Positions 1-64,000 of a stretch of DNA of 64,000 nucleotides are shown here, one piece after another. The DNA is from Candidatus Eiseniibacteriota bacterium (lineage in GTDB: Bacteria; Eisenbacteria; RBG-16-71-46; JABDJR01): the NCBI GenBank assembly GCA_963762255.1, contig CAVXKA010000002.1:896001-960000 (forward strand), in the 5' to 3' direction. The notes below the pieces were generated by a model that saw only the letters and a program-made list of their open reading frames with translations, did not search any database and had not been told where the DNA came from. Positions within the stretch are counted from its first letter, which is position 1, and each line of letters starts with the position of its first letter. The position numbers were made by a program, and so were the translations under genes.

Positions 1-3000
1 GCGCGAGCACCGACTCGTCCACGACGGCCACGCTCACGCGCGCGGGCGTTCCCGCTCCGGCCGCGTCGCGCACGCGCACGTCGACGACGGCGCGATCGCC
101 GGGGCGGTACTCCTCGCGATCGCTCGTCGCCGTCACCGCCAGCCGCCGCGAGGACACGTCGAGCGCAAGCTCCGCGTAGCCGATGCGCAACCGCGGGAGC
201 CGCGCCTTCAGAGGGAGATCGGGCGCGACCGCTTCCGGAATCTCCGGCTCCACGAGCGTCACCCCGACGTAGACATTGGGCATGTAGGAGGCCTTCACCG
301 GCACGTTGAAGACGATCGAGCCGGGACCGAGGTCCACGAGCCGCGACTCCAGGATGCCCTCGCGCTCGATCGAGAGGATCGCGCGCCGCGCGCGGACGGG
401 CGTGGAGACGAAGACGCGTGCGGTTTCGCCGGGGCGATAGCGTTGCTTGTCGGTGGTGATCTCGAGGAAGGGCTCCTCCTCCCAGGGCCCCGCCGCGCGC
501 GGCGCGCGAACCCCGCTCGCATAGAAGCTCGCCGAGGATCGGGCTCGCCGCCCCATCCGGTCGCGTGCCTCTGCGCGGACGTGGTAGGCGCCCGGCTCCG
601 CGATGTCCCAACGCAGCTCGACAGGCTCCCGGCCGGAGACGATCTCGCGCGAGCCCACCACGCTGTCCACGACCGCTCCCTCGTAGCCGATTCGCCCGCC
701 GACGAGAAGCTTTCGCACCGAACGCCACTCGCGCCGCACGACCGTGACGGTGATGGGCGTCCCGGGCACGACGAGCGAGGTGTCCGCGCGAAGCGCCGTC
801 ACGCGAATCAGGGCCTGCTCTCCCGCAGGCACGACGCGCTCGGGGGCGCTCACGCCCGGCACGACCGACGCGGGGGTATAGAGCGACCACGCGCGGCCGT
901 ACACCGTATCCCCGCTCGGGTCGATCACGCCGGCTTCGAAGGTGAGGCGCTCGAACCCCGCGAAGGGTTCCTCGGGGAGCGGCACGCGAATCGCGGCGGC
1001 GCCGGCGGCGTCGAGGATATCCTCGCCCGTGGCCAGCACGGCGGACGCGGGGCCCGACCCGTCGAACTCTCCGAACGAATATTCGTCGTAGCTGTCGAAG
1101 GAAAACCCGTCATAGCCTGGGGGCCGGATCCCCGCGCGCTCCCGGACCAGGGACCAGCGCACGCGGGATCCGGCGAGCGGCGCGCCGAAGTAGTAGGAGG
1201 CGCTCACGTCCACCTCGAACGTCGAGCCGGCCGTGACGCTCGCGGTGCGCGAGCGCGCCGTCACCTGGAAGGAGGCGGCACGGTAGGCGGCTACCTGGAA
1301 CTCCGCCGAGCCGATGCCGACCTCTCTCGATCGGTCGGGGAGCAGAGCCACCGCGCTGTATCCGCCGGCCGGGGCGTCGGCGCGTCCCGGCACATCCAGC
1401 GCGAATCCTCCAAGCCGGTCGACCGCAAGCATCGTATCCGCGAGCATTGCCCCACCCCGCGGGTCGTTCACCTGCACCCGCACCGAGTCGAGCGCGCACG
1501 CGCCCAACCCACCGGGGACGAACCGCCGCACGAGCCCGCAGAGGTGCACGGTCTCGCCGGGCCGGTAGAGATCGCGGTCTCCGTAAACGAACGCACGGTG
1601 ATCCGTGGCGCTGTTGCCGTATGAGGCATCGATCCCCATCTGCCAGGGAGCGAGCCGCCAGCTCCCGTCGAGGTTCCCCAGCGCCGCGTCCCCCGCCAGC
1701 GTCGCCTTCACGTAGACCTCAGGCCGATCCGCGCCCAGGCGCGACTTCTCCGGCAGCGCGACCATGCCGCGCTCATCCGTCCGCCCGGTCCAGCGGGCGA
1801 CGCCGAACGCATCCATCACCGTGATGTCGGCGCCCGCCGCCGGCCGCGCGGAAGCGAGCGCGGTGACCCAGACGAGACCGCCCCCTTCCGACCCCTTCAC
1901 CGTGATGCCGAGGTCGCTCCAACGGATGATGCTCTGCGCCTTGAGCTCGAACGGGGTGCCGTCGAAGCGGCGGCCGAGAGCCGCCGCGATCACGAGCACG
2001 GCGCCAGGCTTCCCCGGGGGCACCAGGCGATCCAGAGGAATCGCCTGGGTCGTGATTTCGTTGAGCGCCGGCCCGCTGTAGATCGCTGATGTAGCCGCCG
2101 CCTGCGAGTCGGGTCGCGCGAAGCGCTGCCGGATCTCTCCTTCCGGGGTGAGCGCCTCCATGCGCACGCGGACCTCGGTGACGCCGGCGAAACGCAGCAC
2201 CACCTGGCGCTCCGAAGCGAGCGGAACCACCGCGGCGCCTCCGTAGCCGCTGGAAGGGAGTAGTTCCAGCGACGGCCGGCGGTTCGCGGTGCGCAGGCGG
2301 ATCCGAGCGCTCTCGGTGAGCCGCTGCCCGAAGAGGTCGGGCATCCCGGCTGCGATCAGAACCTGATACTCGGTGGCGGGTTCGAGCCCGCCGAGATGGA
2401 TCTGGGTCCCGTCTCCCCCCACCTGCAGCGCGGCCGGCCGGGGTTGCACGGTCAGGTACGCCCTCAGGGAATCGCCCGCGACCGGCGTGCGGAAGTGAAG
2501 CGTCGCCCCCTCGACATCGCCTGCCGCGACCAGACCGGGAGGCCCGTAGGTGCGAAACGGGATGCGCAGCTCCCGCGTGATGGGAAGCGGCCCGCCCAGC
2601 CCGCGCAGCGAGTCCTTGATCAGGATCGCGTACTCGTGATCGCGCTTGAGCGGCGAGCGCGGGCGAAGCACCACCGCGTTCTCGCGATCGATGGACCGGA
2701 ACTCCCAACCCAACCCGGCGAGAAACGCGCTGTCGGGCCGCGCGGGGTCGAGATCCGGGCCGTGCTCCAACTCCACCGCGTCGCCGACCTCCACCGGATC
2801 CATCGGCTGGCTGAAGATAAGAAGGATGGGGTCCTCGGGCCTCATCAAGGAATCGGAAGGCGCGGGGATCGACTTCACCAGACCCGGGCGAGGGGTCGTG
2901 AACTCCCACACCACGTCTCCCTTGAGCTTGGTGCCGTCGGCGGCGCGGATGCCGGAGGGCACCTTGGCGACGAAGCGGGTGGCCAGGGGAAGCCCGCCGT

Positions 3001-3331
3001 TCACGACGTAGGTGAGGGTGCGCGTCCCGATCCAGTGGTAGTAGCCCTCGGGCATCGGATCCAACTCGAGGTATTTCTTCCCCTCCTTGGGGGTCGGATC
3101 GGGCGCTCCCATCGCCACCACCGGGCGGTCGAAGACGACGTCCACCGACGTGCGTCCGACGGTGTCCCCCTCCGGGAGTCGGGCGGCGACGGTGAGTCGC
3201 GGGGCGGCGCCCGCCGAGGCGCCTCGCTTCCCACCGCAGCCCTGCGCCCCGAGCACGCAAACGAAGAGGACGGCCGCGGCTGCGACCGTCCTCGTGATGT
3301 CGAGACTTCTGCGCTGTGAAACCGTCGCCAT
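1..3331 (-). CDS. Bacterial alpha-2-macroglobulin family lipoprotein (5' part; runs off the window edge)
   Basis: Not in the ORF track because it is open-ended; translated by hand from ATG 3331: MATVSQRRS...VLGAQGC lipobox, Ig-like VVFDRPVVA/WIGTRTL, and the MG2 motif FVYGDRDLYRPGETVH, checked in frame at ~1565. Confidence 0.85.
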   Translation of the reverse strand, partial: MATVSQRRSLDITRTVAAAAVLFVCVLGAQGCGGKRGASAGAAPRLTVAARLPEGDTVGRTSVDVVFDRPVVAMGAPDPTPKEGKKYLELDPMPEGYYHWIGTRTLTYVVNGGLPLATRFVAKVPSGIRAADGTKLKGDVVWEFTTPRPGLVKSIPAPSDSLMRPEDPILLIFSQPMDPVEVGDAVELEHGPDLDPARPDSAFLAGLGWEFRSIDRENAVVLRPRSPLKRDHEYAILIKDSLRGLGGPLPITRELRIPFRTYGPPGLVAAGDVEGATLHFRTPVAGDSLRAYLTVQPRPAALQVGGDGTQIHLGGLEPATEYQVLIAAGMPDLFGQRLTESARIRLRTANRRPSLELLPSSGYGGAAVVPLASERQVVLRFAGVTEVRVRMEALTPEGEIRQRFARPDSQAAATSAIYSGPALNEITTQAIPLDRLVPPGKPGAVLVIAAALGRRFDGTPFELKAQSIIRWSDLGITVKGSEGGGLVWVTALASARPAAGADITVMDAFGVARWTGRTDERGMVALPEKSRLGADRPEVYVKATLAGDAALGNLDGSWRLAPWQMGIDASYGNSATDHRAFVYGDRDLYRPGETVHLCGLVRRFVPGGLGACALDSVRVQVNDPRGGAMLADTMLAVDRLGGFALDVPGRADAPAGGYSAVALLPDRSREVGIGSAEFQVAAYRAASFQVTARSRTASVTAGSTFEVDVSASYYFGAPLAGSRVRWSLVRERAGIRPPGYDGFSFDSYDEYSFGEFDGSGPASAVLATGEDILDAAGAAAIRVPLPEEPFAGFERLTFEAGVIDPSGDTVYGRAWSLYTPASVVPGVSAPERVVPAGEQALIRVTALRADTSLVVPGTPITVTVVRREWRSVRKLLVGGRIGYEGAVVDSVVGSREIVSGREPVELRWDIAEPGAYHVRAEARDRMGRRARSSASFYASGVRAPRAAGPWEEEPFLEITTDKQRYRPGETARVFVSTPVRARRAILSIEREGILESRLVDLGPGSIVFNVPVKASYMPNVYVGVTLVEPEIPEAVAPDLPLKARLPRLRIGYAELALDVSSRRLAVTATSDREEYRPGDRAVVDVRVRDAAGAGTPARVSVAVVDESVLA

Positions 3332-3421
3332 ACTGCCACCCCCGCTCGCTCGGATGAGCTTCCGACTCGGGACCGTCGCGAGGCGACTATCCTCCCCCGC
3401 GGGGGGGCGGCGGCGCAAGGT

Positions 3422-5053
3422 CTAGGAGGGCGAGACCTTCACCCAACGCCCGTCGTTCTTGGGATTCAGCACGCCCTGATGCTTGATGTAGTTGCGCAGA
3501 ACCTCCAGGTCGGTGAATCCGGTGTACATCAGATCCTCGGATTGGAGCGCCTCGCGCAAGACGCCCATCCCGCTGTTCCCCTCGGCCAGGTAGTTGGTCA
3601 TGGCCACCTTGTAGATCTTCTCATCCTCTACAGGCTGACCGCCGATCGTGAACTCCACGATCCGGCTTCCGTCCGGCCGCGAAATGTCGTACGCGACCTT
3701 GCCGCCCGAGATGAAGATTCCGCCGGCGGTCCCGCGGAGCTTGTCCTCCATCATGCCGCGCAGCATCTGGCCTTTCAGATTCACGAGCACCATCTGATTG
3801 CCGAAGGGAGACACGCCAAGCAGGTGGCGCTCCGTGATATCGCCGGGAGAGATGTCCGCGCGCACGCCGCCCGTGTTCTGGATGGCGAAGTCGGCGTTGA
3901 GCTCGACCCGGAAGGCGTCCGCCATCACGAACCCCATGAGCGCGTTATTGGCCGACCCGCGCTGCAACAGCACCTCGGTCTGGCCGACCACGACATCGAG
4001 ACCCGCTTCGGCCTTGCTCACCTTCTCTTCGATGACCTTCTCCATGGCGGGGTCCGGCCAGATCTGCTCCTCGAACAGGGTGACCAGCGACCCGCGATCG
4101 GAGTGGGTCCGGTAGCCGATCATCTGCTTCGTGTTGCGATCGATGAGCATGGTGATGTGCCCGATGCTCGACCCGTTGCCGTAGGGTTCGAACACCACCG
4201 TGTGGGTGCGCGGATCCTCCCACGGCGTGTCGTAGCCCTGGTGGGTATGCCCGGTGAACATGGCGTCGATGCCCGGCGTCGTGTATGCGAGTTCCATCGC
4301 ACTCATGCCCCAGTGCGGAAGACCGCCTTCGGCATCGCGCTGCAGCATCTTGCGGTATTCGTTGCTCAACTCCGGCTTGTAGGGAAGCCCTGTGTGCAGG
4401 AGCGCAAGGACGACGTTTGCCCCCTGTGCGCGGACCCGCTCGACCTCGGGACCAAGCACCTCGTGGATGGGAGCGAACTCGATCCCTTCCAGGTTCTTTC
4501 CGAACGACATGTTGGCGGTGGACTCGGTGATGAATCCCACAACCGCGATCTTGATCCCGTCGACCTCGATGAAGAAGCTCGGGTCGATCCAGTCGACGGT
4601 CTTCTTGGTCTCGGCGTAGAGGATGTTCCCTCCCAGCACCGGGAAGTTGGCCATCTCGGCCAGACGCTTGGTGTTCTCCCACCCGAGGTCGAAATCGTGG
4701 TTGCCGAGCACGCAGGCCGTATACCCCATGTCGTTCATGAACTCGAAGATCGCGGTCCCCTTGGTGTTGGTGCCGAGCGGCGTCCCCTGGAAGATGTCGC
4801 CGTCGTCGAAGAGGAGCACGGCGCGCCCTTCCTTGGCCGCCTTGTCGCGAACGTCCTTGACGTAAGCGGCAATGCTCGCGCCCCCGCCCAGCGGCGGCGG
4901 GAAATTGGGATTCAGGAACGTAGCGTCGTCCTTGGAGATGTGCCCGTGGACATCGCTGGTGAAGAGGATGTCCACCTCGAGCAGATCGCTTGCGGGGATC
5001 GCCCCTCCCAGAAAGAGAAGACCGATGAGGCAAAGTGGGATGCATCGCTTCAT
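3422..5053 (-). CDS. Secreted 5'-nucleotidase / bifunctional metallophosphoesterase (UshA-like)
   Basis: Signal peptide; DVHG, DGDIFQG, LGNHDFD, GHTH, NTGGVRADI and PFGN motifs. Confidence 0.92.
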   Translation of the reverse strand: MKRCIPLCLIGLLFLGGAIPASDLLEVDILFTSDVHGHISKDDATFLNPNFPPPLGGGASIAAYVKDVRDKAAKEGRAVLLFDDGDIFQGTPLGTNTKGTAIFEFMNDMGYTACVLGNHDFDLGWENTKRLAEMANFPVLGGNILYAETKKTVDWIDPSFFIEVDGIKIAVVGFITESTANMSFGKNLEGIEFAPIHEVLGPEVERVRAQGANVVLALLHTGLPYKPELSNEYRKMLQRDAEGGLPHWGMSAMELAYTTPGIDAMFTGHTHQGYDTPWEDPRTHTVVFEPYGNGSSIGHITMLIDRNTKQMIGYRTHSDRGSLVTLFEEQIWPDPAMEKVIEEKVSKAEAGLDVVVGQTEVLLQRGSANNALMGFVMADAFRVELNADFAIQNTGGVRADISPGDITERHLLGVSPFGNQMVLVNLKGQMLRGMMEDKLRGTAGGIFISGGKVAYDISRPDGSRIVEFTIGGQPVEDEKIYKVAMTNYLAEGNSGMGVLREALQSEDLMYTGFTDLEVLRNYIKHQGVLNPKNDGRWVKVSPS

Positions 5054-6396
5054 TGCGGAATGACCTCATCCTCCGCCGGCATGGCGGGGGCGTAATTGAC
5101 GGGCGCGTAGTGCACGCTCTGGGAGAGCGCCACCGAGACCTCGTAGCTCACGCCATCGGTGGTCAGGGTGACGTTGTAGCCCTTGTCGTTCGTTAGGCGA
5201 AGGCCGAGAGGCTCGGCGCGGTCGGAGGCGTAGATGTCGGTGCGGTGGTTACGGAGTCGGATGAGCACCGATTCGCTCGGTAGCGTTCCCAGGCTCGACT
5301 CGTACGTGGTGATGGGAATGAGCCCCACCCGCGGGTTGACCGCGTTCACCCAATCGGCTGGGCTGCTGTCGTCGAGGCCGTGGTGATGGACTTTGAGCAC
5401 TTCGGTGTCGATGGCGCTTCCCTTGGCGGCGGCGATGGACGTGGTCACGGGGGCCTCGGCGTCTCCCCCCAGCATCAGATTCACGTCGCCATAGGTGAGG
5501 CGCAGGATCACGGAGTCGTTGTTGAGGACGTCTCCCTCGCTCACTCCGCCGAAGGTGCTGCCGTAGCCGGAATTGAGCACTTCCACACCGACCGACCCGT
5601 CCCATACGAGGGCGGACGTGCCACTGGAGGTGTCCCCGGCGCGAATGGTGTCGATGGGAACCGACTTGGCGCGCAGGGTGGGAAGGAGTTCGTCCCGATA
5701 GCTGCGGTAGGCGTAGGAGTTCATGTCGGACTTGAGCGGCGTGTCCAGAAAGCGCCCGATGTCGTAGGCCCCGAGAACCCCGTCGGAGAGCGTGTAGCTC
5801 TCGCCGACGAGCCCGCCGATATGGTCGCTGTGGACATGCGTGGCCATGGCCACGTCCAGACGGCTCACCCCCGCCGCTTGGAGGTAGGCGTCCACGTTCG
5901 CCCAGTCTCGGCGTTCACCGCCGTCGATGATGATGCGCTTGCCCGTGTTCGGCATGGTCAAGATATGCGAGTCCCCAAAACCGACGTCGATCATGGTCCA
6001 ACTCAGGAAGGGCTTCGGCGCCGGCCGAGTCCCCACCGTGAACGAGACCTCGTCGGCCGTCACGACACCACCGTTCTGGGCTCGATCCAGAACCTGCAGG
6101 TAGATCTTCTCTCCCTGGCTCACCGAGAGGAGCGGTACCCGGTGCTCGGTCGCGTACGCCAAGTCGGCGCGCGCCGCCGAGGCCGGATAGGCAACCCGGT
6201 TGTAGACGCCCGACGACGTGCCGTACCGAACCGATCCCAGGGTGGGCTCGTCGGTACTCCATCTCACCGTGTTCCCCTCCAGAGTGATCCCGTCCTGGAC
6301 GGGCACCTTGAGCGGACTGGGGCTGGAACACCCTATGAACCAAGCCAAAGCCGCGGGGAGCAACGCCCCCGTCAGCCGCTGCAATATCGATCTCAC
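5050..6396 (-). CDS. Lipoprotein with N-terminal FN3-like domain and ComEC/Rec2-type metallo-beta-lactamase-fold hydrolase
   Basis: Lipobox FIGC; IDVGFGDS, THVHSDHIG, NNDS, GGDAE and KVHHHG motifs. Confidence 0.85.
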   Translation of the reverse strand: MRSILQRLTGALLPAALAWFIGCSSPSPLKVPVQDGITLEGNTVRWSTDEPTLGSVRYGTSSGVYNRVAYPASAARADLAYATEHRVPLLSVSQGEKIYLQVLDRAQNGGVVTADEVSFTVGTRPAPKPFLSWTMIDVGFGDSHILTMPNTGKRIIIDGGERRDWANVDAYLQAAGVSRLDVAMATHVHSDHIGGLVGESYTLSDGVLGAYDIGRFLDTPLKSDMNSYAYRSYRDELLPTLRAKSVPIDTIRAGDTSSGTSALVWDGSVGVEVLNSGYGSTFGGVSEGDVLNNDSVILRLTYGDVNLMLGGDAEAPVTTSIAAAKGSAIDTEVLKVHHHGLDDSSPADWVNAVNPRVGLIPITTYESSLGTLPSESVLIRLRNHRTDIYASDRAEPLGLRLTNDKGYNVTLTTDGVSYEVSVALSQSVHYAPVNYAPAMPAEDEVIPQ

Positions 6397-6438
6397 GCTG
6401 TACGAGTCTCCTGGGGCAGGCGATGCCAGACGGCGATG

Positions 6439-7704
6439 CTAGAACCCGTAGTCCACACCCAGGGAAACCCGGAACAGCGTGTCGTCAACACGGTCCTGGC
6501 CAAGCCCCACGTAGGCGCCCTGCTCCGTGCGCGGGCGGATGGGGGTCTGGCGCGTCGACGCCTTCCCCACCTCGGCGGCCAGATCGATCCTGAACTGCTC
6601 GACCAGATAGCCGAACCCGAAGGTGAACGTCACCCGGTCGGCCTCGTCCATGGCGTACGACTGCCCGTAACGGAAGCCGATGCGCCCGGGGAGGTTGTTG
6701 TAGAAGACGTGCTCGAGACCGAAGCGGCCTTCCCACGTGTCCTGTAGCTTCTGGTCGGGGCTCAGATGGTCGGCGATCTCCGACCAGGGCGTGTACACCA
6801 CATCGGCGGCAAAGACGGTCTGGAACGCATTGCGAGGCCGGTAGGTGAGCCCTCCCTGGAAGCGCATGGGAAGCTCGAGATCGCCGCTCGACTGCTCGGG
6901 CGAGGTCACTGCGCCGTCGGTCCAGGTCGTGTAGTCATCGTTCAGCGACGGTTTCGTCTCGATCGCCGCACCGACCCGCAGCCGCTCGTCCACGTACACG
7001 TTGGCACCCACGGTCACCGAGAAGCCGTCCAGCTTGCGCTCGAGCTTCGCCTCGGTGGCCGAGCCGTAGTCGCTGGTGGCCAGCGAGACGAGGGCCTCGC
7101 GGTTGGTCAGGGTGCCGAAGTAGTAGTTCACCGCAACGCCCAGACCGGATCCGTCTCCGAATGGGAGCGCCACGCCCAGAGTGGCGGTGCGGAGCAACCC
7201 GTCGGTCTTGATGATCTTGTTGTTGCGCAGCGTGTCGCTGCTGTCGCTGGTGCGCAGCTCGTCGAAGTAGTCGTAACGGGGATCGTAGCGTGTGAACACG
7301 CCCCCCGACACGATCACGCCCCGCCCCCCCCAGTGATCGAGCACCACACCGCCCTGGAGCTCGCCGTAGCCGTTGTCGTTGACCGCGACCGCGGTCTCAT
7401 CGACGAACGAATCGAAGGTGTCGAACAGCGGCACGAGCCGGCTCTCGCTGGCCCGGGCCATTGCGCCCGTGAACTGCACGCGGTTGCCGCGCAGCAGGAC
7501 CAGGTTGGCCGGGTTGTCCACCAGGCTGAACACTCCGTCGCTCATCGCCGCACCCGCCCCTCCCATCGCACGCGAGCGCGCGGAGAGTCCGAGTTGCGGT
7601 GTCCCGTAGGCGCGATCCAGGAAGGAAAACGCGCTCGCCGGCCGGGCGGACACAAGGACCGCCGCCGCCAGCACTATCGTCAAGATGCCTCGCCTCATGC
7701 TCAT
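6439..7704 (-). CDS. Outer-membrane beta-barrel, FadL/OmpP1/PorV-like
   Basis: Signal peptide; SARSRAMGGAG...DNPANL motif; amphipathic strands; C-terminal VDYGF. Confidence 0.75.
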   Translation of the reverse strand: MSMRRGILTIVLAAAVLVSARPASAFSFLDRAYGTPQLGLSARSRAMGGAGAAMSDGVFSLVDNPANLVLLRGNRVQFTGAMARASESRLVPLFDTFDSFVDETAVAVNDNGYGELQGGVVLDHWGGRGVIVSGGVFTRYDPRYDYFDELRTSDSSDTLRNNKIIKTDGLLRTATLGVALPFGDGSGLGVAVNYYFGTLTNREALVSLATSDYGSATEAKLERKLDGFSVTVGANVYVDERLRVGAAIETKPSLNDDYTTWTDGAVTSPEQSSGDLELPMRFQGGLTYRPRNAFQTVFAADVVYTPWSEIADHLSPDQKLQDTWEGRFGLEHVFYNNLPGRIGFRYGQSYAMDEADRVTFTFGFGYLVEQFRIDLAAEVGKASTRQTPIRPRTEQGAYVGLGQDRVDDTLFRVSLGVDYGF

Positions 7705-7729
7705 TCTCCCGCGAGTTCAGGCCCGGAGC

Positions 7730-10405
7730 CTAGAACGAGTAGTCCAGTTGGAACCGGTAAGAAGTCTGCTCCCCCCGCGCATCCGTGCCATCCGGGGTCG
7801 GCGATATCAAGTCGCCGAAGTTCCGGATGTCCACGTAAGAGCGAGGAAGCTGGTGGTCGGCGGTCCACTTGAGCCGCCAGGAAAGATTCTCCGAGAGCCG
7901 GCTGCGGAGCATGAACCAGTTCCGGAAGCCGTTTCCGTCGAGTACGACGAACTCGTTGTCCTCGAAGTTGTACAGGAAGCCGTCGTAGACCTCCGCCGAC
8001 ACCGTGGCGGTCAGGAAGTCGCTGAAGTTGTGCGTGAAGGTCGCCTGCACCGCCTTCGCCGGAATCCCCCGCGACCCCACCTGGTTGGTGCTCGTGTTGC
8101 CGCCATCGGCAGGGGCGCTGAGCCGAGGCCGGTCGGCAAACGTCACGTTGGTGGTCGAGTAGAGGAATCCCATCTGGTCGTAGTTGGAGAGATTGACCCG
8201 CATCTCCAACCGCGTGTCCCAGGACTGGAAGGCGCGGATGTCGTCCGGCCGCTGGTCGTGCCGGCCGGAAATCCGGTGACGAATGCGGAATCGCACCGGG
8301 AACACGGGCCGGTACTCCGCGCGGATGGTGAGTCGCTTCAGGTCCGCGCCGTCCGCCTTGCGGGTATAGGTGTCGTATTCGAGACCGGTCAGCGTGAAGG
8401 CCCGGGTGAACTGGTAGCGGGTGCTGAAATACCAGCCCTCCTCCGCCTTGGGAGAGGGGTCGTTGTACGCCGTGTAGCTGTACAGGGGATTCCAGAGCCG
8501 GAAGGGGTTTCCATCCATCAGCGTCTGCTGGAATTTGGAGTTCTCCGAGAACGCCCGGTTGTAGGGATTATCGTATCCCAACGAATAGTTCCGGTAGAGC
8601 GCCAGGAAGTTGAAGTTCTCGTACTGGATGTACCCGTTGGCGATGAAGGCCTCGGGGCCGTAGGAGAAGATCCGCTTGAGCGCGCTCTCCTCGTCCGAGG
8701 TCTCCAGCTTCCCGTACTCCGCGGCAAGGGACACGTTTTCGAACACCGTGGATCCCTCGGCGCCCCAGATCCGGCGATAGGGCCCGAGATCGGTGCTGTT
8801 ATACCGCGCGTAGAGTTCGGAGTCGCGGTCTTCCAGACGTGTCGCCGGCTGCATGACCAGCGACGCCGGATCGGGATTCCAACGCCGGGCAGCGTTGTCA
8901 TGGTAGAGACGGTTCCGGTAGTTCATGTCGAGCCCGGTGAGGCCGACGTAGGTCCCCGGACGGAACTCGTACTTCACGTTTCCGCCGGTGATCTGCTCCC
9001 TCATCACGTCCCGCATCGGCGTGTAGTACTTCGATTCCCGATGGCCCTTCAAGAGACCGGCGTCGATGTCGGCGCGGATCCCCTCGAGGAAGTCGTTCGA
9101 CACCCGCGGCATCATGGTGATGTAGGAGTTGAACGAGCCGTCCGGGTTGAGGATCGCGTCCTTGTCGTCCAGGGAGTAGAAGAACGTCCCCCGGACGTGG
9201 CCCAGGGTTCCCTCCAGAGCCGTCCCGCGCAGCGTGTACTCGTCGCTGCGGGAGATATCACCGCGAATGCCGACCGCCCGCACGTTGTAGCCGGAGCCGG
9301 TGCGTCGCGGCATGAAGAAGTCGGTCGCATCCATGATGAGGCCCTGACCCAGAGTCACCGCGTAATTGCCCACCACCGCCTTGTGGAGCTGGAACTTGCC
9401 GAAGGGGGTCGAAACCGGGGCGTAATCGCCGAGTTCGACATAGGCCTTGGCGGTCTCGTCCCAGTTCTCCTCGCCCAGGTTGCGATGGGCGATCCCCCCG
9501 GCCTTCAAGTGCCGGCCGTAGCGCAGGCGCAGCTTGTTGGTCATATAGGGGTCGCTGGCGCCCAGGTTCATCCGTCCGGCGAAGGTGTTCTCATCGAAGT
9601 TGCGGAGGTTCGCCCTTTGCTCGGCGGTCAGCGAGTTCGACTCGCTGGTGCTGATCGTGGCCTGGACGTTCTCGGTGAGCGCATCGTAATCGTCCAGTGT
9701 GTAGGGCGTGTTGTACACGCGGAACTGGTAGTCCCCCGAGAACCGCGTCTTGGTCTCCTCGGGATCGTCGTAACGGATGAAGTCCCGCAGGTTGCGGAAA
9801 CCCCAGTAGGTGACGCCGCTCGCCGACCGGAGCTGACGCATGTTCTCGATCTTGCCGGCGAGACTGCGCTCGCGCAGCATCGCCACCGCGTCCACGGGAG
9901 ACACGTTCTGGTAGGAGACGAGATCGTAGTAGTTCAGGCGGTTGACGTTTCGAGGGTCCTTGATCTGGTCCACATAGTCGTCAACCAGCCCCTCGCTCGC
10001 CCCCTCCTCGGAGAGGAACCGCTGCACGACGTAGTAGCGCTCCTGGGCGCGTCGTTCCTCCTCGCGCATGTCCTCCTGCTCCAACTGGAAGATCGGGGTG
10101 ACCACCACCAAGGGCCGGAGGGTCTCCAGCATCTGGGGGGTGACTCCCTCCACTTCGAGCAGATCGAAGAGGCTATTGAAGTAGGCGCGGTACTTGCGAT
10201 GCTCGTACATCGCCTCGGCCACGCTGGCGGGGATGGGCAGGGTTTTCAGCGCGTCCAGCGACGCGTGGTTGATGTCGATCTGGTGCTCGCCGCTGATGGA
10301 GGTTCCGGTGTCCGCCGTGCCCTGAGCGCGCAGGACGCCCGGAGACAGCGCGGCCGCCGCCACCACCGCGGCAGTGAGGATCAGTCTTCGTCGCAGACTC
10401 AACAC
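7730..10405 (-). CDS. ComEA-like helix-hairpin-helix DNA-binding domains fused to an outer-membrane beta-barrel
   Basis: IDINHASLDALKTLP...DLLEVEGV and a second HhH-like repeat (NVNRLNYYDL...QLRSASGV); C-terminal FQLDYSF barrel signal. Confidence 0.75.
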   Translation of the reverse strand: MLSLRRRLILTAAVVAAAALSPGVLRAQGTADTGTSISGEHQIDINHASLDALKTLPIPASVAEAMYEHRKYRAYFNSLFDLLEVEGVTPQMLETLRPLVVVTPIFQLEQEDMREEERRAQERYYVVQRFLSEEGASEGLVDDYVDQIKDPRNVNRLNYYDLVSYQNVSPVDAVAMLRERSLAGKIENMRQLRSASGVTYWGFRNLRDFIRYDDPEETKTRFSGDYQFRVYNTPYTLDDYDALTENVQATISTSESNSLTAEQRANLRNFDENTFAGRMNLGASDPYMTNKLRLRYGRHLKAGGIAHRNLGEENWDETAKAYVELGDYAPVSTPFGKFQLHKAVVGNYAVTLGQGLIMDATDFFMPRRTGSGYNVRAVGIRGDISRSDEYTLRGTALEGTLGHVRGTFFYSLDDKDAILNPDGSFNSYITMMPRVSNDFLEGIRADIDAGLLKGHRESKYYTPMRDVMREQITGGNVKYEFRPGTYVGLTGLDMNYRNRLYHDNAARRWNPDPASLVMQPATRLEDRDSELYARYNSTDLGPYRRIWGAEGSTVFENVSLAAEYGKLETSDEESALKRIFSYGPEAFIANGYIQYENFNFLALYRNYSLGYDNPYNRAFSENSKFQQTLMDGNPFRLWNPLYSYTAYNDPSPKAEEGWYFSTRYQFTRAFTLTGLEYDTYTRKADGADLKRLTIRAEYRPVFPVRFRIRHRISGRHDQRPDDIRAFQSWDTRLEMRVNLSNYDQMGFLYSTTNVTFADRPRLSAPADGGNTSTNQVGSRGIPAKAVQATFTHNFSDFLTATVSAEVYDGFLYNFEDNEFVVLDGNGFRNWFMLRSRLSENLSWRLKWTADHQLPRSYVDIRNFGDLISPTPDGTDARGEQTSYRFQLDYSF

Positions 10406-10414
10406 GACCGCCTC

Positions 10415-11335
10415 CTACTTCCCGGAGGAGAGGACATAGCTCACACCGAACTGGTGGGTGGCCTCGAGGGTGCCCCCCCCAGTGGAGAAGCCGTAGTCCA
10501 CGGTGATGCCGTATTGGCTGATGCCGACACCGGCGGTGAAGATACTGGGCTCCGAGCGGATGCCGGCGCGCAGGCACAGGTAGTCGTTGACCTCGAACTC
10601 GGTCCCGCCCCGGAACTGGAGCGGATCGCCGAGCGTGCTCGAAATGTCGAGCGCGGTGGTCACGCCCTTGTAGGGCACGTAGGCCACCCCCGCTCCGACG
10701 CGGCGGATCAGGTCTTCCTTGTCGGTCTTGCCGATCGTGGGGTTGTTCATGTTGAGGGCGTAGAACCCCACGCGGGTGCGGTTGTAGATCGTGGCCTGCG
10801 CGGAGAAGTCGACGCCGAACGCCGTCGCGTTGCCGGGATCGATCCCGGTGCCCGGCTGGCCAGGATCCACATCCACGCTCATCCCGTAGTCCAGGTGGTA
10901 GATATTGATCCCCCACCCCGCCGCGAGCGTGCTCTGCATGTCCTTGAGAAGCTGGAACCCGTGCGCGAGGCTGATCGTGGTTTCCCCGGTCAGGTTCTCG
11001 CCTCGGTAGTCGACACCGAAGTGTCGAACACCGAGTCCCACGCCTCCGAACCGGCCCGCGCTCATCGTCCCCGAAGCCACGATCTGCTGCGAGAAGTCGT
11101 AGCCGAACGGCCTCACGAAGGAGGCCGCGACCGCAGGACCACCGGTCCAGGCGAGCGAGGCGGCGTTGTGGAACGGCGCGTACGCGTCCGCGGGGAGCGC
11201 GCTGAACGCACCGCCCAGCGCACGCGCCCGCGGGGACACCTCCAGATCCTCGAAGGCGGCAAAGGCCGGCGCCGCCGCAGCGAGGAGAGCCAGACCCACC
11301 AGGGCCGGCATCAGTCGTCTCCAGTTCGTCTTCAT
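10415..11335 (-). CDS. PorV/PorQ-family (T9SS-associated) outer-membrane protein
   Basis: AFEDLEVSPRARALGGA...HNAASL and C-terminal VDYGF...THQFGVSY typical of PorV/PorQ-like barrels. Confidence 0.72.
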   Translation of the reverse strand: MKTNWRRLMPALVGLALLAAAAPAFAAFEDLEVSPRARALGGAFSALPADAYAPFHNAASLAWTGGPAVAASFVRPFGYDFSQQIVASGTMSAGRFGGVGLGVRHFGVDYRGENLTGETTISLAHGFQLLKDMQSTLAAGWGINIYHLDYGMSVDVDPGQPGTGIDPGNATAFGVDFSAQATIYNRTRVGFYALNMNNPTIGKTDKEDLIRRVGAGVAYVPYKGVTTALDISSTLGDPLQFRGGTEFEVNDYLCLRAGIRSEPSIFTAGVGISQYGITVDYGFSTGGGTLEATHQFGVSYVLSSGK

Positions 11336-11348
11336 CTTGTCGCCCCCC

Positions 11349-14300
11349 CTAGTCCAAACGCACGGAGACGACGATCGGGACCTGCTCCCGGCGGATCGTT
11401 CCGTCCAAGCTAGTAGTCATGAGATGGCAGATGTAGAGCCCGGCGCGGACGAACTCGAAAGTCTCGTCCCGGCCGTTCCACTTGAGCGTCCTCTTGGCGC
11501 CTGCCCCGTCGTAGAGCACCCTGACCACGCGCCCCTGCGTGTCGAAGACCCGGCACGTCGCCTTGGCCGAGCCCTCCGAGTTCATCTTGATCTCGATTGC
11601 CTGCTCGGCCCCGTTCGGCATCACGTAGCCGCGCAGCAGCGTGCGAGCGGCCACATCGAGGAGGCCCTCCTCGACCACAGCGGCCCCGGCAGTGAACTGG
11701 ATGATGGACCCGGCGACGATGGGGTTGCCGGCCAGATCCTGCACGTTGCTTACCTGAACGGTGTAACTGGTGCCGCCAACGAGGCCGGAGGCCAAGGTCA
11801 AGGTGACCTGACTCAGCGAGACCGCCGCCGAGCTGACGGCGATGGGCGAGGCGGGAGTGGCGGTCGGATAGACCGAGTAGTTCGCCGCCGTCGTGGCGCC
11901 GGCACCCAGAGCCTCCGAGAACACCACGGTGACGGCCCTCGAGTCAGCCGCGCCATTCGCCGAGGACAAGGTCGGCGGCGTCGTGTCGCCGGGTCCGCCC
12001 CCCTTCGAGAACTCGTCGGAGTGGCCCACGCCGATCTGGTAGGTCGTCGTCGAACCACTGCCGAATGCGCTGCCGAACCCGGCAGCGGTCACCACGTCGC
12101 CCGAAGCGAAATTGGCGGCAACGACCCCGGACGCGTTGCGCACCCGGAAGATGATGTCGCCCGCCGTATAGTTGTAGTTGCTGCTGCCCGAGGCCGACGG
12201 CGCCGCGGTCAGCGTCGCCGTGGTCCGGATGTAGGTCCCCTCCCAGGCCGCGGACTTCATCTGCGGCACCGTCAGGTCCTTCGGCGCCAGCCTCGGAACA
12301 CCGGACGCGATCAAGGTCGCCGTGTACCCGGTGATCTCGGTCGTCGTGAAGTAAAGCTCCACCACGCCCGTCACCTTGGCCACGTTGCCGCGGTCATCCA
12401 GCGCCGACTTGATGCTGCCACCGAACACGTTCAAACCTCGCCCGGAGCCGTCCTGGATGAACGCGCTCGTCGTCGTTCCGTTGCTCGAAGCGGTCACGTA
12501 CACCTGACCGATCATCGTCAGCGTCTGGGCGGCGAACCCGGATGGGTTGCCCTGGATCGTGGCGATGTTCGTTACGGTCTCGGCTACCGTGGAGAAGCTG
12601 GCAGTGCCGCCGGTCAGCGCGCCGCCGGTAAGGCTGGTCACCCCGCTCACCGTCAGCGTGTACGCCGTGCTCTTGGGCAGCGCGGCCGAGCGTCTTGATG
12701 ATCGCGGTCTGACCGTTCTCCTGCAGCGTCACCGAGGCGATGCTTAGCGACGGGGTGAAGCTGTAGTTGGCCGCCGTCGTCGCTTGGGCCGCGTTCACCT
12801 TCTCCGAGAACGCCACGCCCACGTAGTCGTTCCCGAACTGGAAGGCCGCCACCACCTGGATCGTCGTGCCGCCACCGCCGCCGCTCGTGAAGGCTACCGT
12901 CGAGTTGGCGGCGATCGGGTTCCCGGCCGCGTCCTGGACGTTGCTCACCTTCACCGTGTACGCGGTCGAGGCCGCAAGCGGCGACGCCAGCGTCAGGGTT
13001 ACCGTGGAGCCGGAGAGCGACGCCGAGCTGACCGCGATGGTCGATGCCGGAGTGGCGGTCGGATAGACCGAGTAGTTCGACGCCGTCGTGGCGCCGGCAC
13101 CCAGAGCCTCCGAGAACACCACGCTCACGCTGGTCGAACTCGCCGAGCCCGACGCGGAGACCAGGGTCGGCGGCGTCGGGATCGGGGCCGCTCCCCTTCG
13201 CAAAGTCGTCGCTGTGACCCACGCCGATCTGGTAGGTGAGCGATGACCCGCTCCCGTACGCGCTTCCGAACCCGGCCGCGGTCACGACGTCACCCGACGC
13301 GTAACTGGAGGCGTTGATCCCCGCCGCGTTACGCACCCGGAACGTGATGTCACCCGCAGGATAGTTGTAGTTGGTCGACCCAGAGGCCGACGGCGCCGCG
13401 CTCAGCGTCGCCGTGGTCTGGATGTACGTCCCTTCCCACGCCGCCGACTTCATCTGCGCCACCGTCAGCACCTTCGGCGCCAACTTCGGCAATCCCGACG
13501 CGATCAGGGTCGCCGTGTACCCCGTGATCTCGGTCGTCGTGAAGTAGATCTCCACCACGCCCGTCACCTTGGTCACGTTCCCACGGTTGTCCAGCGCCGA
13601 CTGCACGGCGCCGCCAAACACGTTCAGTCCACGACCGGAACCGTCCTGGATGAACGCGCTGCCCGTCGTCCCGTTGCTCGACGCGGTCACGTACACCTGA
13701 CCGATCATCGTCAGCGTCTGCGCGGCAAACCCGCTCGGGTTCGCCTGGATCGTCGCGATGTTCGTCACGGTCTCCGACACCGTCGAGAAGTTCGCGGTCC
13801 CGCCGCTCAGCGCGCCGCCGGTGAGGCTGGTCACCCCGCTCACCGTCAGCGTGTACGCCGTGCTCTTGGGCAGTGCGGCGGACGTCTTGATGATCGCGGT
13901 CTGTCCGTTCTCCTGCAGCGTCACCGAGCTGATGGTCAACGACGGGCTGAAACCGTAGTTGGCCGCCGTCGTCGCCTGGGCCGCGTTCACCTTCTCCGAG
14001 AACGCCACGCCCACGTAGTCGTTCCCGAACTGGAAGGCCGCCACCACGGAGAACCCCGTGCTGACGCTGCCCGTGGCGAAGGCCACCGTCGAGTTGGCCG
14101 CGATCGGGATCCCGGCCGCGCTCTGGACGTTGCTCACCTTCACCGTGTACGCGGTCGAGGCCGCAAGCGGCGACGCCAGCGTCAGGGTTACCGTGGAGCC
14201 GGAGAGGGCCGCTGAGCTGACCGCGATGGTCGAGGCGGGAGTGGCAGTCGGATAGACCGAGTAGTTCGACGCCGTCGTGGCGCCGGTTCCCAGAGCGTCC

Positions 14301-16441
14301 GAGAACACCACGCTCACGCTGGTCGAACTCGCCGAGCCCGACGCGGAGACCAGGGTCGGCGGCACGGGATCGGGGCCGCTCCCCTTCGCAAAGTCGTCGC
14401 TGTGACCCACGCCGATCTGGTAGGTGAGCGATGACCCGCTCCCGTACGCGCTTCCGAACCCGGCCGCGGTCACGGCGTCACCCGACGCGTAACTGGAGGC
14501 GTTGATCCCCGCCGCGTTACGCACCCGGAACGTGATGTCACCCGCAGGATAGTTGTAGTTGGTCGACCCAGAGGCCGACGGCGCCGCGCTCAGCGTCGCC
14601 GTGGTCTGGATGTACGTCCCTTCCCACGCCGCCGACTTCATCTGCGCCACCGTCAGCACCTTCGGCGCCAACTTCGGCAATCCCGACGCGATCAGGGTCG
14701 CCGTGTACCCCGTGATCTCGGTCGTCGTGAAGTAGATCTCCACCACGCCCGTCACCTTGGTCACGTTCCCACGGTTGTCCAGCGCCGACTGCACGGCGCC
14801 GCCAAACACGTTCAGTCCACGACCGGAACCGTCCTGGATGAACGCGCTGCCCGTCGTCCCGTTGCTCGACGCGGTCACGTACACCTGACCGATCATCGTC
14901 AGCGTCTGCGCGGCAAACCCGCTCGGGTTCGCCTGGATCGTCGCGATGTTCGTCACGGTCTCCGACACCGTCGAGAAGTTCGCGGTCCCGCCGCTCAGCG
15001 CGCCGCCGGTGAGGCTGGTCACCCCGCTCACCGTCAGCGTGTACGCCGTGCTCTTGGGCAGTGCGGCCGAGCGTCTTGATGATCGCGGTCTGTCCGTTCT
15101 CCTGCAGCGTCACCGAGCTGATGGTCAGCGACGGGCTGAAGCCGTAGTTGGCCGCCGTCGTCGCCTGGGCCGCGTTCACCTTCTCCGAGAACGCCACGCC
15201 TACGTAGTCGCTCCCGAACTGGAACGCCGCCACCACGGAGAACCCCGTGCTGACGCTGCCCGTGGTGAAGGCCACCGTCGAGTTGGCCGCGATCGGGTTC
15301 CCGGCCACGTCCTGGACGTTGCTCACCTTCACCGTGTACGCGGTCGAGGCCGCAAGCGGCGACGCCAGCGTCAGGGTCACGTTTGCGCCCGAGCCGGAGG
15401 CCGCAGACGCGGCGCTTACCGTGATCGTGCTGCTCGGGCTCGCGGTCGGATACACCGAGTAGTTTGCGGTTGTCGCCGCACCGACGCCCAACTGCTCCGA
15501 GAACACGACGGTCACGTGGTCGAAGTCGCCGAGCCCGACGCGGAGACCAGAGTGGGAGCCGTGGTGTCCGTGGATGTCTGCCCCGGCGGCACGCCCGTGG
15601 TGTTCGTGGAGAAGGTCGAGGCGAGGTTCTCGCTCGTCTCGTTGCGTCCACCGACACCGTTGCCGCCGGTCATCGTCTGAGTGCCTTCGGCGTCGTTCGT
15701 ACGGATGAAGGTACCGGTCCCGGAAAGTGTGGCCTGCGAAGCCAGCGGCGTATCCGCCAGGTAGGCGGTCGGCGTCGAGTCGGCGTCGGGGCCGTCGATC
15801 GAGATCCCCGTCTTGTCCACGCCCGCCGATGTCGCCGTCCCCCACAGCACGTAGTCGATGTCGGTCACCAGATCCGAAGCGCCGTCCCAGTAGAACAGGA
15901 TGACCACTTCACTGGTGTTGGAGAGCGTCGGAGTCGTGCCGGTCGCCCCCGGGTCCTTGATCGAACCCGCGCGCGCGGGGCGCATGTCCGGCACGCCGTC
16001 CGCAGCGGCCCCATCCTCGAACATCTCGAAGTTGGGCAGCTTGCCGTACGCGGCCTGGAACCCCGCACTTCCCAGCACCGAGATCGAGAGCTCCTGCCCC
16101 GGCTGGATCGTCGCGCCAGCGGGGAAGCGCGCAACGAAGTCGGTGAAGAGGCCACCGCCGATCAGCTTCGTCGGGTCGGGAAGGTTGTAGTAGTACTGGC
16201 TCCCGCTCGCGAAGGTGGCGTCGGTCAGGTAGTAGTTCGAGAGATCGACGGCCACGCTCCCCGGATTCTTGATCACGATGTACTCGTTGGGAGCCGTGAT
16301 CCCACTGCCTCGAATCTCAACCTGGGAGATCAGCAGCTTCGTCGGCGTCTGCGCGAGGCCGAGTGAGGGAAGAAACAAAGTGAGGGCGAGAATCGCCGTG
16401 ACGAGCGTCAGGCCCGTCGTGATACGGGATCGCATCAGCAT
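11349..16441 (-). CDS. Giant (~1700 aa) repetitive surface protein: lamin-tail-like domain, Ig-like and OB-fold repeats, FlgD/T9SS-like C-terminal domain; split by 4 frameshifts
   Basis: ORF pieces 15512-16492, 14538-15845, 12653-15031, 12394-13203 and 11349-12650 join into one repetitive protein; GGAGGAG RBS before ATG 16441; signal peptide; LLISQV..NEYIVIKN..VDLSNYYL; AFIQDGSGRGLNVF; VFDTQGRVVR..WNGRD..AGLYI. Confidence 0.78.
11700..15550. repeat. ~1.19 kb intragenic tandem repeat, about 3 units plus a partial unit
   Basis: Anchor CCCCGCTCACCGTCAGCGTGTACGCCG at 12641, 13834 and 15022 (spacing 1193 and 1188 bp); the two central copies are near-identical. Confidence 0.92.
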
Positions 16442-16563
16442 GGGACGAAACCTTTCTCCTCCACGGAGTCGGTTTGAGTTGGGCCGGACCATGCCGGCCG
16501 CGGAGAAGGACCGCGCGATCGACCGGGAGCCAAGAACCCCTCGTCGAAAGCTAGCCCGGCAGT

Positions 16564-18573
16564 CTAACGCGCCCCTCCGGATATTTCCACCCGGATCGGA
16601 CCGGTGATCGCCAAGGGGGGGGCCGGGGCGGACGGAATGGGCTCATCCCCCTCCACGCGAACCTGTGCGAACCCGGAGTTCTTCACGTAAAGCTCGATGT
16701 CCTCGTCGAAGCGCACCGAGCCCTCTCGGCCGCGGACCATGAAGGCAGAGTCCACAACCCCGTTCACGACGATGAGAACACGTCTCACGTCGATCCAGGC
16801 CGGAGCGATTACCCGCACGTGGCCCCGGGCCATGCCCGGTCCGCGCCGAAGGGTTCCGCCGATCTCAACTCCGTCCAGCGTGAACTCCACGAAAGGCCCG
16901 TTGGTGGAAACGGTCTTCCCCTCCTGCAATGCTTCTTTCACTGCGGCCGAGTTCGATCCGTCCGCGCGGACATAGGTGCGCGCGTCCGTTCGCCCGGGGT
17001 CTGCCAGGGTAAGTTCGTGTGCCTCGGCGGCGACATCGTCGAATCGCTCGTCCGCCGACCATGCGATGCCGTCGCAAACCAACGCCAATGCGCGGTCCGC
17101 CGAGGACACGGGACACGCGGGATGCGACCGGTCGAGCGCGCCGAGGTCCGCGGCGATCCACGAGTCGGGGATCCCGATCGACGCCAGCTCCGCGCGCAAC
17201 ACGGTGCGGCCGCCGGGCGCCAACGTCACATCCAGTTCCCACGCCTCGAACCCCGGACCCCGCGTCACCCGCACCCGGTACCGCCCCGGAGGAACGAACA
17301 CGGTGTCTGCACCAGCCGGCGTGAAGAGAAACTCCGCGGCGCCGGACGCGGAGTACCTTGGCCCGAACCACGGGTCCCGCGTTCCATTCACGCCAAGGAA
17401 TCGCCATCGCGCAGGCGAGCGCGCACCTCGCTCGTCCAACGCGCTCAATTCAACGGTCGCCGGCTCGAGGAGCCGCAGGGCGATCTTCCTCTTGCCGCCC
17501 GTCTCGATCGAGAACTCCGGAACCGGGGCGATCCCGTACCGGGGATGTGACACGAGAAGCATGCACCGGCCCGAGGGCACGGAAAGCACGAGCGGACCGC
17601 GCGAGGACGTTTCCCCCCACGCCAGCGCGCGTCCCTCCGGCGTGCGGATTTCCACCCTCACCATCGCCACGTGCTCGCCGCCGTGATCGGCTTCCACGGT
17701 GACCCATCCGACGGGAATCCCCTCCGCGGCCCACACCGCGGACGCCGCGTCCGCGGCGGTGCCGCGTCGCACGGCAAGTCGGCGTTCGACGCGAAGCGAG
17801 TCCCCCGGCGCGAGCGACGCGGTCTTCGACACCGCGTGCGACCACGTCGGCCCGCCCGACACGTCGAGCGCGCTCCCCGGGCTCCACCATGCGTAGGCGG
17901 TGCCGCGAGCGGCCCCGGTGAGGAAAGGGACCGTGTGCGCAGCTTCGCCGAACTCGAACCCCGGGCCGGGCGCAAAGGGCTCCGCCTCCCCCCACAGGAT
18001 GAGGTCCGCTGCGGGGAGGGCGACGGTGTCGAGGCCCCCGTTCACGAACCGCGTAGCGACGGAGAGGAGGTCCGATCCCGCCTCGAGCGAGTACCGGGTC
18101 TCGATGGCGACCTCGGGGAGTTCCCGGACACGTCCACGGGCGATCAAGACGCGTTGCGTCCTGGCGACGCCGGCCGGGTCGGGAACGACCGTGACGTACG
18201 TCGCTTGCGGATCGGCCAAGGGTGCGGCTGCCGCGGCGACCCGAACCTCGCCCAGGACATCCTCCCCCGACGAGGGTGCGGCATCGAGGATCCTTCCCGC
18301 GCGCACGCGATCTCCCCCACCGACGCCGCCGATCACCACCGCCATGCGCTCGTTGCGCAACAGCCAGTCACCCGCGGTCCCATCGGCCATGTCTCCGCCA
18401 AACGGGGGCGGCCCGGAAAGGAGCGTGAGCTCGACGAAGGGCGGGGCGAGGGCGACGGTCTCGACACTCGGCCCCTCCGGTGAGGGCGCGCGCGCGCACC
18501 CGGCGGCCAGCATGAGCGCGGCTTCGACAATCAGCAGAAGGCCGAGGAGGCGGGATCGTCGGGATAGGAGCAT
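16564..18573 (-). CDS. Lipoprotein resembling CehA/McbA-family (PHP) metallohydrolases, apparently lacking the catalytic core
   Basis: Lipobox AAGC; GDWLLRNE, PPGRYRVRVTRGP, RTYV...TNGPF architecture; no HxH metal motif. Confidence 0.6.
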   Translation of the reverse strand: MLLSRRSRLLGLLLIVEAALMLAAGCARAPSPEGPSVETVALAPPFVELTLLSGPPPFGGDMADGTAGDWLLRNERMAVVIGGVGGGDRVRAGRILDAAPSSGEDVLGEVRVAAAAAPLADPQATYVTVVPDPAGVARTQRVLIARGRVRELPEVAIETRYSLEAGSDLLSVATRFVNGGLDTVALPAADLILWGEAEPFAPGPGFEFGEAAHTVPFLTGAARGTAYAWWSPGSALDVSGGPTWSHAVSKTASLAPGDSLRVERRLAVRRGTAADAASAVWAAEGIPVGWVTVEADHGGEHVAMVRVEIRTPEGRALAWGETSSRGPLVLSVPSGRCMLLVSHPRYGIAPVPEFSIETGGKRKIALRLLEPATVELSALDERGARSPARWRFLGVNGTRDPWFGPRYSASGAAEFLFTPAGADTVFVPPGRYRVRVTRGPGFEAWELDVTLAPGGRTVLRAELASIGIPDSWIAADLGALDRSHPACPVSSADRALALVCDGIAWSADERFDDVAAEAHELTLADPGRTDARTYVRADGSNSAAVKEALQEGKTVSTNGPFVEFTLDGVEIGGTLRRGPGMARGHVRVIAPAWIDVRRVLIVVNGVVDSAFMVRGREGSVRFDEDIELYVKNSGFAQVRVEGDEPIPSAPAPPLAITGPIRVEISGGAR

Positions 18574-18622
18574 GCCGACCATGCTACCGGCCTCACGCGC
18601 GTCGCGCCATCCGTGCGCGCAG

Positions 18623-18655
18623 AAAAAAGAGGGGGTCGGTTGCCCGACCCCCTCT
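18623..18655 (-). terminator. Rho-independent terminator
   Basis: 12-bp stem AGAGGGGGTCGG/CCGACCCCCTCT with a 4-nt loop, followed by a T-run on the minus strand, 25 nt after the stop at 18680. Confidence 0.9.
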
Positions 18656-18679
18656 CGCGGAGCGTGATCCGCCGAGATT

Positions 18680-20596
18680 CTACTGCTCCAGGAACAGAAG
18701 TCGCCGCGTGAGGACCTGTCCGCCCGTCTCGAGGCGATAGAAATAGATGCCGCTGCCGGCGTTGCTCAGCGCGTCGCCGCTCAGCGAAATCACGTGATCG
18801 CCGGGGGTCTGGAGCCCTTCCACCAGTGTCTTCACCAGGCGGCCCCGGATATCGAAGACATTGATGGTCACAGGCACCATGTCACCGGCCTTGGCCCCCG
18901 CGGGCACCTGATAACGGATCTCCGTGGAACGGCCGAAGGGGTTCGGCGCATTCTGCAGGAGCTGGGCCATCGGACGCAGGTTGCGATCCTCGATGCCCGT
19001 GGTCGCCACGAACTCGATGTCGCTGGCGAAACGGGGAATCATCTGGTAGCCGGCCGTGAACGGGCTGGCCGAATCAAACTGCGAGGCGATGCCGATTACG
19101 TTCGCGTAGAGCGAAGTCGCGGCCATCCCGGGGATGTTGGTGTCCCCGTCCACGCGCAGGAGAAGCGTGTCCGCGTAGCAGTTGGTGACCTTGTAGTTGG
19201 TGTTCGCGCGCAGGGTGTCGGTCCCCACGGGGAACTTCACCAGCATCATCCGGACCAGGTCGTTCTCGATCGCTTCGAACGAAGAGCAGGTCGTGGTGAG
19301 CGCCGCCGCGGGCACCGAGCCGGGACCGTTGATCTCGACCAGGAGCGTGTCGCAGGTCGCGCTGGTGGCGATCTCCACCTTACCGTTGTACTGGTCGATG
19401 ATGCCCTCGACGGTCACATCGTCACCGAGGCCGGGCTGCACGGTGTGCGTCCCGTACTTGAAGACGTTGATCCCGCCGGTGGCGTCCTGGATGTTGTAGT
19501 CGGTGTTGAGAACCTGGATCACGCCATAGGGCAGGGTCACATTGCCGGTCACCCGAGCGCCGTAGTACCGATAGATGTTCGCCCCGTTGGCGTCGTTCAC
19601 GTACAGCTCACGGATGTTCTTGGTGCCGACGAAGTAGCCCTGGTTGTGGCCCTGCGTCGTATCCGGGTTCACGTTGTACGCGGTGACGTAGTACTCGACC
19701 AGATCCCCGTTGTTGCTCTGGGCGGGCAGCACGTACTCGAAGGTGGTCGTGTCGCCGGAAGTCGCGACCACGCCCATGGCCACCGTCGTCGCCGAACCAC
19801 CGTTCACCCAGTAGTGGATGTCGGCAGATACGGCGTTCAACACAACCGCTTGCGCGGCCGCAGTCTGGGCCGTAAACGGCACGCAAGGGGTGCGGGGCTC
19901 GCGCAGGAACTCGGGAGGCGGGTTCAAGCAGGTGGGATTGGTCGTGCCCGGCGAGTCGTCGATGTTGATCGCGAACTGGCCGATCACCCACGCGCCCGTG
20001 TCGCTGCAGCGATAGACGTGACCCGGATGGTAGGTGCCATCCGGACCGAGGGTGGCCGACGGGTAGTAGGTGTACTCGACGGTCGTGCAGTTCACCGCAG
20101 CTCCGTTGGTCAGAGCCACGCCGTCGATGATCGCGGTCCAGGGCGTGATGTCCAGGACGCCATCGTTGTTGGTGTCGAGATCCTGGGTGATGGTACCCGT
20201 CCAGCCGGAAACCAGCAGGTGGGTCACGTTGTCCGTGTTCTCGAACGCGTACGCCGCGGAGTTGATGTCCGCATCGTAACCGGTAAGGACGTGCCCGGCC
20301 GCGTAGTACTTTGCCGCGGCGAAGAAGCCATCGGCCTGGATCGCGTACCCGGTCAACGGCACGACGCACTCGACGACGCCGCAGCCGCCCGTGCCGTCAC
20401 CGATCACGATGTAGGTATACGAACTCAAGTCGGTCGAGGCCGGCCCCTGGAGCTCGAAGTACTCGTCGGTGTCGGTGCTGGTCATGTCGGTCCGGACCTC
20501 GGTGATCTGGATCTGTGCCCAGGCGCCGGCCGCGAAGGCGACCAGCCCGATCGAGAGAAGAAGTGCTAGCAGAAGCTTGTGCGTGGGAAGTCGCAT
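18680..20596 (-). CDS. T9SS type-A sorting-domain protein with lamin-tail-like N-terminus and OB-fold region
   Basis: Signal peptide; ITEVRTD..DEYFEL; IQDATGGINVF..GDDVTVEG; C-terminal QNAPNPF...IRY...VFDIRGRLVKTL...SGIYFYRL. Confidence 0.82.
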   Translation of the reverse strand: MRLPTHKLLLALLLSIGLVAFAAGAWAQIQITEVRTDMTSTDTDEYFELQGPASTDLSSYTYIVIGDGTGGCGVVECVVPLTGYAIQADGFFAAAKYYAAGHVLTGYDADINSAAYAFENTDNVTHLLVSGWTGTITQDLDTNNDGVLDITPWTAIIDGVALTNGAAVNCTTVEYTYYPSATLGPDGTYHPGHVYRCSDTGAWVIGQFAINIDDSPGTTNPTCLNPPPEFLREPRTPCVPFTAQTAAAQAVVLNAVSADIHYWVNGGSATTVAMGVVATSGDTTTFEYVLPAQSNNGDLVEYYVTAYNVNPDTTQGHNQGYFVGTKNIRELYVNDANGANIYRYYGARVTGNVTLPYGVIQVLNTDYNIQDATGGINVFKYGTHTVQPGLGDDVTVEGIIDQYNGKVEIATSATCDTLLVEINGPGSVPAAALTTTCSSFEAIENDLVRMMLVKFPVGTDTLRANTNYKVTNCYADTLLLRVDGDTNIPGMAATSLYANVIGIASQFDSASPFTAGYQMIPRFASDIEFVATTGIEDRNLRPMAQLLQNAPNPFGRSTEIRYQVPAGAKAGDMVPVTINVFDIRGRLVKTLVEGLQTPGDHVISLSGDALSNAGSGIYFYRLETGGQVLTRRLLFLEQ

Positions 20597-20704
20597 GTTG
20601 GCTGTACCCCCTAAGTGCAGTCTGGTCCACCCGAGGACACACGGTAGAGATAGAGGTGCCGGTGGACCAAGTCACCCCTCTATGGAAGCTAAGTCAGTGG
20701 GATG

Positions 20705-20733
20705 AGTCTAACCCGAATCCCCGGCGATTTCAA
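20705..20733 (-). promoter_or_regulatory. Sigma70-like promoter TTGAAA-17-TAGACT
   Basis: Consensus-like hexamers with 17-bp spacing about 110 nt upstream of ATG 20596. Confidence 0.55.
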
Positions 20734-20856
20734 TGACAATTCCTTGACAGATGCGTGTCAACCGCAAGCTGTAACGACACTTGCGAATATGGCTTTCGAG
20801 ACCTTCCAGAACCACGCTCCCCGCCCAGTCGGTTGGGGGCGGGCGATCACAACCTC

Positions 20857-21720
20857 TCAGGTTGCCGCGATTCGGGGGATGAGCGCCTCGATGAATCGGG
20901 TGAAGGTCTCCCGGAGACGCGAAGTCACTTCCATAACCTCGCCGTGGGAAAGGGGCTCCAGCGAGAGGCCGGCGGCCCGGTTGGAGATGCAGGTGACACC
21001 CAACACCTCCATTCCCAGGTGCCTGGCCACGATGACCTCCGGCACGGTGGACATGCCCACGGCGTCTCCCCCGAGGCGACGCGCCATGGCGACCTCGGCC
21101 CGCGTCTCATAGGTGGGTCCGAGGTTCCCCCAGTAGGTGCCGGCCCGCAGCCCGCAGAGCCCTCGTTCCGCGGCAACCTCGAAGCCTATGGCCAGGAGGC
21201 GCTTCGAGAAGGGCTCGGCCAGATCCACGAAACGATCCGCATCCACAAGAGGACCCCGGCCGCGCAGGGGGCTTCGAAACTGGAAGTTCACCTGGTCCTC
21301 GATGAGCATCAGGTCCCCGGGATTCAGGCGTGGGTCGACCCCGCCGGCGGCGTTCGTCACCACCAGCGCGCGCGCGCCGAGGGCATGCATGACGCGCAGC
21401 GGGAAGGTCACCTGGGCCGCCGAGTACCCCTCGTACAGATGGAAGCGCCCCTGTTGGGCGGCGACGGGGACGCCGCCGGTCTGCCCGAGGACGAGCCTGC
21501 CCGCGTGCCCCTCCACCGTGGCAACAGGGAAGCCCGGCAGATCGCGGTAGTCCACAGCGACCGGCGCGGTGAGGGTGTCGGCGAACCCGCCGAGGCCGGA
21601 GCCCAGGATGAGCGCAACGCGTGGGACGACTGGCGTGCGAGCGCGGATCACCTCCACGCACCGGGCGATGTCCGCCGGCGTGAATCCGATGCTGTCCGCA
21701 TCGCGGAATCCGGCGCTCAT
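20857..21720 (-). CDS. punA: Purine-nucleoside phosphorylase (trimeric type)
   Basis: ILGSGLG, GHAG, GRFHLYEG, GPTYET.AE, VGMSTVPE and LSHGEV motifs. Confidence 0.95.
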   Translation of the reverse strand: MSAGFRDADSIGFTPADIARCVEVIRARTPVVPRVALILGSGLGGFADTLTAPVAVDYRDLPGFPVATVEGHAGRLVLGQTGGVPVAAQQGRFHLYEGYSAAQVTFPLRVMHALGARALVVTNAAGGVDPRLNPGDLMLIEDQVNFQFRSPLRGRGPLVDADRFVDLAEPFSKRLLAIGFEVAAERGLCGLRAGTYWGNLGPTYETRAEVAMARRLGGDAVGMSTVPEVIVARHLGMEVLGVTCISNRAAGLSLEPLSHGEVMEVTSRLRETFTRFIEALIPRIAAT

Positions 21721-22343
21721 CGCGCCTCCCGGAGCATGCTCCGCACTTTGGTCACAAGGAGATCGACGGCGACTCGGTTTCGCCCACCCTCGGGAATGAT
21801 GATGTCGGCGTAGCGCTTGGAAGGTTCGATGAACTGGAGATGCATCGGGCGCACGCTCTCTTCGTACTGTTGGAGGATCGATTCCAGGCTTCTCCCCCGC
21901 TCCATCGTGTCCCGGCGGATGCGCCGGATGAGCCGCACGTCGGGGTCGGTGTCGATGAACACCTTGATGTCCATGAGCTTTCGGAGCGCGGGATCCTCCA
22001 ACACGAGGATCCCCTCCAGCATGATGACGCGGTGCCCCTCCACGCGCACCGTCTCCGGCAGGCGGGAGTGGTGGGTGAAATCGTACGTGGGCTTCTCGAT
22101 CGGCTGGCCGCGCAGGAGCGCCTCCATGTGATCGAGGAGAAGCTCGCGGTCGAAAGCGTCGGGATGGTCGAAGTTGAGCTTCGCCCGCTCTTCTATGGTG
22201 AGGCCGGCGAAGTCCTTGTAGTAGGAATCCTGCTCGATCATCACGACCTCTCGCGAACCCAGGTTCTCGATGAGGGTGGATGTGACGAGGGACTTCCCGG
22301 AAGCGGAGCCGCCGGCGATGCCGAGAAGAAGGGGCCCTTCCAT
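21717..22343 (-). CDS. udk: Uridine kinase
   Basis: GIAGGSASGKS, QDSYY, NFDHPDAFD, FIEPSKRYADIIIP. Confidence 0.96.
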   Translation of the reverse strand: MEGPLLLGIAGGSASGKSLVTSTLIENLGSREVVMIEQDSYYKDFAGLTIEERAKLNFDHPDAFDRELLLDHMEALLRGQPIEKPTYDFTHHSRLPETVRVEGHRVIMLEGILVLEDPALRKLMDIKVFIDTDPDVRLIRRIRRDTMERGRSLESILQQYEESVRPMHLQFIEPSKRYADIIIPEGGRNRVAVDLLVTKVRSMLREAR

Positions 22344-22362
22344 GACGTCCTGTCCTGCTTTC

Positions 22363-23499
22363 CTAGAAATGATCCCGCGGCGGGACGAACTCCGGGCCGA
22401 AGGACCGGCCGATGAGTCCGTCCAGCTCGTCCAGGACCTGCGTAAGGAGCGCCACCTTGCGCCGCAGCGGAAGGAAGGCGCTCTTGAATCCGTTGAGCAC
22501 GAGCTTGCGCACGTCCGCGACCCCCAGCCCGAACGCCTCGACGGCCTTGCGGTACTCGCGGGTAATGTCGGTGTCGCTCATGAGGGTGTTGTCCGTGTTG
22601 AGAGTCACCCGGAGCCCCGAATCGTAATACAACCGGAACGGATGGTCCTCAAGGCGCTCCACCACCGCGGTCTGGAGATTGGAAGTGAGGCAGATCTCCA
22701 GAGGGATGCGGTGGTTGTTCACGTAGGCCATGAGGTCGGGATCCTCGTGCAGCCGCGTGCCGTGCCCTATGCGATGCGCCCCCAGCGCGTGCAGAGCCTG
22801 GTGGATGCTCGCCGGACCGTAGCCCTCTCCGGCGTGGCACGTGCAGTTGATGTTGTTCTTGAGGATCTTGTAGAAAGCGCTTCCGTGCTCCTTGGCCGGG
22901 TAGTTGAACTCGGCGCCGGCGAGATCGAACCCCACCACCCCGCTCTTCTTGTACTCGACGCATAGGTCGGCGAGGGCAAGGCTCTTGGCGGGAGACATGC
23001 TGCGGATGCTGCAGATGATGACGCCGGTCAGCACCCCCGTCGCCCGCGTTGCCTCATCGAGGCCGGCCAGCACCGAGTCCAGGATCTCCTGCATGGAGTG
23101 TCCCTTGAGTTCGTGAAGGATGGGCGAGAACCGCACCTCGATGTACCGCACGTTCTCCCGCGCGGCATCCTCCACCAGCTCGCGCGCCACGCGCCGCATG
23201 GCGCCCGGCTCCTGCAGCACGGAGAGCGTGTGCTGGAACGCGTCCAGGTACTCCTCCAACGACTCGCAGGCGTCCCCGCACACGAGGCGGCGGCGCAGCT
23301 CCGGCTCCGTCTCGCGGGCCAGGTCGAGGCTCTGGTCGCGGGCCAGCTCGCGAACGGTGTCGAGACGGACCGAGCCGTCGAGATGGATGTGAAGATCGGT
23401 CTTGGGGATCTCCCGAAGGAAGCTCGGGTGGGAGAGGATCATGGCGGTTTCGCGGCTCCGCTCCCCGGGACCGCTCCGCCCCAGCTCCGGCGCGCTCAT
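22363..23499 (-). CDS. add: Adenosine deaminase
   Basis: PKTDLHIHLDGS, HAGE, RIGHG, NTDN; alternative start 23442. Confidence 0.94.
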   Translation of the reverse strand: MSAPELGRSGPGERSRETAMILSHPSFLREIPKTDLHIHLDGSVRLDTVRELARDQSLDLARETEPELRRRLVCGDACESLEEYLDAFQHTLSVLQEPGAMRRVARELVEDAARENVRYIEVRFSPILHELKGHSMQEILDSVLAGLDEATRATGVLTGVIICSIRSMSPAKSLALADLCVEYKKSGVVGFDLAGAEFNYPAKEHGSAFYKILKNNINCTCHAGEGYGPASIHQALHALGAHRIGHGTRLHEDPDLMAYVNNHRIPLEICLTSNLQTAVVERLEDHPFRLYYDSGLRVTLNTDNTLMSDTDITREYRKAVEAFGLGVADVRKLVLNGFKSAFLPLRRKVALLTQVLDELDGLIGRSFGPEFVPPRDHF

Positions 23500-24855
23500 C
23501 TAGCGGATCTCCGCCCGCGAGAGAAGATCGCGGATCGCTTGCGCTGGCCGCCGCAGGTATTCCTCGGGGTCGAGGTGTGGAAGGCGCCCGCTCGCGACAC
23601 GGATCTCGCCGTCCACGACCACCCAGCGCACGGCGTCGCGCGCCGCGGCGTAGACGATCCGGTCGTAGACCGATACGCCGGGGCCGCCGAAGGTCTGCGG
23701 ACGGTCGAGGTCGAGCACGACCACATCGCCGGCCTTTCCCGCCTCGAGGCTTCCGATCGCGTCATCCCATCCCACCGCCCGCGCGCCATCGATCGTGGCC
23801 ATCTCGAGTGCGGCCATCGCGGAGAGACTTCCCGGACCGCCCTTCAGGCCTTGCAACAGCGCGGCGAGGCGCATCTCCTCCAGCACGTCCATGTCGTTAT
23901 TGCAGGGGGCGCCGTCGCAGCCGATGCCCACCGAGAGGTTGTCCTGCGCGCGCAGGAACGGCAGGTCGGCCACGCCGGATCCCAGCTTCAAGTTGGCCGT
24001 CGGGCAGTGCGCGATCTTGAGCGGTCGTCCGCCCAGCGTCTCCAACTCGGGCTCGCGAAGCCACACCGCGTGGGCGGCGCGCAAGTCAACGTCGAGCACG
24101 CCGGTCGTGCTCAGGAACTCCATCTGCCCCGTGCCCAGCGACGCCCGCACCGCCGCTTCCTCGGCTTCGCTCTCGAGAAGGTGCGTGTGTACGGGCGCGT
24201 CCAGCTCCGCGGCCAGGGCGGCGGTGCGCTCCCAGAGCGCGCGCGAGCAGGAAAGCACGAAGCGCGGGCAGAGGGCGCCGCGGATCCTTCCGTCGGCCTC
24301 TCCGTGCCAGCGGCGATACAGATCGCCCGCCTCCTCGATCGCCCGGTCCGGATCTTCGAGGAGCGCGCTCGGCGCGCCCTCGCCGGTATCCATCAGACAC
24401 TTCCCCGCCACCGCGCGCAGGCCGGAGTCGCGGATCGCGCGAAAGATTCCCTCCATGCCGCGCACCAGGCCGAACTCCTGGATCGTGGTGGTGCCGGAGA
24501 GAAGACAGTCGGCCGCTCCAAGAAGCCCGGATGCGTACGCGGTGTCGTCGGTGTGCGCCGCCTCCAGCGGCCAGATGCGTTCGCGGAGCCAGCTCAGAAG
24601 CGGGCGGTCCTCGGCGAGGCCGCGAAAGAGGGCCTGACCGAGATGCACGTGCGCCTGGATGAACCCGGGCAGGACGAAGAGGCCCTGGGCCTCCAGGAGC
24701 CGCGTGGCAGGCGGCGGGACGATGCCGGGGCCGAGCGCAACGATGCGACCGTCGGTGATGAGGAGATCGCCTTCCAGCACGCGCCGCCCGGGGTCCATCG
24801 TGACCAGGGTGCCGCCGCGGATCAGGAGATGGCGATGGGACCGGGGCAGGGTCAC
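23500..24855 (-). CDS. Amidohydrolase, 5'-deoxyadenosine/MTA-SAH deaminase-like
   Basis: PGFIQAHVHLGQ, HTHLLE, HCPTANLKLGSG, GCDGAPCNN; GTG start overlaps the hpt stop. Confidence 0.85.
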   Translation of the reverse strand: MTLPRSHRHLLIRGGTLVTMDPGRRVLEGDLLITDGRIVALGPGIVPPPATRLLEAQGLFVLPGFIQAHVHLGQALFRGLAEDRPLLSWLRERIWPLEAAHTDDTAYASGLLGAADCLLSGTTTIQEFGLVRGMEGIFRAIRDSGLRAVAGKCLMDTGEGAPSALLEDPDRAIEEAGDLYRRWHGEADGRIRGALCPRFVLSCSRALWERTAALAAELDAPVHTHLLESEAEEAAVRASLGTGQMEFLSTTGVLDVDLRAAHAVWLREPELETLGGRPLKIAHCPTANLKLGSGVADLPFLRAQDNLSVGIGCDGAPCNNDMDVLEEMRLAALLQGLKGGPGSLSAMAALEMATIDGARAVGWDDAIGSLEAGKAGDVVVLDLDRPQTFGGPGVSVYDRIVYAAARDAVRWVVVDGEIRVASGRLPHLDPEEYLRRPAQAIRDLLSRAEIR

Positions 24856-25415
24856 GGCTGGCGGTAGACCTCTTCTTTGAGCACGCCGATGTAAGGCAGG
24901 TTCCGGTAGAGCTGGTTGTAGTCGAGCCCGTAGCCCACCACGAATTCGTTGGGACACTCGAAGCCGACGTACTTCACCGGCACTTCCTCGGCGCGAGCCT
25001 CGCGCTTGTCGAGCAGCGCGCAGATCTCCACCGACTTGGGATGGCGGGTGTAGAGGTTGTCGAGGAGATAGCGCGCGGTGAGGCCGGTGTCGATGATGTC
25101 CTCGACGATCAGGACGTGCCGTCCGTCGATGGGCTGGTTCAGATCCTTGAGGATGCGCACGACTCCCGAGGAGTGGGTGCCGCCGCCGTACGAGGAGACC
25201 GACATGAAGTCGACCTCGAGGTGGGTGTTCATCGAACGCACCAGGTCCGCCATGTAGGGAAAGCACCCGTTCAGGATGCCGACCATCAGAACGCGCCGGT
25301 CCGCGTAGTCGCGAGCGACCTCCGCACCCATGGCCTGAACCTTGGCCCGGACTTGTTCCTCGCTGAAGAGAACCTCTCGCATGTCCGCACCGATACCGTT
25401 TTCCCAAGATTTCAT
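24852..25415 (-). CDS. hpt: Hypoxanthine phosphoribosyltransferase
   Basis: VLIVEDIIDTGLT, EFVVGYGLDY..YRNLPYI. Confidence 0.96.
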   Translation of the reverse strand: MKSWENGIGADMREVLFSEEQVRAKVQAMGAEVARDYADRRVLMVGILNGCFPYMADLVRSMNTHLEVDFMSVSSYGGGTHSSGVVRILKDLNQPIDGRHVLIVEDIIDTGLTARYLLDNLYTRHPKSVEICALLDKREARAEEVPVKYVGFECPNEFVVGYGLDYNQLYRNLPYIGVLKEEVYRQP

Positions 25416-25619
25416 GCTGTGGCGATTCCCCTCTCTCCCGCTGGTTATGGTGCTCCCGGTGGCTTGTCGAGATGCGCGAGGCCGGAGCCCGGGAGGTAGG
25501 ACCGATCGGCGAGCATTCTGCCGCGTCCGCCCCCGGGAGGCAAGGCGCGAAACCGGGACACGCGGCGCCGCTCGGGGGTACCATGCGTGGAAGCTTCGGG
25601 CCGAAGGAGGGATGCGTTT

Positions 25620-26507
25620 ATGAGGTCTCGCGCGATCGCGTTGGTCTTGTTGTTGGCGGCTTGGATTCCCGGCGTTGCGGGGGCCTGGGAGTACCCCGTC
25701 ACCCCCGGCGATCTCACTCCCCCGCTCGAGTTCGTGAAGATGACCATCGTCACGCCGGACTCCGCGAGGCTCGCCACCTGGTACGTGCCGGCGCAGGACA
25801 GCGCGGGGGCGGTGCTCCCCGGTCGCCATCCCGGCGTGCTGGTCCTGCCCGGGGACCGCGACGTAATGGACGAGCGGCTGCACGTCGTTTCGGGACTCGC
25901 CCGCCGAGGCTTCTCGGTGCTCACCTTCGACCACCGCGGGCGCGGCGGCAGCAGCGACTTCTTCATCGACCGCCGCGCGCTCCTCTATCCGGAGTTTCTC
26001 GAGGACGCTCACTCCGCGCTCTTCATCCTGCGGCGCCAGGCCGAAGTGGATACGACGCAGCTCGCTCTCTACGGGGAATCGCGGGGCGCCTACCTCGCGC
26101 TGGCCCTGGCCGGCGAGCGACCGGAGACGCGCGCGGTGGCCGCGATTTCACCCCCGTTCAGTTTCGCCACTTGGCTTCCGGTGCTGGAGCGCGAGGAGCC
26201 GGGCGAGACGTACTTCGTGCCCGACGGATGGAAACGAAAGTGGGATGCCGACAAGGCGGTGGATCGCTTCAACGGCGCGATCCTGTTCGTTGCCGGCGAT
26301 CGCGATCTCACGACGCCGGCCTGGATGGCCGAGGATCTCTTCAAGCGGTATCCGCGGAGCAAGGACCTCTGGATCGTGGAAGGCGCCGGGCACGCCGGGC
26401 CGCAGAGCCCGTCGCGCTTCGCGGGCGAACGCTTCTTCGGGCGCGTGAGCGAGTTCCTGCACCGCGAGCTGGAGCGCCCGCCCCATCGGGGGTGGCCGGA
26501 GCGGTGA
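25620..26507 (+). CDS. Secreted alpha/beta hydrolase
   Basis: GAAGGAGG RBS; signal peptide; GESRG nucleophile elbow, GDRD, GAGH. Confidence 0.85.
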   Translation: MRSRAIALVLLLAAWIPGVAGAWEYPVTPGDLTPPLEFVKMTIVTPDSARLATWYVPAQDSAGAVLPGRHPGVLVLPGDRDVMDERLHVVSGLARRGFSVLTFDHRGRGGSSDFFIDRRALLYPEFLEDAHSALFILRRQAEVDTTQLALYGESRGAYLALALAGERPETRAVAAISPPFSFATWLPVLEREEPGETYFVPDGWKRKWDADKAVDRFNGAILFVAGDRDLTTPAWMAEDLFKRYPRSKDLWIVEGAGHAGPQSPSRFAGERFFGRVSEFLHRELERPPHRGWPER

Positions 26508-26556
26508 CGGAGCGCAGCCGGCCGAAATCTTGGCCGGGCCTTCCCTGGATCCAGGG

Positions 26557-27024
26557 TCAGGGCGCGAGCAGGCGGCGAAGCAACCGAATCTGTCCGGCGT
26601 GGTAGGTCAGATGGGTCAGGAGCCGAAGGATGTAGGCCTGCACGGTGGCGCCGCCGGGCCATCCCTCCGCCGGCGCGGGCCCACCGAGGGCTCGCGGGTC
26701 CATCGTGAGGACCGCGGTCCGCGTCTCGACGCACGCTTCGTCCCACATCGCGAGCACATCCGCCTTCGACGCCCAGGGCTCGGCGGCGAACTCGCGATCG
26801 CGTTCGCGCGCGTAGTCGCTGCCGTAGAGAAGATGGCCGAAGAAGTGCCGGAGGTTGCCGACGAGATGGAGCGCGAGGTTGCCCGGCGAGACCGCGCCCG
26901 GCACCGGGCGCTCCCAGAGACGCGCCTCGGGGACCGCCTCCAGGTCCTCACGCACCGAGACGTGGTAGCGCTCCACCAGATCGGCGACGGTGTTGAGGAA
27001 CTCCTGCTCCTGGCTCTCGACCAT
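26557..27024 (-). CDS. DinB/DUF1572 family protein
   Basis: SPGNLALHLVGNL, RERDREF, HLTYHAGQI. Confidence 0.85.
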   Translation of the reverse strand: MVESQEQEFLNTVADLVERYHVSVREDLEAVPEARLWERPVPGAVSPGNLALHLVGNLRHFFGHLLYGSDYARERDREFAAEPWASKADVLAMWDEACVETRTAVLTMDPRALGGPAPAEGWPGGATVQAYILRLLTHLTYHAGQIRLLRRLLAP

Positions 27025-27025
27025 G

Positions 27026-27298
27026 TCAGATCCCCATGTGGACTTCGTCCACGACGCCAACGATGACGGCCCGCACCGGCGCGTTCGGGTCACCGACCAC
27101 CTGGCGGGCGGAGTTGCCCTCGTCGATCAGGAGCACCAGCTCGCCGGCGCCCGCGTCGACGGAGTCGAGCGCGATCACGTAGCGCCCGTCCGGCGCGAGC
27201 TTCTCGTCCAGGCGATCCACCAGCAGCATGCGTCGCCCCTGATAGAACGGGTGCTGGATCGTGGAGACGACGGTGCCGGTTACTCTGCCGAGGAACAT
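27026..27298 (-). CDS. Microcompartment vertex protein (BMC-P, EutN/CcmL family)
   Basis: MFLGRVTGTVVST...DSVDAGAGE...IVGVVD. Confidence 0.92.
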   Translation of the reverse strand: MFLGRVTGTVVSTIQHPFYQGRRMLLVDRLDEKLAPDGRYVIALDSVDAGAGELVLLIDEGNSARQVVGDPNAPVRAVIVGVVDEVHMGI

Positions 27299-27336
27299 CG
27301 CGAGGTCCCTCCGTCCGGCGACGCGAACACGTTCAC

Positions 27337-27606
27337 CTACTGGTCGCTCACGTCGTCGGCGATGCCGACGATGGCGTGGTCCACGGGCACGAAGGTCTCG
27401 GGCAACGCCATCGCGGCCTCGCGCCCGCCGATGAAATAGACGAGCTCGCCGGGACCGGCCTGCCCGGTGGCGTCGGCGCACACCAGCGGATCGCCCGCGC
27501 TCTTCATCTTGCGGTCGAGCGGCTCCACCATCAGGAGCTTCACCCCTTCGAGCCCTTCGCTCTTGACCGTCGCCACCAGCGTGCCGCGCACCCGCCCGAG
27601 TTGCAT
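27337..27606 (-). CDS. Microcompartment vertex protein (BMC-P, EutN/CcmL family)
   Basis: MQLGRVRGTLVAT...AGPGELV...PVDHAIVGIAD. Confidence 0.92.
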   Translation of the reverse strand: MQLGRVRGTLVATVKSEGLEGVKLLMVEPLDRKMKSAGDPLVCADATGQAGPGELVYFIGGREAAMALPETFVPVDHAIVGIADDVSDQ

Positions 27607-28232
27607 CAGCCTTCGCCCTGGTTCCACTGGGCCGCGAAACGCGTCCCGCCGAAGATGTTCTCGGCCAGTTCGGTATGGAGCCGCGGAATCACAACTTTCT
27701 GCACGAGGTTGCCGCTCTCGATCGCGGAAACGCCGAATTCCACCGCGGCCTCCACGTCGGCCTGCTCGCCGGCAAAGAGCAGAAGCGCCTTCCCGCCCAG
27801 ACCGTTGGCGAGACGAAGCTCCACCAGCGCCACCTGCGCCCCCTTCATACCGGCATCGGCGGCGCGGATCGCGCTCACCGTGGTGCGCGTCTCGATCACG
27901 CCGAGCGTGTCGATGGGATCCTTCGAGCGCTGACCGGCGATGGCGTTGCCCACTGCGGGGTGGATGTCGGGAAGGAACAGGCGATCGATGAGCGCGGGCG
28001 CGCCCGCCTCCACTCCGGCAGCGAGCGATTCCTCGACGCTGGCCACGTCGCCGTCCACCAGCACCAGGTACTTGCCCGGATGAACGCTCCCCGCCACCAG
28101 CGCCCGCACCGGCGCCTTCTTCACCATCGCGTCGGCCGCTCGCATGCCGAGCGCGATGCTCGAGAACTCGAGGAGTCCGAGCGCGGGCACAGTCACCCCG
28201 GGAGCGAGGTCGGCGGCTTCGATCGAGTCCAT
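27606..28232 (-). CDS. Tandem-domain shell protein (BMC-T, PduT-like)
   Basis: Two BMC domains: ALGLLEF..ADAMVKKA and TLGVIET..ADAGMK. Confidence 0.9.
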   Translation of the reverse strand: MDSIEAADLAPGVTVPALGLLEFSSIALGMRAADAMVKKAPVRALVAGSVHPGKYLVLVDGDVASVEESLAAGVEAGAPALIDRLFLPDIHPAVGNAIAGQRSKDPIDTLGVIETRTTVSAIRAADAGMKGAQVALVELRLANGLGGKALLLFAGEQADVEAAVEFGVSAIESGNLVQKVVIPRLHTELAENIFGGTRFAAQWNQGEG

Positions 28233-28242
28233 CGTCCCTTTC

Positions 28243-29679
28243 CTACACGATCCGGAAGCGGTCCACGAGGACGCACCGCCGCCAGCGGGTGAAACTGCGA
28301 GCGCGGGTCATTCCCTCGCCGGTGGGGCTCGCGATCGAGAACGAGGTGAACCCCTCGCCGCCCGCGCCCAGCCCGGCCAGCGACGAGCCGTTCTTGACGA
28401 AGATCGAGCAGTCCATGACCCGGGCCATGCGGCTCAGGGCATCCACGTTCCGCGAGTGCATGACCGCGGTGTGGCGGAAGCCGTGCTCGGCGGCCTTGGC
28501 CAGATCGATAGCCGCGTTCACGTCGCGCACGCGCACCAGCGGCATGACCGGCATCATCTGCTCGGTCCAGACCAGCGGATGATCCTCGGGGACTTCCACC
28601 AGGATCATGCGCACGTCGTCGCCCACCGTGATCCCCATCTCCTTGAGAATGACGGCGGGGATCTTTCCGATGAAGTTCTTGTTGATCACGCCGTGCTGGC
28701 GCGGCCCGCGCATCTCGGTGAAGATCGTCTTCTCGAGCTTCCCGAGCTGCCAGGCGGTGAGTTCCACCGCGCCGGCGGCGATCATCGCCTTCTTCAGGCG
28801 ATCCGCCACCGCGTCCACGCAGATCACTTCCTTCTCCGTGGTGCAGACGATCTGGTTGTCGAAGGATCCGCCTTTGACGATGTCGCGACCGGCGCGCTCG
28901 AAGTCGGCGGTCTCGTCCACCACCACCGGCGGATTACCAGGGCCCGCGCAGATGGCGCGCTTGCCGCTGCCCATCGCCTCTTTCACCACGCCGGGACCGC
29001 CGGTGACGACCAGCAGGTTGACCAGCTTGTGGCGCATGAGTTCCTGCGCGCTCTCGATCGTGGGATTGGCCACACACGTGACGAGGTTGGGCGGCCCGCC
29101 CGCGGCGGTGATCGCCTGATTGATGAGCTGCACCGTCTTGGCCGAGCAGTTCTTGGCGTTGGGATGGGCGTTGAAGACGGCCGCGTTCCCCGCCGAGAGC
29201 ATCCCGATCGCGTTGTTGATGATGGTGGCGGTGGGGTTGGTGGTCGGTGTGATCGCGCCCACCACGCCGAAGGGCGCAAGCTCCAGAAGCGTGAGCCCGT
29301 GGTCGCCGGTGGTGACCAGTGGTTCGAGATCCTCGGGCCCCGGGCTCTTGTTGATGACGAGAAGGTTCTTCTCGACCTTGTCCTCGTAGCGGCCGAGCCC
29401 GGTCTCCTCGCGCGCCATCCAGGAGAGCAGCTCCGCGTTGTGACGCAGCACGACCCGCATCTGGGCGATGATGTCGTAGCGCAGGGCGAGGCTCGACTCA
29501 CAAAGCAAGCGCTGCGCTTCCTTGGCCGCGGTGACCGCGCTCTCCACGCCGGCGAAGATGCCGTCGCTCCCGGGCGCCGGGGGCGGCGGGAGCGGCTTCC
29601 CCTCGGGGGTGTGGCCCGACTTCATCGAGCCCAACACATCCTGCACCGTGCGGCTGATCTCCTCGCGGGAGATGCTCAT
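28243..29679 (-). CDS. CoA-acylating aldehyde dehydrogenase (EutE/PduP family) with N-terminal encapsulation peptide
   Basis: EETGLGR, PTTNPT, VTGGPGVV, AGPGNPP, CTTEK, GGEGFTSFSIASPTGEG; N-terminal REEISRTVQDVL helix plus Pro linker. Confidence 0.94.
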   Translation of the reverse strand: MSISREEISRTVQDVLGSMKSGHTPEGKPLPPPPAPGSDGIFAGVESAVTAAKEAQRLLCESSLALRYDIIAQMRVVLRHNAELLSWMAREETGLGRYEDKVEKNLLVINKSPGPEDLEPLVTTGDHGLTLLELAPFGVVGAITPTTNPTATIINNAIGMLSAGNAAVFNAHPNAKNCSAKTVQLINQAITAAGGPPNLVTCVANPTIESAQELMRHKLVNLLVVTGGPGVVKEAMGSGKRAICAGPGNPPVVVDETADFERAGRDIVKGGSFDNQIVCTTEKEVICVDAVADRLKKAMIAAGAVELTAWQLGKLEKTIFTEMRGPRQHGVINKNFIGKIPAVILKEMGITVGDDVRMILVEVPEDHPLVWTEQMMPVMPLVRVRDVNAAIDLAKAAEHGFRHTAVMHSRNVDALSRMARVMDCSIFVKNGSSLAGLGAGGEGFTSFSIASPTGEGMTRARSFTRWRRCVLVDRFRIV

Positions 29680-29694
29680 CCGCCTCTCCTTCCC

Positions 29695-29991
29695 TTACTC
29701 ATTCGACTTGTCGTAGACACGGCGATCGTCCAGCTCCCAGGTGTCCACGATCGCCATCACGACGGCGTCGCAGGGACGGTCCTTGGTGGACTGGGTCTGG
29801 CGCGCACTGGAGCCGGTGGCGAAGAGGACGACTTCGCCGACCCCCGCCCCCACTGCATCGCTCGCCACCACGAAGCTGCCGGTCTCCTTGGCTTCCGCGG
29901 TGAGCTGGCGCAGGAGCAGGAACTTGAGTCCCTCCATGCTCTCTTCCTTGCGCGAGGCCACCACGGTGCCGACCACCCGGGCCAGTAGCAT
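29695..29991 (-). CDS. Microcompartment vertex protein (BMC-P, EutN/CcmL family)
   Basis: [13 protein letters not shown]...DAVGAGVGE...GSSAR...DAVVMAIVD. Confidence 0.93.
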
Positions 29992-30048
29992 GAGCTTTCC
30001 TCCGCGGACGGGGCCGGGACGCGTGCCCCGACCCCGTTCGGAAGTGCG

Positions 30049-30360
30049 TTACTTGCCGCCCATCTCGGCGCGGGCTTCCTTGCTCCGGCCGAGAGGCAGC
30101 GCGATGTCCACGTTGACGTGCGGCCGCGGAATGGTGTGCGTGCTCACCACCTCGCCCACCTTCTCCGCCCCACGCTTGCCGGCATCCACCGCCGCTTTCA
30201 CCGCGGCCACGTCGCCGCGGACGATGACCGTCACATAGCCCCCGCCGATCTTCTCGTAGGCGACCAACTCCACCTTCGCCGCCTTCACCATGGCGTCGGC
30301 GGCTTCCACCGTCGCGGCGAATCCGCGGGTTTCGATCATGCCCAGCGCTTCTGCCATCAC
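30049..30360 (-). CDS. Hexameric shell protein (BMC-H, EutM/PduA-like)
   Basis: ALGMIETRG...ADAMVKAA...RGDVAAV...IPRPH. Confidence 0.96.
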
Positions 30361-30451
30361 GTCCTCCGTTGCTTCGGGTTATGCGGCCGGGGAGGCGCCT
30401 TCGTCGGGCTTCACGGCCCGCGCGTGCCCCGTCCGGTCTTCTGAAATCGTT

Positions 30452-31081
30452 CTAGGACTCCCGCCCGGTCAACTCCGCGATCGCGGCCTCGGCGGCGCGG
30501 TACCCGACGTCGATGTCGCGCTCCTCACCGCCGAGATAGATGCGGCCGAACGAACCGAACGCGCGCACATCGAGAATGTTGATGTGCGCCGCCTTCTCCG
30601 CCTCGTTGGCGGCGAGCGCCGCGTAGGCCGCGGGCTCCAGCTCCATGACGTATAGGCTATGCCCCGGCACCAGCATGTTGCCGTGGCGCATCCGGTTGAT
30701 GAGCTGGGCCTGGAGCGGATCCACGAGGCGGATCACCTGGCTCGAGAGGACGCGCGGCTTGCGCCGGTCGCTCTCGGTGAGACCGCACGCATCGAGGATC
30801 GCCTGCCCCGCCTGGCGCACTTCGCCCTGCGATTCGGAGTGAACCTCGAGAAGGCCGTACAGGCGCTCGACGATCTGCATGCCGGGAAAAACGTTGGTGC
30901 TCTTCACCGCGATGTCGGTGATGCGGTTGATCTCGATGCCGGGTGAGATCTCCACGTACAGGCACGCTTGGCCGGGCAGCGGCAGGAACCCTCCCGCCAC
31001 CGTGCCCAGGAACGCCGCGTGCTGCGGCTGCAAGCTGTCGAGAAACACGTAGGAGCGCAGGTCGATCTGCGTTTTCGCCAT
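30452..31081 (-). CDS. Permuted double-stacking shell protein (BMC-Tdp, CsoS1D/CcmP-like)
   Basis: [41 protein letters not shown]. Confidence 0.9.
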
Positions 31082-32115
31082 CAGTAAGGACCTTTCGTTT
31101 GCGGGGAGTCGACGGCCTCGCCGCGCGACTCCTTCACGATGCGCACCCCCGCCGAGGCGCCGATGCGGGTCGCCCCCGCCTCGATCATCCCCAGCGCATC
31201 GGCATAGCTCCGAATGCCGCCCGCGGCCTTCACCCCCATTTCGGGGCCCACCGTGGCGCGCATGATGGCCACGTCGCGGATGGTCGCCCCCCCTGAGGCG
31301 AATCCGGTGGAGGTCTTCACGAAATCCGCGCGCGCGCGCTTGGCGAGAAGGCAGGCCACGACCTTTTCCTCGTCGGTGAGGAGGGCGGCTTCGATGATCA
31401 CCTTCACGATCACGTTCGATTCGTGGCAGGCGGCGGTGACCTCGGCGATGTCTTCCTCCACCAGATCGTAGTTCCCGCTCTTGAGCGCGCCCACGTTGAT
31501 GACCATGTCCACCTCGCGCGCGCCCTCGCGGATCGCCTTGCGCGACTCGAAAGCCTTGGTGGCGGGAGTGGTGGCGCCGAGCGGGAAGCCGACCACGGTG
31601 CAGACCTTGGCGTCGCTCCCTCGCAAGAGCTGCGCGCAGAGTCGCACGAAGCTTGGGTTGACGCACACCGAGGCGAAGTGGTTGCGCGCCGCTTCCTCGC
31701 AGAGCTTCTGAATCTCCGCTTCGGTGGCGTCGGGCTTGAGCATGGTGTGGTCGATGTAGCTGGCGATGTCGTGGGCCACCGCGCCGCTTCCGCCGCCGGA
31801 GCCGATACGCGACGCGCCGGCGGCCACAAAGCTTCGCACCGTCTCCGGGCTGCGCTGCGCGGGGTTCGTGCTGCGCGCGCGGTCTTCGGAGTCTGCGGAG
31901 CTGGCGTGACGGATGGCGGGTCGCTCGTAGCACGGCTCGTAGGAGCGGCGGTAGGCCTCGGTGACCGCGGGGCCCTTGGGTGCCGACCCGGCGGGCGAGG
32001 ACGGCTTGCTTGCTGCAGGCGCTTCCGCCGTTGGCGGCGCCGCGGCGGCCGGCCCCTGCAGCCGGGCCAGCACCTCGCGGGTGATCCGCTCGATGAGGGC
32101 ATCGCGCTCGTTCAT
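31081..32115 (-). CDS. deoC: Deoxyribose-phosphate aldolase with ~120-aa N-terminal extension
   Basis: [35 protein letters not shown]; N-terminal [15 protein letters not shown]. Confidence 0.95.
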
Positions 32116-32672
32116 CGCGCTCCCGCTCCCGCCCCGTCCAGGGCGTCGATCTTGGCCACCCGCTTCAAGTGGCGCTCTTCCGTGCAGGCGGTCGCAAGAA
32201 AGGTCTTCACGATCGCGCGGGCGAGCACGACGCCGATCAATCCCGCTCCCAGCGTGACCACGTTGGCGTTGTTGTGCTCGCGCGCGTTGGCGGCGGTGGA
32301 GAGGTCGTAGCAGAGCGCGGCCCGCGCGCCCGGAATCTTGTTGGCGGCCATGCAGGATCCGATGCCGGCGCCGTCGATCATGATCCCGAACTCGGCGCGC
32401 CCATCGACGACCGCGCGCGCGACCGCCGCCGCGAAGTCGGGATAGTCCACCGCGTCGGTGGAGTGCGTGCCGAGGTCGACCGGTTCCCACCCGATCGTCG
32501 GGAGGAATCGCTTGAGATCTTCCTTGAGCGGAAAGCCGCCGTGGTCGGCGCCGATCGCCACTCGGCGCGCCGCGACCGCACCGGGATTCGCGAGCGATGC
32601 GTCGACGACGCGCTCCACCACCGTGCGCACGAGATTCTCAAGCTCTCGATCGTGCAAGCCGCCGTCCTCCAT
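32112..32672 (-). CDS. rpiB: Ribose-5-phosphate isomerase B with N-terminal encapsulation peptide
   Basis: [33 protein letters not shown]; N-terminal [13 protein letters not shown]. Confidence 0.92.
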
Positions 32673-32751
32673 TCGCTTCGAGCCGCCTTGCCTCGAAGTC
32701 GGGGCGCGATGATACTACGGGCCCCCGGAGGCGTCCACACACGGAGGAAGC

Positions 32752-33324
32752 ATGGCCGACAAGACGCGCTGCGCATGGGCGGGCACCGATCCCCTCTACG
32801 TGGCTTACCACGATCACGAGTGGGGCGTGCCCGAGCACGACGATCGCGCGCTCTTCGAGAAGCTCCTGCTGGACGGGTTCCAGGCCGGCCTGGCCTGGAT
32901 CACGATCCTGCGCAAGCGCGAGAACTTTCGGCGGGCCTTCGACGGGTTCGACCCGGAGAAGATCGCCCGCTACCGCGCGGCGAAGATCGAATCGCTGCTC
33001 GCGGATCCCGGTATCGTGCGCAACCGGCAGAAGGTAGCGGCCTCGGTGGGCAATGCGCGGGCCTACATCGAGCTGAGGAAGGAAGCCGGGAGTTTCGACC
33101 GGTATCTGTGGAGCTTCGTGGGGGGGAAGCCGATAATGAACGCGTACCGGACGATGGCGGAATTGCCGGCGCGGTCGGCGGAATCCGAAGCGATGAGCCG
33201 CGATCTCGTGCGTCGGGGGTTTCGATTCGTGGGCCCCACCATCTGCTACGCGTTCATGCAGGCGGTGGGGATGACGCACGATCACCTCGTCGACTGCTTC
33301 CGGTACGGAAAGCTCAAGCCATGA
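32752..33324 (+). CDS. tag: DNA-3-methyladenine glycosylase I
   Basis: RCAW, YHDHEWG, FQAGLAW, IVRNRQK, FVGPTICYAFMQA, DHLVDC. Confidence 0.95.
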   Translation: MADKTRCAWAGTDPLYVAYHDHEWGVPEHDDRALFEKLLLDGFQAGLAWITILRKRENFRRAFDGFDPEKIARYRAAKIESLLADPGIVRNRQKVAASVGNARAYIELRKEAGSFDRYLWSFVGGKPIMNAYRTMAELPARSAESEAMSRDLVRRGFRFVGPTICYAFMQAVGMTHDHLVDCFRYGKLKP

Positions 33325-33725
33325 CCTCGTTGCGCCGCAACAAGAACTGGATCCTCGTCGCCGTCGCGGTGGCGGTGCCCGTGCTCGTGATCGTGGGGCT
33401 GCGGGTGGCCGCCCGCGTCGAGGAGTGGCCCGTCTCCCTCGGCGCCAACACCGTAGAGCAGGTCAAGGGACAACCGCTGACGCTCTACTCCTGCGACAAC
33501 ATCCCCAAGCTCTCGGGCACGCCGTGTCATGAACAGGGCAGCGCCGACTTCATGATGGTGGTGCTCCACGACAAGCCTGCGGGCGCGGCGTCGGTGCGCG
33601 TCCCCGACCCCGGCGCCGGCATCCCCGCGCGCACGCTCGAGCTTCGTTTCATCGGCGGAACGGTCTGGGTCAAGGTCGAGGCGAGCGATCTGCAAGGATG
33701 GATCGAGCGCGGCTACACGCGCTGA
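33321..33725 (+). CDS. Hypothetical membrane-anchored protein (SH3-like C-terminal WVKV...GWI)
   Basis: ATGA overlap with the tag stop; N-terminal TM helix. Confidence 0.6.
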   Translation: MTSLRRNKNWILVAVAVAVPVLVIVGLRVAARVEEWPVSLGANTVEQVKGQPLTLYSCDNIPKLSGTPCHEQGSADFMMVVLHDKPAGAASVRVPDPGAGIPARTLELRFIGGTVWVKVEASDLQGWIERGYTR

Positions 33726-33781
33726 ATCGCGCGGCAACAACCGCCGCGTGACATCCGCCCGCTTCGGTTCCGTCGCCCCCG

Positions 33782-34450
33782 CTACTCGGCCTTCACGAAC
33801 CTCACCATCCCGGTCTTCAGGTCTTCGCTGGCGGGGCTCGGGCCGAACCAGATGGCGAAGAGGGCCCGCGCGAACGCAGGATCGGCGATGGGCGCGCAGG
33901 GGCGACCCGGCATCATCACGTAGAGCCCCATGCCCGGCATCCAGGTGATCTCGATCGTCTGACCGTCCTTGACGCCGGCGTCGGTGAAGAAGCCGAGGAA
34001 GGCCGCCTTCGCTTTCTCCAGGTCCGGCGTCATCGCATCCGCGGGAAGAGTCTTTGCGAACCCCTCCTCATAGGTCTCGCGGATCTTTCCGCCGTCCACG
34101 TCCCGCAGGAAGTGCATCTCGACCCGCTTCGCGAAGTTTCCGTTGATCAACGCGGCAAAGGGATCGGCACCGAGCGGCGCGTTCTCGTCCGCATAGAGCA
34201 CACCCTCGTACACCTTGAACATGAGCTTCTTGCGCAGGCCGGAACCGAGCGCCTTCAAGGTGACCGTCTCCCCCGCCGCCTTGATCGCGATCTTCTCGGG
34301 GAACTTCTTATCCGTGCCCTTTCCCTTGAAGGTCTCCGTGCCCGCGGGGGACACGTTGAGGATCTGCGGGATCGCGCCTTGGGCGCGCACGAGGACCGCA
34401 GCGAAGATCGTGAGGACCAGGGCGAGGAGAGCCATGCGGGCGAGCTTCAT
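33782..34450 (-). CDS. Chalcone-isomerase-like family secreted protein
   Basis: GSGLRKKLMFKVY, FARALFAIWFG..P. Confidence 0.8.
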   Translation of the reverse strand: MKLARMALLALVLTIFAAVLVRAQGAIPQILNVSPAGTETFKGKGTDKKFPEKIAIKAAGETVTLKALGSGLRKKLMFKVYEGVLYADENAPLGADPFAALINGNFAKRVEMHFLRDVDGGKIRETYEEGFAKTLPADAMTPDLEKAKAAFLGFFTDAGVKDGQTIEITWMPGMGLYVMMPGRPCAPIADPAFARALFAIWFGPSPASEDLKTGMVRFVKAE

Positions 34451-34466
34451 CGTTCACCTCCGGAGG

Positions 34467-36602
34467 TCAGGGCCGGATATCGAGCCTGATACGGGCGTCG
34501 ACCGCCACGCATCCCTTGCCAACTGATAGCACCTTTACAGGGTTCAGGTCCATCTCCGCGATCTCGGGATGATTCCCCACCAGAACGGACACACGCAGGA
34601 TCGCTTCCTCCAGGGCCGGGACATCGGCCGGAGGCGCGCCGCGATAGCCGTTGAGGAGTGCATACCCCCGAACCCCCCGAACCATTTCGTCGGCGTCGCG
34701 GTCGGTGAGCGGGTGGATGCGGAAGGTCACGTCCTTCATCACTTCGACCTGCACCCCGCCGAGGCCGAACGCCACGAGCGGGCCGAACTTGGGATCCTGG
34801 GTCACGCCGACCAGAACCTCGACCCCTTCCTTCACCAGGGGCTGCACGGTGAAGCCGTGCGCCGCGCCCTCCAGGCCGCGGGTGCGCAGCGCGGCGCAGA
34901 TCTCGTTCACCGCGCTCTCGACCTCCGCTTCCGTGCGCAGGTCGAGCCGCACACCGCCCACGTCGCTCTTGTGCGAGATGGAATCGGAGTGGAGCTTCAC
35001 GACCACGGGGAAACCGAGGGAGCGCGCGGCGGCCGCCGCCTCCTTGGGGGTCGCGGCGAAGAGCACGGGCGGGGTGCGGATGCCGTACGCGGCCAGGACG
35101 CGGTCGACTTCGTCGGCGTTGAGCCAGCCGCCTTCATCGCCCATGCGCTCGCGCGCGGCCGCAAACACCGCGGCGGCGTCCGCCGCGCGCACGTCGTCAA
35201 AGGCGATCTCGCGACCGGGGGCCTTCGCCATCCACTGGCCGTGGCGCACCGCGCGCCCGAGCACGCGCACCGCGCTCTCGGGAAACGCATACGAGGGGAT
35301 GTTTCCCTCCTTGAGCGAGCGCAGTCCTTCCGGCACGCCGTGCTTGCCGAGGAAGCAGGTGAGCACCGGCTTCTCGGTGCCTTCGGAGCCGTTCACGATC
35401 CCCCGCGCCACCTCGCGGGGCTCCGTCACGATCGGCGGCACGAAGAGCGCGATCAAGGCGTCGATCTTCGGGTCCGCGAGCAGCGCCCGCGTGGCACGCT
35501 CGTAGTTCTGCGCGGTGGCCGAAGCGATCATGTCCACCGGGTTGCGCACGCTCGCTTCCGGGGGAAGGAACTCGTGCAGGCGCGCCGTGGTGCTCTCGCT
35601 CAGGTCGGACACCTCCAGCCCGTGCGCCTCGCAGGCATCGGTCGCGAGGATCCCGGGACCGCCGGCGTTGGTCAGGATGGCCACGCGGCTCCCCTTCGGG
35701 ATCGGCTGATACGCGAGGAACGCGGCCATGTCGAAGAGTTCTTCCACGGTGTCGACGCGGATGATGCCGGTCTGCGCGAAGAGCGCGTCCACCGCCACGT
35801 CGGCGCCTGCCAGGGCGCCGGTGTGGCTCGTGGCCGCGGTCATGCCTCGGCGCGTGCGCCCGCTCTTTACGGCGACGATCGGCTTGCGCCGCGTGATCTC
35901 ACGAGCGAGCCGCGTGAACTTGCGGGGGTTACCGAACGATTCCAGGTACAAGAGCATGACCTTGGTGCGCGGGTCGGCGTCCCACCACTGCACGAGGTCG
36001 TTGCTGGAAACGTCGGCCTTGTTCCCGATGGAGACGAAGTCGCTGACCCCGATGTTGAAGCTGCGCGTGTAGTCGAGGATGGCCACCCCGAGCGCGCCGC
36101 TCTGGCTGGCGATGGCCACGTTGCCTTCCGGCGGATAGGTCGGGGCAAAGGTCGCGTCGAGGCGCACGTCGGGTGCGGTGCTGAGCACACCGAGGCAATT
36201 CGGCCCCACCAGGCGCATGCCGTGCGCGCGAACGATCTCCTTCAAGCGCGCTTCGCGGGCCGCGCCTTCTTCGTTGACTTCCTTGAACCCGGCCGAGATC
36301 ACGACCACCCCGCGCACACCCTTCGCGGCGCAGGCTTCGACCATGGCGACGACGACCTTGGCCGGCACCACGACCACCGCGAGGTCGACCGGGCCCGGGA
36401 TATCGGCGATGCTCGCGTAAGCCTTCACCGACTGCACGAAGTCGGACTTGAGGTTGACCGGGTACACCGGCCCCTGGAAACCGTTCAAGAGCAGGTTGCG
36501 GAAGATCTCGCCGCCGATCGACCCGCGCTCGGTGGAAGCGCCGATCACCGCCACCGATCGCGGGCGCAAGAGACCCGAGAGATCCACGGCGCTCCCGCTC
36601 AC
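34467..36602 (-). CDS. Acetate/acyl-CoA ligase (ADP-forming), alpha-beta fusion
   Basis: PRSVAVIGAS, GPNCLG, SQSG, SHTGALAG (phospho-His), NAGG, HKSDVGGV, DLNPV; GTG start overlaps the usp stop; no GNAT domain. Confidence 0.9.
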   Translation of the reverse strand: MSGSAVDLSGLLRPRSVAVIGASTERGSIGGEIFRNLLLNGFQGPVYPVNLKSDFVQSVKAYASIADIPGPVDLAVVVVPAKVVVAMVEACAAKGVRGVVVISAGFKEVNEEGAAREARLKEIVRAHGMRLVGPNCLGVLSTAPDVRLDATFAPTYPPEGNVAIASQSGALGVAILDYTRSFNIGVSDFVSIGNKADVSSNDLVQWWDADPRTKVMLLYLESFGNPRKFTRLAREITRRKPIVAVKSGRTRRGMTAATSHTGALAGADVAVDALFAQTGIIRVDTVEELFDMAAFLAYQPIPKGSRVAILTNAGGPGILATDACEAHGLEVSDLSESTTARLHEFLPPEASVRNPVDMIASATAQNYERATRALLADPKIDALIALFVPPIVTEPREVARGIVNGSEGTEKPVLTCFLGKHGVPEGLRSLKEGNIPSYAFPESAVRVLGRAVRHGQWMAKAPGREIAFDDVRAADAAAVFAAARERMGDEGGWLNADEVDRVLAAYGIRTPPVLFAATPKEAAAAARSLGFPVVVKLHSDSISHKSDVGGVRLDLRTEAEVESAVNEICAALRTRGLEGAAHGFTVQPLVKEGVEVLVGVTQDPKFGPLVAFGLGGVQVEVMKDVTFRIHPLTDRDADEMVRGVRGYALLNGYRGAPPADVPALEEAILRVSVLVGNHPEIAEMDLNPVKVLSVGKGCVAVDARIRLDIRP

Positions 36603-37063
36603 GGGTTCTCCATCTCGCCGTCTGGTCGATGCACGACGAGAACCGGACAGGGCGAGGTCCGCACGACCTTCTCGGTCACGCTTCCCAGCAGCATATGTTT
36701 GAGGCCGGTACGGCCATGAGTGCCCATGACGATCAAGTCGGTCTTCTCCTCTTCCGCAAGGCGAACGATCCCCGCGAAGGGCGCGCCGTGCAGGACGCGC
36801 GTGTCGAGCCGCACGCCCTCGGGCAACGCCTTCGGCACGAACGCCTCCATCTCCCGAGCCGCCTCTGCGGACAGTCGCTGGGTCAGCTCGGGGGGCGGCA
36901 CCGCGATCCCCACGTAGCCGTAGGTAAGCGGGATGTCGTCCACCACGTGGCAGACCAGGAGCGTGCCGCCGGGCGAAACGAGGTCGAGAGCGTAGTCGAG
37001 GGTGGCCCGCGAGGTCTCGGAGAAATCGATAGGAGCGAGCACTTTCGTGAACTGCTTGGCCAT
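36599..37063 (-). CDS. Universal stress protein
   Basis: LAPIDFSE, DLIVMGTHGRTG, LLGSVTEKVVR..PCPVLVV. Confidence 0.93.
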   Translation of the reverse strand: MAKQFTKVLAPIDFSETSRATLDYALDLVSPGGTLLVCHVVDDIPLTYGYVGIAVPPPELTQRLSAEAAREMEAFVPKALPEGVRLDTRVLHGAPFAGIVRLAEEEKTDLIVMGTHGRTGLKHMLLGSVTEKVVRTSPCPVLVVHRPDGEMENP

Positions 37064-37216
37064 GCTCCACCTTCCTCTCCGCCCCGGATCCGTGCGGCGC
37101 GCGCGGCCTCCGGATCTGTTCGAGGCGCGCGGCCATCGCGTCCGCGCCCGGGGCTGTTGCTATCAGTATAGCCCGCGCCGCTTGCGCCGGCACCGCGCAT
37201 TCCCCACACTCTGGCC

Positions 37217-38351
37217 ATGGTCCGGCAACGTCCGCTTCGCATCCCCGATCCCCCCGGCGTCCCCCGGCTGCGCGCCGCGCTCAACGCGTGGTACCGCCGG
37301 CATCGCCGCGCGTTGCCGTGGCGCGACGTGGACGATCCGTATCGCGTGCTCGTCTCCGAGTTCATGCTGCAGCAAACCCAGGTCGCCACCGTGCTCCCCT
37401 ACTTCGACGCGTTCTTGCGGCGCTTCCCCGACCCTGCGCGCGCTCGCCCAGGCTCCGGAGATCACCGTCCGCGCGGCGTGGTCCGGCCTGGGCTACTACC
37501 GCCGCGCGCGGAACCTCCAGGCCACGGCGCGGGTGGTGGTGCGCGATCACGGCGGCGCGCTACCGGGTTCCTACGAAGCGCTGCGCGCCTTGCCCGGCGT
37601 GGGCGACTACACGGCCGCGGCGTTGGGGAGTCTGGTGCACGGGTTGCCGCGCGCTGTCGTGGACGGGAACGTGATCCGCGTGCTGACACGGCTGGTCGCG
37701 TACCGAGAGGTCGTCTCGCGCGCGCCGGCGCGGCGAGCGTTGCAGGAGCTGGCCGATGCGCTGCTCGATCCCCGACGACCGGGCGACTGGAACCAGGCGA
37801 TGATGGAGTTGGGGGCGACGGTGTGCCTCCCTCGCAATCCGCGATGCACGGCGTGCCCCTGGCGGAGCGCATGCCGGGCTTGCGCCGCCGGCGAGCCGGA
37901 GCGATACCCCCTGAAGGACGCGGCGCGAGCGAGCGTGAACGTGACGCGGGCGGTCGCGGTGCTTCGTCGCGGTGGCGCGGTCTATCTCGTCCGCCGGTCG
38001 GATCCCCGATTGCTTGACGGCACCTGGGAACTTCCCGGCCTGGACGTCTCCGGCAGCGGCGATCCACGAGACGCGTTGGCCGAGCATCTGGAGACAATCC
38101 TGGGGCGGCGCGAGCGCGCAGGGCTGAAGGCGGCGCGCGTGGGCGCGGAGCTTGCGCGCGTGAAGCACACGATCACGCATCGGCGGTTAACGGTGAGCGC
38201 CTACGCGGTACAAACGCAGCCGCTTCCTCGCGCGCGCAAGGACAGGGCGGCATGGGTCGCGTTGGATGATGCGACCGACTACCCGATGTCCTCGATGACG
38301 GCCAAGCTCCTCAAGGAGCTTGCGAAGCTTCCCCCGCCATCAAGGCCCTGA
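37217..38351 (+). CDS. mutY: A/G-specific adenine glycosylase (frameshift at ~37430)
   Basis: LPWR..PYRVLVSEFMLQQT in one frame, then WSGLGYYRRA, LPGVGDYT, VDGN and the 4Fe-4S Cys motif in another; the shift falls in a C4 run. Confidence 0.9.
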
Positions 38352-38883
38352 TCTCCTCGCCGCTCCAGGGCTTGGCGCGCCCCGAAGTCTCCGCGCGCAC
38401 GCGCGCCACATCGGCGGCCGTCACAGGCGTGCCCACGTTCCCCCACGATGCGCGCAGGTAGCTCAGGATCGCTGCGAGCTTCTCGTCGGGGAGCTGCCCG
38501 CCTTGCGGCGGCATCTTGTTCATGAAGCGCACGCCGTCGACGGTGATCTCGCCTTCGAGGCCGTGGAGCACGATGCGGATCGCCACGGTCGGATCCGCGT
38601 TCACCCACGATCCGCCGCGCAAGGGCGGATAGAGCTCTCCCATCCCGCGCCCCTCGCGTCCGTGACACGGGGCACAGGTGAAGCGGTAGTACGAGCGCCC
38701 GTTCATATGAGCCGGATCGGCGTCGGCCGCGTCGGGCTCGGCCTGCTTCCCGCCTCCACCGCAGCCGGTTGTTCCCACGAGAACGGCAACGGCTAGTGCG
38801 CATATCCACGCCCGGCGGCCGAGGAACAGGCTCAGCGCGGCGAGGCCGCGGTCGGTTCGAAGAGGAAGTCGCGTCCTGCGCAT
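38311..38883 (-). CDS. Monoheme cytochrome c lipoprotein
   Basis: TTGC lipobox; CAPCH; YPPL, MPP, SWGN. Confidence 0.85.
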   Translation of the reverse strand: MRRTRLPLRTDRGLAALSLFLGRRAWICALAVAVLVGTTGCGGGGKQAEPDAADADPAHMNGRSYYRFTCAPCHGREGRGMGELYPPLRGGSWVNADPTVAIRIVLHGLEGEITVDGVRFMNKMPPQGGQLPDEKLAAILSYLRASWGNVGTPVTAADVARVRAETSGRAKPWSGEEIRALMAGEASQAP

Positions 38884-39008
38884 GAAGGCATCATACACGG
38901 GTGACCGTTCGTTTTCCTCCGCGTCTCTCCGGGTGTAGGCTTGGGTCCTTATCAGCCCCCGGCGCGCGCCGGGTCGACGCAAACAATCGATCGCGGAGGA
39001 CTGGAACG

Positions 39009-39410
39009 ATGATGAACCTCGACTACGCCTTCACCCGCAACTTTCCGGGGGTCACCCCCGAGGCCGCCCGCACCCGCATCGAGGCGTCGCTCAAGGAGGA
39101 GGGCTTCGGCATCCTCACCGAAATCGACGTCAAGGCCACGCTGAAGAAGAAGCTCGACGTGGAGTTCCGCAAGTACTGGATCCTCGGCGCGTGCAACCCG
39201 AGAGTGGCGCACGAGGCGCTGACCATGGAGCCGGGAATCGGACTGCTCCTTCCGTGCAACGTCGTGGTGACAGAGGACGACGCGGGGAACGCGGTGGTCT
39301 CGATCATGGATCCGCACGCGATGGTGCGCGCGATCCCGAACAACGAGCACCTGAACCGACCCATGGAGCAGGTGCGCGAGATGTTGAAGCGAGCGTTGGA
39401 GAAGGCGTAG
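39009..39410 (+). CDS. DUF302 domain protein
   Basis: EGFGILTEIDV, ILGACNP, LLLPCNVVV. Confidence 0.88.
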   Translation: MMNLDYAFTRNFPGVTPEAARTRIEASLKEEGFGILTEIDVKATLKKKLDVEFRKYWILGACNPRVAHEALTMEPGIGLLLPCNVVVTEDDAGNAVVSIMDPHAMVRAIPNNEHLNRPMEQVREMLKRALEKA

Positions 39411-39459
39411 CGCGCGCGCATCCATCTACGCGTTTTTTTACGAATCCATCACTTTTTTA

Positions 39460-39488
39460 TTGACGTATCTGTGGCGTCGCGATAGATT
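39460..39488 (+). promoter_or_regulatory. Sigma70-like promoter TTGACG-17-TAGATT with T-rich upstream tract
   Basis: Near-consensus hexamers, 17-bp spacer, ~54 nt before the HNH ATG. Confidence 0.65.
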
Positions 39489-39541
39489 CTCTGTGCCCGC
39501 CCACTTCCCCCGTCCTTCCACCCGTCCACGGAGGGACCGCC

Positions 39542-40852
39542 ATGTCCGCTGAAACCACTGCACTTCACACTGACACCGCCGTGTTGCTTGAGGGGGCCGT
39601 GCTCACCCGGGTGAGCACCGGGGTCGTAGGTCGATCGCCGGCCTTGAGTCCGGCTAATTCCGCATCCGCGCGCCCACTTCCCGCCGCGGAGGTCGAAGCT
39701 CGTCTGGTCGCCGCGTTGGGGGACCTGGACGCCGCGCGGAAGAACGCGGTGATCTGGTTCGGAGAGATCCTCGCCCGCAAGCTCTACTTGGAGTTCGGGT
39801 GCTCGAGCATCCACCACTATGCGCGAGAGAGACTGGGGTTCTCTCGGGCGAGGACCGCGTACTTCCTGCGACTGTGTCGGTCCTTCGAAGCACTGCCGGC
39901 GTTGAAGGAGTCGATCGCTACCGGGATGGTGCCGTGGACGAAGGCACGGGAGGTGGTGAAGGTGGCCACGCCGGAGACGGAGTCGTTCTGGGTCGAGCAG
40001 GCTCGGACCACCGGCCGGCGCGAGTTGGAGCAGCGGGTGGCGGCGACACAGGGGGCGGCGCGCTCCCGGCGGCGGGCACCAGGGCAAGGGGAACTGCTGG
40101 CGGCGAATGGCGTGGATGGCCCGGCGAATGGGCGGGCGGCCGGAACCCATGATGCGGTGGACGGCGCAGCCGGCACGGTCGTGAGCCCGGTGACGGAAGT
40201 CCCGGTCACGGTATCGTTCCAACTTTCGCCGGAGCAGTACGCGCGGTATGAAGCGATCCTGGAGCAGGCGCGCAAGACCGGTGCGCGTGGATCTCGCGAA
40301 GAGTTGTTCCTCGCCGCGTGGGAAATGCTCACCCGGGGCAACTTCGGCAGTGCACCGCCCGCGCGGAGCGGGCGGAACCCGGACGTGATCACCCGGGGCA
40401 ACATACCGGCGGCGAATGCGACTCCCGTGTCATCCGCGCCCCGCTACCAGATCGTCATTCGCCAGTGTGAGACCTGCGGCCGAGCTGAGATCGCGACGGG
40501 GCGGGGGGCGATGCCCATCGCGCCCAGGACGTTGGAGACCGCGCTCTGCGATGCGCGCGTGCATCGAAAGGGTCAACCCAACCGCGCGACCATCCCTCCG
40601 TCGGTGCGGCGCGAGGTGCTCGCACGTGACGGTCATCGCTGCCGGACGGCGGGATGCGGCGGTGTGCGGTTCCTGGACGTGCACCACATCGTGCCGCGCG
40701 AACACGGTGGCAGCAACGATCCTGACAACCTCATCACCCTGTGTTGTGCCTGTCACCGGATGATCCACGAGCGCAGCAACGCGGTTGATGCGTGGCCGCT
40801 GCGGCGGGGTTCCGGGATCGATGCTCACCCGGGTGGCACCTCCGCGGCGTAG
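39542..40852 (+). CDS. HNH endonuclease with DUF222/REP13E12-like helical N-terminus
   Basis: TIPPSVRREVLARDGHRC...GC...LDVHHIVPREHGGSNDPDNLITLC..CH; N-terminal VPWTKAREV. Confidence 0.88.
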   Translation: MSAETTALHTDTAVLLEGAVLTRVSTGVVGRSPALSPANSASARPLPAAEVEARLVAALGDLDAARKNAVIWFGEILARKLYLEFGCSSIHHYARERLGFSRARTAYFLRLCRSFEALPALKESIATGMVPWTKAREVVKVATPETESFWVEQARTTGRRELEQRVAATQGAARSRRRAPGQGELLAANGVDGPANGRAAGTHDAVDGAAGTVVSPVTEVPVTVSFQLSPEQYARYEAILEQARKTGARGSREELFLAAWEMLTRGNFGSAPPARSGRNPDVITRGNIPAANATPVSSAPRYQIVIRQCETCGRAEIATGRGAMPIAPRTLETALCDARVHRKGQPNRATIPPSVRREVLARDGHRCRTAGCGGVRFLDVHHIVPREHGGSNDPDNLITLCCACHRMIHERSNAVDAWPLRRGSGIDAHPGGTSAA

Positions 40853-40934
40853 CGTGGCGCCCGTCGACCGCAGTCCGACGGGCCGCGAAGCGGGGGACCC
40901 GTCGGCGAGGACGACGGGCGCACGCGAAGCCGCG
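40843..40934 (+). repeat. Structured dispersed repeat, copy 1
   Basis: Matches the reverse complement of 53011-53110; nested stems. Confidence 0.8.
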
Positions 40935-40993
40935 GGCGTGGGCGAGCCGGGTGGGGGCCGCACCGGGCGCTCACCCGGGTGAGCGTGACGCCC

Positions 40994-42220
40994 CTACGTC
41001 CCCACCTTGAACATCTGCCGCGCCTTCTCCAGCGCGCGCACCAGCGCGTCCACTTCCTCGGGCGTGTTGTAGAGGTAGAACGACGCGCGCGTCGTCGCCG
41101 GCACGCCGAGCACGCGCATGAGCGGCTGCGCGCAGTGATGACCGGCCCGCACCGCCACCCCTTCGTTGTCGACGATGGTGGCCAGATCGTGCGGGTGGAT
41201 GTCGCCCAGGCCGAATGAGATCGCCCCACCCCGCTCGGTGCGCGGCCCGTAGATGCGCAACCCCGGAACCGCGCTCAACGCCTCCAGCGCGTACGCGGTG
41301 ATCTCCTGCTCGTGACGCCGCACATTCTCCATCCCCAGCGCGGTCAGGTAGTCGACGGCCGCCGCCATCCCTACCGCACCGGCGATGTTGGGCGTGCCCG
41401 CTTCGAACTTGTGCGGCGCCTTCTTGTAGGTGGAGCGCTCGAGCCGCACCTCCAGAATCATCTCTCCTCCGCCGTGGAACGGGGTCATCGCGTCCAGCAG
41501 ATCCGCCTTGGCGTAGAGCGCACCAACGCCCGTCGGCGCGAGCATCTTGTGCCCGCTGAACGCGAAGAAGTCGACGTCCAGCGCCGCCACGTTCACCGGC
41601 ATGTGCGGCGCCGACTGCGCGCCGTCCACGAGCACCTTCGCGCCGACCGCGTGCGCGGCCTCCACAAGCCGCCGCACCGGGTTGATCGTCCCGAGCGCAT
41701 TCGACATCTGGTTGAAGGCGACAAGCTTCGTCCGCCGGGTGAGCAACTCGTCCAGCTTGCTCAGGTCGAGCGTGTAGTCCTGAGTCAACGGGATGAACCG
41801 CAGGACGGCCCCGGTGTCTTGCGCGACCATCTGCCACGGCACCAGGTTCGAGTGGTGCTCCATCACGGTGAGAAGGATCTCGTCGCCCGGCTTGAGCGTG
41901 CGCCGCGCCCACGCGTACGCGACGAGGTTGATGCTCTCGGTGGTGCCGCGCGTCCAGATCAGTTGATCCGGCGACGGCGCCCCGATGAACGCCGCCACGG
42001 TCGCACGCGCGTCCTCGAAAGCCTGGGTCGCACGCTCCGCCAGCGCGTACACCCCGCGGTGCACGTTGGCGTTGTCGTGCTCGTAGTAGGCGCGCACGCG
42101 GTCGAGCACCTGCCGAGGCTTCTGCGAGGTGGCCGCGTTGTCGAGGTAAACCAGGGGCTTGCCGTGCACGCTCTGGTGCAGGGCCGGGAAATCGGCGCGG
42201 ATCGTGTTCACGTCGTACAT
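40994..42220 (-). CDS. sufS: Cysteine desulfurase (SufS/CsdA class)
   Basis: YLDNAATSQKP, EHHSN, DGAQ, FSGHK, EAGTP, RAGHHCA. Confidence 0.92.
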   Translation of the reverse strand: MYDVNTIRADFPALHQSVHGKPLVYLDNAATSQKPRQVLDRVRAYYEHDNANVHRGVYALAERATQAFEDARATVAAFIGAPSPDQLIWTRGTTESINLVAYAWARRTLKPGDEILLTVMEHHSNLVPWQMVAQDTGAVLRFIPLTQDYTLDLSKLDELLTRRTKLVAFNQMSNALGTINPVRRLVEAAHAVGAKVLVDGAQSAPHMPVNVAALDVDFFAFSGHKMLAPTGVGALYAKADLLDAMTPFHGGGEMILEVRLERSTYKKAPHKFEAGTPNIAGAVGMAAAVDYLTALGMENVRRHEQEITAYALEALSAVPGLRIYGPRTERGGAISFGLGDIHPHDLATIVDNEGVAVRAGHHCAQPLMRVLGVPATTRASFYLYNTPEEVDALVRALEKARQMFKVGT

Positions 42221-42274
42221 GGGCATCGAGTATAGCGCTCGCCCGAAAGGCTCCCAACTCGCTATTCTCCCCCC

Positions 42275-43504
42275 ATGCCTCTCCACATCCGGCCGCACCC
42301 GCACGAGGATCGCCCGGACTTCACGCCGAGCGAACGCTCGGTGGTGGGCGGCCTCACCGCGCTCCTCACCCTGCGCATGCTGGGGTTCTACCTGGTGCTG
42401 CCGATCCTTGCTCCCTACGTGCGCGGGCTCGCGGGAAGCACCCCGCTCCTGGTTGGGATGTCGGTGGGCGTGTACGGCCTCGCCCAGGCCCTCCTCCAGG
42501 TTCCGTTCGGAGCATGGGGCGATCGATGGGGCCGACGCCCCGTGCTCACGGTAGGGCTCCTTTCGTTCGCGCTGGGCTCGGTCGTGTGCGCGATCGCGCA
42601 CGACGCGCGGCTCATGGTGCTCGGCCGTCTTGTGCAGGGGGTGGGCGCGATCTCCTCCACCCTGGTCGCCATGCTGGCCGATCATACGCGCGACCGGGTG
42701 CGCACACGCGCGATGGCCATGATCGGAGTGGCGGTGGGCGGCTCGTTCGCGGCCGGGCTTCTCTTCGGTCCCGCTGCCGCCGCGCGCTTCGGCATCCCCG
42801 CCCTCTTCTGGCTCACCGCCGTTCTCAGCGTCCTTGCCGTGGTGTGGTTGTGGTGGAAGATCCCCGACCCGCCGCTCTCGATCCATCACGAAGAGATCGA
42901 GTACTCGCGAGGCCATTTCCTCGAGGTCCTCCTCGACCGAAACCTCCTTCGCCTGGACCTCGGGGCGTTCAACCTCCACGTCGTGCTCACCGCGATCTTC
43001 GTCACCGTGCCGTTCCTGTTGCGGCATCTCCTCGCCGAGCAGTATCAGTGGCGGTTCTTTCTCCCCGTCCTCGCCGTGGGCCTCGCCGCCCTGATTCTCG
43101 CCCCGCCCCTGAGCGAGAAGCGGGGGCGACCGAAGAAAGTCGCCGTCGCCGGGCAACTGGTGCTCGCGGCATCCCTAGTCGTGCTTGCGTTGGGGGTTCC
43201 GGCCAGCGTGCGGGAGCCGCGGGTCGGGCTCACCACGCTCATCGCGGGGCTCCTCCTCTTCGTGATCGCGTTCGCCGTCTTGGAGCCGCTCTTCCCCGCT
43301 CTCATCACGCGGTTCTGCCCATCCTCGACGCGCGGCACCGCCCTCGGCGTATTCAACATGAGCATGTTCAGCGGGGCGTTCGTGGGGGGAATCGTCTCGG
43401 GACTCCTGATCGAGTCGAACGTCGAGGCGCTCTTCTGGATCCTCACCGGCACGACGTTGTCGTGGATCGCGCTCGGGTCGACGCTCAACGATCCGGAGAG
43501 GTAG
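42275..43504 (+). CDS. MFS transporter (YajR-like)
   Basis: About 12 hydrophobic segments; GAWGDRWGRRP motif A; LRMLG, GVYGL. Confidence 0.88.
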   Translation: MPLHIRPHPHEDRPDFTPSERSVVGGLTALLTLRMLGFYLVLPILAPYVRGLAGSTPLLVGMSVGVYGLAQALLQVPFGAWGDRWGRRPVLTVGLLSFALGSVVCAIAHDARLMVLGRLVQGVGAISSTLVAMLADHTRDRVRTRAMAMIGVAVGGSFAAGLLFGPAAAARFGIPALFWLTAVLSVLAVVWLWWKIPDPPLSIHHEEIEYSRGHFLEVLLDRNLLRLDLGAFNLHVVLTAIFVTVPFLLRHLLAEQYQWRFFLPVLAVGLAALILAPPLSEKRGRPKKVAVAGQLVLAASLVVLALGVPASVREPRVGLTTLIAGLLLFVIAFAVLEPLFPALITRFCPSSTRGTALGVFNMSMFSGAFVGGIVSGLLIESNVEALFWILTGTTLSWIALGSTLNDPER

Positions 43505-44399
43505 CACCCCGGGCGACCGCGTCGGGCTCCGCGTAGGCGCCGGCGCGCCGAAGCGCCTCGGTGGCGCGCGCGCCGGGAAAGCTCACGAGGATCGCCAGCG
43601 CCGCTCCGGCCAGCGCGTCGATCGCGTAGTGATATCCCCCGTAGACCGCTCCTACCGCCAGCGCGGGGACGATGAGCGCGAAGACTCGCGCGAGCCGCAC
43701 GTGATAGCGCATCGCCATGATCCATGCCGTCACCGCCACCGCCACGTGGCTGGAGGGAAAGGCGGCGCCCACCGCGGAGCCTCGATCCAACACGGATCGC
43801 ACGAGCCCCGGCAACAGGTAGCCCACCGTGGCGGGATCGCTGCGTGGAAAGGCGTGGTAGGGGCCCACGACCGGATAAAGCACGAAGATCGCGAAGCAGG
43901 AGTAAGTAGAGAGCGCGACCGTTCCGATCGCGATTTCGAACTCGCGGCGCGGGCGTCGCAGCCACAAAACCGCGGCCAGCGTTGGCGTGAGGAAGTAGTA
44001 CGCGAAGTAGCCCAGGTGCAGGTACTCGCCGAGCAGCCGCCATGGCCAGAGCAGGTGAAGCTCGCGCGCGGGCTGAAACCCGAAGACGATCTGCTCCAGG
44101 TCCTGGATCGCCGCATCGTGGAAGACCCCGGCGTGCACCGCCTTCACGAGCAGGCCCACTTCGGAATAGAAGAGCGCGAACGCCACGATCGGATAGAAGC
44201 CGAGAACGACCGCGCCCACTTTCCATCGGTGGACACGATACGCGCGCGCGAGCACGATGGCGGCGATCGCGGCGACGTGAAGCACGATGAGCAACGCGGC
44301 GTTCGGCGGCCGGTGCGGCGCGAGAAGGAGCATCACGAGCCCGAAGACGAGGTAGGCCAGGGTGTACAGATCCGCCGGCCGCAGACGCCTCACAAGCAT
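43485..44399 (-). CDS. PAP2/Aur1-like membrane phosphoesterase or phosphotransferase
   Basis: YPVVGP, AAFPSSH, YHYAID; multiple TM helices. Confidence 0.82.
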   Translation of the reverse strand: MLVRRLRPADLYTLAYLVFGLVMLLLAPHRPPNAALLIVLHVAAIAAIVLARAYRVHRWKVGAVVLGFYPIVAFALFYSEVGLLVKAVHAGVFHDAAIQDLEQIVFGFQPARELHLLWPWRLLGEYLHLGYFAYYFLTPTLAAVLWLRRPRREFEIAIGTVALSTYSCFAIFVLYPVVGPYHAFPRSDPATVGYLLPGLVRSVLDRGSAVGAAFPSSHVAVAVTAWIMAMRYHVRLARVFALIVPALAVGAVYGGYHYAIDALAGAALAILVSFPGARATEALRRAGAYAEPDAVARGATSPDR

Positions 44400-45367
44400 C
44401 CCTCCCGACGGTACCAATCGACGGTCTCCGCAAAGCCCGTCACCGCATCGATGCGCGCACGAAAACCGAAGTCGGTCTCGGCGCGCGCCCCACTGCAGAC
44501 CCAGCCCGGAGCGAGCAGATCCGCAAGCCGATCCGGAGGAAGCCCATTGGGACGCCCGCTCATCGCCGCTGCGATGCCGGCGATCCGGCCCACCGCGGGG
44601 ATCCCCCGCCGCGGGATCCGCAGACGCCTCACGCGACGGCCGAGCCGAGCCGCGATCAGCCGACCGAGCGATTCCCAATCGGTGATCTCCGGGTGTGCGA
44701 CGTAGTACGTGCGGCCGATCGTGCGGTCGGACTCCGATGCCGCGACGATCGCCTCGGCCAAGTCGCGCGCATGGATGAGGCTCACGTGCTGCGCGACACG
44801 TCCTATCGCGGGCACCCATCCCCGCGCCGCGAGCCGCGCGAGCAGCAGAAACGAAACGTCGCGCGGGCCGTAGACCGCGGGCGGACGGAGGATCGTCCAG
44901 GCCGTACTTCCCGCCTCCGACTTGAGCAGGGTCTCTCCACGGAGCTTGCTACGGCCGTAGGAATTGCATGGCGTGTCGGGATCATCCTCGGTGCGTGCTC
45001 GCCCGGCGACGCTGGGACCGCCGGCGGCGAGGCTGCTCACCAACACCAAACGGCGCGCGCCTTCCGCGGCTGCGGCGCGAGCCACATGTGCGCACCCGCC
45101 GGCATTGACGCGGTCGTATTCCTCTGGATCGGTGGCACGAGTGATCCCCGCGACGTGGTAGATCACCTCGATCCCGCGCGCGGCCTCGGCGAGCGCTTGC
45201 GGCTCGGTAACCTCGCCGTAGACCAACTCCACGCGATCCACCGGGAGCCACGCCAGCTTGCTGGTGCGCCGCACCAGACACCTAACGCGATGCCCGCGAG
45301 CAAGCAGCGCGTCGGCAAGATGACTCCCCACGAACCCGCTCGCTCCGGTGACCAGCGCCAGGGTCAA
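44390..45367 (-). CDS. NAD-dependent epimerase/dehydratase family (candidate ceramide reductase)
   Basis: VTGASGFVGSHL, SSLAA, YGRSK, RPPAVYGP; TTG start overlaps the upstream stop. Confidence 0.85.
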   Translation of the reverse strand: MTLALVTGASGFVGSHLADALLARGHRVRCLVRRTSKLAWLPVDRVELVYGEVTEPQALAEAARGIEVIYHVAGITRATDPEEYDRVNAGGCAHVARAAAAEGARRLVLVSSLAAGGPSVAGRARTEDDPDTPCNSYGRSKLRGETLLKSEAGSTAWTILRPPAVYGPRDVSFLLLARLAARGWVPAIGRVAQHVSLIHARDLAEAIVAASESDRTIGRTYYVAHPEITDWESLGRLIAARLGRRVRRLRIPRRGIPAVGRIAGIAAAMSGRPNGLPPDRLADLLAPGWVCSGARAETDFGFRARIDAVTGFAETVDWYRREGCL

Positions 45368-46497
45368 GGGGCCGTCGCTCCCTCGGAGCGGCCCTCGTAG
45401 ATACGGTAGGTCTTGTAGGGCCTCCCCCCGAAGTTCTCGAGCGGCTTGCGTATGGCGAGGTTGTCCTCGAGCAGCCAGGAGAACTCGCCCCAGGTGTAGC
45501 CCTTCTTCACGCCGTGGCGGAAGTAGTCGCGGTACATGATCACGTCGATGCCGGTGTGCCGATACTCCTGGAGAAGTCCCAGCACCAGCACCCGCGCGCG
45601 GTTGATATGGCGCGCGTGCCAGAGGATCTTGAGCAGCCCGAACGGAAAGAGGTGCCCGTTGGCGTGCTTGACCGCCTGGTTGAGATCGGGGAGCCCGAGC
45701 GCGAAGCCCACCGCCTTCCCCTCGAGTTCGGCGATGAGGATGAGCCCGGGGTCGATGACCGGCTTCAACTGCTTGGCCATGTGATCGATCTCGGCGTCGG
45801 TCATGGGCACGAAACCCCAGTTCTTCTCCCACGCCGAGTTGTACACGATCCGGAACTTCTCCACGTCCTCCTGGAACCGCTTCTTGTCCAGGCGACGAAC
45901 GACAACCCCCGGATTGCGCTCCTGGGCGATCGCACCTCCCCGCTCCAGCCTCTCCGGGACTCCCACGTTCGGCATGCAATAGGCGAAGAGATCCTTGGCC
46001 TTCACGAGCCCGCAGGCTTCCACCAGCCGCCCGTAGTACGGCAGCGCGTGCGTCATCATGACCGCGGGGGGCGTGTCGAAGCCCTCCACCAGGAGCCCGC
46101 ACTCCTCGTTCGTGCTCGGGTTCATGGGACCGATGAACCGCGGCAGCCCCTGTTCGCGGTGGTAGGCGCGCACCGCATCGAAGAGCGCCCGCGCGGCCTC
46201 GGTGTCGTCCTCGCACTCGAAGAACCCGAAGAATCCCATCGCCTCGTCGTGGAACGACTCGTGGTTGCGGTTGCGGATCGCCGCAATGCGCCCGACGACT
46301 CGCCCGTCGCGCAGCGCCAGCATCGGACGGATGTCGCCGTGCTCGAAGAAGGGGTTCTTGGCCGGGTTGAAGAGCGCCTTCACGTCGCCGATCAGAGGCG
46401 GGATCCAGTGCGGATCGTCGCGATAGAGGCGCCAGGGAAGCGTCACGAAGACGTGCAGTTCGCGGCCCGAGCGGACCGGTTCCACCGTGATCGACAT
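45364..46497 (-). CDS. Double-GNAT N-acyltransferase (candidate bacterial ceramide synthase)
   Basis: NPFFEH, GRIAA, GFFE, GPMNPSTNEECGLLVEGF, WEKNWGFVP, SWLLEDN. Confidence 0.8.
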   Translation of the reverse strand: MSITVEPVRSGRELHVFVTLPWRLYRDDPHWIPPLIGDVKALFNPAKNPFFEHGDIRPMLALRDGRVVGRIAAIRNRNHESFHDEAMGFFGFFECEDDTEAARALFDAVRAYHREQGLPRFIGPMNPSTNEECGLLVEGFDTPPAVMMTHALPYYGRLVEACGLVKAKDLFAYCMPNVGVPERLERGGAIAQERNPGVVVRRLDKKRFQEDVEKFRIVYNSAWEKNWGFVPMTDAEIDHMAKQLKPVIDPGLILIAELEGKAVGFALGLPDLNQAVKHANGHLFPFGLLKILWHARHINRARVLVLGLLQEYRHTGIDVIMYRDYFRHGVKKGYTWGEFSWLLEDNLAIRKPLENFGGRPYKTYRIYEGRSEGATAP

Positions 46498-46526
46498 GGG
46501 CTAAGCCCCCCGAAGTTCCTACGCGG

Positions 46527-47759
46527 TCAAGAGATGATGCCGAGCTCGCGCCCGACCTTGCGGAAGACCTCGAGCATCCGGTCGATGTTCTCTTCGGTGT
46601 GGGTGGCCATGTACGAGGTCCGGATCCGGCACGAAGTCTCGGGTACCGCCGGCGGCACCACCGGGTTCGTGAAGACGCCCTCCTCGAACAGGCGCTTCCA
46701 GAACACGAACGTGTGCTCGAGGGTACCGATGATGACCGGGACGATGGGTGTCTCCGACGTCGTGGTGTCGTAGCCCATGCGCTGGAATTCCCGGCGCATG
46801 CGGTCCGAGATCTCGTTCACGCGCTGCCGCCGCCAGGGCTCTTCCTTGATCAGGTCGAGGCACTTCTGCACCGTCGCCACCGCATAGGGAGGCATGCTGG
46901 CGCTGAAGATGAGGGCGCGCGCGTGATGACGCATGTAGTGGATGACCGATTCCTCGGCGGCCACGTAGCCGCCGATGGACGCGAAGGACTTGGAGAACGT
47001 ACCGGCGATCAAGTCCACATCGCCCACGACCCCCTTCACTTCGCTGGCGCCGATCCCCTTCTTCCCCAGAATCCCCACGGAATGTGCCTCGTCCACCATG
47101 AGCCGCGCGCCGTGGGCGCGGCATGCCTTGACGATCTCCGGAAGCGGCGCGATGTCCCCCTCCATCGAGAACACGCCGTCCACGACCACCAGCCGCCCGC
47201 GCTTGGAATCGATGCGCCCCAGGATCCGCTCGAGGTCGCCGATTTCGTTGTGCCGGAAGCGGCGGGTCTCGCCGTAGGAGAGCCGGCAGCCGTCCACGAT
47301 GCTGGCGTGGTCGAACTTGTCCATGATGACCACGTCGTCGCGGCCCACCATGCTGGAGATCGTGCCGAGGTTCGTCTGGAAACCGGTGGAGAAGATGAGG
47401 CAGGATTCCTTCTCGCAGAACTCCGCGAGGTCGTGCTCCAGCTTCTCGTGAATGTCGAGGGTGCCGTTCAGGAACCGGCTCCCGGTGCAGCCGGTGCCGT
47501 ACTTGCGCGCCGCGGCCTCGGCCGCTTCCATCACCCGCGGGTCGTGCGTGTAGCCCAGGTAGTTGTTGGAGCCCGCCATGATCAGCGACCGGCCGTCGAT
47601 GATGACTTCGTTCGCCGACGAATCGGCGATCGGGATGAAGTAGGGATAGTAGCCCGACGCCTGCGCCTCGCGGGCGCGCGTGAAGGTGTAGGCCTTCTTG
47701 AAGATGTCGGCGATTTCCTGAGCCTCGTGGGCCGGAGTCGCCATCGGATTCGGATCCAT
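46527..47759 (-). CDS. spt: Alpha-oxoamine synthase, probable serine palmitoyltransferase
   Basis: YPYF, GSNNYLG, GTGCTGSRFLNG, HASI, FSMEGD, DEAH, GTFSKS, RALIFSAS; co-transcribed with a bCerS-like GNAT. Confidence 0.75.
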   Translation of the reverse strand: MDPNPMATPAHEAQEIADIFKKAYTFTRAREAQASGYYPYFIPIADSSANEVIIDGRSLIMAGSNNYLGYTHDPRVMEAAEAAARKYGTGCTGSRFLNGTLDIHEKLEHDLAEFCEKESCLIFSTGFQTNLGTISSMVGRDDVVIMDKFDHASIVDGCRLSYGETRRFRHNEIGDLERILGRIDSKRGRLVVVDGVFSMEGDIAPLPEIVKACRAHGARLMVDEAHSVGILGKKGIGASEVKGVVGDVDLIAGTFSKSFASIGGYVAAEESVIHYMRHHARALIFSASMPPYAVATVQKCLDLIKEEPWRRQRVNEISDRMRREFQRMGYDTTTSETPIVPVIIGTLEHTFVFWKRLFEEGVFTNPVVPPAVPETSCRIRTSYMATHTEENIDRMLEVFRKVGRELGIIS

Positions 47760-48007
47760 CCTGCCTCCGCACATGGTGATTCACACGGTGTCTCCCACGA
47801 GCTGGGGGCGGTCGGGAGACGGGCCGGGAACGCAATAGCCTAACCGGAAGGCGTAGTCATTCCAAGGGCTTTCCCGTTTCGCGCGCGCGGTCGGGGGCGC
47901 GGTGCCTCGGTGCGTGCCGCGGATAACGGATGCGGCGCCTCGGCACGCGCCATGAAGAAAGCGGTACGGTTGGCCGTGTCCCGTGGATCGGGTAGAATCG
48001 CCCGCTT

Positions 48008-50116
48008 ATGACCCCCACAAGCAATCGCACTCCGTCGTCATCGCTCGATCGGGACCAGCTCGTCGCGATCTACCGCAACATGGTCCTCTCGCGTCGCATG
48101 GACGACGCGGAGATCAAGCTCAAGCGTCGCAACCAGTACTTCTTCCAGATCAGCGGCGCGGGGCACGAAGCGGTCCTGACCGTGGCGGGGATGCTCCTCC
48201 ACTCCGGCCACGACTGGTTCTTCCCCTACTATCGCGACCGCGCGCTGTGCTTGCAGCTCGGAGTGACCCCGCGCGAGATGCTGTTGCAGGGGGTGGCCGC
48301 CGAGGACGACCCGGCGAGCGCCGGGCGCCAGATGCCGAGCCACTGGGGTCACGCGAAGCACAATATCGTCTCTCAATCGAGCCCGACCGGCACCCAGTGT
48401 CTGCATGCGGTGGGTTGCGCCGAGGCGGGGATGCATTTCGAGCGCCATCCGGATCTGCCCGGCAAGCCGCGCTTCGAAAGCGACGAGGTCGCCTACACCT
48501 CGGTCGGCGACGGCACCACGAGCGAGGGCGAGTTCTGGGAGGCGCTCTCCGCCGCCACCGTGAACAAGCTTCCGGTGCTGTTCATGGTCGAAGACAACGG
48601 CTACGCGATCAGCGTGCCGACCAGCGTGCAGACCCCGGGTGGGAAGATCAGCAAGGCGGTGGAGGGGTTCACCGGGCTCCTCGTGGAGGAGTTCGACGGC
48701 ACCGACGCGGTCGCTTCCTATGAGGCCCTCGCGCGGCTCGTCCAGTATTGCCGCGAGCGCAAGGGACCGGCGCTGGCGCACGCACATGTGGTGCGCCCCT
48801 ATAGCCACTCCATGTCGGACGATCATCGCGCGTACCGCACCGAGGCCGAGTTGGCCGACGAGGCAAAGCGCGATCCGGTCGACAAGCTGCGGAAGCGGCT
48901 GCTGGAGGAAGGTGTCTTGACGGACGCCAGGCTGGACGCTCTCCACGCCGAGGTGGACGAAGAGATCGAGGCGGCGGTGGCGGCGGCGCTGGAATCGTCC
49001 ATGCCTCCGCTCGAGAGCGCGGGACTCTACGTCTACTCCCCCGACGTCGATCCCACCTCGGGGGCGTTCGCCACGGAACCGGCGCCAGGAGGCGCCGACG
49101 CGTCCGTGGTGGAACTCATCAACGCCTGCCTCGTCGACGAGATGGAGCGCGATCCTCGCATCGTGGTCTTCGGCGAGGACGTGGCCGACGCCACCAAGGA
49201 GGAAGCGCTCCGCGAGACCAAGGGGAAGGGCGGGGTGTTCAAGGTCACGAGCGGACTGCAGCGCCGCTTCGGCAGCGATCGCGTGTCGAACTCACCCCTG
49301 GCCGAGGCCAACATCGTGGGACGGGCGGTCGGCATGGCCTTGCGGGGACTCAAGCCTGTCGTGGAGATCCAGTTCTTCGACTACATCTGGCCCGCGTACC
49401 ACCAGATCCGCAACGAGCTCGCGATGATGCGCTGGCGGAGCGGCAATCACTGGAAGTGCCCGCTCGTCATCCGGGTGCCGATCGGCGGCTACCTCGGCGG
49501 CGGCGCGGTCTATCACAGCCAGTGCGGCGAGGTGCTCTTCACCCACAACCCGGGATTGCGCGTGGTCATGCCCTCCAACGCGCTCGACGCGAACGGGCTC
49601 CTGCGCACCGCGATCCGCTGTGACGATCCGGTGATCTTCCTCGAGCACAAGCACCTCTACCGCCAGCCGTACGCCAAGGGACCGCGCCCGGGCCCGGACT
49701 ACATGATCCCCTTCGGCAAGGCGCGCATCGCGCGCGAGGGGAAGGACGCCACGCTCGTGACCTACGGCGCCACCGTGCGCCGCGCGGAAATGGCGGCCAA
49801 GGATCTCGAGAAGGACGGGGCCTCGATCGAGGTCATCGACCTCCGCTCGCTCTCGCCGTGGGATCAGGATGCGGTGGCGCAGAGCGTGCGCAAGACCGGT
49901 CGCGCGCTGGTGGTCTACGAGGATAACCGCTCGTGGGGTTACGGCGCCGAGATCGCGGCGTGGATCGCCGACGAGCTCTTCGAGCACCTCGACGCGCCGG
50001 TGCGCCGTTTCGCGGGGATGGACAACCCGGTCGCCTACGCACCCAACCTCGAAGACGTCATCCTGCCGCAGACGGAGACGATCGCGCGCGCGATGCGGGA
50101 GCTGCTCGCGTACTGA
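48008..50116 (+). CDS. 2-oxoacid (branched-chain type) dehydrogenase E1 alpha-beta fusion
   Basis: GAGHE, PYYRD, GDG..SEG...EDN TPP motif, GEDVA, EIQFFDY, FLEHK. Confidence 0.9.
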
Positions 50117-50179
50117 CGTGCCGGCGGCTGACGCGTTGCCGGCTGATGCATCCTCCCGGCGACGGCGGAGTGAGCCGTT

Positions 50180-51206
50180 CTAGTCGATGAGGAGGAGCCG
50201 GAACAGGTAGTAGCTCCCGGCCCCGATCAGAGCGGCCGCGGGGATGGTCAAGAGCCAGGCCCAGATGATGCGGCCCGCGACGCCCCACTTGACCGCGGAC
50301 GCGTTGGTGGTCGCGCCGACTCCCACGATTGCTCCCGTAATGGTATGCGTCGTCGACACGGGAATACCGGCATGGGTCGCCATCCACAGGGTGAACGCCC
50401 CCGAGGTCTCGGCGGCGAATCCACCCACCGGCTTCAGCTTCGTGATCTTCATCCCCATCGTCTTGACGATGCGCCAGCCGCCGAAGGCCGTGCCGATGGC
50501 CATCGCGAGGTGGCAGGAGAGGATGATCCAGAGCGTGTGCGGGTCGGTGAGTGAGAGTTGGACGTCGGGGCTCATGTAGACCCGCCGCGACAAGCAGCGC
50601 CACGATCACGCCCATCGTCTTCTGGGCGTCGTTGCCCCCGTGGCCCAGCGAGTAGAGCGCCGCCGACAAGAGCTGCCCGCGCCGGAAGACGCGGTCGACG
50701 GTGGCCGGACGCCACTTCCGAAAGATCCAGAAGACGGCATGCATCACGATGAAGCCGAGAACCATGCCGATCACCGGCGCGAGCGGGATGTACTCGACCA
50801 CCTTCATGACCTTGTCCCAGCGGAGAATGTCCCAACCCGCGTAAGCGATGCCGGCCCCGCCGATGCCTCCGATGAGCGCGTGCGAGGAGCTGGTGGGAAG
50901 CGCCCACCACCAGGTCAGCAGATCCCACACGATCGCGCCGATCAGCCCGGCCAGGACCACGTAGACGAACGTTGGTTCATCCGGAGTGATCTTCACGATC
51001 TTCGAAATCGTGTCGGCCACTTTGGGGGCAAAGATGAACATGGCCACGAAGTTGAAGAAAGCAGCCCACAGCACCGCCATGCCGGGGCGCAGGACTCGCG
51101 TCGAGACCACCGTGGCGATGGAGTTGGCCGAGTCATGGAAGCCATTGATGACGTCGAACAGGAGCGCGAGGATGATCGTGAAGACGACGACGACGGTGAT
51201 CGACAT
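50180..51206 (-). CDS. pit: PiT-family inorganic phosphate transporter (frameshift at ~50580)
   Basis: NGFHDSANSIAT, PTSSSHA and HGGNDAQK in one frame; GGWRIVKTMG and PVSTTH in the other. Confidence 0.88.
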
Positions 51207-51208
51207 GG

Positions 51209-51835
51209 TCAATCGTGCTCGAGGACCACGCCTTCGATGATGTTGGCCACGTCCTCGCAGCGGTCGGTGGCCTTCTCCAGGATCTCGTAGATCTCCTTCC
51301 ACTTGATCACCATGATCGGATCCTTCTCGGTCAGGAACAGATTGGCGATGGCCTCCCGGAGAACGGCGTCGGCGTCGTTCTCCAGCCGGTTCACCTCGAT
51401 GCACTTCTGGCGGATGACGTCGGCGTGGCGAAGGTCGCGCAGCCCGTTCACCGCGTGCTGAACCTCGACTGCGGATTGGGCGAGGATGCCGGCCAGGGAC
51501 TTGATCTCCGGCGTCATCTCGGTGAGCCGATACAGGTGCAGCCGTCCGGCCACACCGTCCACCGAGTCCATCACGTCGTCCATCTTGCTGATGAGGCGAT
51601 GGATGTCGTTGCGATCGAGCGGGGTGATGAACGTCTTGTGCAGGGCTTCCATGCAGCGGTGCGTGATGACGTCCGCCTCGTGCTCGATCTCCTTGATGCG
51701 CCTCGCCCGGAGGCTCACGTTACCCCCGGAGGTGACGAGCTCGACAAGTTCCGTCGTCCCGGACACGGTGAGCGCGATGTGCTGATCGAAAAATCCGAAG
51801 AAGCTCACCTCGCGGGGCAAGAGACGCGGGAACAT
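51209..51835 (-). CDS. DUF47 PhoU-like phosphate transport regulator
   Basis: EHEAD, TFITPLDRNDI, ENDAD, LEKATDRCEDVA; upstream of pit. Confidence 0.9.
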   Translation of the reverse strand: MFPRLLPREVSFFGFFDQHIALTVSGTTELVELVTSGGNVSLRARRIKEIEHEADVITHRCMEALHKTFITPLDRNDIHRLISKMDDVMDSVDGVAGRLHLYRLTEMTPEIKSLAGILAQSAVEVQHAVNGLRDLRHADVIRQKCIEVNRLENDADAVLREAIANLFLTEKDPIMVIKWKEIYEILEKATDRCEDVANIIEGVVLEHD

Positions 51836-52038
51836 GCGGATCCTCCCTTCGTGGAGGGGCACTCCGTGGAGAGCCGCCTCGACACCCATCCGGCCTCACT
51901 CGCGGACGGGCAGTCTACAACAAGTGCCACCGTCCTGCCCTCCCCCTGCAAGAGCGAGCGTGCTGGCGCGAGCCCAGACTCTATCTTCTTATATCTACAA
52001 GGGTTGCGGGTGCGATTGGGGGCACGCGTTCGCGACTG

Positions 52039-52644
52039 TCAGGGCCGCGTCTCGACGGGTTCCGCGTCCGAGGCGATGTCGGGTGAGATGAGCATGCGTT
52101 CCAGGCGACGCGCCCACCGATGCGCCTCCCACGCTCCGCCGTCGACTTCGCTTGCGACGACGACCAGGCCGTGGCAGAGCGCGGCGATGATGCGATTACG
52201 CCACCAGCGGCGGTCGAGCGATTCGGCCGACTCGTTGGGGAAAGGGCTTAGCAGGAGTCCGCCGCTCTCGACGATCCTGCGGGCCAGCTTCCCCTGTGTG
52301 GAAGCCAGAAGGGCGTTGATGCCGGATCCCGGCACCACGATGGCCTTGAGCCCGGCCTTCATCGCCGCTTCGTGGGCGGCGGCGTCCACGCCCGGCGAGA
52401 TCCCGCTCACGATCACCATCGCGAACTCGGAGGCCACCTCGACGATACGCGCGGTATCGCGCTCGATCTCCGGGGTCGGTGTGCGCGTCCCGACCACCGC
52501 CAGCGCGGGGCCCTCGCCGAGGAGCTTGAGATCTCCCAGGCTGCGCATCACGCGCGGACGGCCGGGCAGCTCCAGCACGCGCTGCGGATACTCAGGCAGG
52601 TTGGGCCTGAGTTCGCGAATCTCGAGCTTGTCGGTCTTGGTCAT
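52039..52644 (-). CDS. Short DprA/SMF (SLOG) domain protein
   Basis: AVVGTR, IVSG..GVDAAAH, RNRIIAAL. Confidence 0.8.
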   Translation of the reverse strand: MTKTDKLEIRELRPNLPEYPQRVLELPGRPRVMRSLGDLKLLGEGPALAVVGTRTPTPEIERDTARIVEVASEFAMVIVSGISPGVDAAAHEAAMKAGLKAIVVPGSGINALLASTQGKLARRIVESGGLLLSPFPNESAESLDRRWWRNRIIAALCHGLVVVASEVDGGAWEAHRWARRLERMLISPDIASDAEPVETRP

Positions 52645-52777
52645 CGCTTCCCCGCTTCGCGGTACGCGCCCCGCAGGCGCCCGCGTTCGCCGTGATGATC
52701 GCAGCTTCGGGGCGCGATGGCTAGGGGAGGCAGATCATGCGCCGATCCGCGCGCGACGGCTCTGCTATCCTCTCCGC

Positions 52778-52999
52778 ATGGCAATGACATGCAACATCGA
52801 TGCCCGCGGTCGCCTTCTGCGAGCGCTTATCGGACTCGTATTCATCGTGGCGGCACTCGTCCTCGTGTTCGCACTGCCGCCCACCGGCTGGCGTCGCGCG
52901 CTGGTCGTGGTTCTCACGCTGGGCGGCATCTTCTGCCTGTTCGAAGCGCGGGCCGGCTGGTGCGCGGTGCGGGCGATGGGGATCAAGACGCGGATCTAG
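52778..52999 (+). CDS. Small DUF2892/YgaP-like membrane protein
   Basis: CNIDARGRLLR, two TM helices, GWCAVRAMGIKT. Confidence 0.75.
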   Translation: MAMTCNIDARGRLLRALIGLVFIVAALVLVFALPPTGWRRALVVVLTLGGIFCLFEARAGWCAVRAMGIKTRI

Positions 53000-53010
53000 C
53001 GGACGGGCGG

Positions 53011-53110
53011 GCGCGGCTCTCCGCGTGTCGCGGGTCGTCCTCGCCGAAGGGGCCCCCGCTTCGCGGCCCTTCGGACTGCGGCCGACCCGCGAACCCGCTA
53101 CGCGCCGCGC
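53011..53110 (-). repeat. Structured dispersed repeat, copy 2
   Basis: Inverted copy of 40843-40934 lying between convergent genes. Confidence 0.8.
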
Positions 53111-53227
53111 CCACACCGCACGATCACTCCATATCACGATTCGTGCGGAGTGCTCACCCGGGTGATCATCCTGCGTCGCATGAGTCCAGCCGGATGGACT
53201 GGTGGGTACGCGGGCGCGGCGCGGCCG

Positions 53228-54059
53228 CTACCCCGGAACCCCGAACTCCCGCAGCGCCTCGTTCAATGACGTCTTCCGATCGGTGGACTCTCGCCGGCGT
53301 CCGATGATGAGCGCGCACGGCACCGCATAGTTCCCGGCGGGAAAGGCCTTGGGCCGCGTGCCAGGGATGACCACGGACCGCGCCGGCACTCGCCCGTGCG
53401 ACACGACCGGCGATGGGCCGGTCACGTCCACGATCGGCGTGCTCGCGGTGAGCACCACGCCCGCACCGAGCACCGCTTCCTCTTCGATCAAGACGCCCTC
53501 CACCACGATGCAGCGCGAGCCGATGAACGCGCCGTCCTCGACGATGACCGGCGACGCCTGCACCGGCTCCAGCACGCCGCCGATGCCCACGCCTCCCGAG
53601 AGGTGCACGCCCTTGCCGATCTGCGCGCACGAGCCGACCGTGGCCCAGGTGTCCACCATCGTTCCCGCCCCGACGTGAGCGCCGATGTTCACGTACGACG
53701 GCATGAGCACCGCGTCCGCCCCGATGAATGCGCCGTAGCGCACGGTCGCGGGCGGCACCACGCGCACCGACGCGGCCGCGAAGCCCCGCTTCAGCGGGAT
53801 CTTGTCCCGATACTCGAAGGGCCCGACCTCACGCACCTCCGCCTTGCGCAGCGTGAAGTAGAGGAGCACCGCTTCCTTCAACCACGCATGGGTCACCCAC
53901 GCGCCGTCGAGCTTCTCGGCCACGCGCAACTCGCCCGCGTCCAGCGCCGCCACCGCGCGTTCGACCGCCGCCGCCACGTCCGCTGCAGCCGCGCCGCGCC
54001 GGATCGGCCCAGGCCGCCTCGATGAGCGCGGCGTCATCCTTCCATCGTTTCTCGTCCAT
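53228..54059 (-). CDS. dapD: Tetrahydrodipicolinate N-succinyltransferase (frameshift at ~53995)
   Basis: LDAGELRVAE, DKIPLK, PSYVNIGA, DTWATVGSCAQIG, GGVLEP; N-terminus MDEKRW..IEAAW in another frame. Confidence 0.9.
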
Positions 54060-54067
54060 GCCCTCTC

Positions 54068-55231
54068 CTACGGCGTCGCGCGGGCGAGCCGATCCATCGC
54101 ATCGCGCAGCGTTTCCTCGTTCGAGGTGAGCGCCAATCGCACGTAGCCTTCGCCTTGCGCGCCCAGCGCGTTTCCGGGCAGCACCACGACTCCCGCTTCC
54201 AGCCAGCGCGTCGCAAGCTGATCGGAGGTCATGCCGCTTGGAACCGGGAGCCATATGTAGAACGTCGACGGCGGCGGGGTCACCGCGAATCCCATCCGAT
54301 TGAGCGCGGCCACGACAAGATCGCGCCGCCTGCGGAAGCGCTCGCGAATGCCTTCGACATGGGCATCGTCGGCCCACGCCGCATGCGCCGCCGCCTGGAT
54401 GAAATCCGGCGTGGCCACACCGAGGCCCGGCCGCACACGCTTGAGCGCCTCGATGAGCCGCGCGTCGCCCGCCATGATGCCGCTGCGATAGCCCGCCATC
54501 CCCGAGCGCTTCGAGAGCGAGTAGAGCGCCAGGATGTTCTCGGTCCCCCACTGCAGCGGCGAAGGCGGCGGGTCGTCGAAATAGGTCTCGCTGTAGGCCT
54601 CGTCGCTCACCAGGAGCACGCCGTGCCGGCGCGCCAGGACCACCGCCTCGGCGAGGAACGACGCCGGCGCCACCGCACCCGTGGGGTTGTTCGGGTAATT
54701 GATCCAGAGGATCGACGCGCGCCGCCATACCTCGTCGGGAATTGCGCGCAGATCGGGAAGAAATCCATGATCGGCGCGAAGCGGCATCGGATAGACCTCG
54801 CCGCCGAACGCTCGCGTGCCGAGCGCGTAGACCGGGTATGCGGGGTCGGGCACGAGCGTGAGCGGGCGCTCGGCGGGGTCCAGCACCGCAAGCGGCAGGT
54901 TGAAGATCGCCTCCTTCGAGCCGTTCACCGGCAGCACTTCGCGCTCCGGATCGACGCGGGCGCCGAACCGGCGCGCGAGCCACACCGCGGCAGCCTCGCG
55001 CAACCCGGGGAGACCGGTCACGCGCGGATAGGTCGACTCCTCCGGGATCGCCTCGGTCATCGCGAGCTTCACGAAGTCCGGGGTGGGCTCGTGGGGATCC
55101 CCCATCCCCAGGTCGATGACGCGGATGCCGCGCGCTTCCACCTCGGCGCGCAGCGCGTCGAGGCGCGCGAACGGATACGGCGGGAGATCGCGCAAGTAGC
55201 GGCTGGTGGGAAGGGACGCCGGCAGGGACAT
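54068..55231 (-). CDS. dapC: Class I/II aminotransferase, probable succinyldiaminopimelate transaminase
   Basis: GSKEA, NYPNNPTG, SDEAY, SLSKRS...YRSG; lies between dapE and dapD. Confidence 0.82.
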   Translation of the reverse strand: MSLPASLPTSRYLRDLPPYPFARLDALRAEVEARGIRVIDLGMGDPHEPTPDFVKLAMTEAIPEESTYPRVTGLPGLREAAAVWLARRFGARVDPEREVLPVNGSKEAIFNLPLAVLDPAERPLTLVPDPAYPVYALGTRAFGGEVYPMPLRADHGFLPDLRAIPDEVWRRASILWINYPNNPTGAVAPASFLAEAVVLARRHGVLLVSDEAYSETYFDDPPPSPLQWGTENILALYSLSKRSGMAGYRSGIMAGDARLIEALKRVRPGLGVATPDFIQAAAHAAWADDAHVEGIRERFRRRRDLVVAALNRMGFAVTPPPSTFYIWLPVPSGMTSDQLATRWLEAGVVVLPGNALGAQGEGYVRLALTSNEETLRDAMDRLARATP

Positions 55232-55233
55232 GC

Positions 55234-56316
55234 TTACCTCCCGTCGAGAAACGCGGCGAGCGCATCGTGCGCGCGGACCAGGTTGACGATCGGCACGCGC
55301 TCTTCACGCGTGTGGGCGAGTTCGGAAAGACCGGGCCCGAAGTTGGCGGCGGGAACGCCGTGTTGCGCGAACTGGGCCACGTCGGTCCATGCCTGCTTGG
55401 CCCGCGTGTCCAGGGCGTTCGACTCGATGAACCGGCGCAGGAGCGGCGCGTCCGCACGCGCGGGGGCCGCGGGAGCGAGATCGACGATCTCCACCGTCGA
55501 GCCTGCTGGGGCGAGCGAGCGCACATGGGCGGCGGCATCCTCAGGCGAGCGGTCGGGGGCGAAGCGAAAGTTGAGGTTCACGGTGAAGCGATCGGGCACC
55601 ACGTTGCGCGCCGAACCGCCCTCGGCGAGCGTGGCGGAGAGGACTTCGCGAAAGATCACCGATCCTGCGCCATGCTCGCGCGGCGGCATTTCCGCGATCC
55701 TGGTCAGAAACGGACCCGCCTTGTGGATCGCGTTCTCCCCCTGCCAAGGCCGCGCGCTGTGGGCAGCCCGACCGTGGAAGGTCACGCGCGCGTGCAGCGT
55801 CCCGAGGCAGCCCAGTTCCGCCGCGTTTCCGGTGGGCTCGAGCATGAGCGCCAGCTCCGCGCGGGTGAGCCACGGCTCCAGCGCGAAGAGAGAACGCAGG
55901 CCGTTGCGCTCGAAGGGCCCCTCCTCGCGGTCGTAGAACACGAGGGCGAACGGCGTCATCGCGCGCGACGCCGCGCGCTCGGCCAGCGCCAGCATCACCG
56001 CGAGTGCACCCTTCATGTCGGTGGCGCCAAGACCGTGGACGTCGCCGCCGTCGATCGCGGGCTCGAGGTTCCCATTGGCGGGCACGGTGTCCAAGTGCCC
56101 GGCCAGCACAACCACGGGTTCCAACGCGCCGAACCCGGCCACGACCGCGTTCCCGTGCCGGCGCAGAAAGGCCGGGCGCGTGCGCTCGCGCAGAACGCTC
56201 TCCACGAAGCCGGCGATCGCGACTTCGTCGCCGGTCACGCTCGGGATGCGCACGAGGTCGAGGGTGCATCGGGCAAGAGTCTGGTCGAGGGAGGCGGGAT
56301 CCGCGGGCGTCAACAT
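55234..56316 (-). CDS. dapE: Succinyl-diaminopimelate desuccinylase
   Basis: GHLDTV, DMKG, EEG, HSARPW, WTDVA, AHT. Confidence 0.88.
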   Translation of the reverse strand: MLTPADPASLDQTLARCTLDLVRIPSVTGDEVAIAGFVESVLRERTRPAFLRRHGNAVVAGFGALEPVVVLAGHLDTVPANGNLEPAIDGGDVHGLGATDMKGALAVMLALAERAASRAMTPFALVFYDREEGPFERNGLRSLFALEPWLTRAELALMLEPTGNAAELGCLGTLHARVTFHGRAAHSARPWQGENAIHKAGPFLTRIAEMPPREHGAGSVIFREVLSATLAEGGSARNVVPDRFTVNLNFRFAPDRSPEDAAAHVRSLAPAGSTVEIVDLAPAAPARADAPLLRRFIESNALDTRAKQAWTDVAQFAQHGVPAANFGPGLSELAHTREERVPIVNLVRAHDALAAFLDGR

Positions 56317-56394
56317 GCGCGCAAGCATACGGGTTTTCGGCCGGATCGCCAGCCGGTCACTCGAACTTCGTGCAGAAGCCGGATCGCCGGCCGG

Positions 56395-56772
56395 TCACTC
56401 CCACTCCCCCGTGCGGCGCTCCTCCTTGGTCTTGCCACGGCGTTTCTTCTCGACCAGCCGCTTCTCGCGCGCGGACGCGGTCGGCTTGGTGGCCCGCCGC
56501 TTCTTGGGCGGCACCAGCATCCGCGCCAGCCGCTCCCGCAGCCGGTTCAGCGCGTCGGTTAGGTTTCGCCGCTGGGAACGCTCACGCCGCCCGATCACCA
56601 CGACGCCGCTCGGACGGTGGTGGAGTCGGATCGAAGAGAGCGTCACGTTGCGGTGCTGCCCGCCCGGTCCCGAAGACTTGAACGCGGTGACGTCGCACTC
56701 GGCGAGCAGCTCCTCGTCCGTCCCCGGCAACTGATACGAAGCGCGCAACGCCTCCGGTGTCGGCCGGTCCAC
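56395..56772 (-). CDS. ArfB/YaeJ-like peptidyl-tRNA hydrolase
   Basis: SSGPGGQH, RSQRRN, basic tail RRATKPT. Confidence 0.85.
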   Translation of the reverse strand: MDRPTPEALRASYQLPGTDEELLAECDVTAFKSSGPGGQHRNVTLSSIRLHHRPSGVVVIGRRERSQRRNLTDALNRLRERLARMLVPPKKRRATKPTASAREKRLVEKKRRGKTKEERRTGEWE

Positions 56773-56773
56773 G

Positions 56774-57769
56774 CTACGCCGCCGGAGCGGAACCGCCGGC
56801 GACGGACTGCGCGGCCTCGGCGGGGCCCGCGCCGCTTCGATTGAGCGCGCGGATCCGCGCGATGCGATCGTCCAACGGCGGATGGGTGGACAAGAGCCCC
56901 TGCGCCCGCTTCTCGAAGGACTTGAACGGATTCACGATGTAGAGGTGCTGCGTGGCGCGGTTGGCCACTTCGAGCACCTCTTTGTCGTTGCCGAGTTTCT
57001 CGAGTGCGGAGGCGAGCCCGTCCGGATTGCGGGTCAACTCCACCGCCGACGCGTCGGCCAGGTACTCGCGCTGCCGCGACGCTCCGAGTTGGATGAGCTT
57101 GGCCAGGATCGGCGCCACGATGGACAGCACGATGGCGAGCACAGCGACGATCGCCATCGCCGGCCCCGCGCCGCCGCTGTTGTCACGCGACGAGCGCCGC
57201 CGTCCGCCGCCCCACCACATCCAGCGACGGAATACGTCCGCGGCCAGCACGAGGAAGCCGACCATCACCGCCAGGAGCATGGCGAAGCGGATGTCGTAGT
57301 TGCGCACGTGGCTCAGCTCGTGGGCCAGCACCCCTTGCAGCTCGTCGCGGGTGAGCTGCGAGCGCAGCCCGCGCGTGATCGCCACCGAGGCGTGAGCGGG
57401 ATCCCGCCCGGTGGCGAACGCGTTGAGCGCGGTGTCGTCGATCGCGTAGACGCGGGGCATCGGCGTGCCCGCCGCGATGGAGAGTTCCTCCACGACGTTC
57501 CATAGCTGCGGATCGTCGTCCCGGCGAATCTCCTTCGCCCCGCTCATGGTGAGGATCGCGCTCGCTCCACCGTAGTAGCTGAGGAGCGCGACCACCAGAG
57601 CCGCCCCCACCGCGATCGCCGCGGGCACGATCGCGGTGCGGGGGTCGTCGCCCAGGAGGGTGATCGCAAACACGTAGACGGTCACCATCAGGAGCAGGAC
57701 GAAGAGGAACACCAGCCCCGCCGACTTGCGGCGGTTCTCGGCCATGAGATCCCGAAACGTCTTGGGCAT
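56774..57769 (-). CDS. htpX: HtpX-like M48 membrane protease
   Basis: NAFATG, AHELSH, SRQREYLAD, STHPP. Confidence 0.9.
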   Translation of the reverse strand: MPKTFRDLMAENRRKSAGLVFLFVLLLMVTVYVFAITLLGDDPRTAIVPAAIAVGAALVVALLSYYGGASAILTMSGAKEIRRDDDPQLWNVVEELSIAAGTPMPRVYAIDDTALNAFATGRDPAHASVAITRGLRSQLTRDELQGVLAHELSHVRNYDIRFAMLLAVMVGFLVLAADVFRRWMWWGGGRRRSSRDNSGGAGPAMAIVAVLAIVLSIVAPILAKLIQLGASRQREYLADASAVELTRNPDGLASALEKLGNDKEVLEVANRATQHLYIVNPFKSFEKRAQGLLSTHPPLDDRIARIRALNRSGAGPAEAAQSVAGGSAPAA

Positions 57770-57778
57770 CGCGGCGGG

Positions 57779-58336
57779 TTAGAACTTCACCTGGGGCGCC
57801 TGACGCTGTGCCGCATCTTCCATCTCGAAGAACTCCTCGAGCTTGAAGCCCATGGTGTTCGCGATGATGTTGGCCGGGAACGACTGCACCCGCGTGTTGT
57901 ACTGCGCGGTGATGTCGTTGTAGTGCTGCCGCGAGAAGGCGATCCGGTTCTCGGTGCCGGCCAGCTCTTCCTGCAGCGCGAGGAAGTTCTGGTTGGCCTT
58001 CAGATCCGGGTAGCTCTCGGAGAGCGCGAACAGTTGCCGGAGGGCGCCGGTCAGCATGTTCTCGGCCTGGGCCTGTTGCTGCACGCCGGTGGCCGCCATG
58101 GCGGCGTTGCGGGCCTGCACCACGCTCTCGAACGTCCCCTTCTCGTGCGCGGCGTAACCCTTGACCGTCTCCACCAGATTGGGGATCAGGTCGTACCGGC
58201 GCTTGAGCTGGACGTCGATCTGGCTCCAGGCATTCTTCACCTGCTGCCGCAAGCCGACCAGGCTGTTGTAGAGGCCGATCGCCCACATGACGATCGCCGC
58301 GATCAAGATCAGGGGCAAGAGAAAGAACATGCCCAT
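57779..58336 (-). CDS. lemA: LemA family protein
   Basis: [30 protein letters not shown]. Confidence 0.93.
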
Positions 58337-58449
58337 CGAAACCTCCTGCGTTCGTTCCCTCGGGCGCCGGTCTGCGACCACGCCGGTCGTTCCGTGCGCC
58401 CGTCCCCGGAAAGCGGCCGGGTGGCCGATCCCGACATGAAACTACCCGT

Positions 58450-59382
58450 TCAGGGCCACTCGTGCAGCATTTCTTCCGCGGTCTGGAGGTGGATCTCCAC
58501 CGTTTCTTCGGGATCCTCTGCGTAACCTCCGGCGAGCAATACGACGACCGACGCTCCGCTGTTGCGGCAAACGGACAGGACCCGGCGATCGCGCTCGCGA
58601 AGCCCTTCCAGGGTGAGTCCCAGGCCGCCGAGCTTGTCCAGGCGGTACGGATCCGCGCCTGCCAGATAGTAGACGAGTTCGGGGCGGCGGGCGGTCACGG
58701 CGATCTCCAGGCCGCGCTGGAGCTCCGCCAGGTAGGTGGCGTCGTCGACGCCGTCCGGGAGGCCGATATCGAGGTCACTGCGCTGTTTCAGGGGGTAGTT
58801 GTTCTCCTGGTGCATCGAAAACGTGAACACGCGCGCGTCGTCCTCGAAGATCCGCGCGGTGCCGTTCCCCTGGTGCACGTCGAGGTCCACGACGCTCACC
58901 TTCGTCACCTCGCGCCCGGCGGCGTCACCGAGCGGCGTCCCGTCGTCGTCGCCCAGCGCCCAGCGGGCGCCGATGGCGGTGTCGTTGAGGTAGCAGAACC
59001 CCTCGGCGTGGTCGGCGAATGCGTGATGGAACCCCCCACCGATGTGCATGGCCGCGCCGCGCGCCAGCGCCAGTTCGGTAGCGGTGGCCGTGCCGTAGGC
59101 CGCCAGCTCGAACCAGCGGGCGATTTCCATGGTGAGCGGAAGCTCCGAGGAAACCGTGGCAAAGGTCTGCCGCAGGGTGAACAGATCGGCGAGGTAGGTC
59201 TCGGTGTGGGCCAGCCTGAGGATCGCGCGATCCCGCGCCCGGGGCTCGACAAACGCATCCGCCGAGGCGAGCCCCGTCTCGAGGATCCGCTCCTTCACGC
59301 GGCGGTACTTGAAGGTCGGAAAGACGTGCGGTCCGATGTCGGCCTCGTAGGCGGGGCTGAAGACGAAAGCGGGAACGCTCAT
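58450..59382 (-). CDS. Zn-dependent histone deacetylase family protein
   Basis: GGFHHA, GFC, DLDVHQGNGT, GAD, GGY. Confidence 0.9.
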   Translation of the reverse strand: MSVPAFVFSPAYEADIGPHVFPTFKYRRVKERILETGLASADAFVEPRARDRAILRLAHTETYLADLFTLRQTFATVSSELPLTMEIARWFELAAYGTATATELALARGAAMHIGGGFHHAFADHAEGFCYLNDTAIGARWALGDDDGTPLGDAAGREVTKVSVVDLDVHQGNGTARIFEDDARVFTFSMHQENNYPLKQRSDLDIGLPDGVDDATYLAELQRGLEIAVTARRPELVYYLAGADPYRLDKLGGLGLTLEGLRERDRRVLSVCRNSGASVVVLLAGGYAEDPEETVEIHLQTAEEMLHEWP

Positions 59383-59431
59383 GACGACAGACTCCCGGAA
59401 CTACGAGACCGACTCGACGCCGCTGCCCGCC

Positions 59432-60097
59432 CTAGCGGGTTTCGAACGTGATGGTGTCCATCGTCACAGGCGTGTTCGGCTTGCCCTGCGGGCTCTTCGG
59501 CACCTTGACGATGGCGTTCACCACGTCCATTCCTTCGACCACCTCGCCAAAGATGGTGTGGTGACCGGTGAGGTGCTTGCTGTGTTCGCCATCCAGCGTG
59601 ATGAAGAACTGGCTCGAGTTGGTGCCCGGGCCGGCGTTGGCCATCGCGAGGAGCCCCGCCCGGTCGAACTTCAACTCGGGGGAGAACTCGTCGGCGAACT
59701 TGGCGCCCCAGAGGCTCTTCCCGCCGCTGCCGGTGCCGGTAGGATCGCCGCCCTGAATCATGAAGTTCTCGATGAGGCGATGAAAGCCCACGCCCTTGTA
59801 GTAGCCCGTCGCGGCCAGACCCTTGAAGTTGGCCACCGCGAGGGGCGCCTGCTTGGGGAAGAACCGGAGAACGACCGTCCCCATGCTGGTCTTCACGACC
59901 GCGTACTCGTTCGAGGGGCCGGGATCCTTCTTCATCGAGCGCTCGAGAACCATCGTGTCCGCCACCTTCTTTGCCGTCACAACCTTGGCCTTCTCGGCCG
60001 TCTTCACCGGTTCGGCCGCGTTGGCCGAGCCGATCGTCACGGCGGCCAGAAAACCGGCCGACGCTGCAATGAGAACCAAAGACCTGGTAGATTTCAT
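59432..60097 (-). CDS. Periplasmic cyclophilin-type peptidyl-prolyl isomerase
   Basis: FHRLIENFMIQGGD, MANAGPGTNSSQFFIT, HTIFG. Confidence 0.93.
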   Translation of the reverse strand: MKSTRSLVLIAASAGFLAAVTIGSANAAEPVKTAEKAKVVTAKKVADTMVLERSMKKDPGPSNEYAVVKTSMGTVVLRFFPKQAPLAVANFKGLAATGYYKGVGFHRLIENFMIQGGDPTGTGSGGKSLWGAKFADEFSPELKFDRAGLLAMANAGPGTNSSQFFITLDGEHSKHLTGHHTIFGEVVEGMDVVNAIVKVPKSPQGKPNTPVTMDTITFETR

Positions 60098-60317
60098 GAA
60101 ACGCTTCCTCCTCGGTGATGCCGAATCCCCGGCCGCTCAGGGCCGGACGGTACGCATGGCCTGCGGGTTGGGGTATTCTAGGGCCCTCATCGACCCTGGG
60201 GCAACCGGTCCGCCGGGGCCCAATACAATCAGCCCGCTCGTCCGAGTCCCCGGCGCGTTCATTTGACGGACTTTCCGGCTTGGGTGAGAATCCCGCGATT
60301 CAGCACATGGGGGATGA

Positions 60318-61094
60318 ATGCTGCCGATCGACCTCTCCGGCAAATACGGCCTCGTTTTCGGGGTCGCCAACAAGCGAAGCCTGGCGCTGGCCATCGCCGA
60401 GTACCTGCACCGCGCAGGAGCGCGGCTGGCCTTCGCGTATCAGGGGGAGCGGTTCCGGGAGTCGGTCGAGGAGTTGGTCCGGGACATGCGCGATCCGGTG
60501 CTCATCGAATGTGACGTGAGCCGCGAGGAGGATCTGGAGCGCACGTTCGAGACGGTGAAGCTGGAGTTCGGCGCGCTCGACTACCTGGTGCACAGCGTCG
60601 CCTTCGCCCCCCGCGAGGAACTCGAAGGGAACTTTCGCGACACCACGCGTGAGGGATTCCGCATCGCGCTCGACATCTCCGCCTACTCGCTCATCCCGAT
60701 GGCGCGGCTCGCCGCCCCGCTCATGGAAGGGCGCGCCGGATCGCTTCTGGCCCTCTCCTACATCGGCGCCGAGCGCGCGGTGCCGGGCTACAACGTGATG
60801 GGAACGGCCAAGGCCGCGCTCGAGCAAGCGGTGCGTCAGCTCGCCTTCGACCTGGGCTCCCTCGGCATCCGCGCCAACGCGATCTCCGCCGGGCCGGTGA
60901 ACACGCTCTCCGCTCGCGGGGTGAGCGGCTTCACCGACATCCTCAAGATCTACCCCGAGCGCGCGCCGCTCCATCGCAACATCGATCAGGAGGACGTGGG
61001 CAAGGCCGCGCTGTTCCTGTTGAGTGACCTGGCCAGCGGGGTCACCGGCGAGGTGCTCCACGTGGACGCCGGCTTCCACATCACGGCGTTTTGA
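60318..61094 (+). CDS. fabI: Enoyl-ACP reductase
   Basis: GVANKRSLA, HSVAFA, SAYSL, YNVMG.AKAALE, ISAGP. Confidence 0.94.
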   Translation: MLPIDLSGKYGLVFGVANKRSLALAIAEYLHRAGARLAFAYQGERFRESVEELVRDMRDPVLIECDVSREEDLERTFETVKLEFGALDYLVHSVAFAPREELEGNFRDTTREGFRIALDISAYSLIPMARLAAPLMEGRAGSLLALSYIGAERAVPGYNVMGTAKAALEQAVRQLAFDLGSLGIRANAISAGPVNTLSARGVSGFTDILKIYPERAPLHRNIDQEDVGKAALFLLSDLASGVTGEVLHVDAGFHITAF

Positions 61095-61770
61095 CGGGCC
61101 ACAGATCTCCCTGATCGCACTCCATCACCCACGCGGTGTTGCGGCGGTGGATGGGGCACGGGCCGAGGCGCCGCAGTGCCTCGTGGTGCTCCGGCGTGGG
61201 GTAGCCCATGTGACGCGCGAACCCGTAACCCGGGTGGCGTCGGTCCATCCGCCGCATGAGCGCATCGCGGAACGCCTTGGCCACCAGGCTCGCGCACGCG
61301 ATCTGATAGAAGGTGGCGTCCCCCTTCGTGTGCGCCTCCTGCGGGAGATCGATGCCGGGTATCGTGCGCGCGTCGACTAGCACGAGTTCGGGCGACGGGT
61401 CGAGGCGCCGCACCGCGCGCGCCATCGCGCGCAGCCCCGCGTGGTAGACGTTGACGCGTTCGATCTCGCGCGCGCTCGCCACGCCGATCCCGGCCGCGAT
61501 CGCCTCGGCGAGGATCTCGCGCGCCAGACGCTCGCGCTCGTCCGGAGAGAGCACCTTCTTGGAATCGTCCACGCCGCGAATCGCCGAATCCTCGGGCATG
61601 ATCACCGCCGCCGCCACGAGCGGGCCGGCCAGCGGTCCCACCCCCACCTCATCCACGCCGGCGAGCAGGCGGATCCCGCGTTTGCGATAGGGCTGCTCCC
61701 TGCGGCGAAGTCGCCACATCACCGGGACCACACGCTTCTTGGTCGCCTTCGCGCTTGCCACCGTCGTCAT
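61081..61770 (-). CDS. rnhB: Ribonuclease HII
   Basis: GVDEVGVGPLAGP, DSKK, KGD, ASLVAK, GYPT. Confidence 0.92.
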   Translation of the reverse strand: MTTVASAKATKKRVVPVMWRLRRREQPYRKRGIRLLAGVDEVGVGPLAGPLVAAAVIMPEDSAIRGVDDSKKVLSPDERERLAREILAEAIAAGIGVASAREIERVNVYHAGLRAMARAVRRLDPSPELVLVDARTIPGIDLPQEAHTKGDATFYQIACASLVAKAFRDALMRRMDRRHPGYGFARHMGYPTPEHHEALRRLGPCPIHRRNTAWVMECDQGDLWPVKTP

Positions 61771-61838
61771 GGGCCATCATCCTAGTGCGCGGTCGGGCGG
61801 CCCACAACCCGCCCCCGCGAGAAAGGACGCAGCGCGAG

Positions 61839-62441
61839 GTGAAGATCTACACACGGTCGGGAGATCGCGGCGAGACCGCGCTGTTCGGCGGCGGCCGCGT
61901 GATGAAGGACAACGATCGCATCGAGGCCTACGGCACGACGGACGAGCTGACCGCCTATCTTGGGTGGATTCGCAGCTGCACTCCGCACCGTGATCTCGAG
62001 GAGATCCTGCGCGAGGCGCAGAAGGCGCTCTTCGACATCGGCGCGCACCTCGCTACGCCGCCGGAAGCGCTGAAGGCGTGCGCGGTGCTCCCGCCACTCC
62101 GCCCGGAGCGAGTGGCCGAGCTGGAAGCTGCCATCGACAAGCTGGAAGGCGAGCTCGAGCCGCTCACTTCGTTCATCCTGCCGGGCGGCACCGAGGAGAG
62201 CGCGCTCTTCCACGTCGCGCGCTCGGTGTGTCGGCGCGCGGAACGGGTGGTCGTGGCGATGCGCATCGACGAGATGCTTCCGCTCCCCGAACCCGGCCTC
62301 GCCTACCTCAATCGCCTCTCCGATCTCCTTTTCGTCATGGCCCGCGTGGTGAACCGGCGGGCGGGAGCGGCCGACGAGCTCTGGATCCCGGAGCGGCCGG
62401 ACGGTGCCGAGACGCCCCCGCTCCCGGGCGGGGGCGTGTAA
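61839..62441 (+). CDS. PduO-type cob(I)alamin adenosyltransferase
   Basis: KIYTRSGDRGET, YGTTDEL, FILPGG, CRRAER, LNRLSD. Confidence 0.92.
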   Translation: MKIYTRSGDRGETALFGGGRVMKDNDRIEAYGTTDELTAYLGWIRSCTPHRDLEEILREAQKALFDIGAHLATPPEALKACAVLPPLRPERVAELEAAIDKLEGELEPLTSFILPGGTEESALFHVARSVCRRAERVVVAMRIDEMLPLPEPGLAYLNRLSDLLFVMARVVNRRAGAADELWIPERPDGAETPPLPGGGV

Positions 62442-62447
62442 TCGATC

Positions 62448-63464
62448 ATGCGTGAGTTCTATCCCCTGCCGCAGATCATGCAACGCGCGGTACTCGAGCG
62501 AAACGGCCGCTTCCGCCTGGAGACGGTGCCGCTGCCCGAGCTTGAATCGGGCGATCTCCTCTTTCGATTGCTGTCCGCCGGCATTGGCCCAGCCGACCTC
62601 GACCTCACGCTCAACGTCGGACGCACGCCTTCGGCGCTGCCGGTGACGGAGATCGCTGCGGCGGGCGAAGGCGTCTCCGGGTGGAATCCGCTCGATCGCG
62701 CGCTTCTGCTCGCGCCGCTGCTTGCGGTCGGCGGTGCGCCCTTCGAAGGCCTGGCGGAATTTGTACGAGTGCCGGCAGGAGCAGTGCACGGCGGCGGCGT
62801 CATCAAGCTTCCTATGGAGATCCCCGCCGACGATGCGACGCTCATCCCCGCGGCGGCGATGGCCGCGCGGGTGCTGCACGAGACGCGCTCGTCGAATGCA
62901 GCGGGGCTCCTGGTGCTGGGGCTCGGGCTCGCGGGCCAGGCGCTCATCCGCATGGCGCGCCATCAGGGCGTGCGTGCGGTGGTGGCCGTGGACACGTCGG
63001 CCACGCTTCGCGAGCGCGCGTCGTGGAGCGGCGCGACGCATGTCGTGCGCGTCCCCGAGGAACAGGTGCGCGCGGCGGTGATGGATGCGACGGGCGGAGC
63101 AGGAGTCCAGGCGGCGGTGATCCTCACCGGGGATCCGTCGTACGCGCCGGAGGCGCTGCAGTCCCTGGCGCCGCGCGGCACACTGATCCTCGGTGCGCCC
63201 TTCCCGGCGTCCTTCCTCTTCGCGGTGCCGGGCACGCTCGTGCAGCGTCGCGAGCTGCGCATCATCGGGGTGAGCGGCTTCGAGACACGCGACGTGCGTG
63301 ACGCGATGCAGGCGTTGCGGCTGGGGATCGTCAACGCGGAGACGCTCGTCTCCAAGCATGTCGCGTGGTCGGAACTCCCCTCGATGGAGCTGGAGCCCGG
63401 CTACTGGTCGCACGGCACTCACGTCGTGGTGGAAGGCCCCGAGGACCTGGCGCCGGAGAGCTAG
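62448..63464 (+). CDS. MDR/Zn-alcohol-dehydrogenase-fold protein lacking canonical Zn ligands
   Basis: GLGLAG Rossmann motif; GIGPAD in place of GICGSD; no GHE. Confidence 0.65.
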   Translation: MREFYPLPQIMQRAVLERNGRFRLETVPLPELESGDLLFRLLSAGIGPADLDLTLNVGRTPSALPVTEIAAAGEGVSGWNPLDRALLLAPLLAVGGAPFEGLAEFVRVPAGAVHGGGVIKLPMEIPADDATLIPAAAMAARVLHETRSSNAAGLLVLGLGLAGQALIRMARHQGVRAVVAVDTSATLRERASWSGATHVVRVPEEQVRAAVMDATGGAGVQAAVILTGDPSYAPEALQSLAPRGTLILGAPFPASFLFAVPGTLVQRRELRIIGVSGFETRDVRDAMQALRLGIVNAETLVSKHVAWSELPSMELEPGYWSHGTHVVVEGPEDLAPES

Positions 63465-63626
63465 CCACCCGCCCCGCCGCTGCAGCACCTGACCAATAGT
63501 GTCATGTGTAGGGTGATTCCTCCCAACACGGCTTCCCGAACGAAATGCGCCTTTGACTTTGCCTACTGATTGGGCATAAAGTAATTGTAAGTCCTCCCCT
63601 CGACTGGCGCCTGAAGGAGGTTGCCG

Positions 63627-64000
63627 ATGTCGAGAACCCTCGGTCCGGCCGCGCGGTCGTTCGCGATTGCGTCTCTGGTGTTTCTTGCCCTCTTCGGTTT
63701 CGGCTGCGGCTCCGGCCATGGCCCACGAGGCGAAAACCAGCTCCCCACGGCACAACTCACCGCCGGCCCCGTCGAAGGCGATACTACGAGCTACGAGGTG
63801 CGCCTGTTCTGGACGGGCAACGATCCGGACGGGTTCGTCAGCGCCTACGAGATCGCGGTCGACCCTCCGGATGAGCTTTCAACCGCGGAATGGGAGCGGA
63901 CGACCGAGTTCAGCCGACTCTTCCGGTTCTCCACCTCTGAGGCCGAGTCCGCGGGAAGCGTGACGTCGAAGCTGGCCACCGGCCGTTTCCTCGGCATGCA
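63627..64000 (+). CDS. Hypothetical lipoprotein (5' part; runs off the window edge)
   Basis: AAGGAGG RBS; MSRTL...FGFGC lipobox; NQLPT..LTAGP..FWTGNDPDG; TTGACT-18-TAAAGT upstream. Confidence 0.7.
   Translation, partial: MSRTLGPAARSFAIASLVFLALFGFGCGSGHGPRGENQLPTAQLTAGPVEGDTTSYEVRLFWTGNDPDGFVSAYEIAVDPPDELSTAEWERTTEFSRLFRFSTSEAESAGSVTSKLATGRFLGM

Follow-up and report, generated by a model that had tools for sequence, protein, structure and literature searches.

The genomic neighbourhood described here comprises at least five separately transcribed modules and, on a narrow judgement, most likely feeds its host on extracellular nucleic acid. The new part of the locus is an outer-membrane cassette whose make-up suggests capture and breakdown of external DNA. 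It is accompanied by a nucleoside operon, an SPU-type microcompartment (BMC) operon and a unit encoding an ADP-forming acetyl-CoA synthetase (ACD). Adjacency of the surface/outer-membrane, nucleoside and microcompartment blocks is genuine, though limited to a single bacterial order.

Gene content and transcription units

The window is the whole stretch of 64,000 nucleotides that was analysed; its host is an uncultured, soil-type bacterium of Candidatus Eisenbacteria. A sequence-only reading of the window had described a complete, nearly co-oriented locus for DNA use, operating as one PUL-like system. Profile searches with Pfam and NCBIfam confirmed all of the gene families it had named, each on the minus strand (Table 1). 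Near co-orientation holds for these families but is interrupted by two plus-strand genes, which together with a strong terminator-like hairpin split the region into separate transcription units. Promoter and terminator scans accordingly divide the region into at least five co-oriented units rather than one operon. No regulator was recognised within the region by these scans or by Pfam, which covered 41 ORFs of the window.

Table 1. Positions of features in the window.
Feature	Position	Strand	Remarks
Whole candidate locus	3422-36602	-	Named gene families matched (Pfam, NCBIfam)
UshA-like 5'-nucleotidase	3422-5053	-	N-terminal signal sequence; last gene of conserved cassette
ComEC-type metallo-beta-lactamase (MBL) lipoprotein, stand-alone	5050-6396	-	Lactamase_B (Pfam)
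FadL/BamG/PorV-fold outer-membrane barrel	6439-7704	-	Toluene_X E 9.3e-07 (Pfam)
HhH-barrel protein, 891 aa	7730-10405	-	HHH_3 (ComEA-type), E 2.1e-13
PorV/PorQ-family barrel	10415-11335	-	NF033709 54.6 bits, below cut-off 90
Large LTD/Big_5 surface gene	11349-16492	-	LTD and Big_5 (Pfam)
PHP-type metallophosphoesterase lipoprotein, 672 aa	16564-18582	-	LAAGC lipobox
Strong terminator-like hairpin	18656-18627		Terminator scan
T9SS638, T9SS cargo protein, 638 aa	18680-20596	-	TIGR04183 35.2 bits (cut-off 23)
Nucleoside/base operon: Hpt, MtaD/DadD-like amidohydrolase, Add, Udk, PNP	20857-25415	-	
Intervening gene	25587-26507	+	
SPU-type microcompartment operon	26557-32672	-	Pfam and NCBIfam
BMC shell/enzyme genes (BMC-H, two BMC-T, AldDH, DeoC, RpiB)	27337-32672	-	
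BMC-P (PF03319), three copies	29695-29991, 27337-27627, 27090-27340	-	
BMC-T, tandem PF00936	27606-28232	-	
BMC-H, PF00936	30049-30360	-	
CcmP-like BMC-T	30452-31069	-	336 bits against cut-off 340
Intervening gene	32752-33324	+	
Usp, ACD and Chalcone_3-like gene	33782-37063	-	
ACD	34467-36602	-	GTG start at 36602

The outer-membrane cassette and its surface proteins

A surface LTD/OB protein, a PorV-like barrel, the HhH-barrel, a FadL-like barrel and a 5'-nucleotidase form a strictly conserved unit. HhH-barrel relatives number 187 in the protein database and 233 in species-representative genomes. Among the best 80 of these 233 relatives, the core cassette recurs in all 80 kept loci and is collinear wherever this can be evaluated, with the surface protein gene in 68/68, the PorV-like barrel in 78/78 and the FadL-like barrel in 71/71 evaluable loci. 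The 5'-nucleotidase lies downstream of the HhH-barrel in 59/59 loci of the same set, those with 4.6 kb or more of DNA on that side being counted as evaluable. Record titles place the 80 loci in Eisenbacteria, Krumholzibacteriota, Latescibacterota, Gemmatimonadales and other groups, and so in several FCB-type phyla. Since gene order recurs in relatives, the arrangement is more than chance. A literature search found no published description of the outer-membrane cassette.

The HhH-barrel protein consists of a signal peptide, two ComEA-type HhH modules (residues ~40-210; HHH_3 at 50.6 bits, Pfam cut-off 27) and a beta-barrel (~220-891), which an AlphaFold2 model builds from ~24-26 strands (mean pLDDT 81.3, pTM 0.77). 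Foldseek returned generic large barrels only (TM-scores ≤0.45), and the likeness to TBDTs is one of generic fold (TM-scores ≤0.4). The PorV-like barrel gene lies 9 nt from the HhH-barrel gene, and complex prediction for the two proteins gave a score of 0.44 (runs 0.44, 0.44 and 0.20; best of three controls 0.00), with at least 95% of contacts agreeing and a partner pLDDT of at least 80. Of 80 solved complexes, 58 reached the mark applied to such scores, as did 2 of 110 mismatched pairs; both of these mismatches but only 7 of the 80 complexes did so with values of 0.60 or below. The models thus weakly suggest that the PorV-like barrel forms a complex with the HhH-barrel. The FadL-like barrel matches BamG (80.9 bits) and PorV_fam in NCBIfam, each below cut-off, and the 5'-nucleotidase carries 5_nucleotid_C (Pfam, E 3.6e-34) and Metallophos along with a below-cut-off UshA-like match in NCBIfam.

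Between the two lies the MBL lipoprotein (448 aa, FIGC lipobox), which retains an intact HxHxDH motif (HVHSDH, residue 187) and among solved structures comes closest to beta-lactamase-like domains of ComEC (9ic4_A, E 1.8e-18; 30bt_A, 4.7e-18). It matches the ComEC_Rec2 profile only over C-terminal positions 562-656 of 663 (61.7 bits, cut-off 190). This protein is a candidate periplasmic nuclease and an accessory cassette member; it was found in 19/80 loci, and the core cassette stands without any nuclease in 61/80 (best 80 of 233 relatives).

Both genes previously proposed to encode T9SS-type surface proteins with LTD/OB domains are present, and modelling shows two OB folds in T9SS638. The larger protein comprises an N-terminal LTD, ~4 repeats of ~396 aa with Big_5 and a putative C-terminal T9SS-like sorting domain (Por_Secre_tail at E 0.033). 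Its gene is a single ORF of ~1730 aa in relatives (1729 aa, intact, in G004) and is frame-broken in the assembly, with four frame changes (near 15520, 15065, 13170 and 12690) that fall within a ~1190-bp tandem repeat (period 1188-1195 nt). The G004 ORF matches colinearly across the four frames, along the path 0>2>0>1>2. The neighbouring PHP lipoprotein, absent from the earlier gene list, matches a CehA/McbA metallohydrolase domain below cut-off (46.2 bits, NCBIfam) and has Atlas look-alike clusters named 'Phosphoesterase PHP'. It is limited to the window's own family (4/80 loci, best 80 of 233 relatives).

T9SS638 begins with an LTD-like module and a beta-sandwich, continues with two OB folds and ends in a sorting domain (model pLDDT 85.7). 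The OB folds match 5gro_B (residues 324-427; Z 8.7, rmsd 2.1 over 88 residues) and 1ltl_A (428-535; Z 9.1), and the C-terminal domain matches the fold of PorU (6za2_B, Z 8.3). Domains seen in its Atlas look-alikes are LTD, Por_Secre_tail and PF01336. The gene has its own promoter-like site and is followed by the hairpin; the T9SS translocon protein SprA is over cut-off in the genome. Like ExeM/NucH nucleases, T9SS638 has an N-terminal LTD-type module followed by an OB-like region, with residues 22-220 sharing 43-47% identity with the N-terminal modules of these EEP nucleases, and its partial relatives P0221, P0218 and P0239 carry the EEP domain (PF03372). That catalytic domain is absent from T9SS638, in which Pfam detected no catalytic domain at all and no PF03372 match, and its match to NF033681 spans only profile positions 20-121 (19.2 bits, cut-off 300). 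In domain content it falls outside the ExeM/NucH endonucleases. The DNA-related nature claimed for the surface proteins holds, given the LTD module in common with EEP nucleases and the two OB folds.

Four independent DNA/nucleotide signals (HHH_3, the ComEC-type MBL, the 5'-nucleotidase, and LTD plus OB) meet in one tight cassette. PorV-family and BamG-like barrels belong to T9SS/BAM biology, the OB matches reach Z of only 8-9, near the tool's quoted background, and Foldseek found no specific relative for the barrel, features that would fit a T9SS-linked device for surface display or secretion, with cargo that has nothing to do with nucleic acid and with HhH and OB folds that are structural only. 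We consider such a device very improbable in view of the identity of the LTD module to that of EEP nucleases, the strength of the HHH_3 match (E 2.1e-13), the invariance of the 5'-nucleotidase and the ComEC-type character of the MBL where present.

The nucleoside and microcompartment operons and their linkage

The hpt, add, udk, PNP and deaminase genes listed in the sequence-only reading were all found, in one operon with intergenic gaps of -4 to 19 nt. PNP (326.9 bits), Udk (305.6), Add (TIGR01430, 298.8) and HGPRTase (211.8) are over their NCBIfam cut-offs, and the amidohydrolase is PRK07228-like (444 bits, below the cut-off of 522). Udk and Hpt are salvage (anabolic) enzymes, not catabolic ones, and purM is present in the genome, so the nucleoside block could be mere salvage.

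Of the missing links deoB, nupC and pdp, the genome search supplied a thymidine/pyrimidine phosphorylase (cdd is also present) but no nupC and no deoB over cut-off. A Bmp-type nucleoside ABC binding protein is encoded 66 kb from the locus, and no ExeM/NucH nuclease is over cut-off in the genome. deoB (TIGR01696) is over cut-off in 0/8 genomes of the family, the window's own included (completeness 75-100%), and in 2/2 sister-family genomes. Its absence leaves the step joining PNP to DeoC without the canonical enzyme. Mutase candidates in the genome are of the PGM/PMM family only; the best PDB relative of one is a 'Phosphopentomutase' chain (E 3.9e-21, over half its length). The claim of completeness was therefore overstated, considering the lack of deoB in the family, the salvage-type nucleoside enzymes, the nuclease-free core in most loci and the broken surface gene.

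The microcompartment is of the SPU type, as had been claimed: the shell (BMC-H, BMC-T and a BMC-P triplet) and the three enzymes DeoC, RpiB and AldDH are all present. SPU loci are reportedly also treated in work of Axen from 2014. The operon reads RpiB, DeoC, CcmP-like BMC-T, BMC-H, BMC-P, AldDH, PduT-like BMC-T, BMC-P, BMC-P and a DinB/MST-like gene, with a promoter-like site at 32737-32709. The BMC-P at 27090-27340 is a third copy, added to the gene list of the earlier reading. DeoC (TIGR00126, 278 bits, cut-off 117) has an N-terminal extension, and translations place amphipathic N-terminal helices on DeoC, RpiB (TIGR01120, 147 bits, cut-off 139) and the acylating AldDH (PRK15398, 644 bits, cut-off 403). 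The compartment would burn deoxyribose, with deoxyribose-5-phosphate as its predicted substrate. ACD carries ATP-grasp_5, Succ_CoA_lig and CoA_binding domains (Pfam) and scores 552 bits for AcCoA-syn-alpha, just below the cut-off of 567. ackA was not found in the genome, which leaves ACD as the acetate/ATP route. The ACD unit adjoins the BMC in the window's family only, with synteny in G003, G006 and G007, and was not found on the sister-family contigs (G008, G009).

The surface/outer-membrane, nucleoside and SPU BMC blocks are contiguous and collinear in the window, in G003, G004, G006 and G007, which add two further genera of its family, and in G008 from the sister family; this makes five long-contig genomes of the family and one of two of the sister family. 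The proposed physical joining of the three blocks thus stands in these genomes and fails in the other families studied: the 14-60 kb seen around the cassette contain neither nucleoside nor BMC genes in G154, G159, G111, G108, G132 and G082, cassette-bearing genomes of two other families, and DeoC lies away from the cassette in 4/4 carriers (five of the six genomes searched). Just one of 10 further BMC loci is of the SPU type, and in all 10 the flanking 20 kb on each side are free of nucleoside and ACD genes. Synteny bears out the link within one order; co-occurrence tells little about it. The HhH-barrel occurs in 17/206 genomes of the phylum, and its co-occurrence with BMC shell genes in 17/17 says little because the latter are present in 142/206 genomes (one of them, G081, unpublished). 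The PUL-like reading of the locus as one system is therefore upheld in its adjacency and DNA-related parts, but not in the number of transcription units or the linkage of blocks outside one order.

These distributions bear on whether the blocks are neighbours by descent only, a functionless adjacency of a cassette for phosphate/nucleoside scavenging, an ordinary salvage operon and an SPU compartment fed with sugar phosphates from another source. The separation of modules in other families and of the transcription units here, the missing deoB, the salvage enzymes alongside purM, and the phylum-wide BMCs would suit this, as would Hpt-BMC spacers of ~1.5 to 9 kb with different gene content among relatives. 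In G009 the cassette lies on other contigs, apart from the BMC and nucleoside operon, yet an LTD-module gene lies in the 1.9 kb that separate the latter two, between BMC and Hpt. Block order and orientation are moreover kept between two families whose proteins are ~50% identical, whereas 0/12 flanking window genes were found on the G008 or G009 contigs, and the PNP product is of the pentose phosphate class used by DeoC and RpiB. We therefore regard descent alone as rather unlikely, though a serious contender.

Relation to known systems and a proposed route

The link between SPU compartments and DNA breakdown was correctly presented as a described hypothesis: a proposal already in print holds that they process DNA-derived deoxyribose-5-phosphate (PMC8217296, PMC11585597). 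In the main texts of Sutter 2021 (PMC8217296) and Dwyer 2024 (PMC11585597), SPU loci share with ours DERA (PF01791) beside RPI (PF02502), AldDH, BMC-H, BMC-Ts, BMC-Tdp and a BMC-P triplet; the window locus lacks PTAC and has BMC-Tdp, as the authors note for PTAC-less loci. The operon lacks PduS, like SPU6, and has a CcmP-like BMC-Tdp, like SPU2 and SPU3. Here, the BMC sits right beside a purine/pyrimidine nucleoside operon, putative DNA-binding T9SS proteins and an outer-membrane cassette, whereas these main texts name no such neighbours ('nucleoside' and 'nuclease' occur 0 times in that of PMC11585597, 'nucleoside' 0 times in that of PMC8217296).

The 'DNA-degradation loci' of Candidatus Izemoplasmatales, which according to the main text of Wasmund 2021 (PMC8289736) serve growth on extracellular DNA, likewise co-locate secreted nucleic-acid-binding/LTD proteins, nucleotidases and nucleoside-handling genes. 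As described there, they belong to wall-less/monoderm hosts and bring genuine extracellular nucleases along with transporters and a phosphate ABC system, while outer-membrane barrels are lacking. The main text uses neither 'microcompartment' nor 'outer membrane' (0 occurrences each). Sus-like PULs work on the same principle, in that binders at the surface are encoded together with an outer-membrane channel, hydrolases of the periplasm and downstream catabolism. In our locus a barrel of another kind stands in for the channel, and cargo of the T9SS takes the place of lipoproteins as binders; in the 41 ORFs that were scanned, Pfam found no SusC (TonB-dependent) or SusD.

HHH_3 DNA-binding modules and an MBL closest to the ComEC nuclease domain are also parts of the competence machine, and LTD/OB surface proteins could tether matrix DNA, so that the cassette might serve natural transformation, or the anchoring of biofilm-matrix DNA, rather than nutrition. 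This appears improbable to us. Here the HhH is fused to an outer-membrane barrel, and the 5'-nucleotidase that follows in 59/59 evaluable loci destroys nucleotides instead of keeping DNA intact; the MBL is a free lipoprotein without a channel, present in only 19/80 loci (both among the best 80 of 233 relatives), and the locus encodes no ComEC channel domain, secretin or pilus.

For nutrition from nucleic acid, we infer substrates, topology, step order and co-regulation from observed gene families and gene orders and from modelled barrel and OB folds. T9SS-exported LTD/OB-fold proteins would hold DNA at the cell surface. The HhH-barrel, flanked by the PorV-like and FadL-like barrels and bearing its two HhH modules on the N-terminal, presumably periplasmic, end, would admit DNA or oligonucleotides. 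Cutting of this DNA would fall to the ComEC-type MBL lipoprotein, possibly joined by the PHP lipoprotein, and the UshA-like 5'-nucleotidase would strip phosphate. Nucleosides may then enter by a transporter encoded outside the locus, to be deaminated by Add and the amidohydrolase, while PNP would release pentose-1-phosphate and Hpt and Udk would recycle bases and pyrimidine nucleosides. A putative mutase would yield (deoxy)ribose-5-phosphate, which DeoC and AldDH in the SPU compartment could convert to glyceraldehyde-3-phosphate and acetyl-CoA, and ACD would draw ATP from the latter. The cassette could supply phosphorus instead of carbon. The interpretation first drawn from the sequence is thus partly supported, and the region is likely a nucleic-acid foraging neighbourhood.

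Gene content and transcription units

Because the window is about 67% G+C, genes were picked by third-position G+C and then named with Pfam and NCBIfam. The gene list of the sequence-only reading proved right, having missed only the third BMC-P gene and the PHP-type lipoprotein. The region holds surface and outer-membrane genes, a nucleoside operon and the operon of a sugar-phosphate-utilisation (SPU) microcompartment (BMC). A 152-residue open reading frame (33282-33740), with no family match and no counterpart in relatives, was not counted as a gene.

Genes of the region and selected neighbours, with predicted transcription units
Feature	Coordinates	Strand	Predicted unit	Basis
Usp	36599-37063	-	1	Pfam/NCBIfam
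ADP-forming acetyl-CoA synthetase (ACD)	34467-36602	-	1	Pfam/NCBIfam
Chalcone_3-like protein	33782-34450	-	1	Pfam/NCBIfam
Tag	32752-33324	+		inside region
RpiB	32112-32672	-	2	Pfam/NCBIfam
DeoC with N-terminal extension	31081 to ~32100	-	2	Pfam/NCBIfam
CcmP-like BMC-T	30452-31069	-	2	Pfam/NCBIfam
BMC-H	30049-30360	-	2	Pfam/NCBIfam
BMC-P (first)	29695-29991	-	2	Pfam/NCBIfam
Acylating AldDH	28243-29679	-	2	Pfam/NCBIfam
PduT-like BMC-T	27606-28232	-	2	Pfam/NCBIfam
BMC-P (two further copies)	27337-27627, 27090-27340	-	2	Pfam/NCBIfam
DinB/MST-like protein	26557-27093	-	2	Pfam/NCBIfam
Alpha/beta hydrolase	25587-26507	+		inside region
Hpt	~24852-25415	-	3	Pfam/NCBIfam
MtaD/DadD-like amidohydrolase	23500 to ~24855	-	3	Pfam/NCBIfam
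Add	22363-23499	-	3	Pfam/NCBIfam
Udk	21717-22343	-	3	Pfam/NCBIfam
PNP	20857-21720	-	3	Pfam/NCBIfam
T9SS638 (638-residue T9SS cargo protein)	18680-20596	-	4	Pfam/NCBIfam
PHP-type lipoprotein (PHP672)	16564-18582	-	5	Pfam/NCBIfam
Large LTD/Big_5 surface gene	11349-16492	-	5	Pfam/NCBIfam
PorV-family barrel	10415-11335	-	5	Pfam/NCBIfam
HhH protein (HhH-barrel)	7730-10405	-	5	Pfam/NCBIfam
FadL/BamG-like barrel	6439-7704	-	5	Pfam/NCBIfam
ComEC-type MBL lipoprotein	5050-6396	-	5	Pfam/NCBIfam
UshA-like 5'-nucleotidase	3422-5053	-	5	Pfam/NCBIfam
Alpha-2-macroglobulin (bacterial)	2-3418		perhaps 5
MutY	37217-38351	+
436-residue protein, C-terminal HNH endonuclease domain	39542-40852	+
PHO4/PiT-type fragment or ORF and PhoU_div (DUF47) gene	50180-51889
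201-residue ORF, DprA Rossmann domain	52039-52644

Intergenic gaps from Hpt to the 5'-nucleotidase run from -4 to 97 nt, with the sole exception of the 260 nt that precede T9SS638. This gene is directly followed by a terminator-like hairpin (18656-18627, 13-pair stem), and promoter-like sites lie at 20733-20705 and 32737-32709; the sigma-70 scan was weak (0 and 3 sites where about 1.5 were expected), and its consensus may not be the phylum's own. Together with the two plus-strand genes, these features thus divide the region into at least five predicted transcription units. No regulator was recognised among its genes.

A sequencing-run search returned no run with at least half of the search words and four RNA-library runs with 5-9% of them. 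Contigs from these libraries are 90-95% alike to positions 17001-37000, and therefore come from relatives. They span T9SS638, parts of the nucleoside operon, the BMC operon (a single 6458-nt contig over 25599-31980) and ACD, but give no transcripts, strands or levels, hence no co-expression, and the libraries may hold DNA.

Several further features of the region are recorded here. RpiB, DeoC and AldDH (28243-32672) each start, as read from their translations, with a short amphipathic helix that looks like an encapsulation peptide; in DeoC the helix leads into some 80 residues of Ala/Pro/Ser-rich linker. Tag and MutY, both genes for DNA glycosylases, lie either side of the BMC and ACD units, and the position of Tag beside RpiB is kept in four relatives from the window's family (G003, G004, G006 and G007); a connection between DNA repair and an organelle that produces acetaldehyde is conceivable. 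The window also encodes the HNH-domain protein and a DprA (DNA_processg_A) domain (E 2e-38) in an ORF that is short for DprA.

A five-gene outer-membrane cassette

The surface block contains a cassette composed of the LTD/Big_5 surface protein, the PorV-like barrel, the HhH-barrel (ComEA-type HhH plus beta-barrel), the FadL-like barrel and the 5'-nucleotidase. With each species represented by a single genome, a scan identified 233 HhH-barrel relatives, the best 80 of which carry the record titles Eisenbacteria, Krumholzibacteriota/-ia, Latescibacterota, Gemmatimonas/Gemmatimonadales, "Fibrobacteraceae" and unnamed bacteria, such labels being unreliable for MAGs. Among these best 80, counting only loci with enough flanking DNA, the LTD/Big_5 gene lies upstream of the HhH-barrel at 68/68 loci and is joined by the PorV-like gene (78/78), the FadL-like gene (71/71) and the 5'-nucleotidase (59/59), on one strand and in one order throughout. 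Accessory genes near the cassette in the same 80 are less frequent: MBL (metallo-beta-lactamase) 19/80, T9SS638 6/80, PHP lipoprotein 4/80 and PNP 2/80. Krumholzibacteriota-type loci flank the cassette with housekeeping genes (Mrp/ApbC, EIIA-type, AAA+ unfoldase-like, RsgA and heptosyltransferase), which we rejected as parts of the system. The five-gene cassette is thus taken as the real system and the "super-locus" as a lineage-specific juxtaposition.

Within the phylum, a full-length HhH-barrel is found in 17 of 206 genomes: excluding the window's own, 6/7 in its family, 2/2 in the sister family and 1/15, 2/3 and 5/89 in three others. BMC shell genes occur in 142 of the 206, the unpublished G081 among them; the compartment is therefore a phylum-wide trait whereas the cassette is patchy. 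All 17 carriers have BMC shell genes, a co-occurrence that we rejected as evidence, as 69% of the phylum has such genes and the carriers span only five families. HhH-barrels of the distant family with 5/89 carriers are 55-58% identical to the window's, those of the sister family 52-53%; this pattern and the patchy distribution hint that the cassette has been transferred within the phylum.

Folded from a 32-row alignment (mean pLDDT 81.3, pTM 0.77), the HhH protein is predicted to have two HhH modules (about residues 40-210) behind its signal peptide and then a barrel of about 24-26 strands. Its only PDB matches by Foldseek are generic large barrels (SlpA, FimD/PapC ushers, TonB-dependent receptors and MtrB) at TM 0.45 or below, and the protein thus represents a barrel family without a solved close relative. 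Complex prediction weakly supports an association with the PorV-like protein: the pair scored 0.44 (best of three controls, 0.00), its runs share at least 95% of contacts and partner pLDDT is at least 80. The mark used was reached by 58/80 solved complexes and 2/110 mismatched pairs; scores at or below 0.60 account for only 7 of those 80 complexes and for both mismatched pairs.

The MBL lipoprotein has ComEC beta-lactamase-like domains as its nearest solved relatives (9ic4_A, 1.8e-18) and retains HVHSDH. The cassette's LTD/OB modules also occur in secreted nucleases. Over its first ~200 residues, T9SS638 shares 43-47% identity with the tandem N-terminal modules of proteins whose C-terminal part is an EEP nuclease domain, though T9SS638 itself has no EEP catalytic domain. 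PDB sequence searches with T9SS638 and PHP672 gave no match, and Foldseek with the whole T9SS638 model returned only generic multi-Ig chains (TM ~0.14). Structural alignment of the model (pLDDT 85.7) to about 48,000 chains matched residues 1-220 best to a Bacteroides DUF4876 protein (Z 9.0), residues 324-427 to the OB folds of the AspRS anticodon-binding domain (Z 8.7, rmsd 2.1 over 88 residues), RPA and HIN, residues 428-535 to those of the MCM N-domain (Z 9.1), ssDNA-bound RPA and Teb1, and residues 540-638 to the T9SS sorting domain of PorU (Z 8.3). These Z values barely exceed the background quoted by the tool; the matches are mutually consistent and agree with Atlas look-alikes carrying LTD, Por_Secre_tail and PF01336.

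The large surface gene is a single ORF in G004 (1729 residues) and G003 (1737 residues). Its colinear reading in the window requires four frame changes, near 15520, 15065, 13170 and 12690, all inside a tandem repeat of about 1190 bp (period 1188-1195 nt). Either an assembly error in the repeat or a true pseudogene would account for this.

Adjacency of the three blocks

We compared the window's proteins with about 60 kb around each barrel gene. The whole order from 5'-nucleotidase to Usp is present in three genomes of the family (G003, G006 and G007), and a fourth (G004) shares it up to Tag, the limit of the DNA compared. In the sister family, G008 keeps the order from the 5'-nucleotidase until its contig breaks off within the BMC operon; RpiB to AldDH are on a second contig. 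G009 has one contig with RpiB through BMC-P, an LTD-module gene and then Hpt, amidohydrolase, Udk and PNP; its cassette lies on two other contigs and is absent from the 24 kb past PNP and the 10.8 kb past RpiB. Of 12 flanking genes of the window (alpha-2-macroglobulin, Tag, ACD, Usp, MutY and others), none was found on the sister-family contigs, and the blocks thus hold together where general synteny is lost. ACD adjoins the other blocks only in the window's own family.

Two side observations concern gene order. The LTD-module gene of G009 is of the T9SS638 type and lies, in the opposite orientation, in the interval from the last BMC-P to Hpt (contig C30, ~32609-33271 of the joined stretch). 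The alpha-2-macroglobulin gene, 3 nt after the 5'-nucleotidase, is syntenic in G004, G006 and G007 and not in G003 or G008.

In other families, six genomes (G154, G159, G111, G108, G132 and G082) have an intact cassette, and the 14-60 kb examined at each contain no gene of the nucleoside or BMC sets and no ACD. DeoC was found in four of five such genomes searched, away from the cassette, alone in three and beside RpiB in G082. Seven other families contributed 10 BMC loci, of which that of G068 alone is SPU-type; none has nucleoside genes or ACD within 20 kb either side. The earlier claim that the blocks are physically joined thus stands for the window, four further genomes of its family and G008 but not for the other families seen, nor for the cassette of G009.

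Pathway gaps and possible function

The sequence-only reading had pointed to three steps lacking in the window. TIGR01696 (phosphopentomutase) has no match over cut-off in the window's genome or in any of the family's 8 genomes, whereas it is over cut-off, away from the locus, in both sister-family genomes. The consistent absence of DeoB from the family points to a phosphopentomutase still to be assigned. The window's genome encodes three PGM/PMM-family proteins, one of which (591 residues) has a chain named phosphopentomutase as its best PDB relative (3.9e-21, over about half of the protein), with GlmM-type chains following by a small margin, which makes it a candidate and no more. As to the transporter, nupC (PF07662) has no match in the genome; a Bmp-type nucleoside-binding protein is encoded about 66 kb downstream. 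The pyrimidine gap holds for the window alone, as a thymidine/pyrimidine-nucleoside phosphorylase and a cytidine deaminase are encoded some 62-67 kb upstream, in and beside a haem-biosynthesis cluster. SprA and purM are present; ackA has no match and ExeM/NucH (NF033681) is not over cut-off, though at 93.6% genome completeness these negatives, like that for nupC, are no proof of absence.

The locus at 3422..36602 had been proposed as a complete DNA-eating pathway, from surface capture through the microcompartment to ATP. The analysis speaks against completeness: the mutase is missing, Hpt and Udk are salvage-type and most cassettes lack a nuclease, and separate transcription units, modules that are independent elsewhere and a broken surface gene weaken the claim further. 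Judged from its domains (a ComEA-type binder, a ComEC-type nuclease domain, a nucleotidase and LTD/OB modules), the cassette most likely functions in nucleic-acid or nucleotide acquisition. Taken alone, it would serve phosphorus scavenging equally naturally, in which case the PHO4/PiT and PhoU_div genes about 14 kb from the locus would be relevant. That in one order it persistently adjoins PNP, Add, Hpt, Udk and the SPU compartment is consistent with the published proposal of DNA-derived deoxyribose-5-phosphate as a substrate of SPU organelles (PMC8217296, PMC11585597).

A bolder proposal, which we consider rather unlikely, is that the HhH-barrel, PorV-like and FadL-like proteins and a T9SS-displayed LTD/OB protein form a hitherto undescribed, TonB-independent outer-membrane importer of DNA or oligonucleotides in FCB-group phyla, which one Eisenbacteria order places beside a nucleoside operon and SPU compartment. 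Such an importer would be a "Sus-like system for nucleic acid": its ComEA-type ratchet, joined to the pore in one protein, would draw polymer into the periplasm, where the 5'-nucleotidase would break it down, aided in some lineages by the ComEC-type nuclease.

SPU loci are already known, as are "DNA-degradation loci" in Izemoplasmatales (PMC8289736), and a 5'-nucleotidase, phosphorylase and mutase route has been reconstructed genome-wide in Hodarchaeales (PMC12747264). We found no published description of the HhH-barrel cassette or its compartment link, though the supplementary locus tables of BMC catalogues may show such neighbours. Extracellular DNA is a large C, N and P pool in soils and sediments, and SPU compartments are among the most widespread bacterial organelles. 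To our knowledge, DNA uptake by diderms is poorly known beyond a few model organisms, and we know of no basis for the assigned SPU function other than the identity of two enzymes. The cassette is a strictly conserved five-gene outer-membrane set in at least 233 species-level genomes, and its parts lend themselves to expression and to assays of DNA binding, passage and hydrolysis. The lineage with cassette, nucleoside operon and SPU compartment as neighbours offers a handle on whether the three act together and, if the importer proposal is true, would provide the first evidence from genomic context that pentose from nucleic acid is burnt in SPU organelles.
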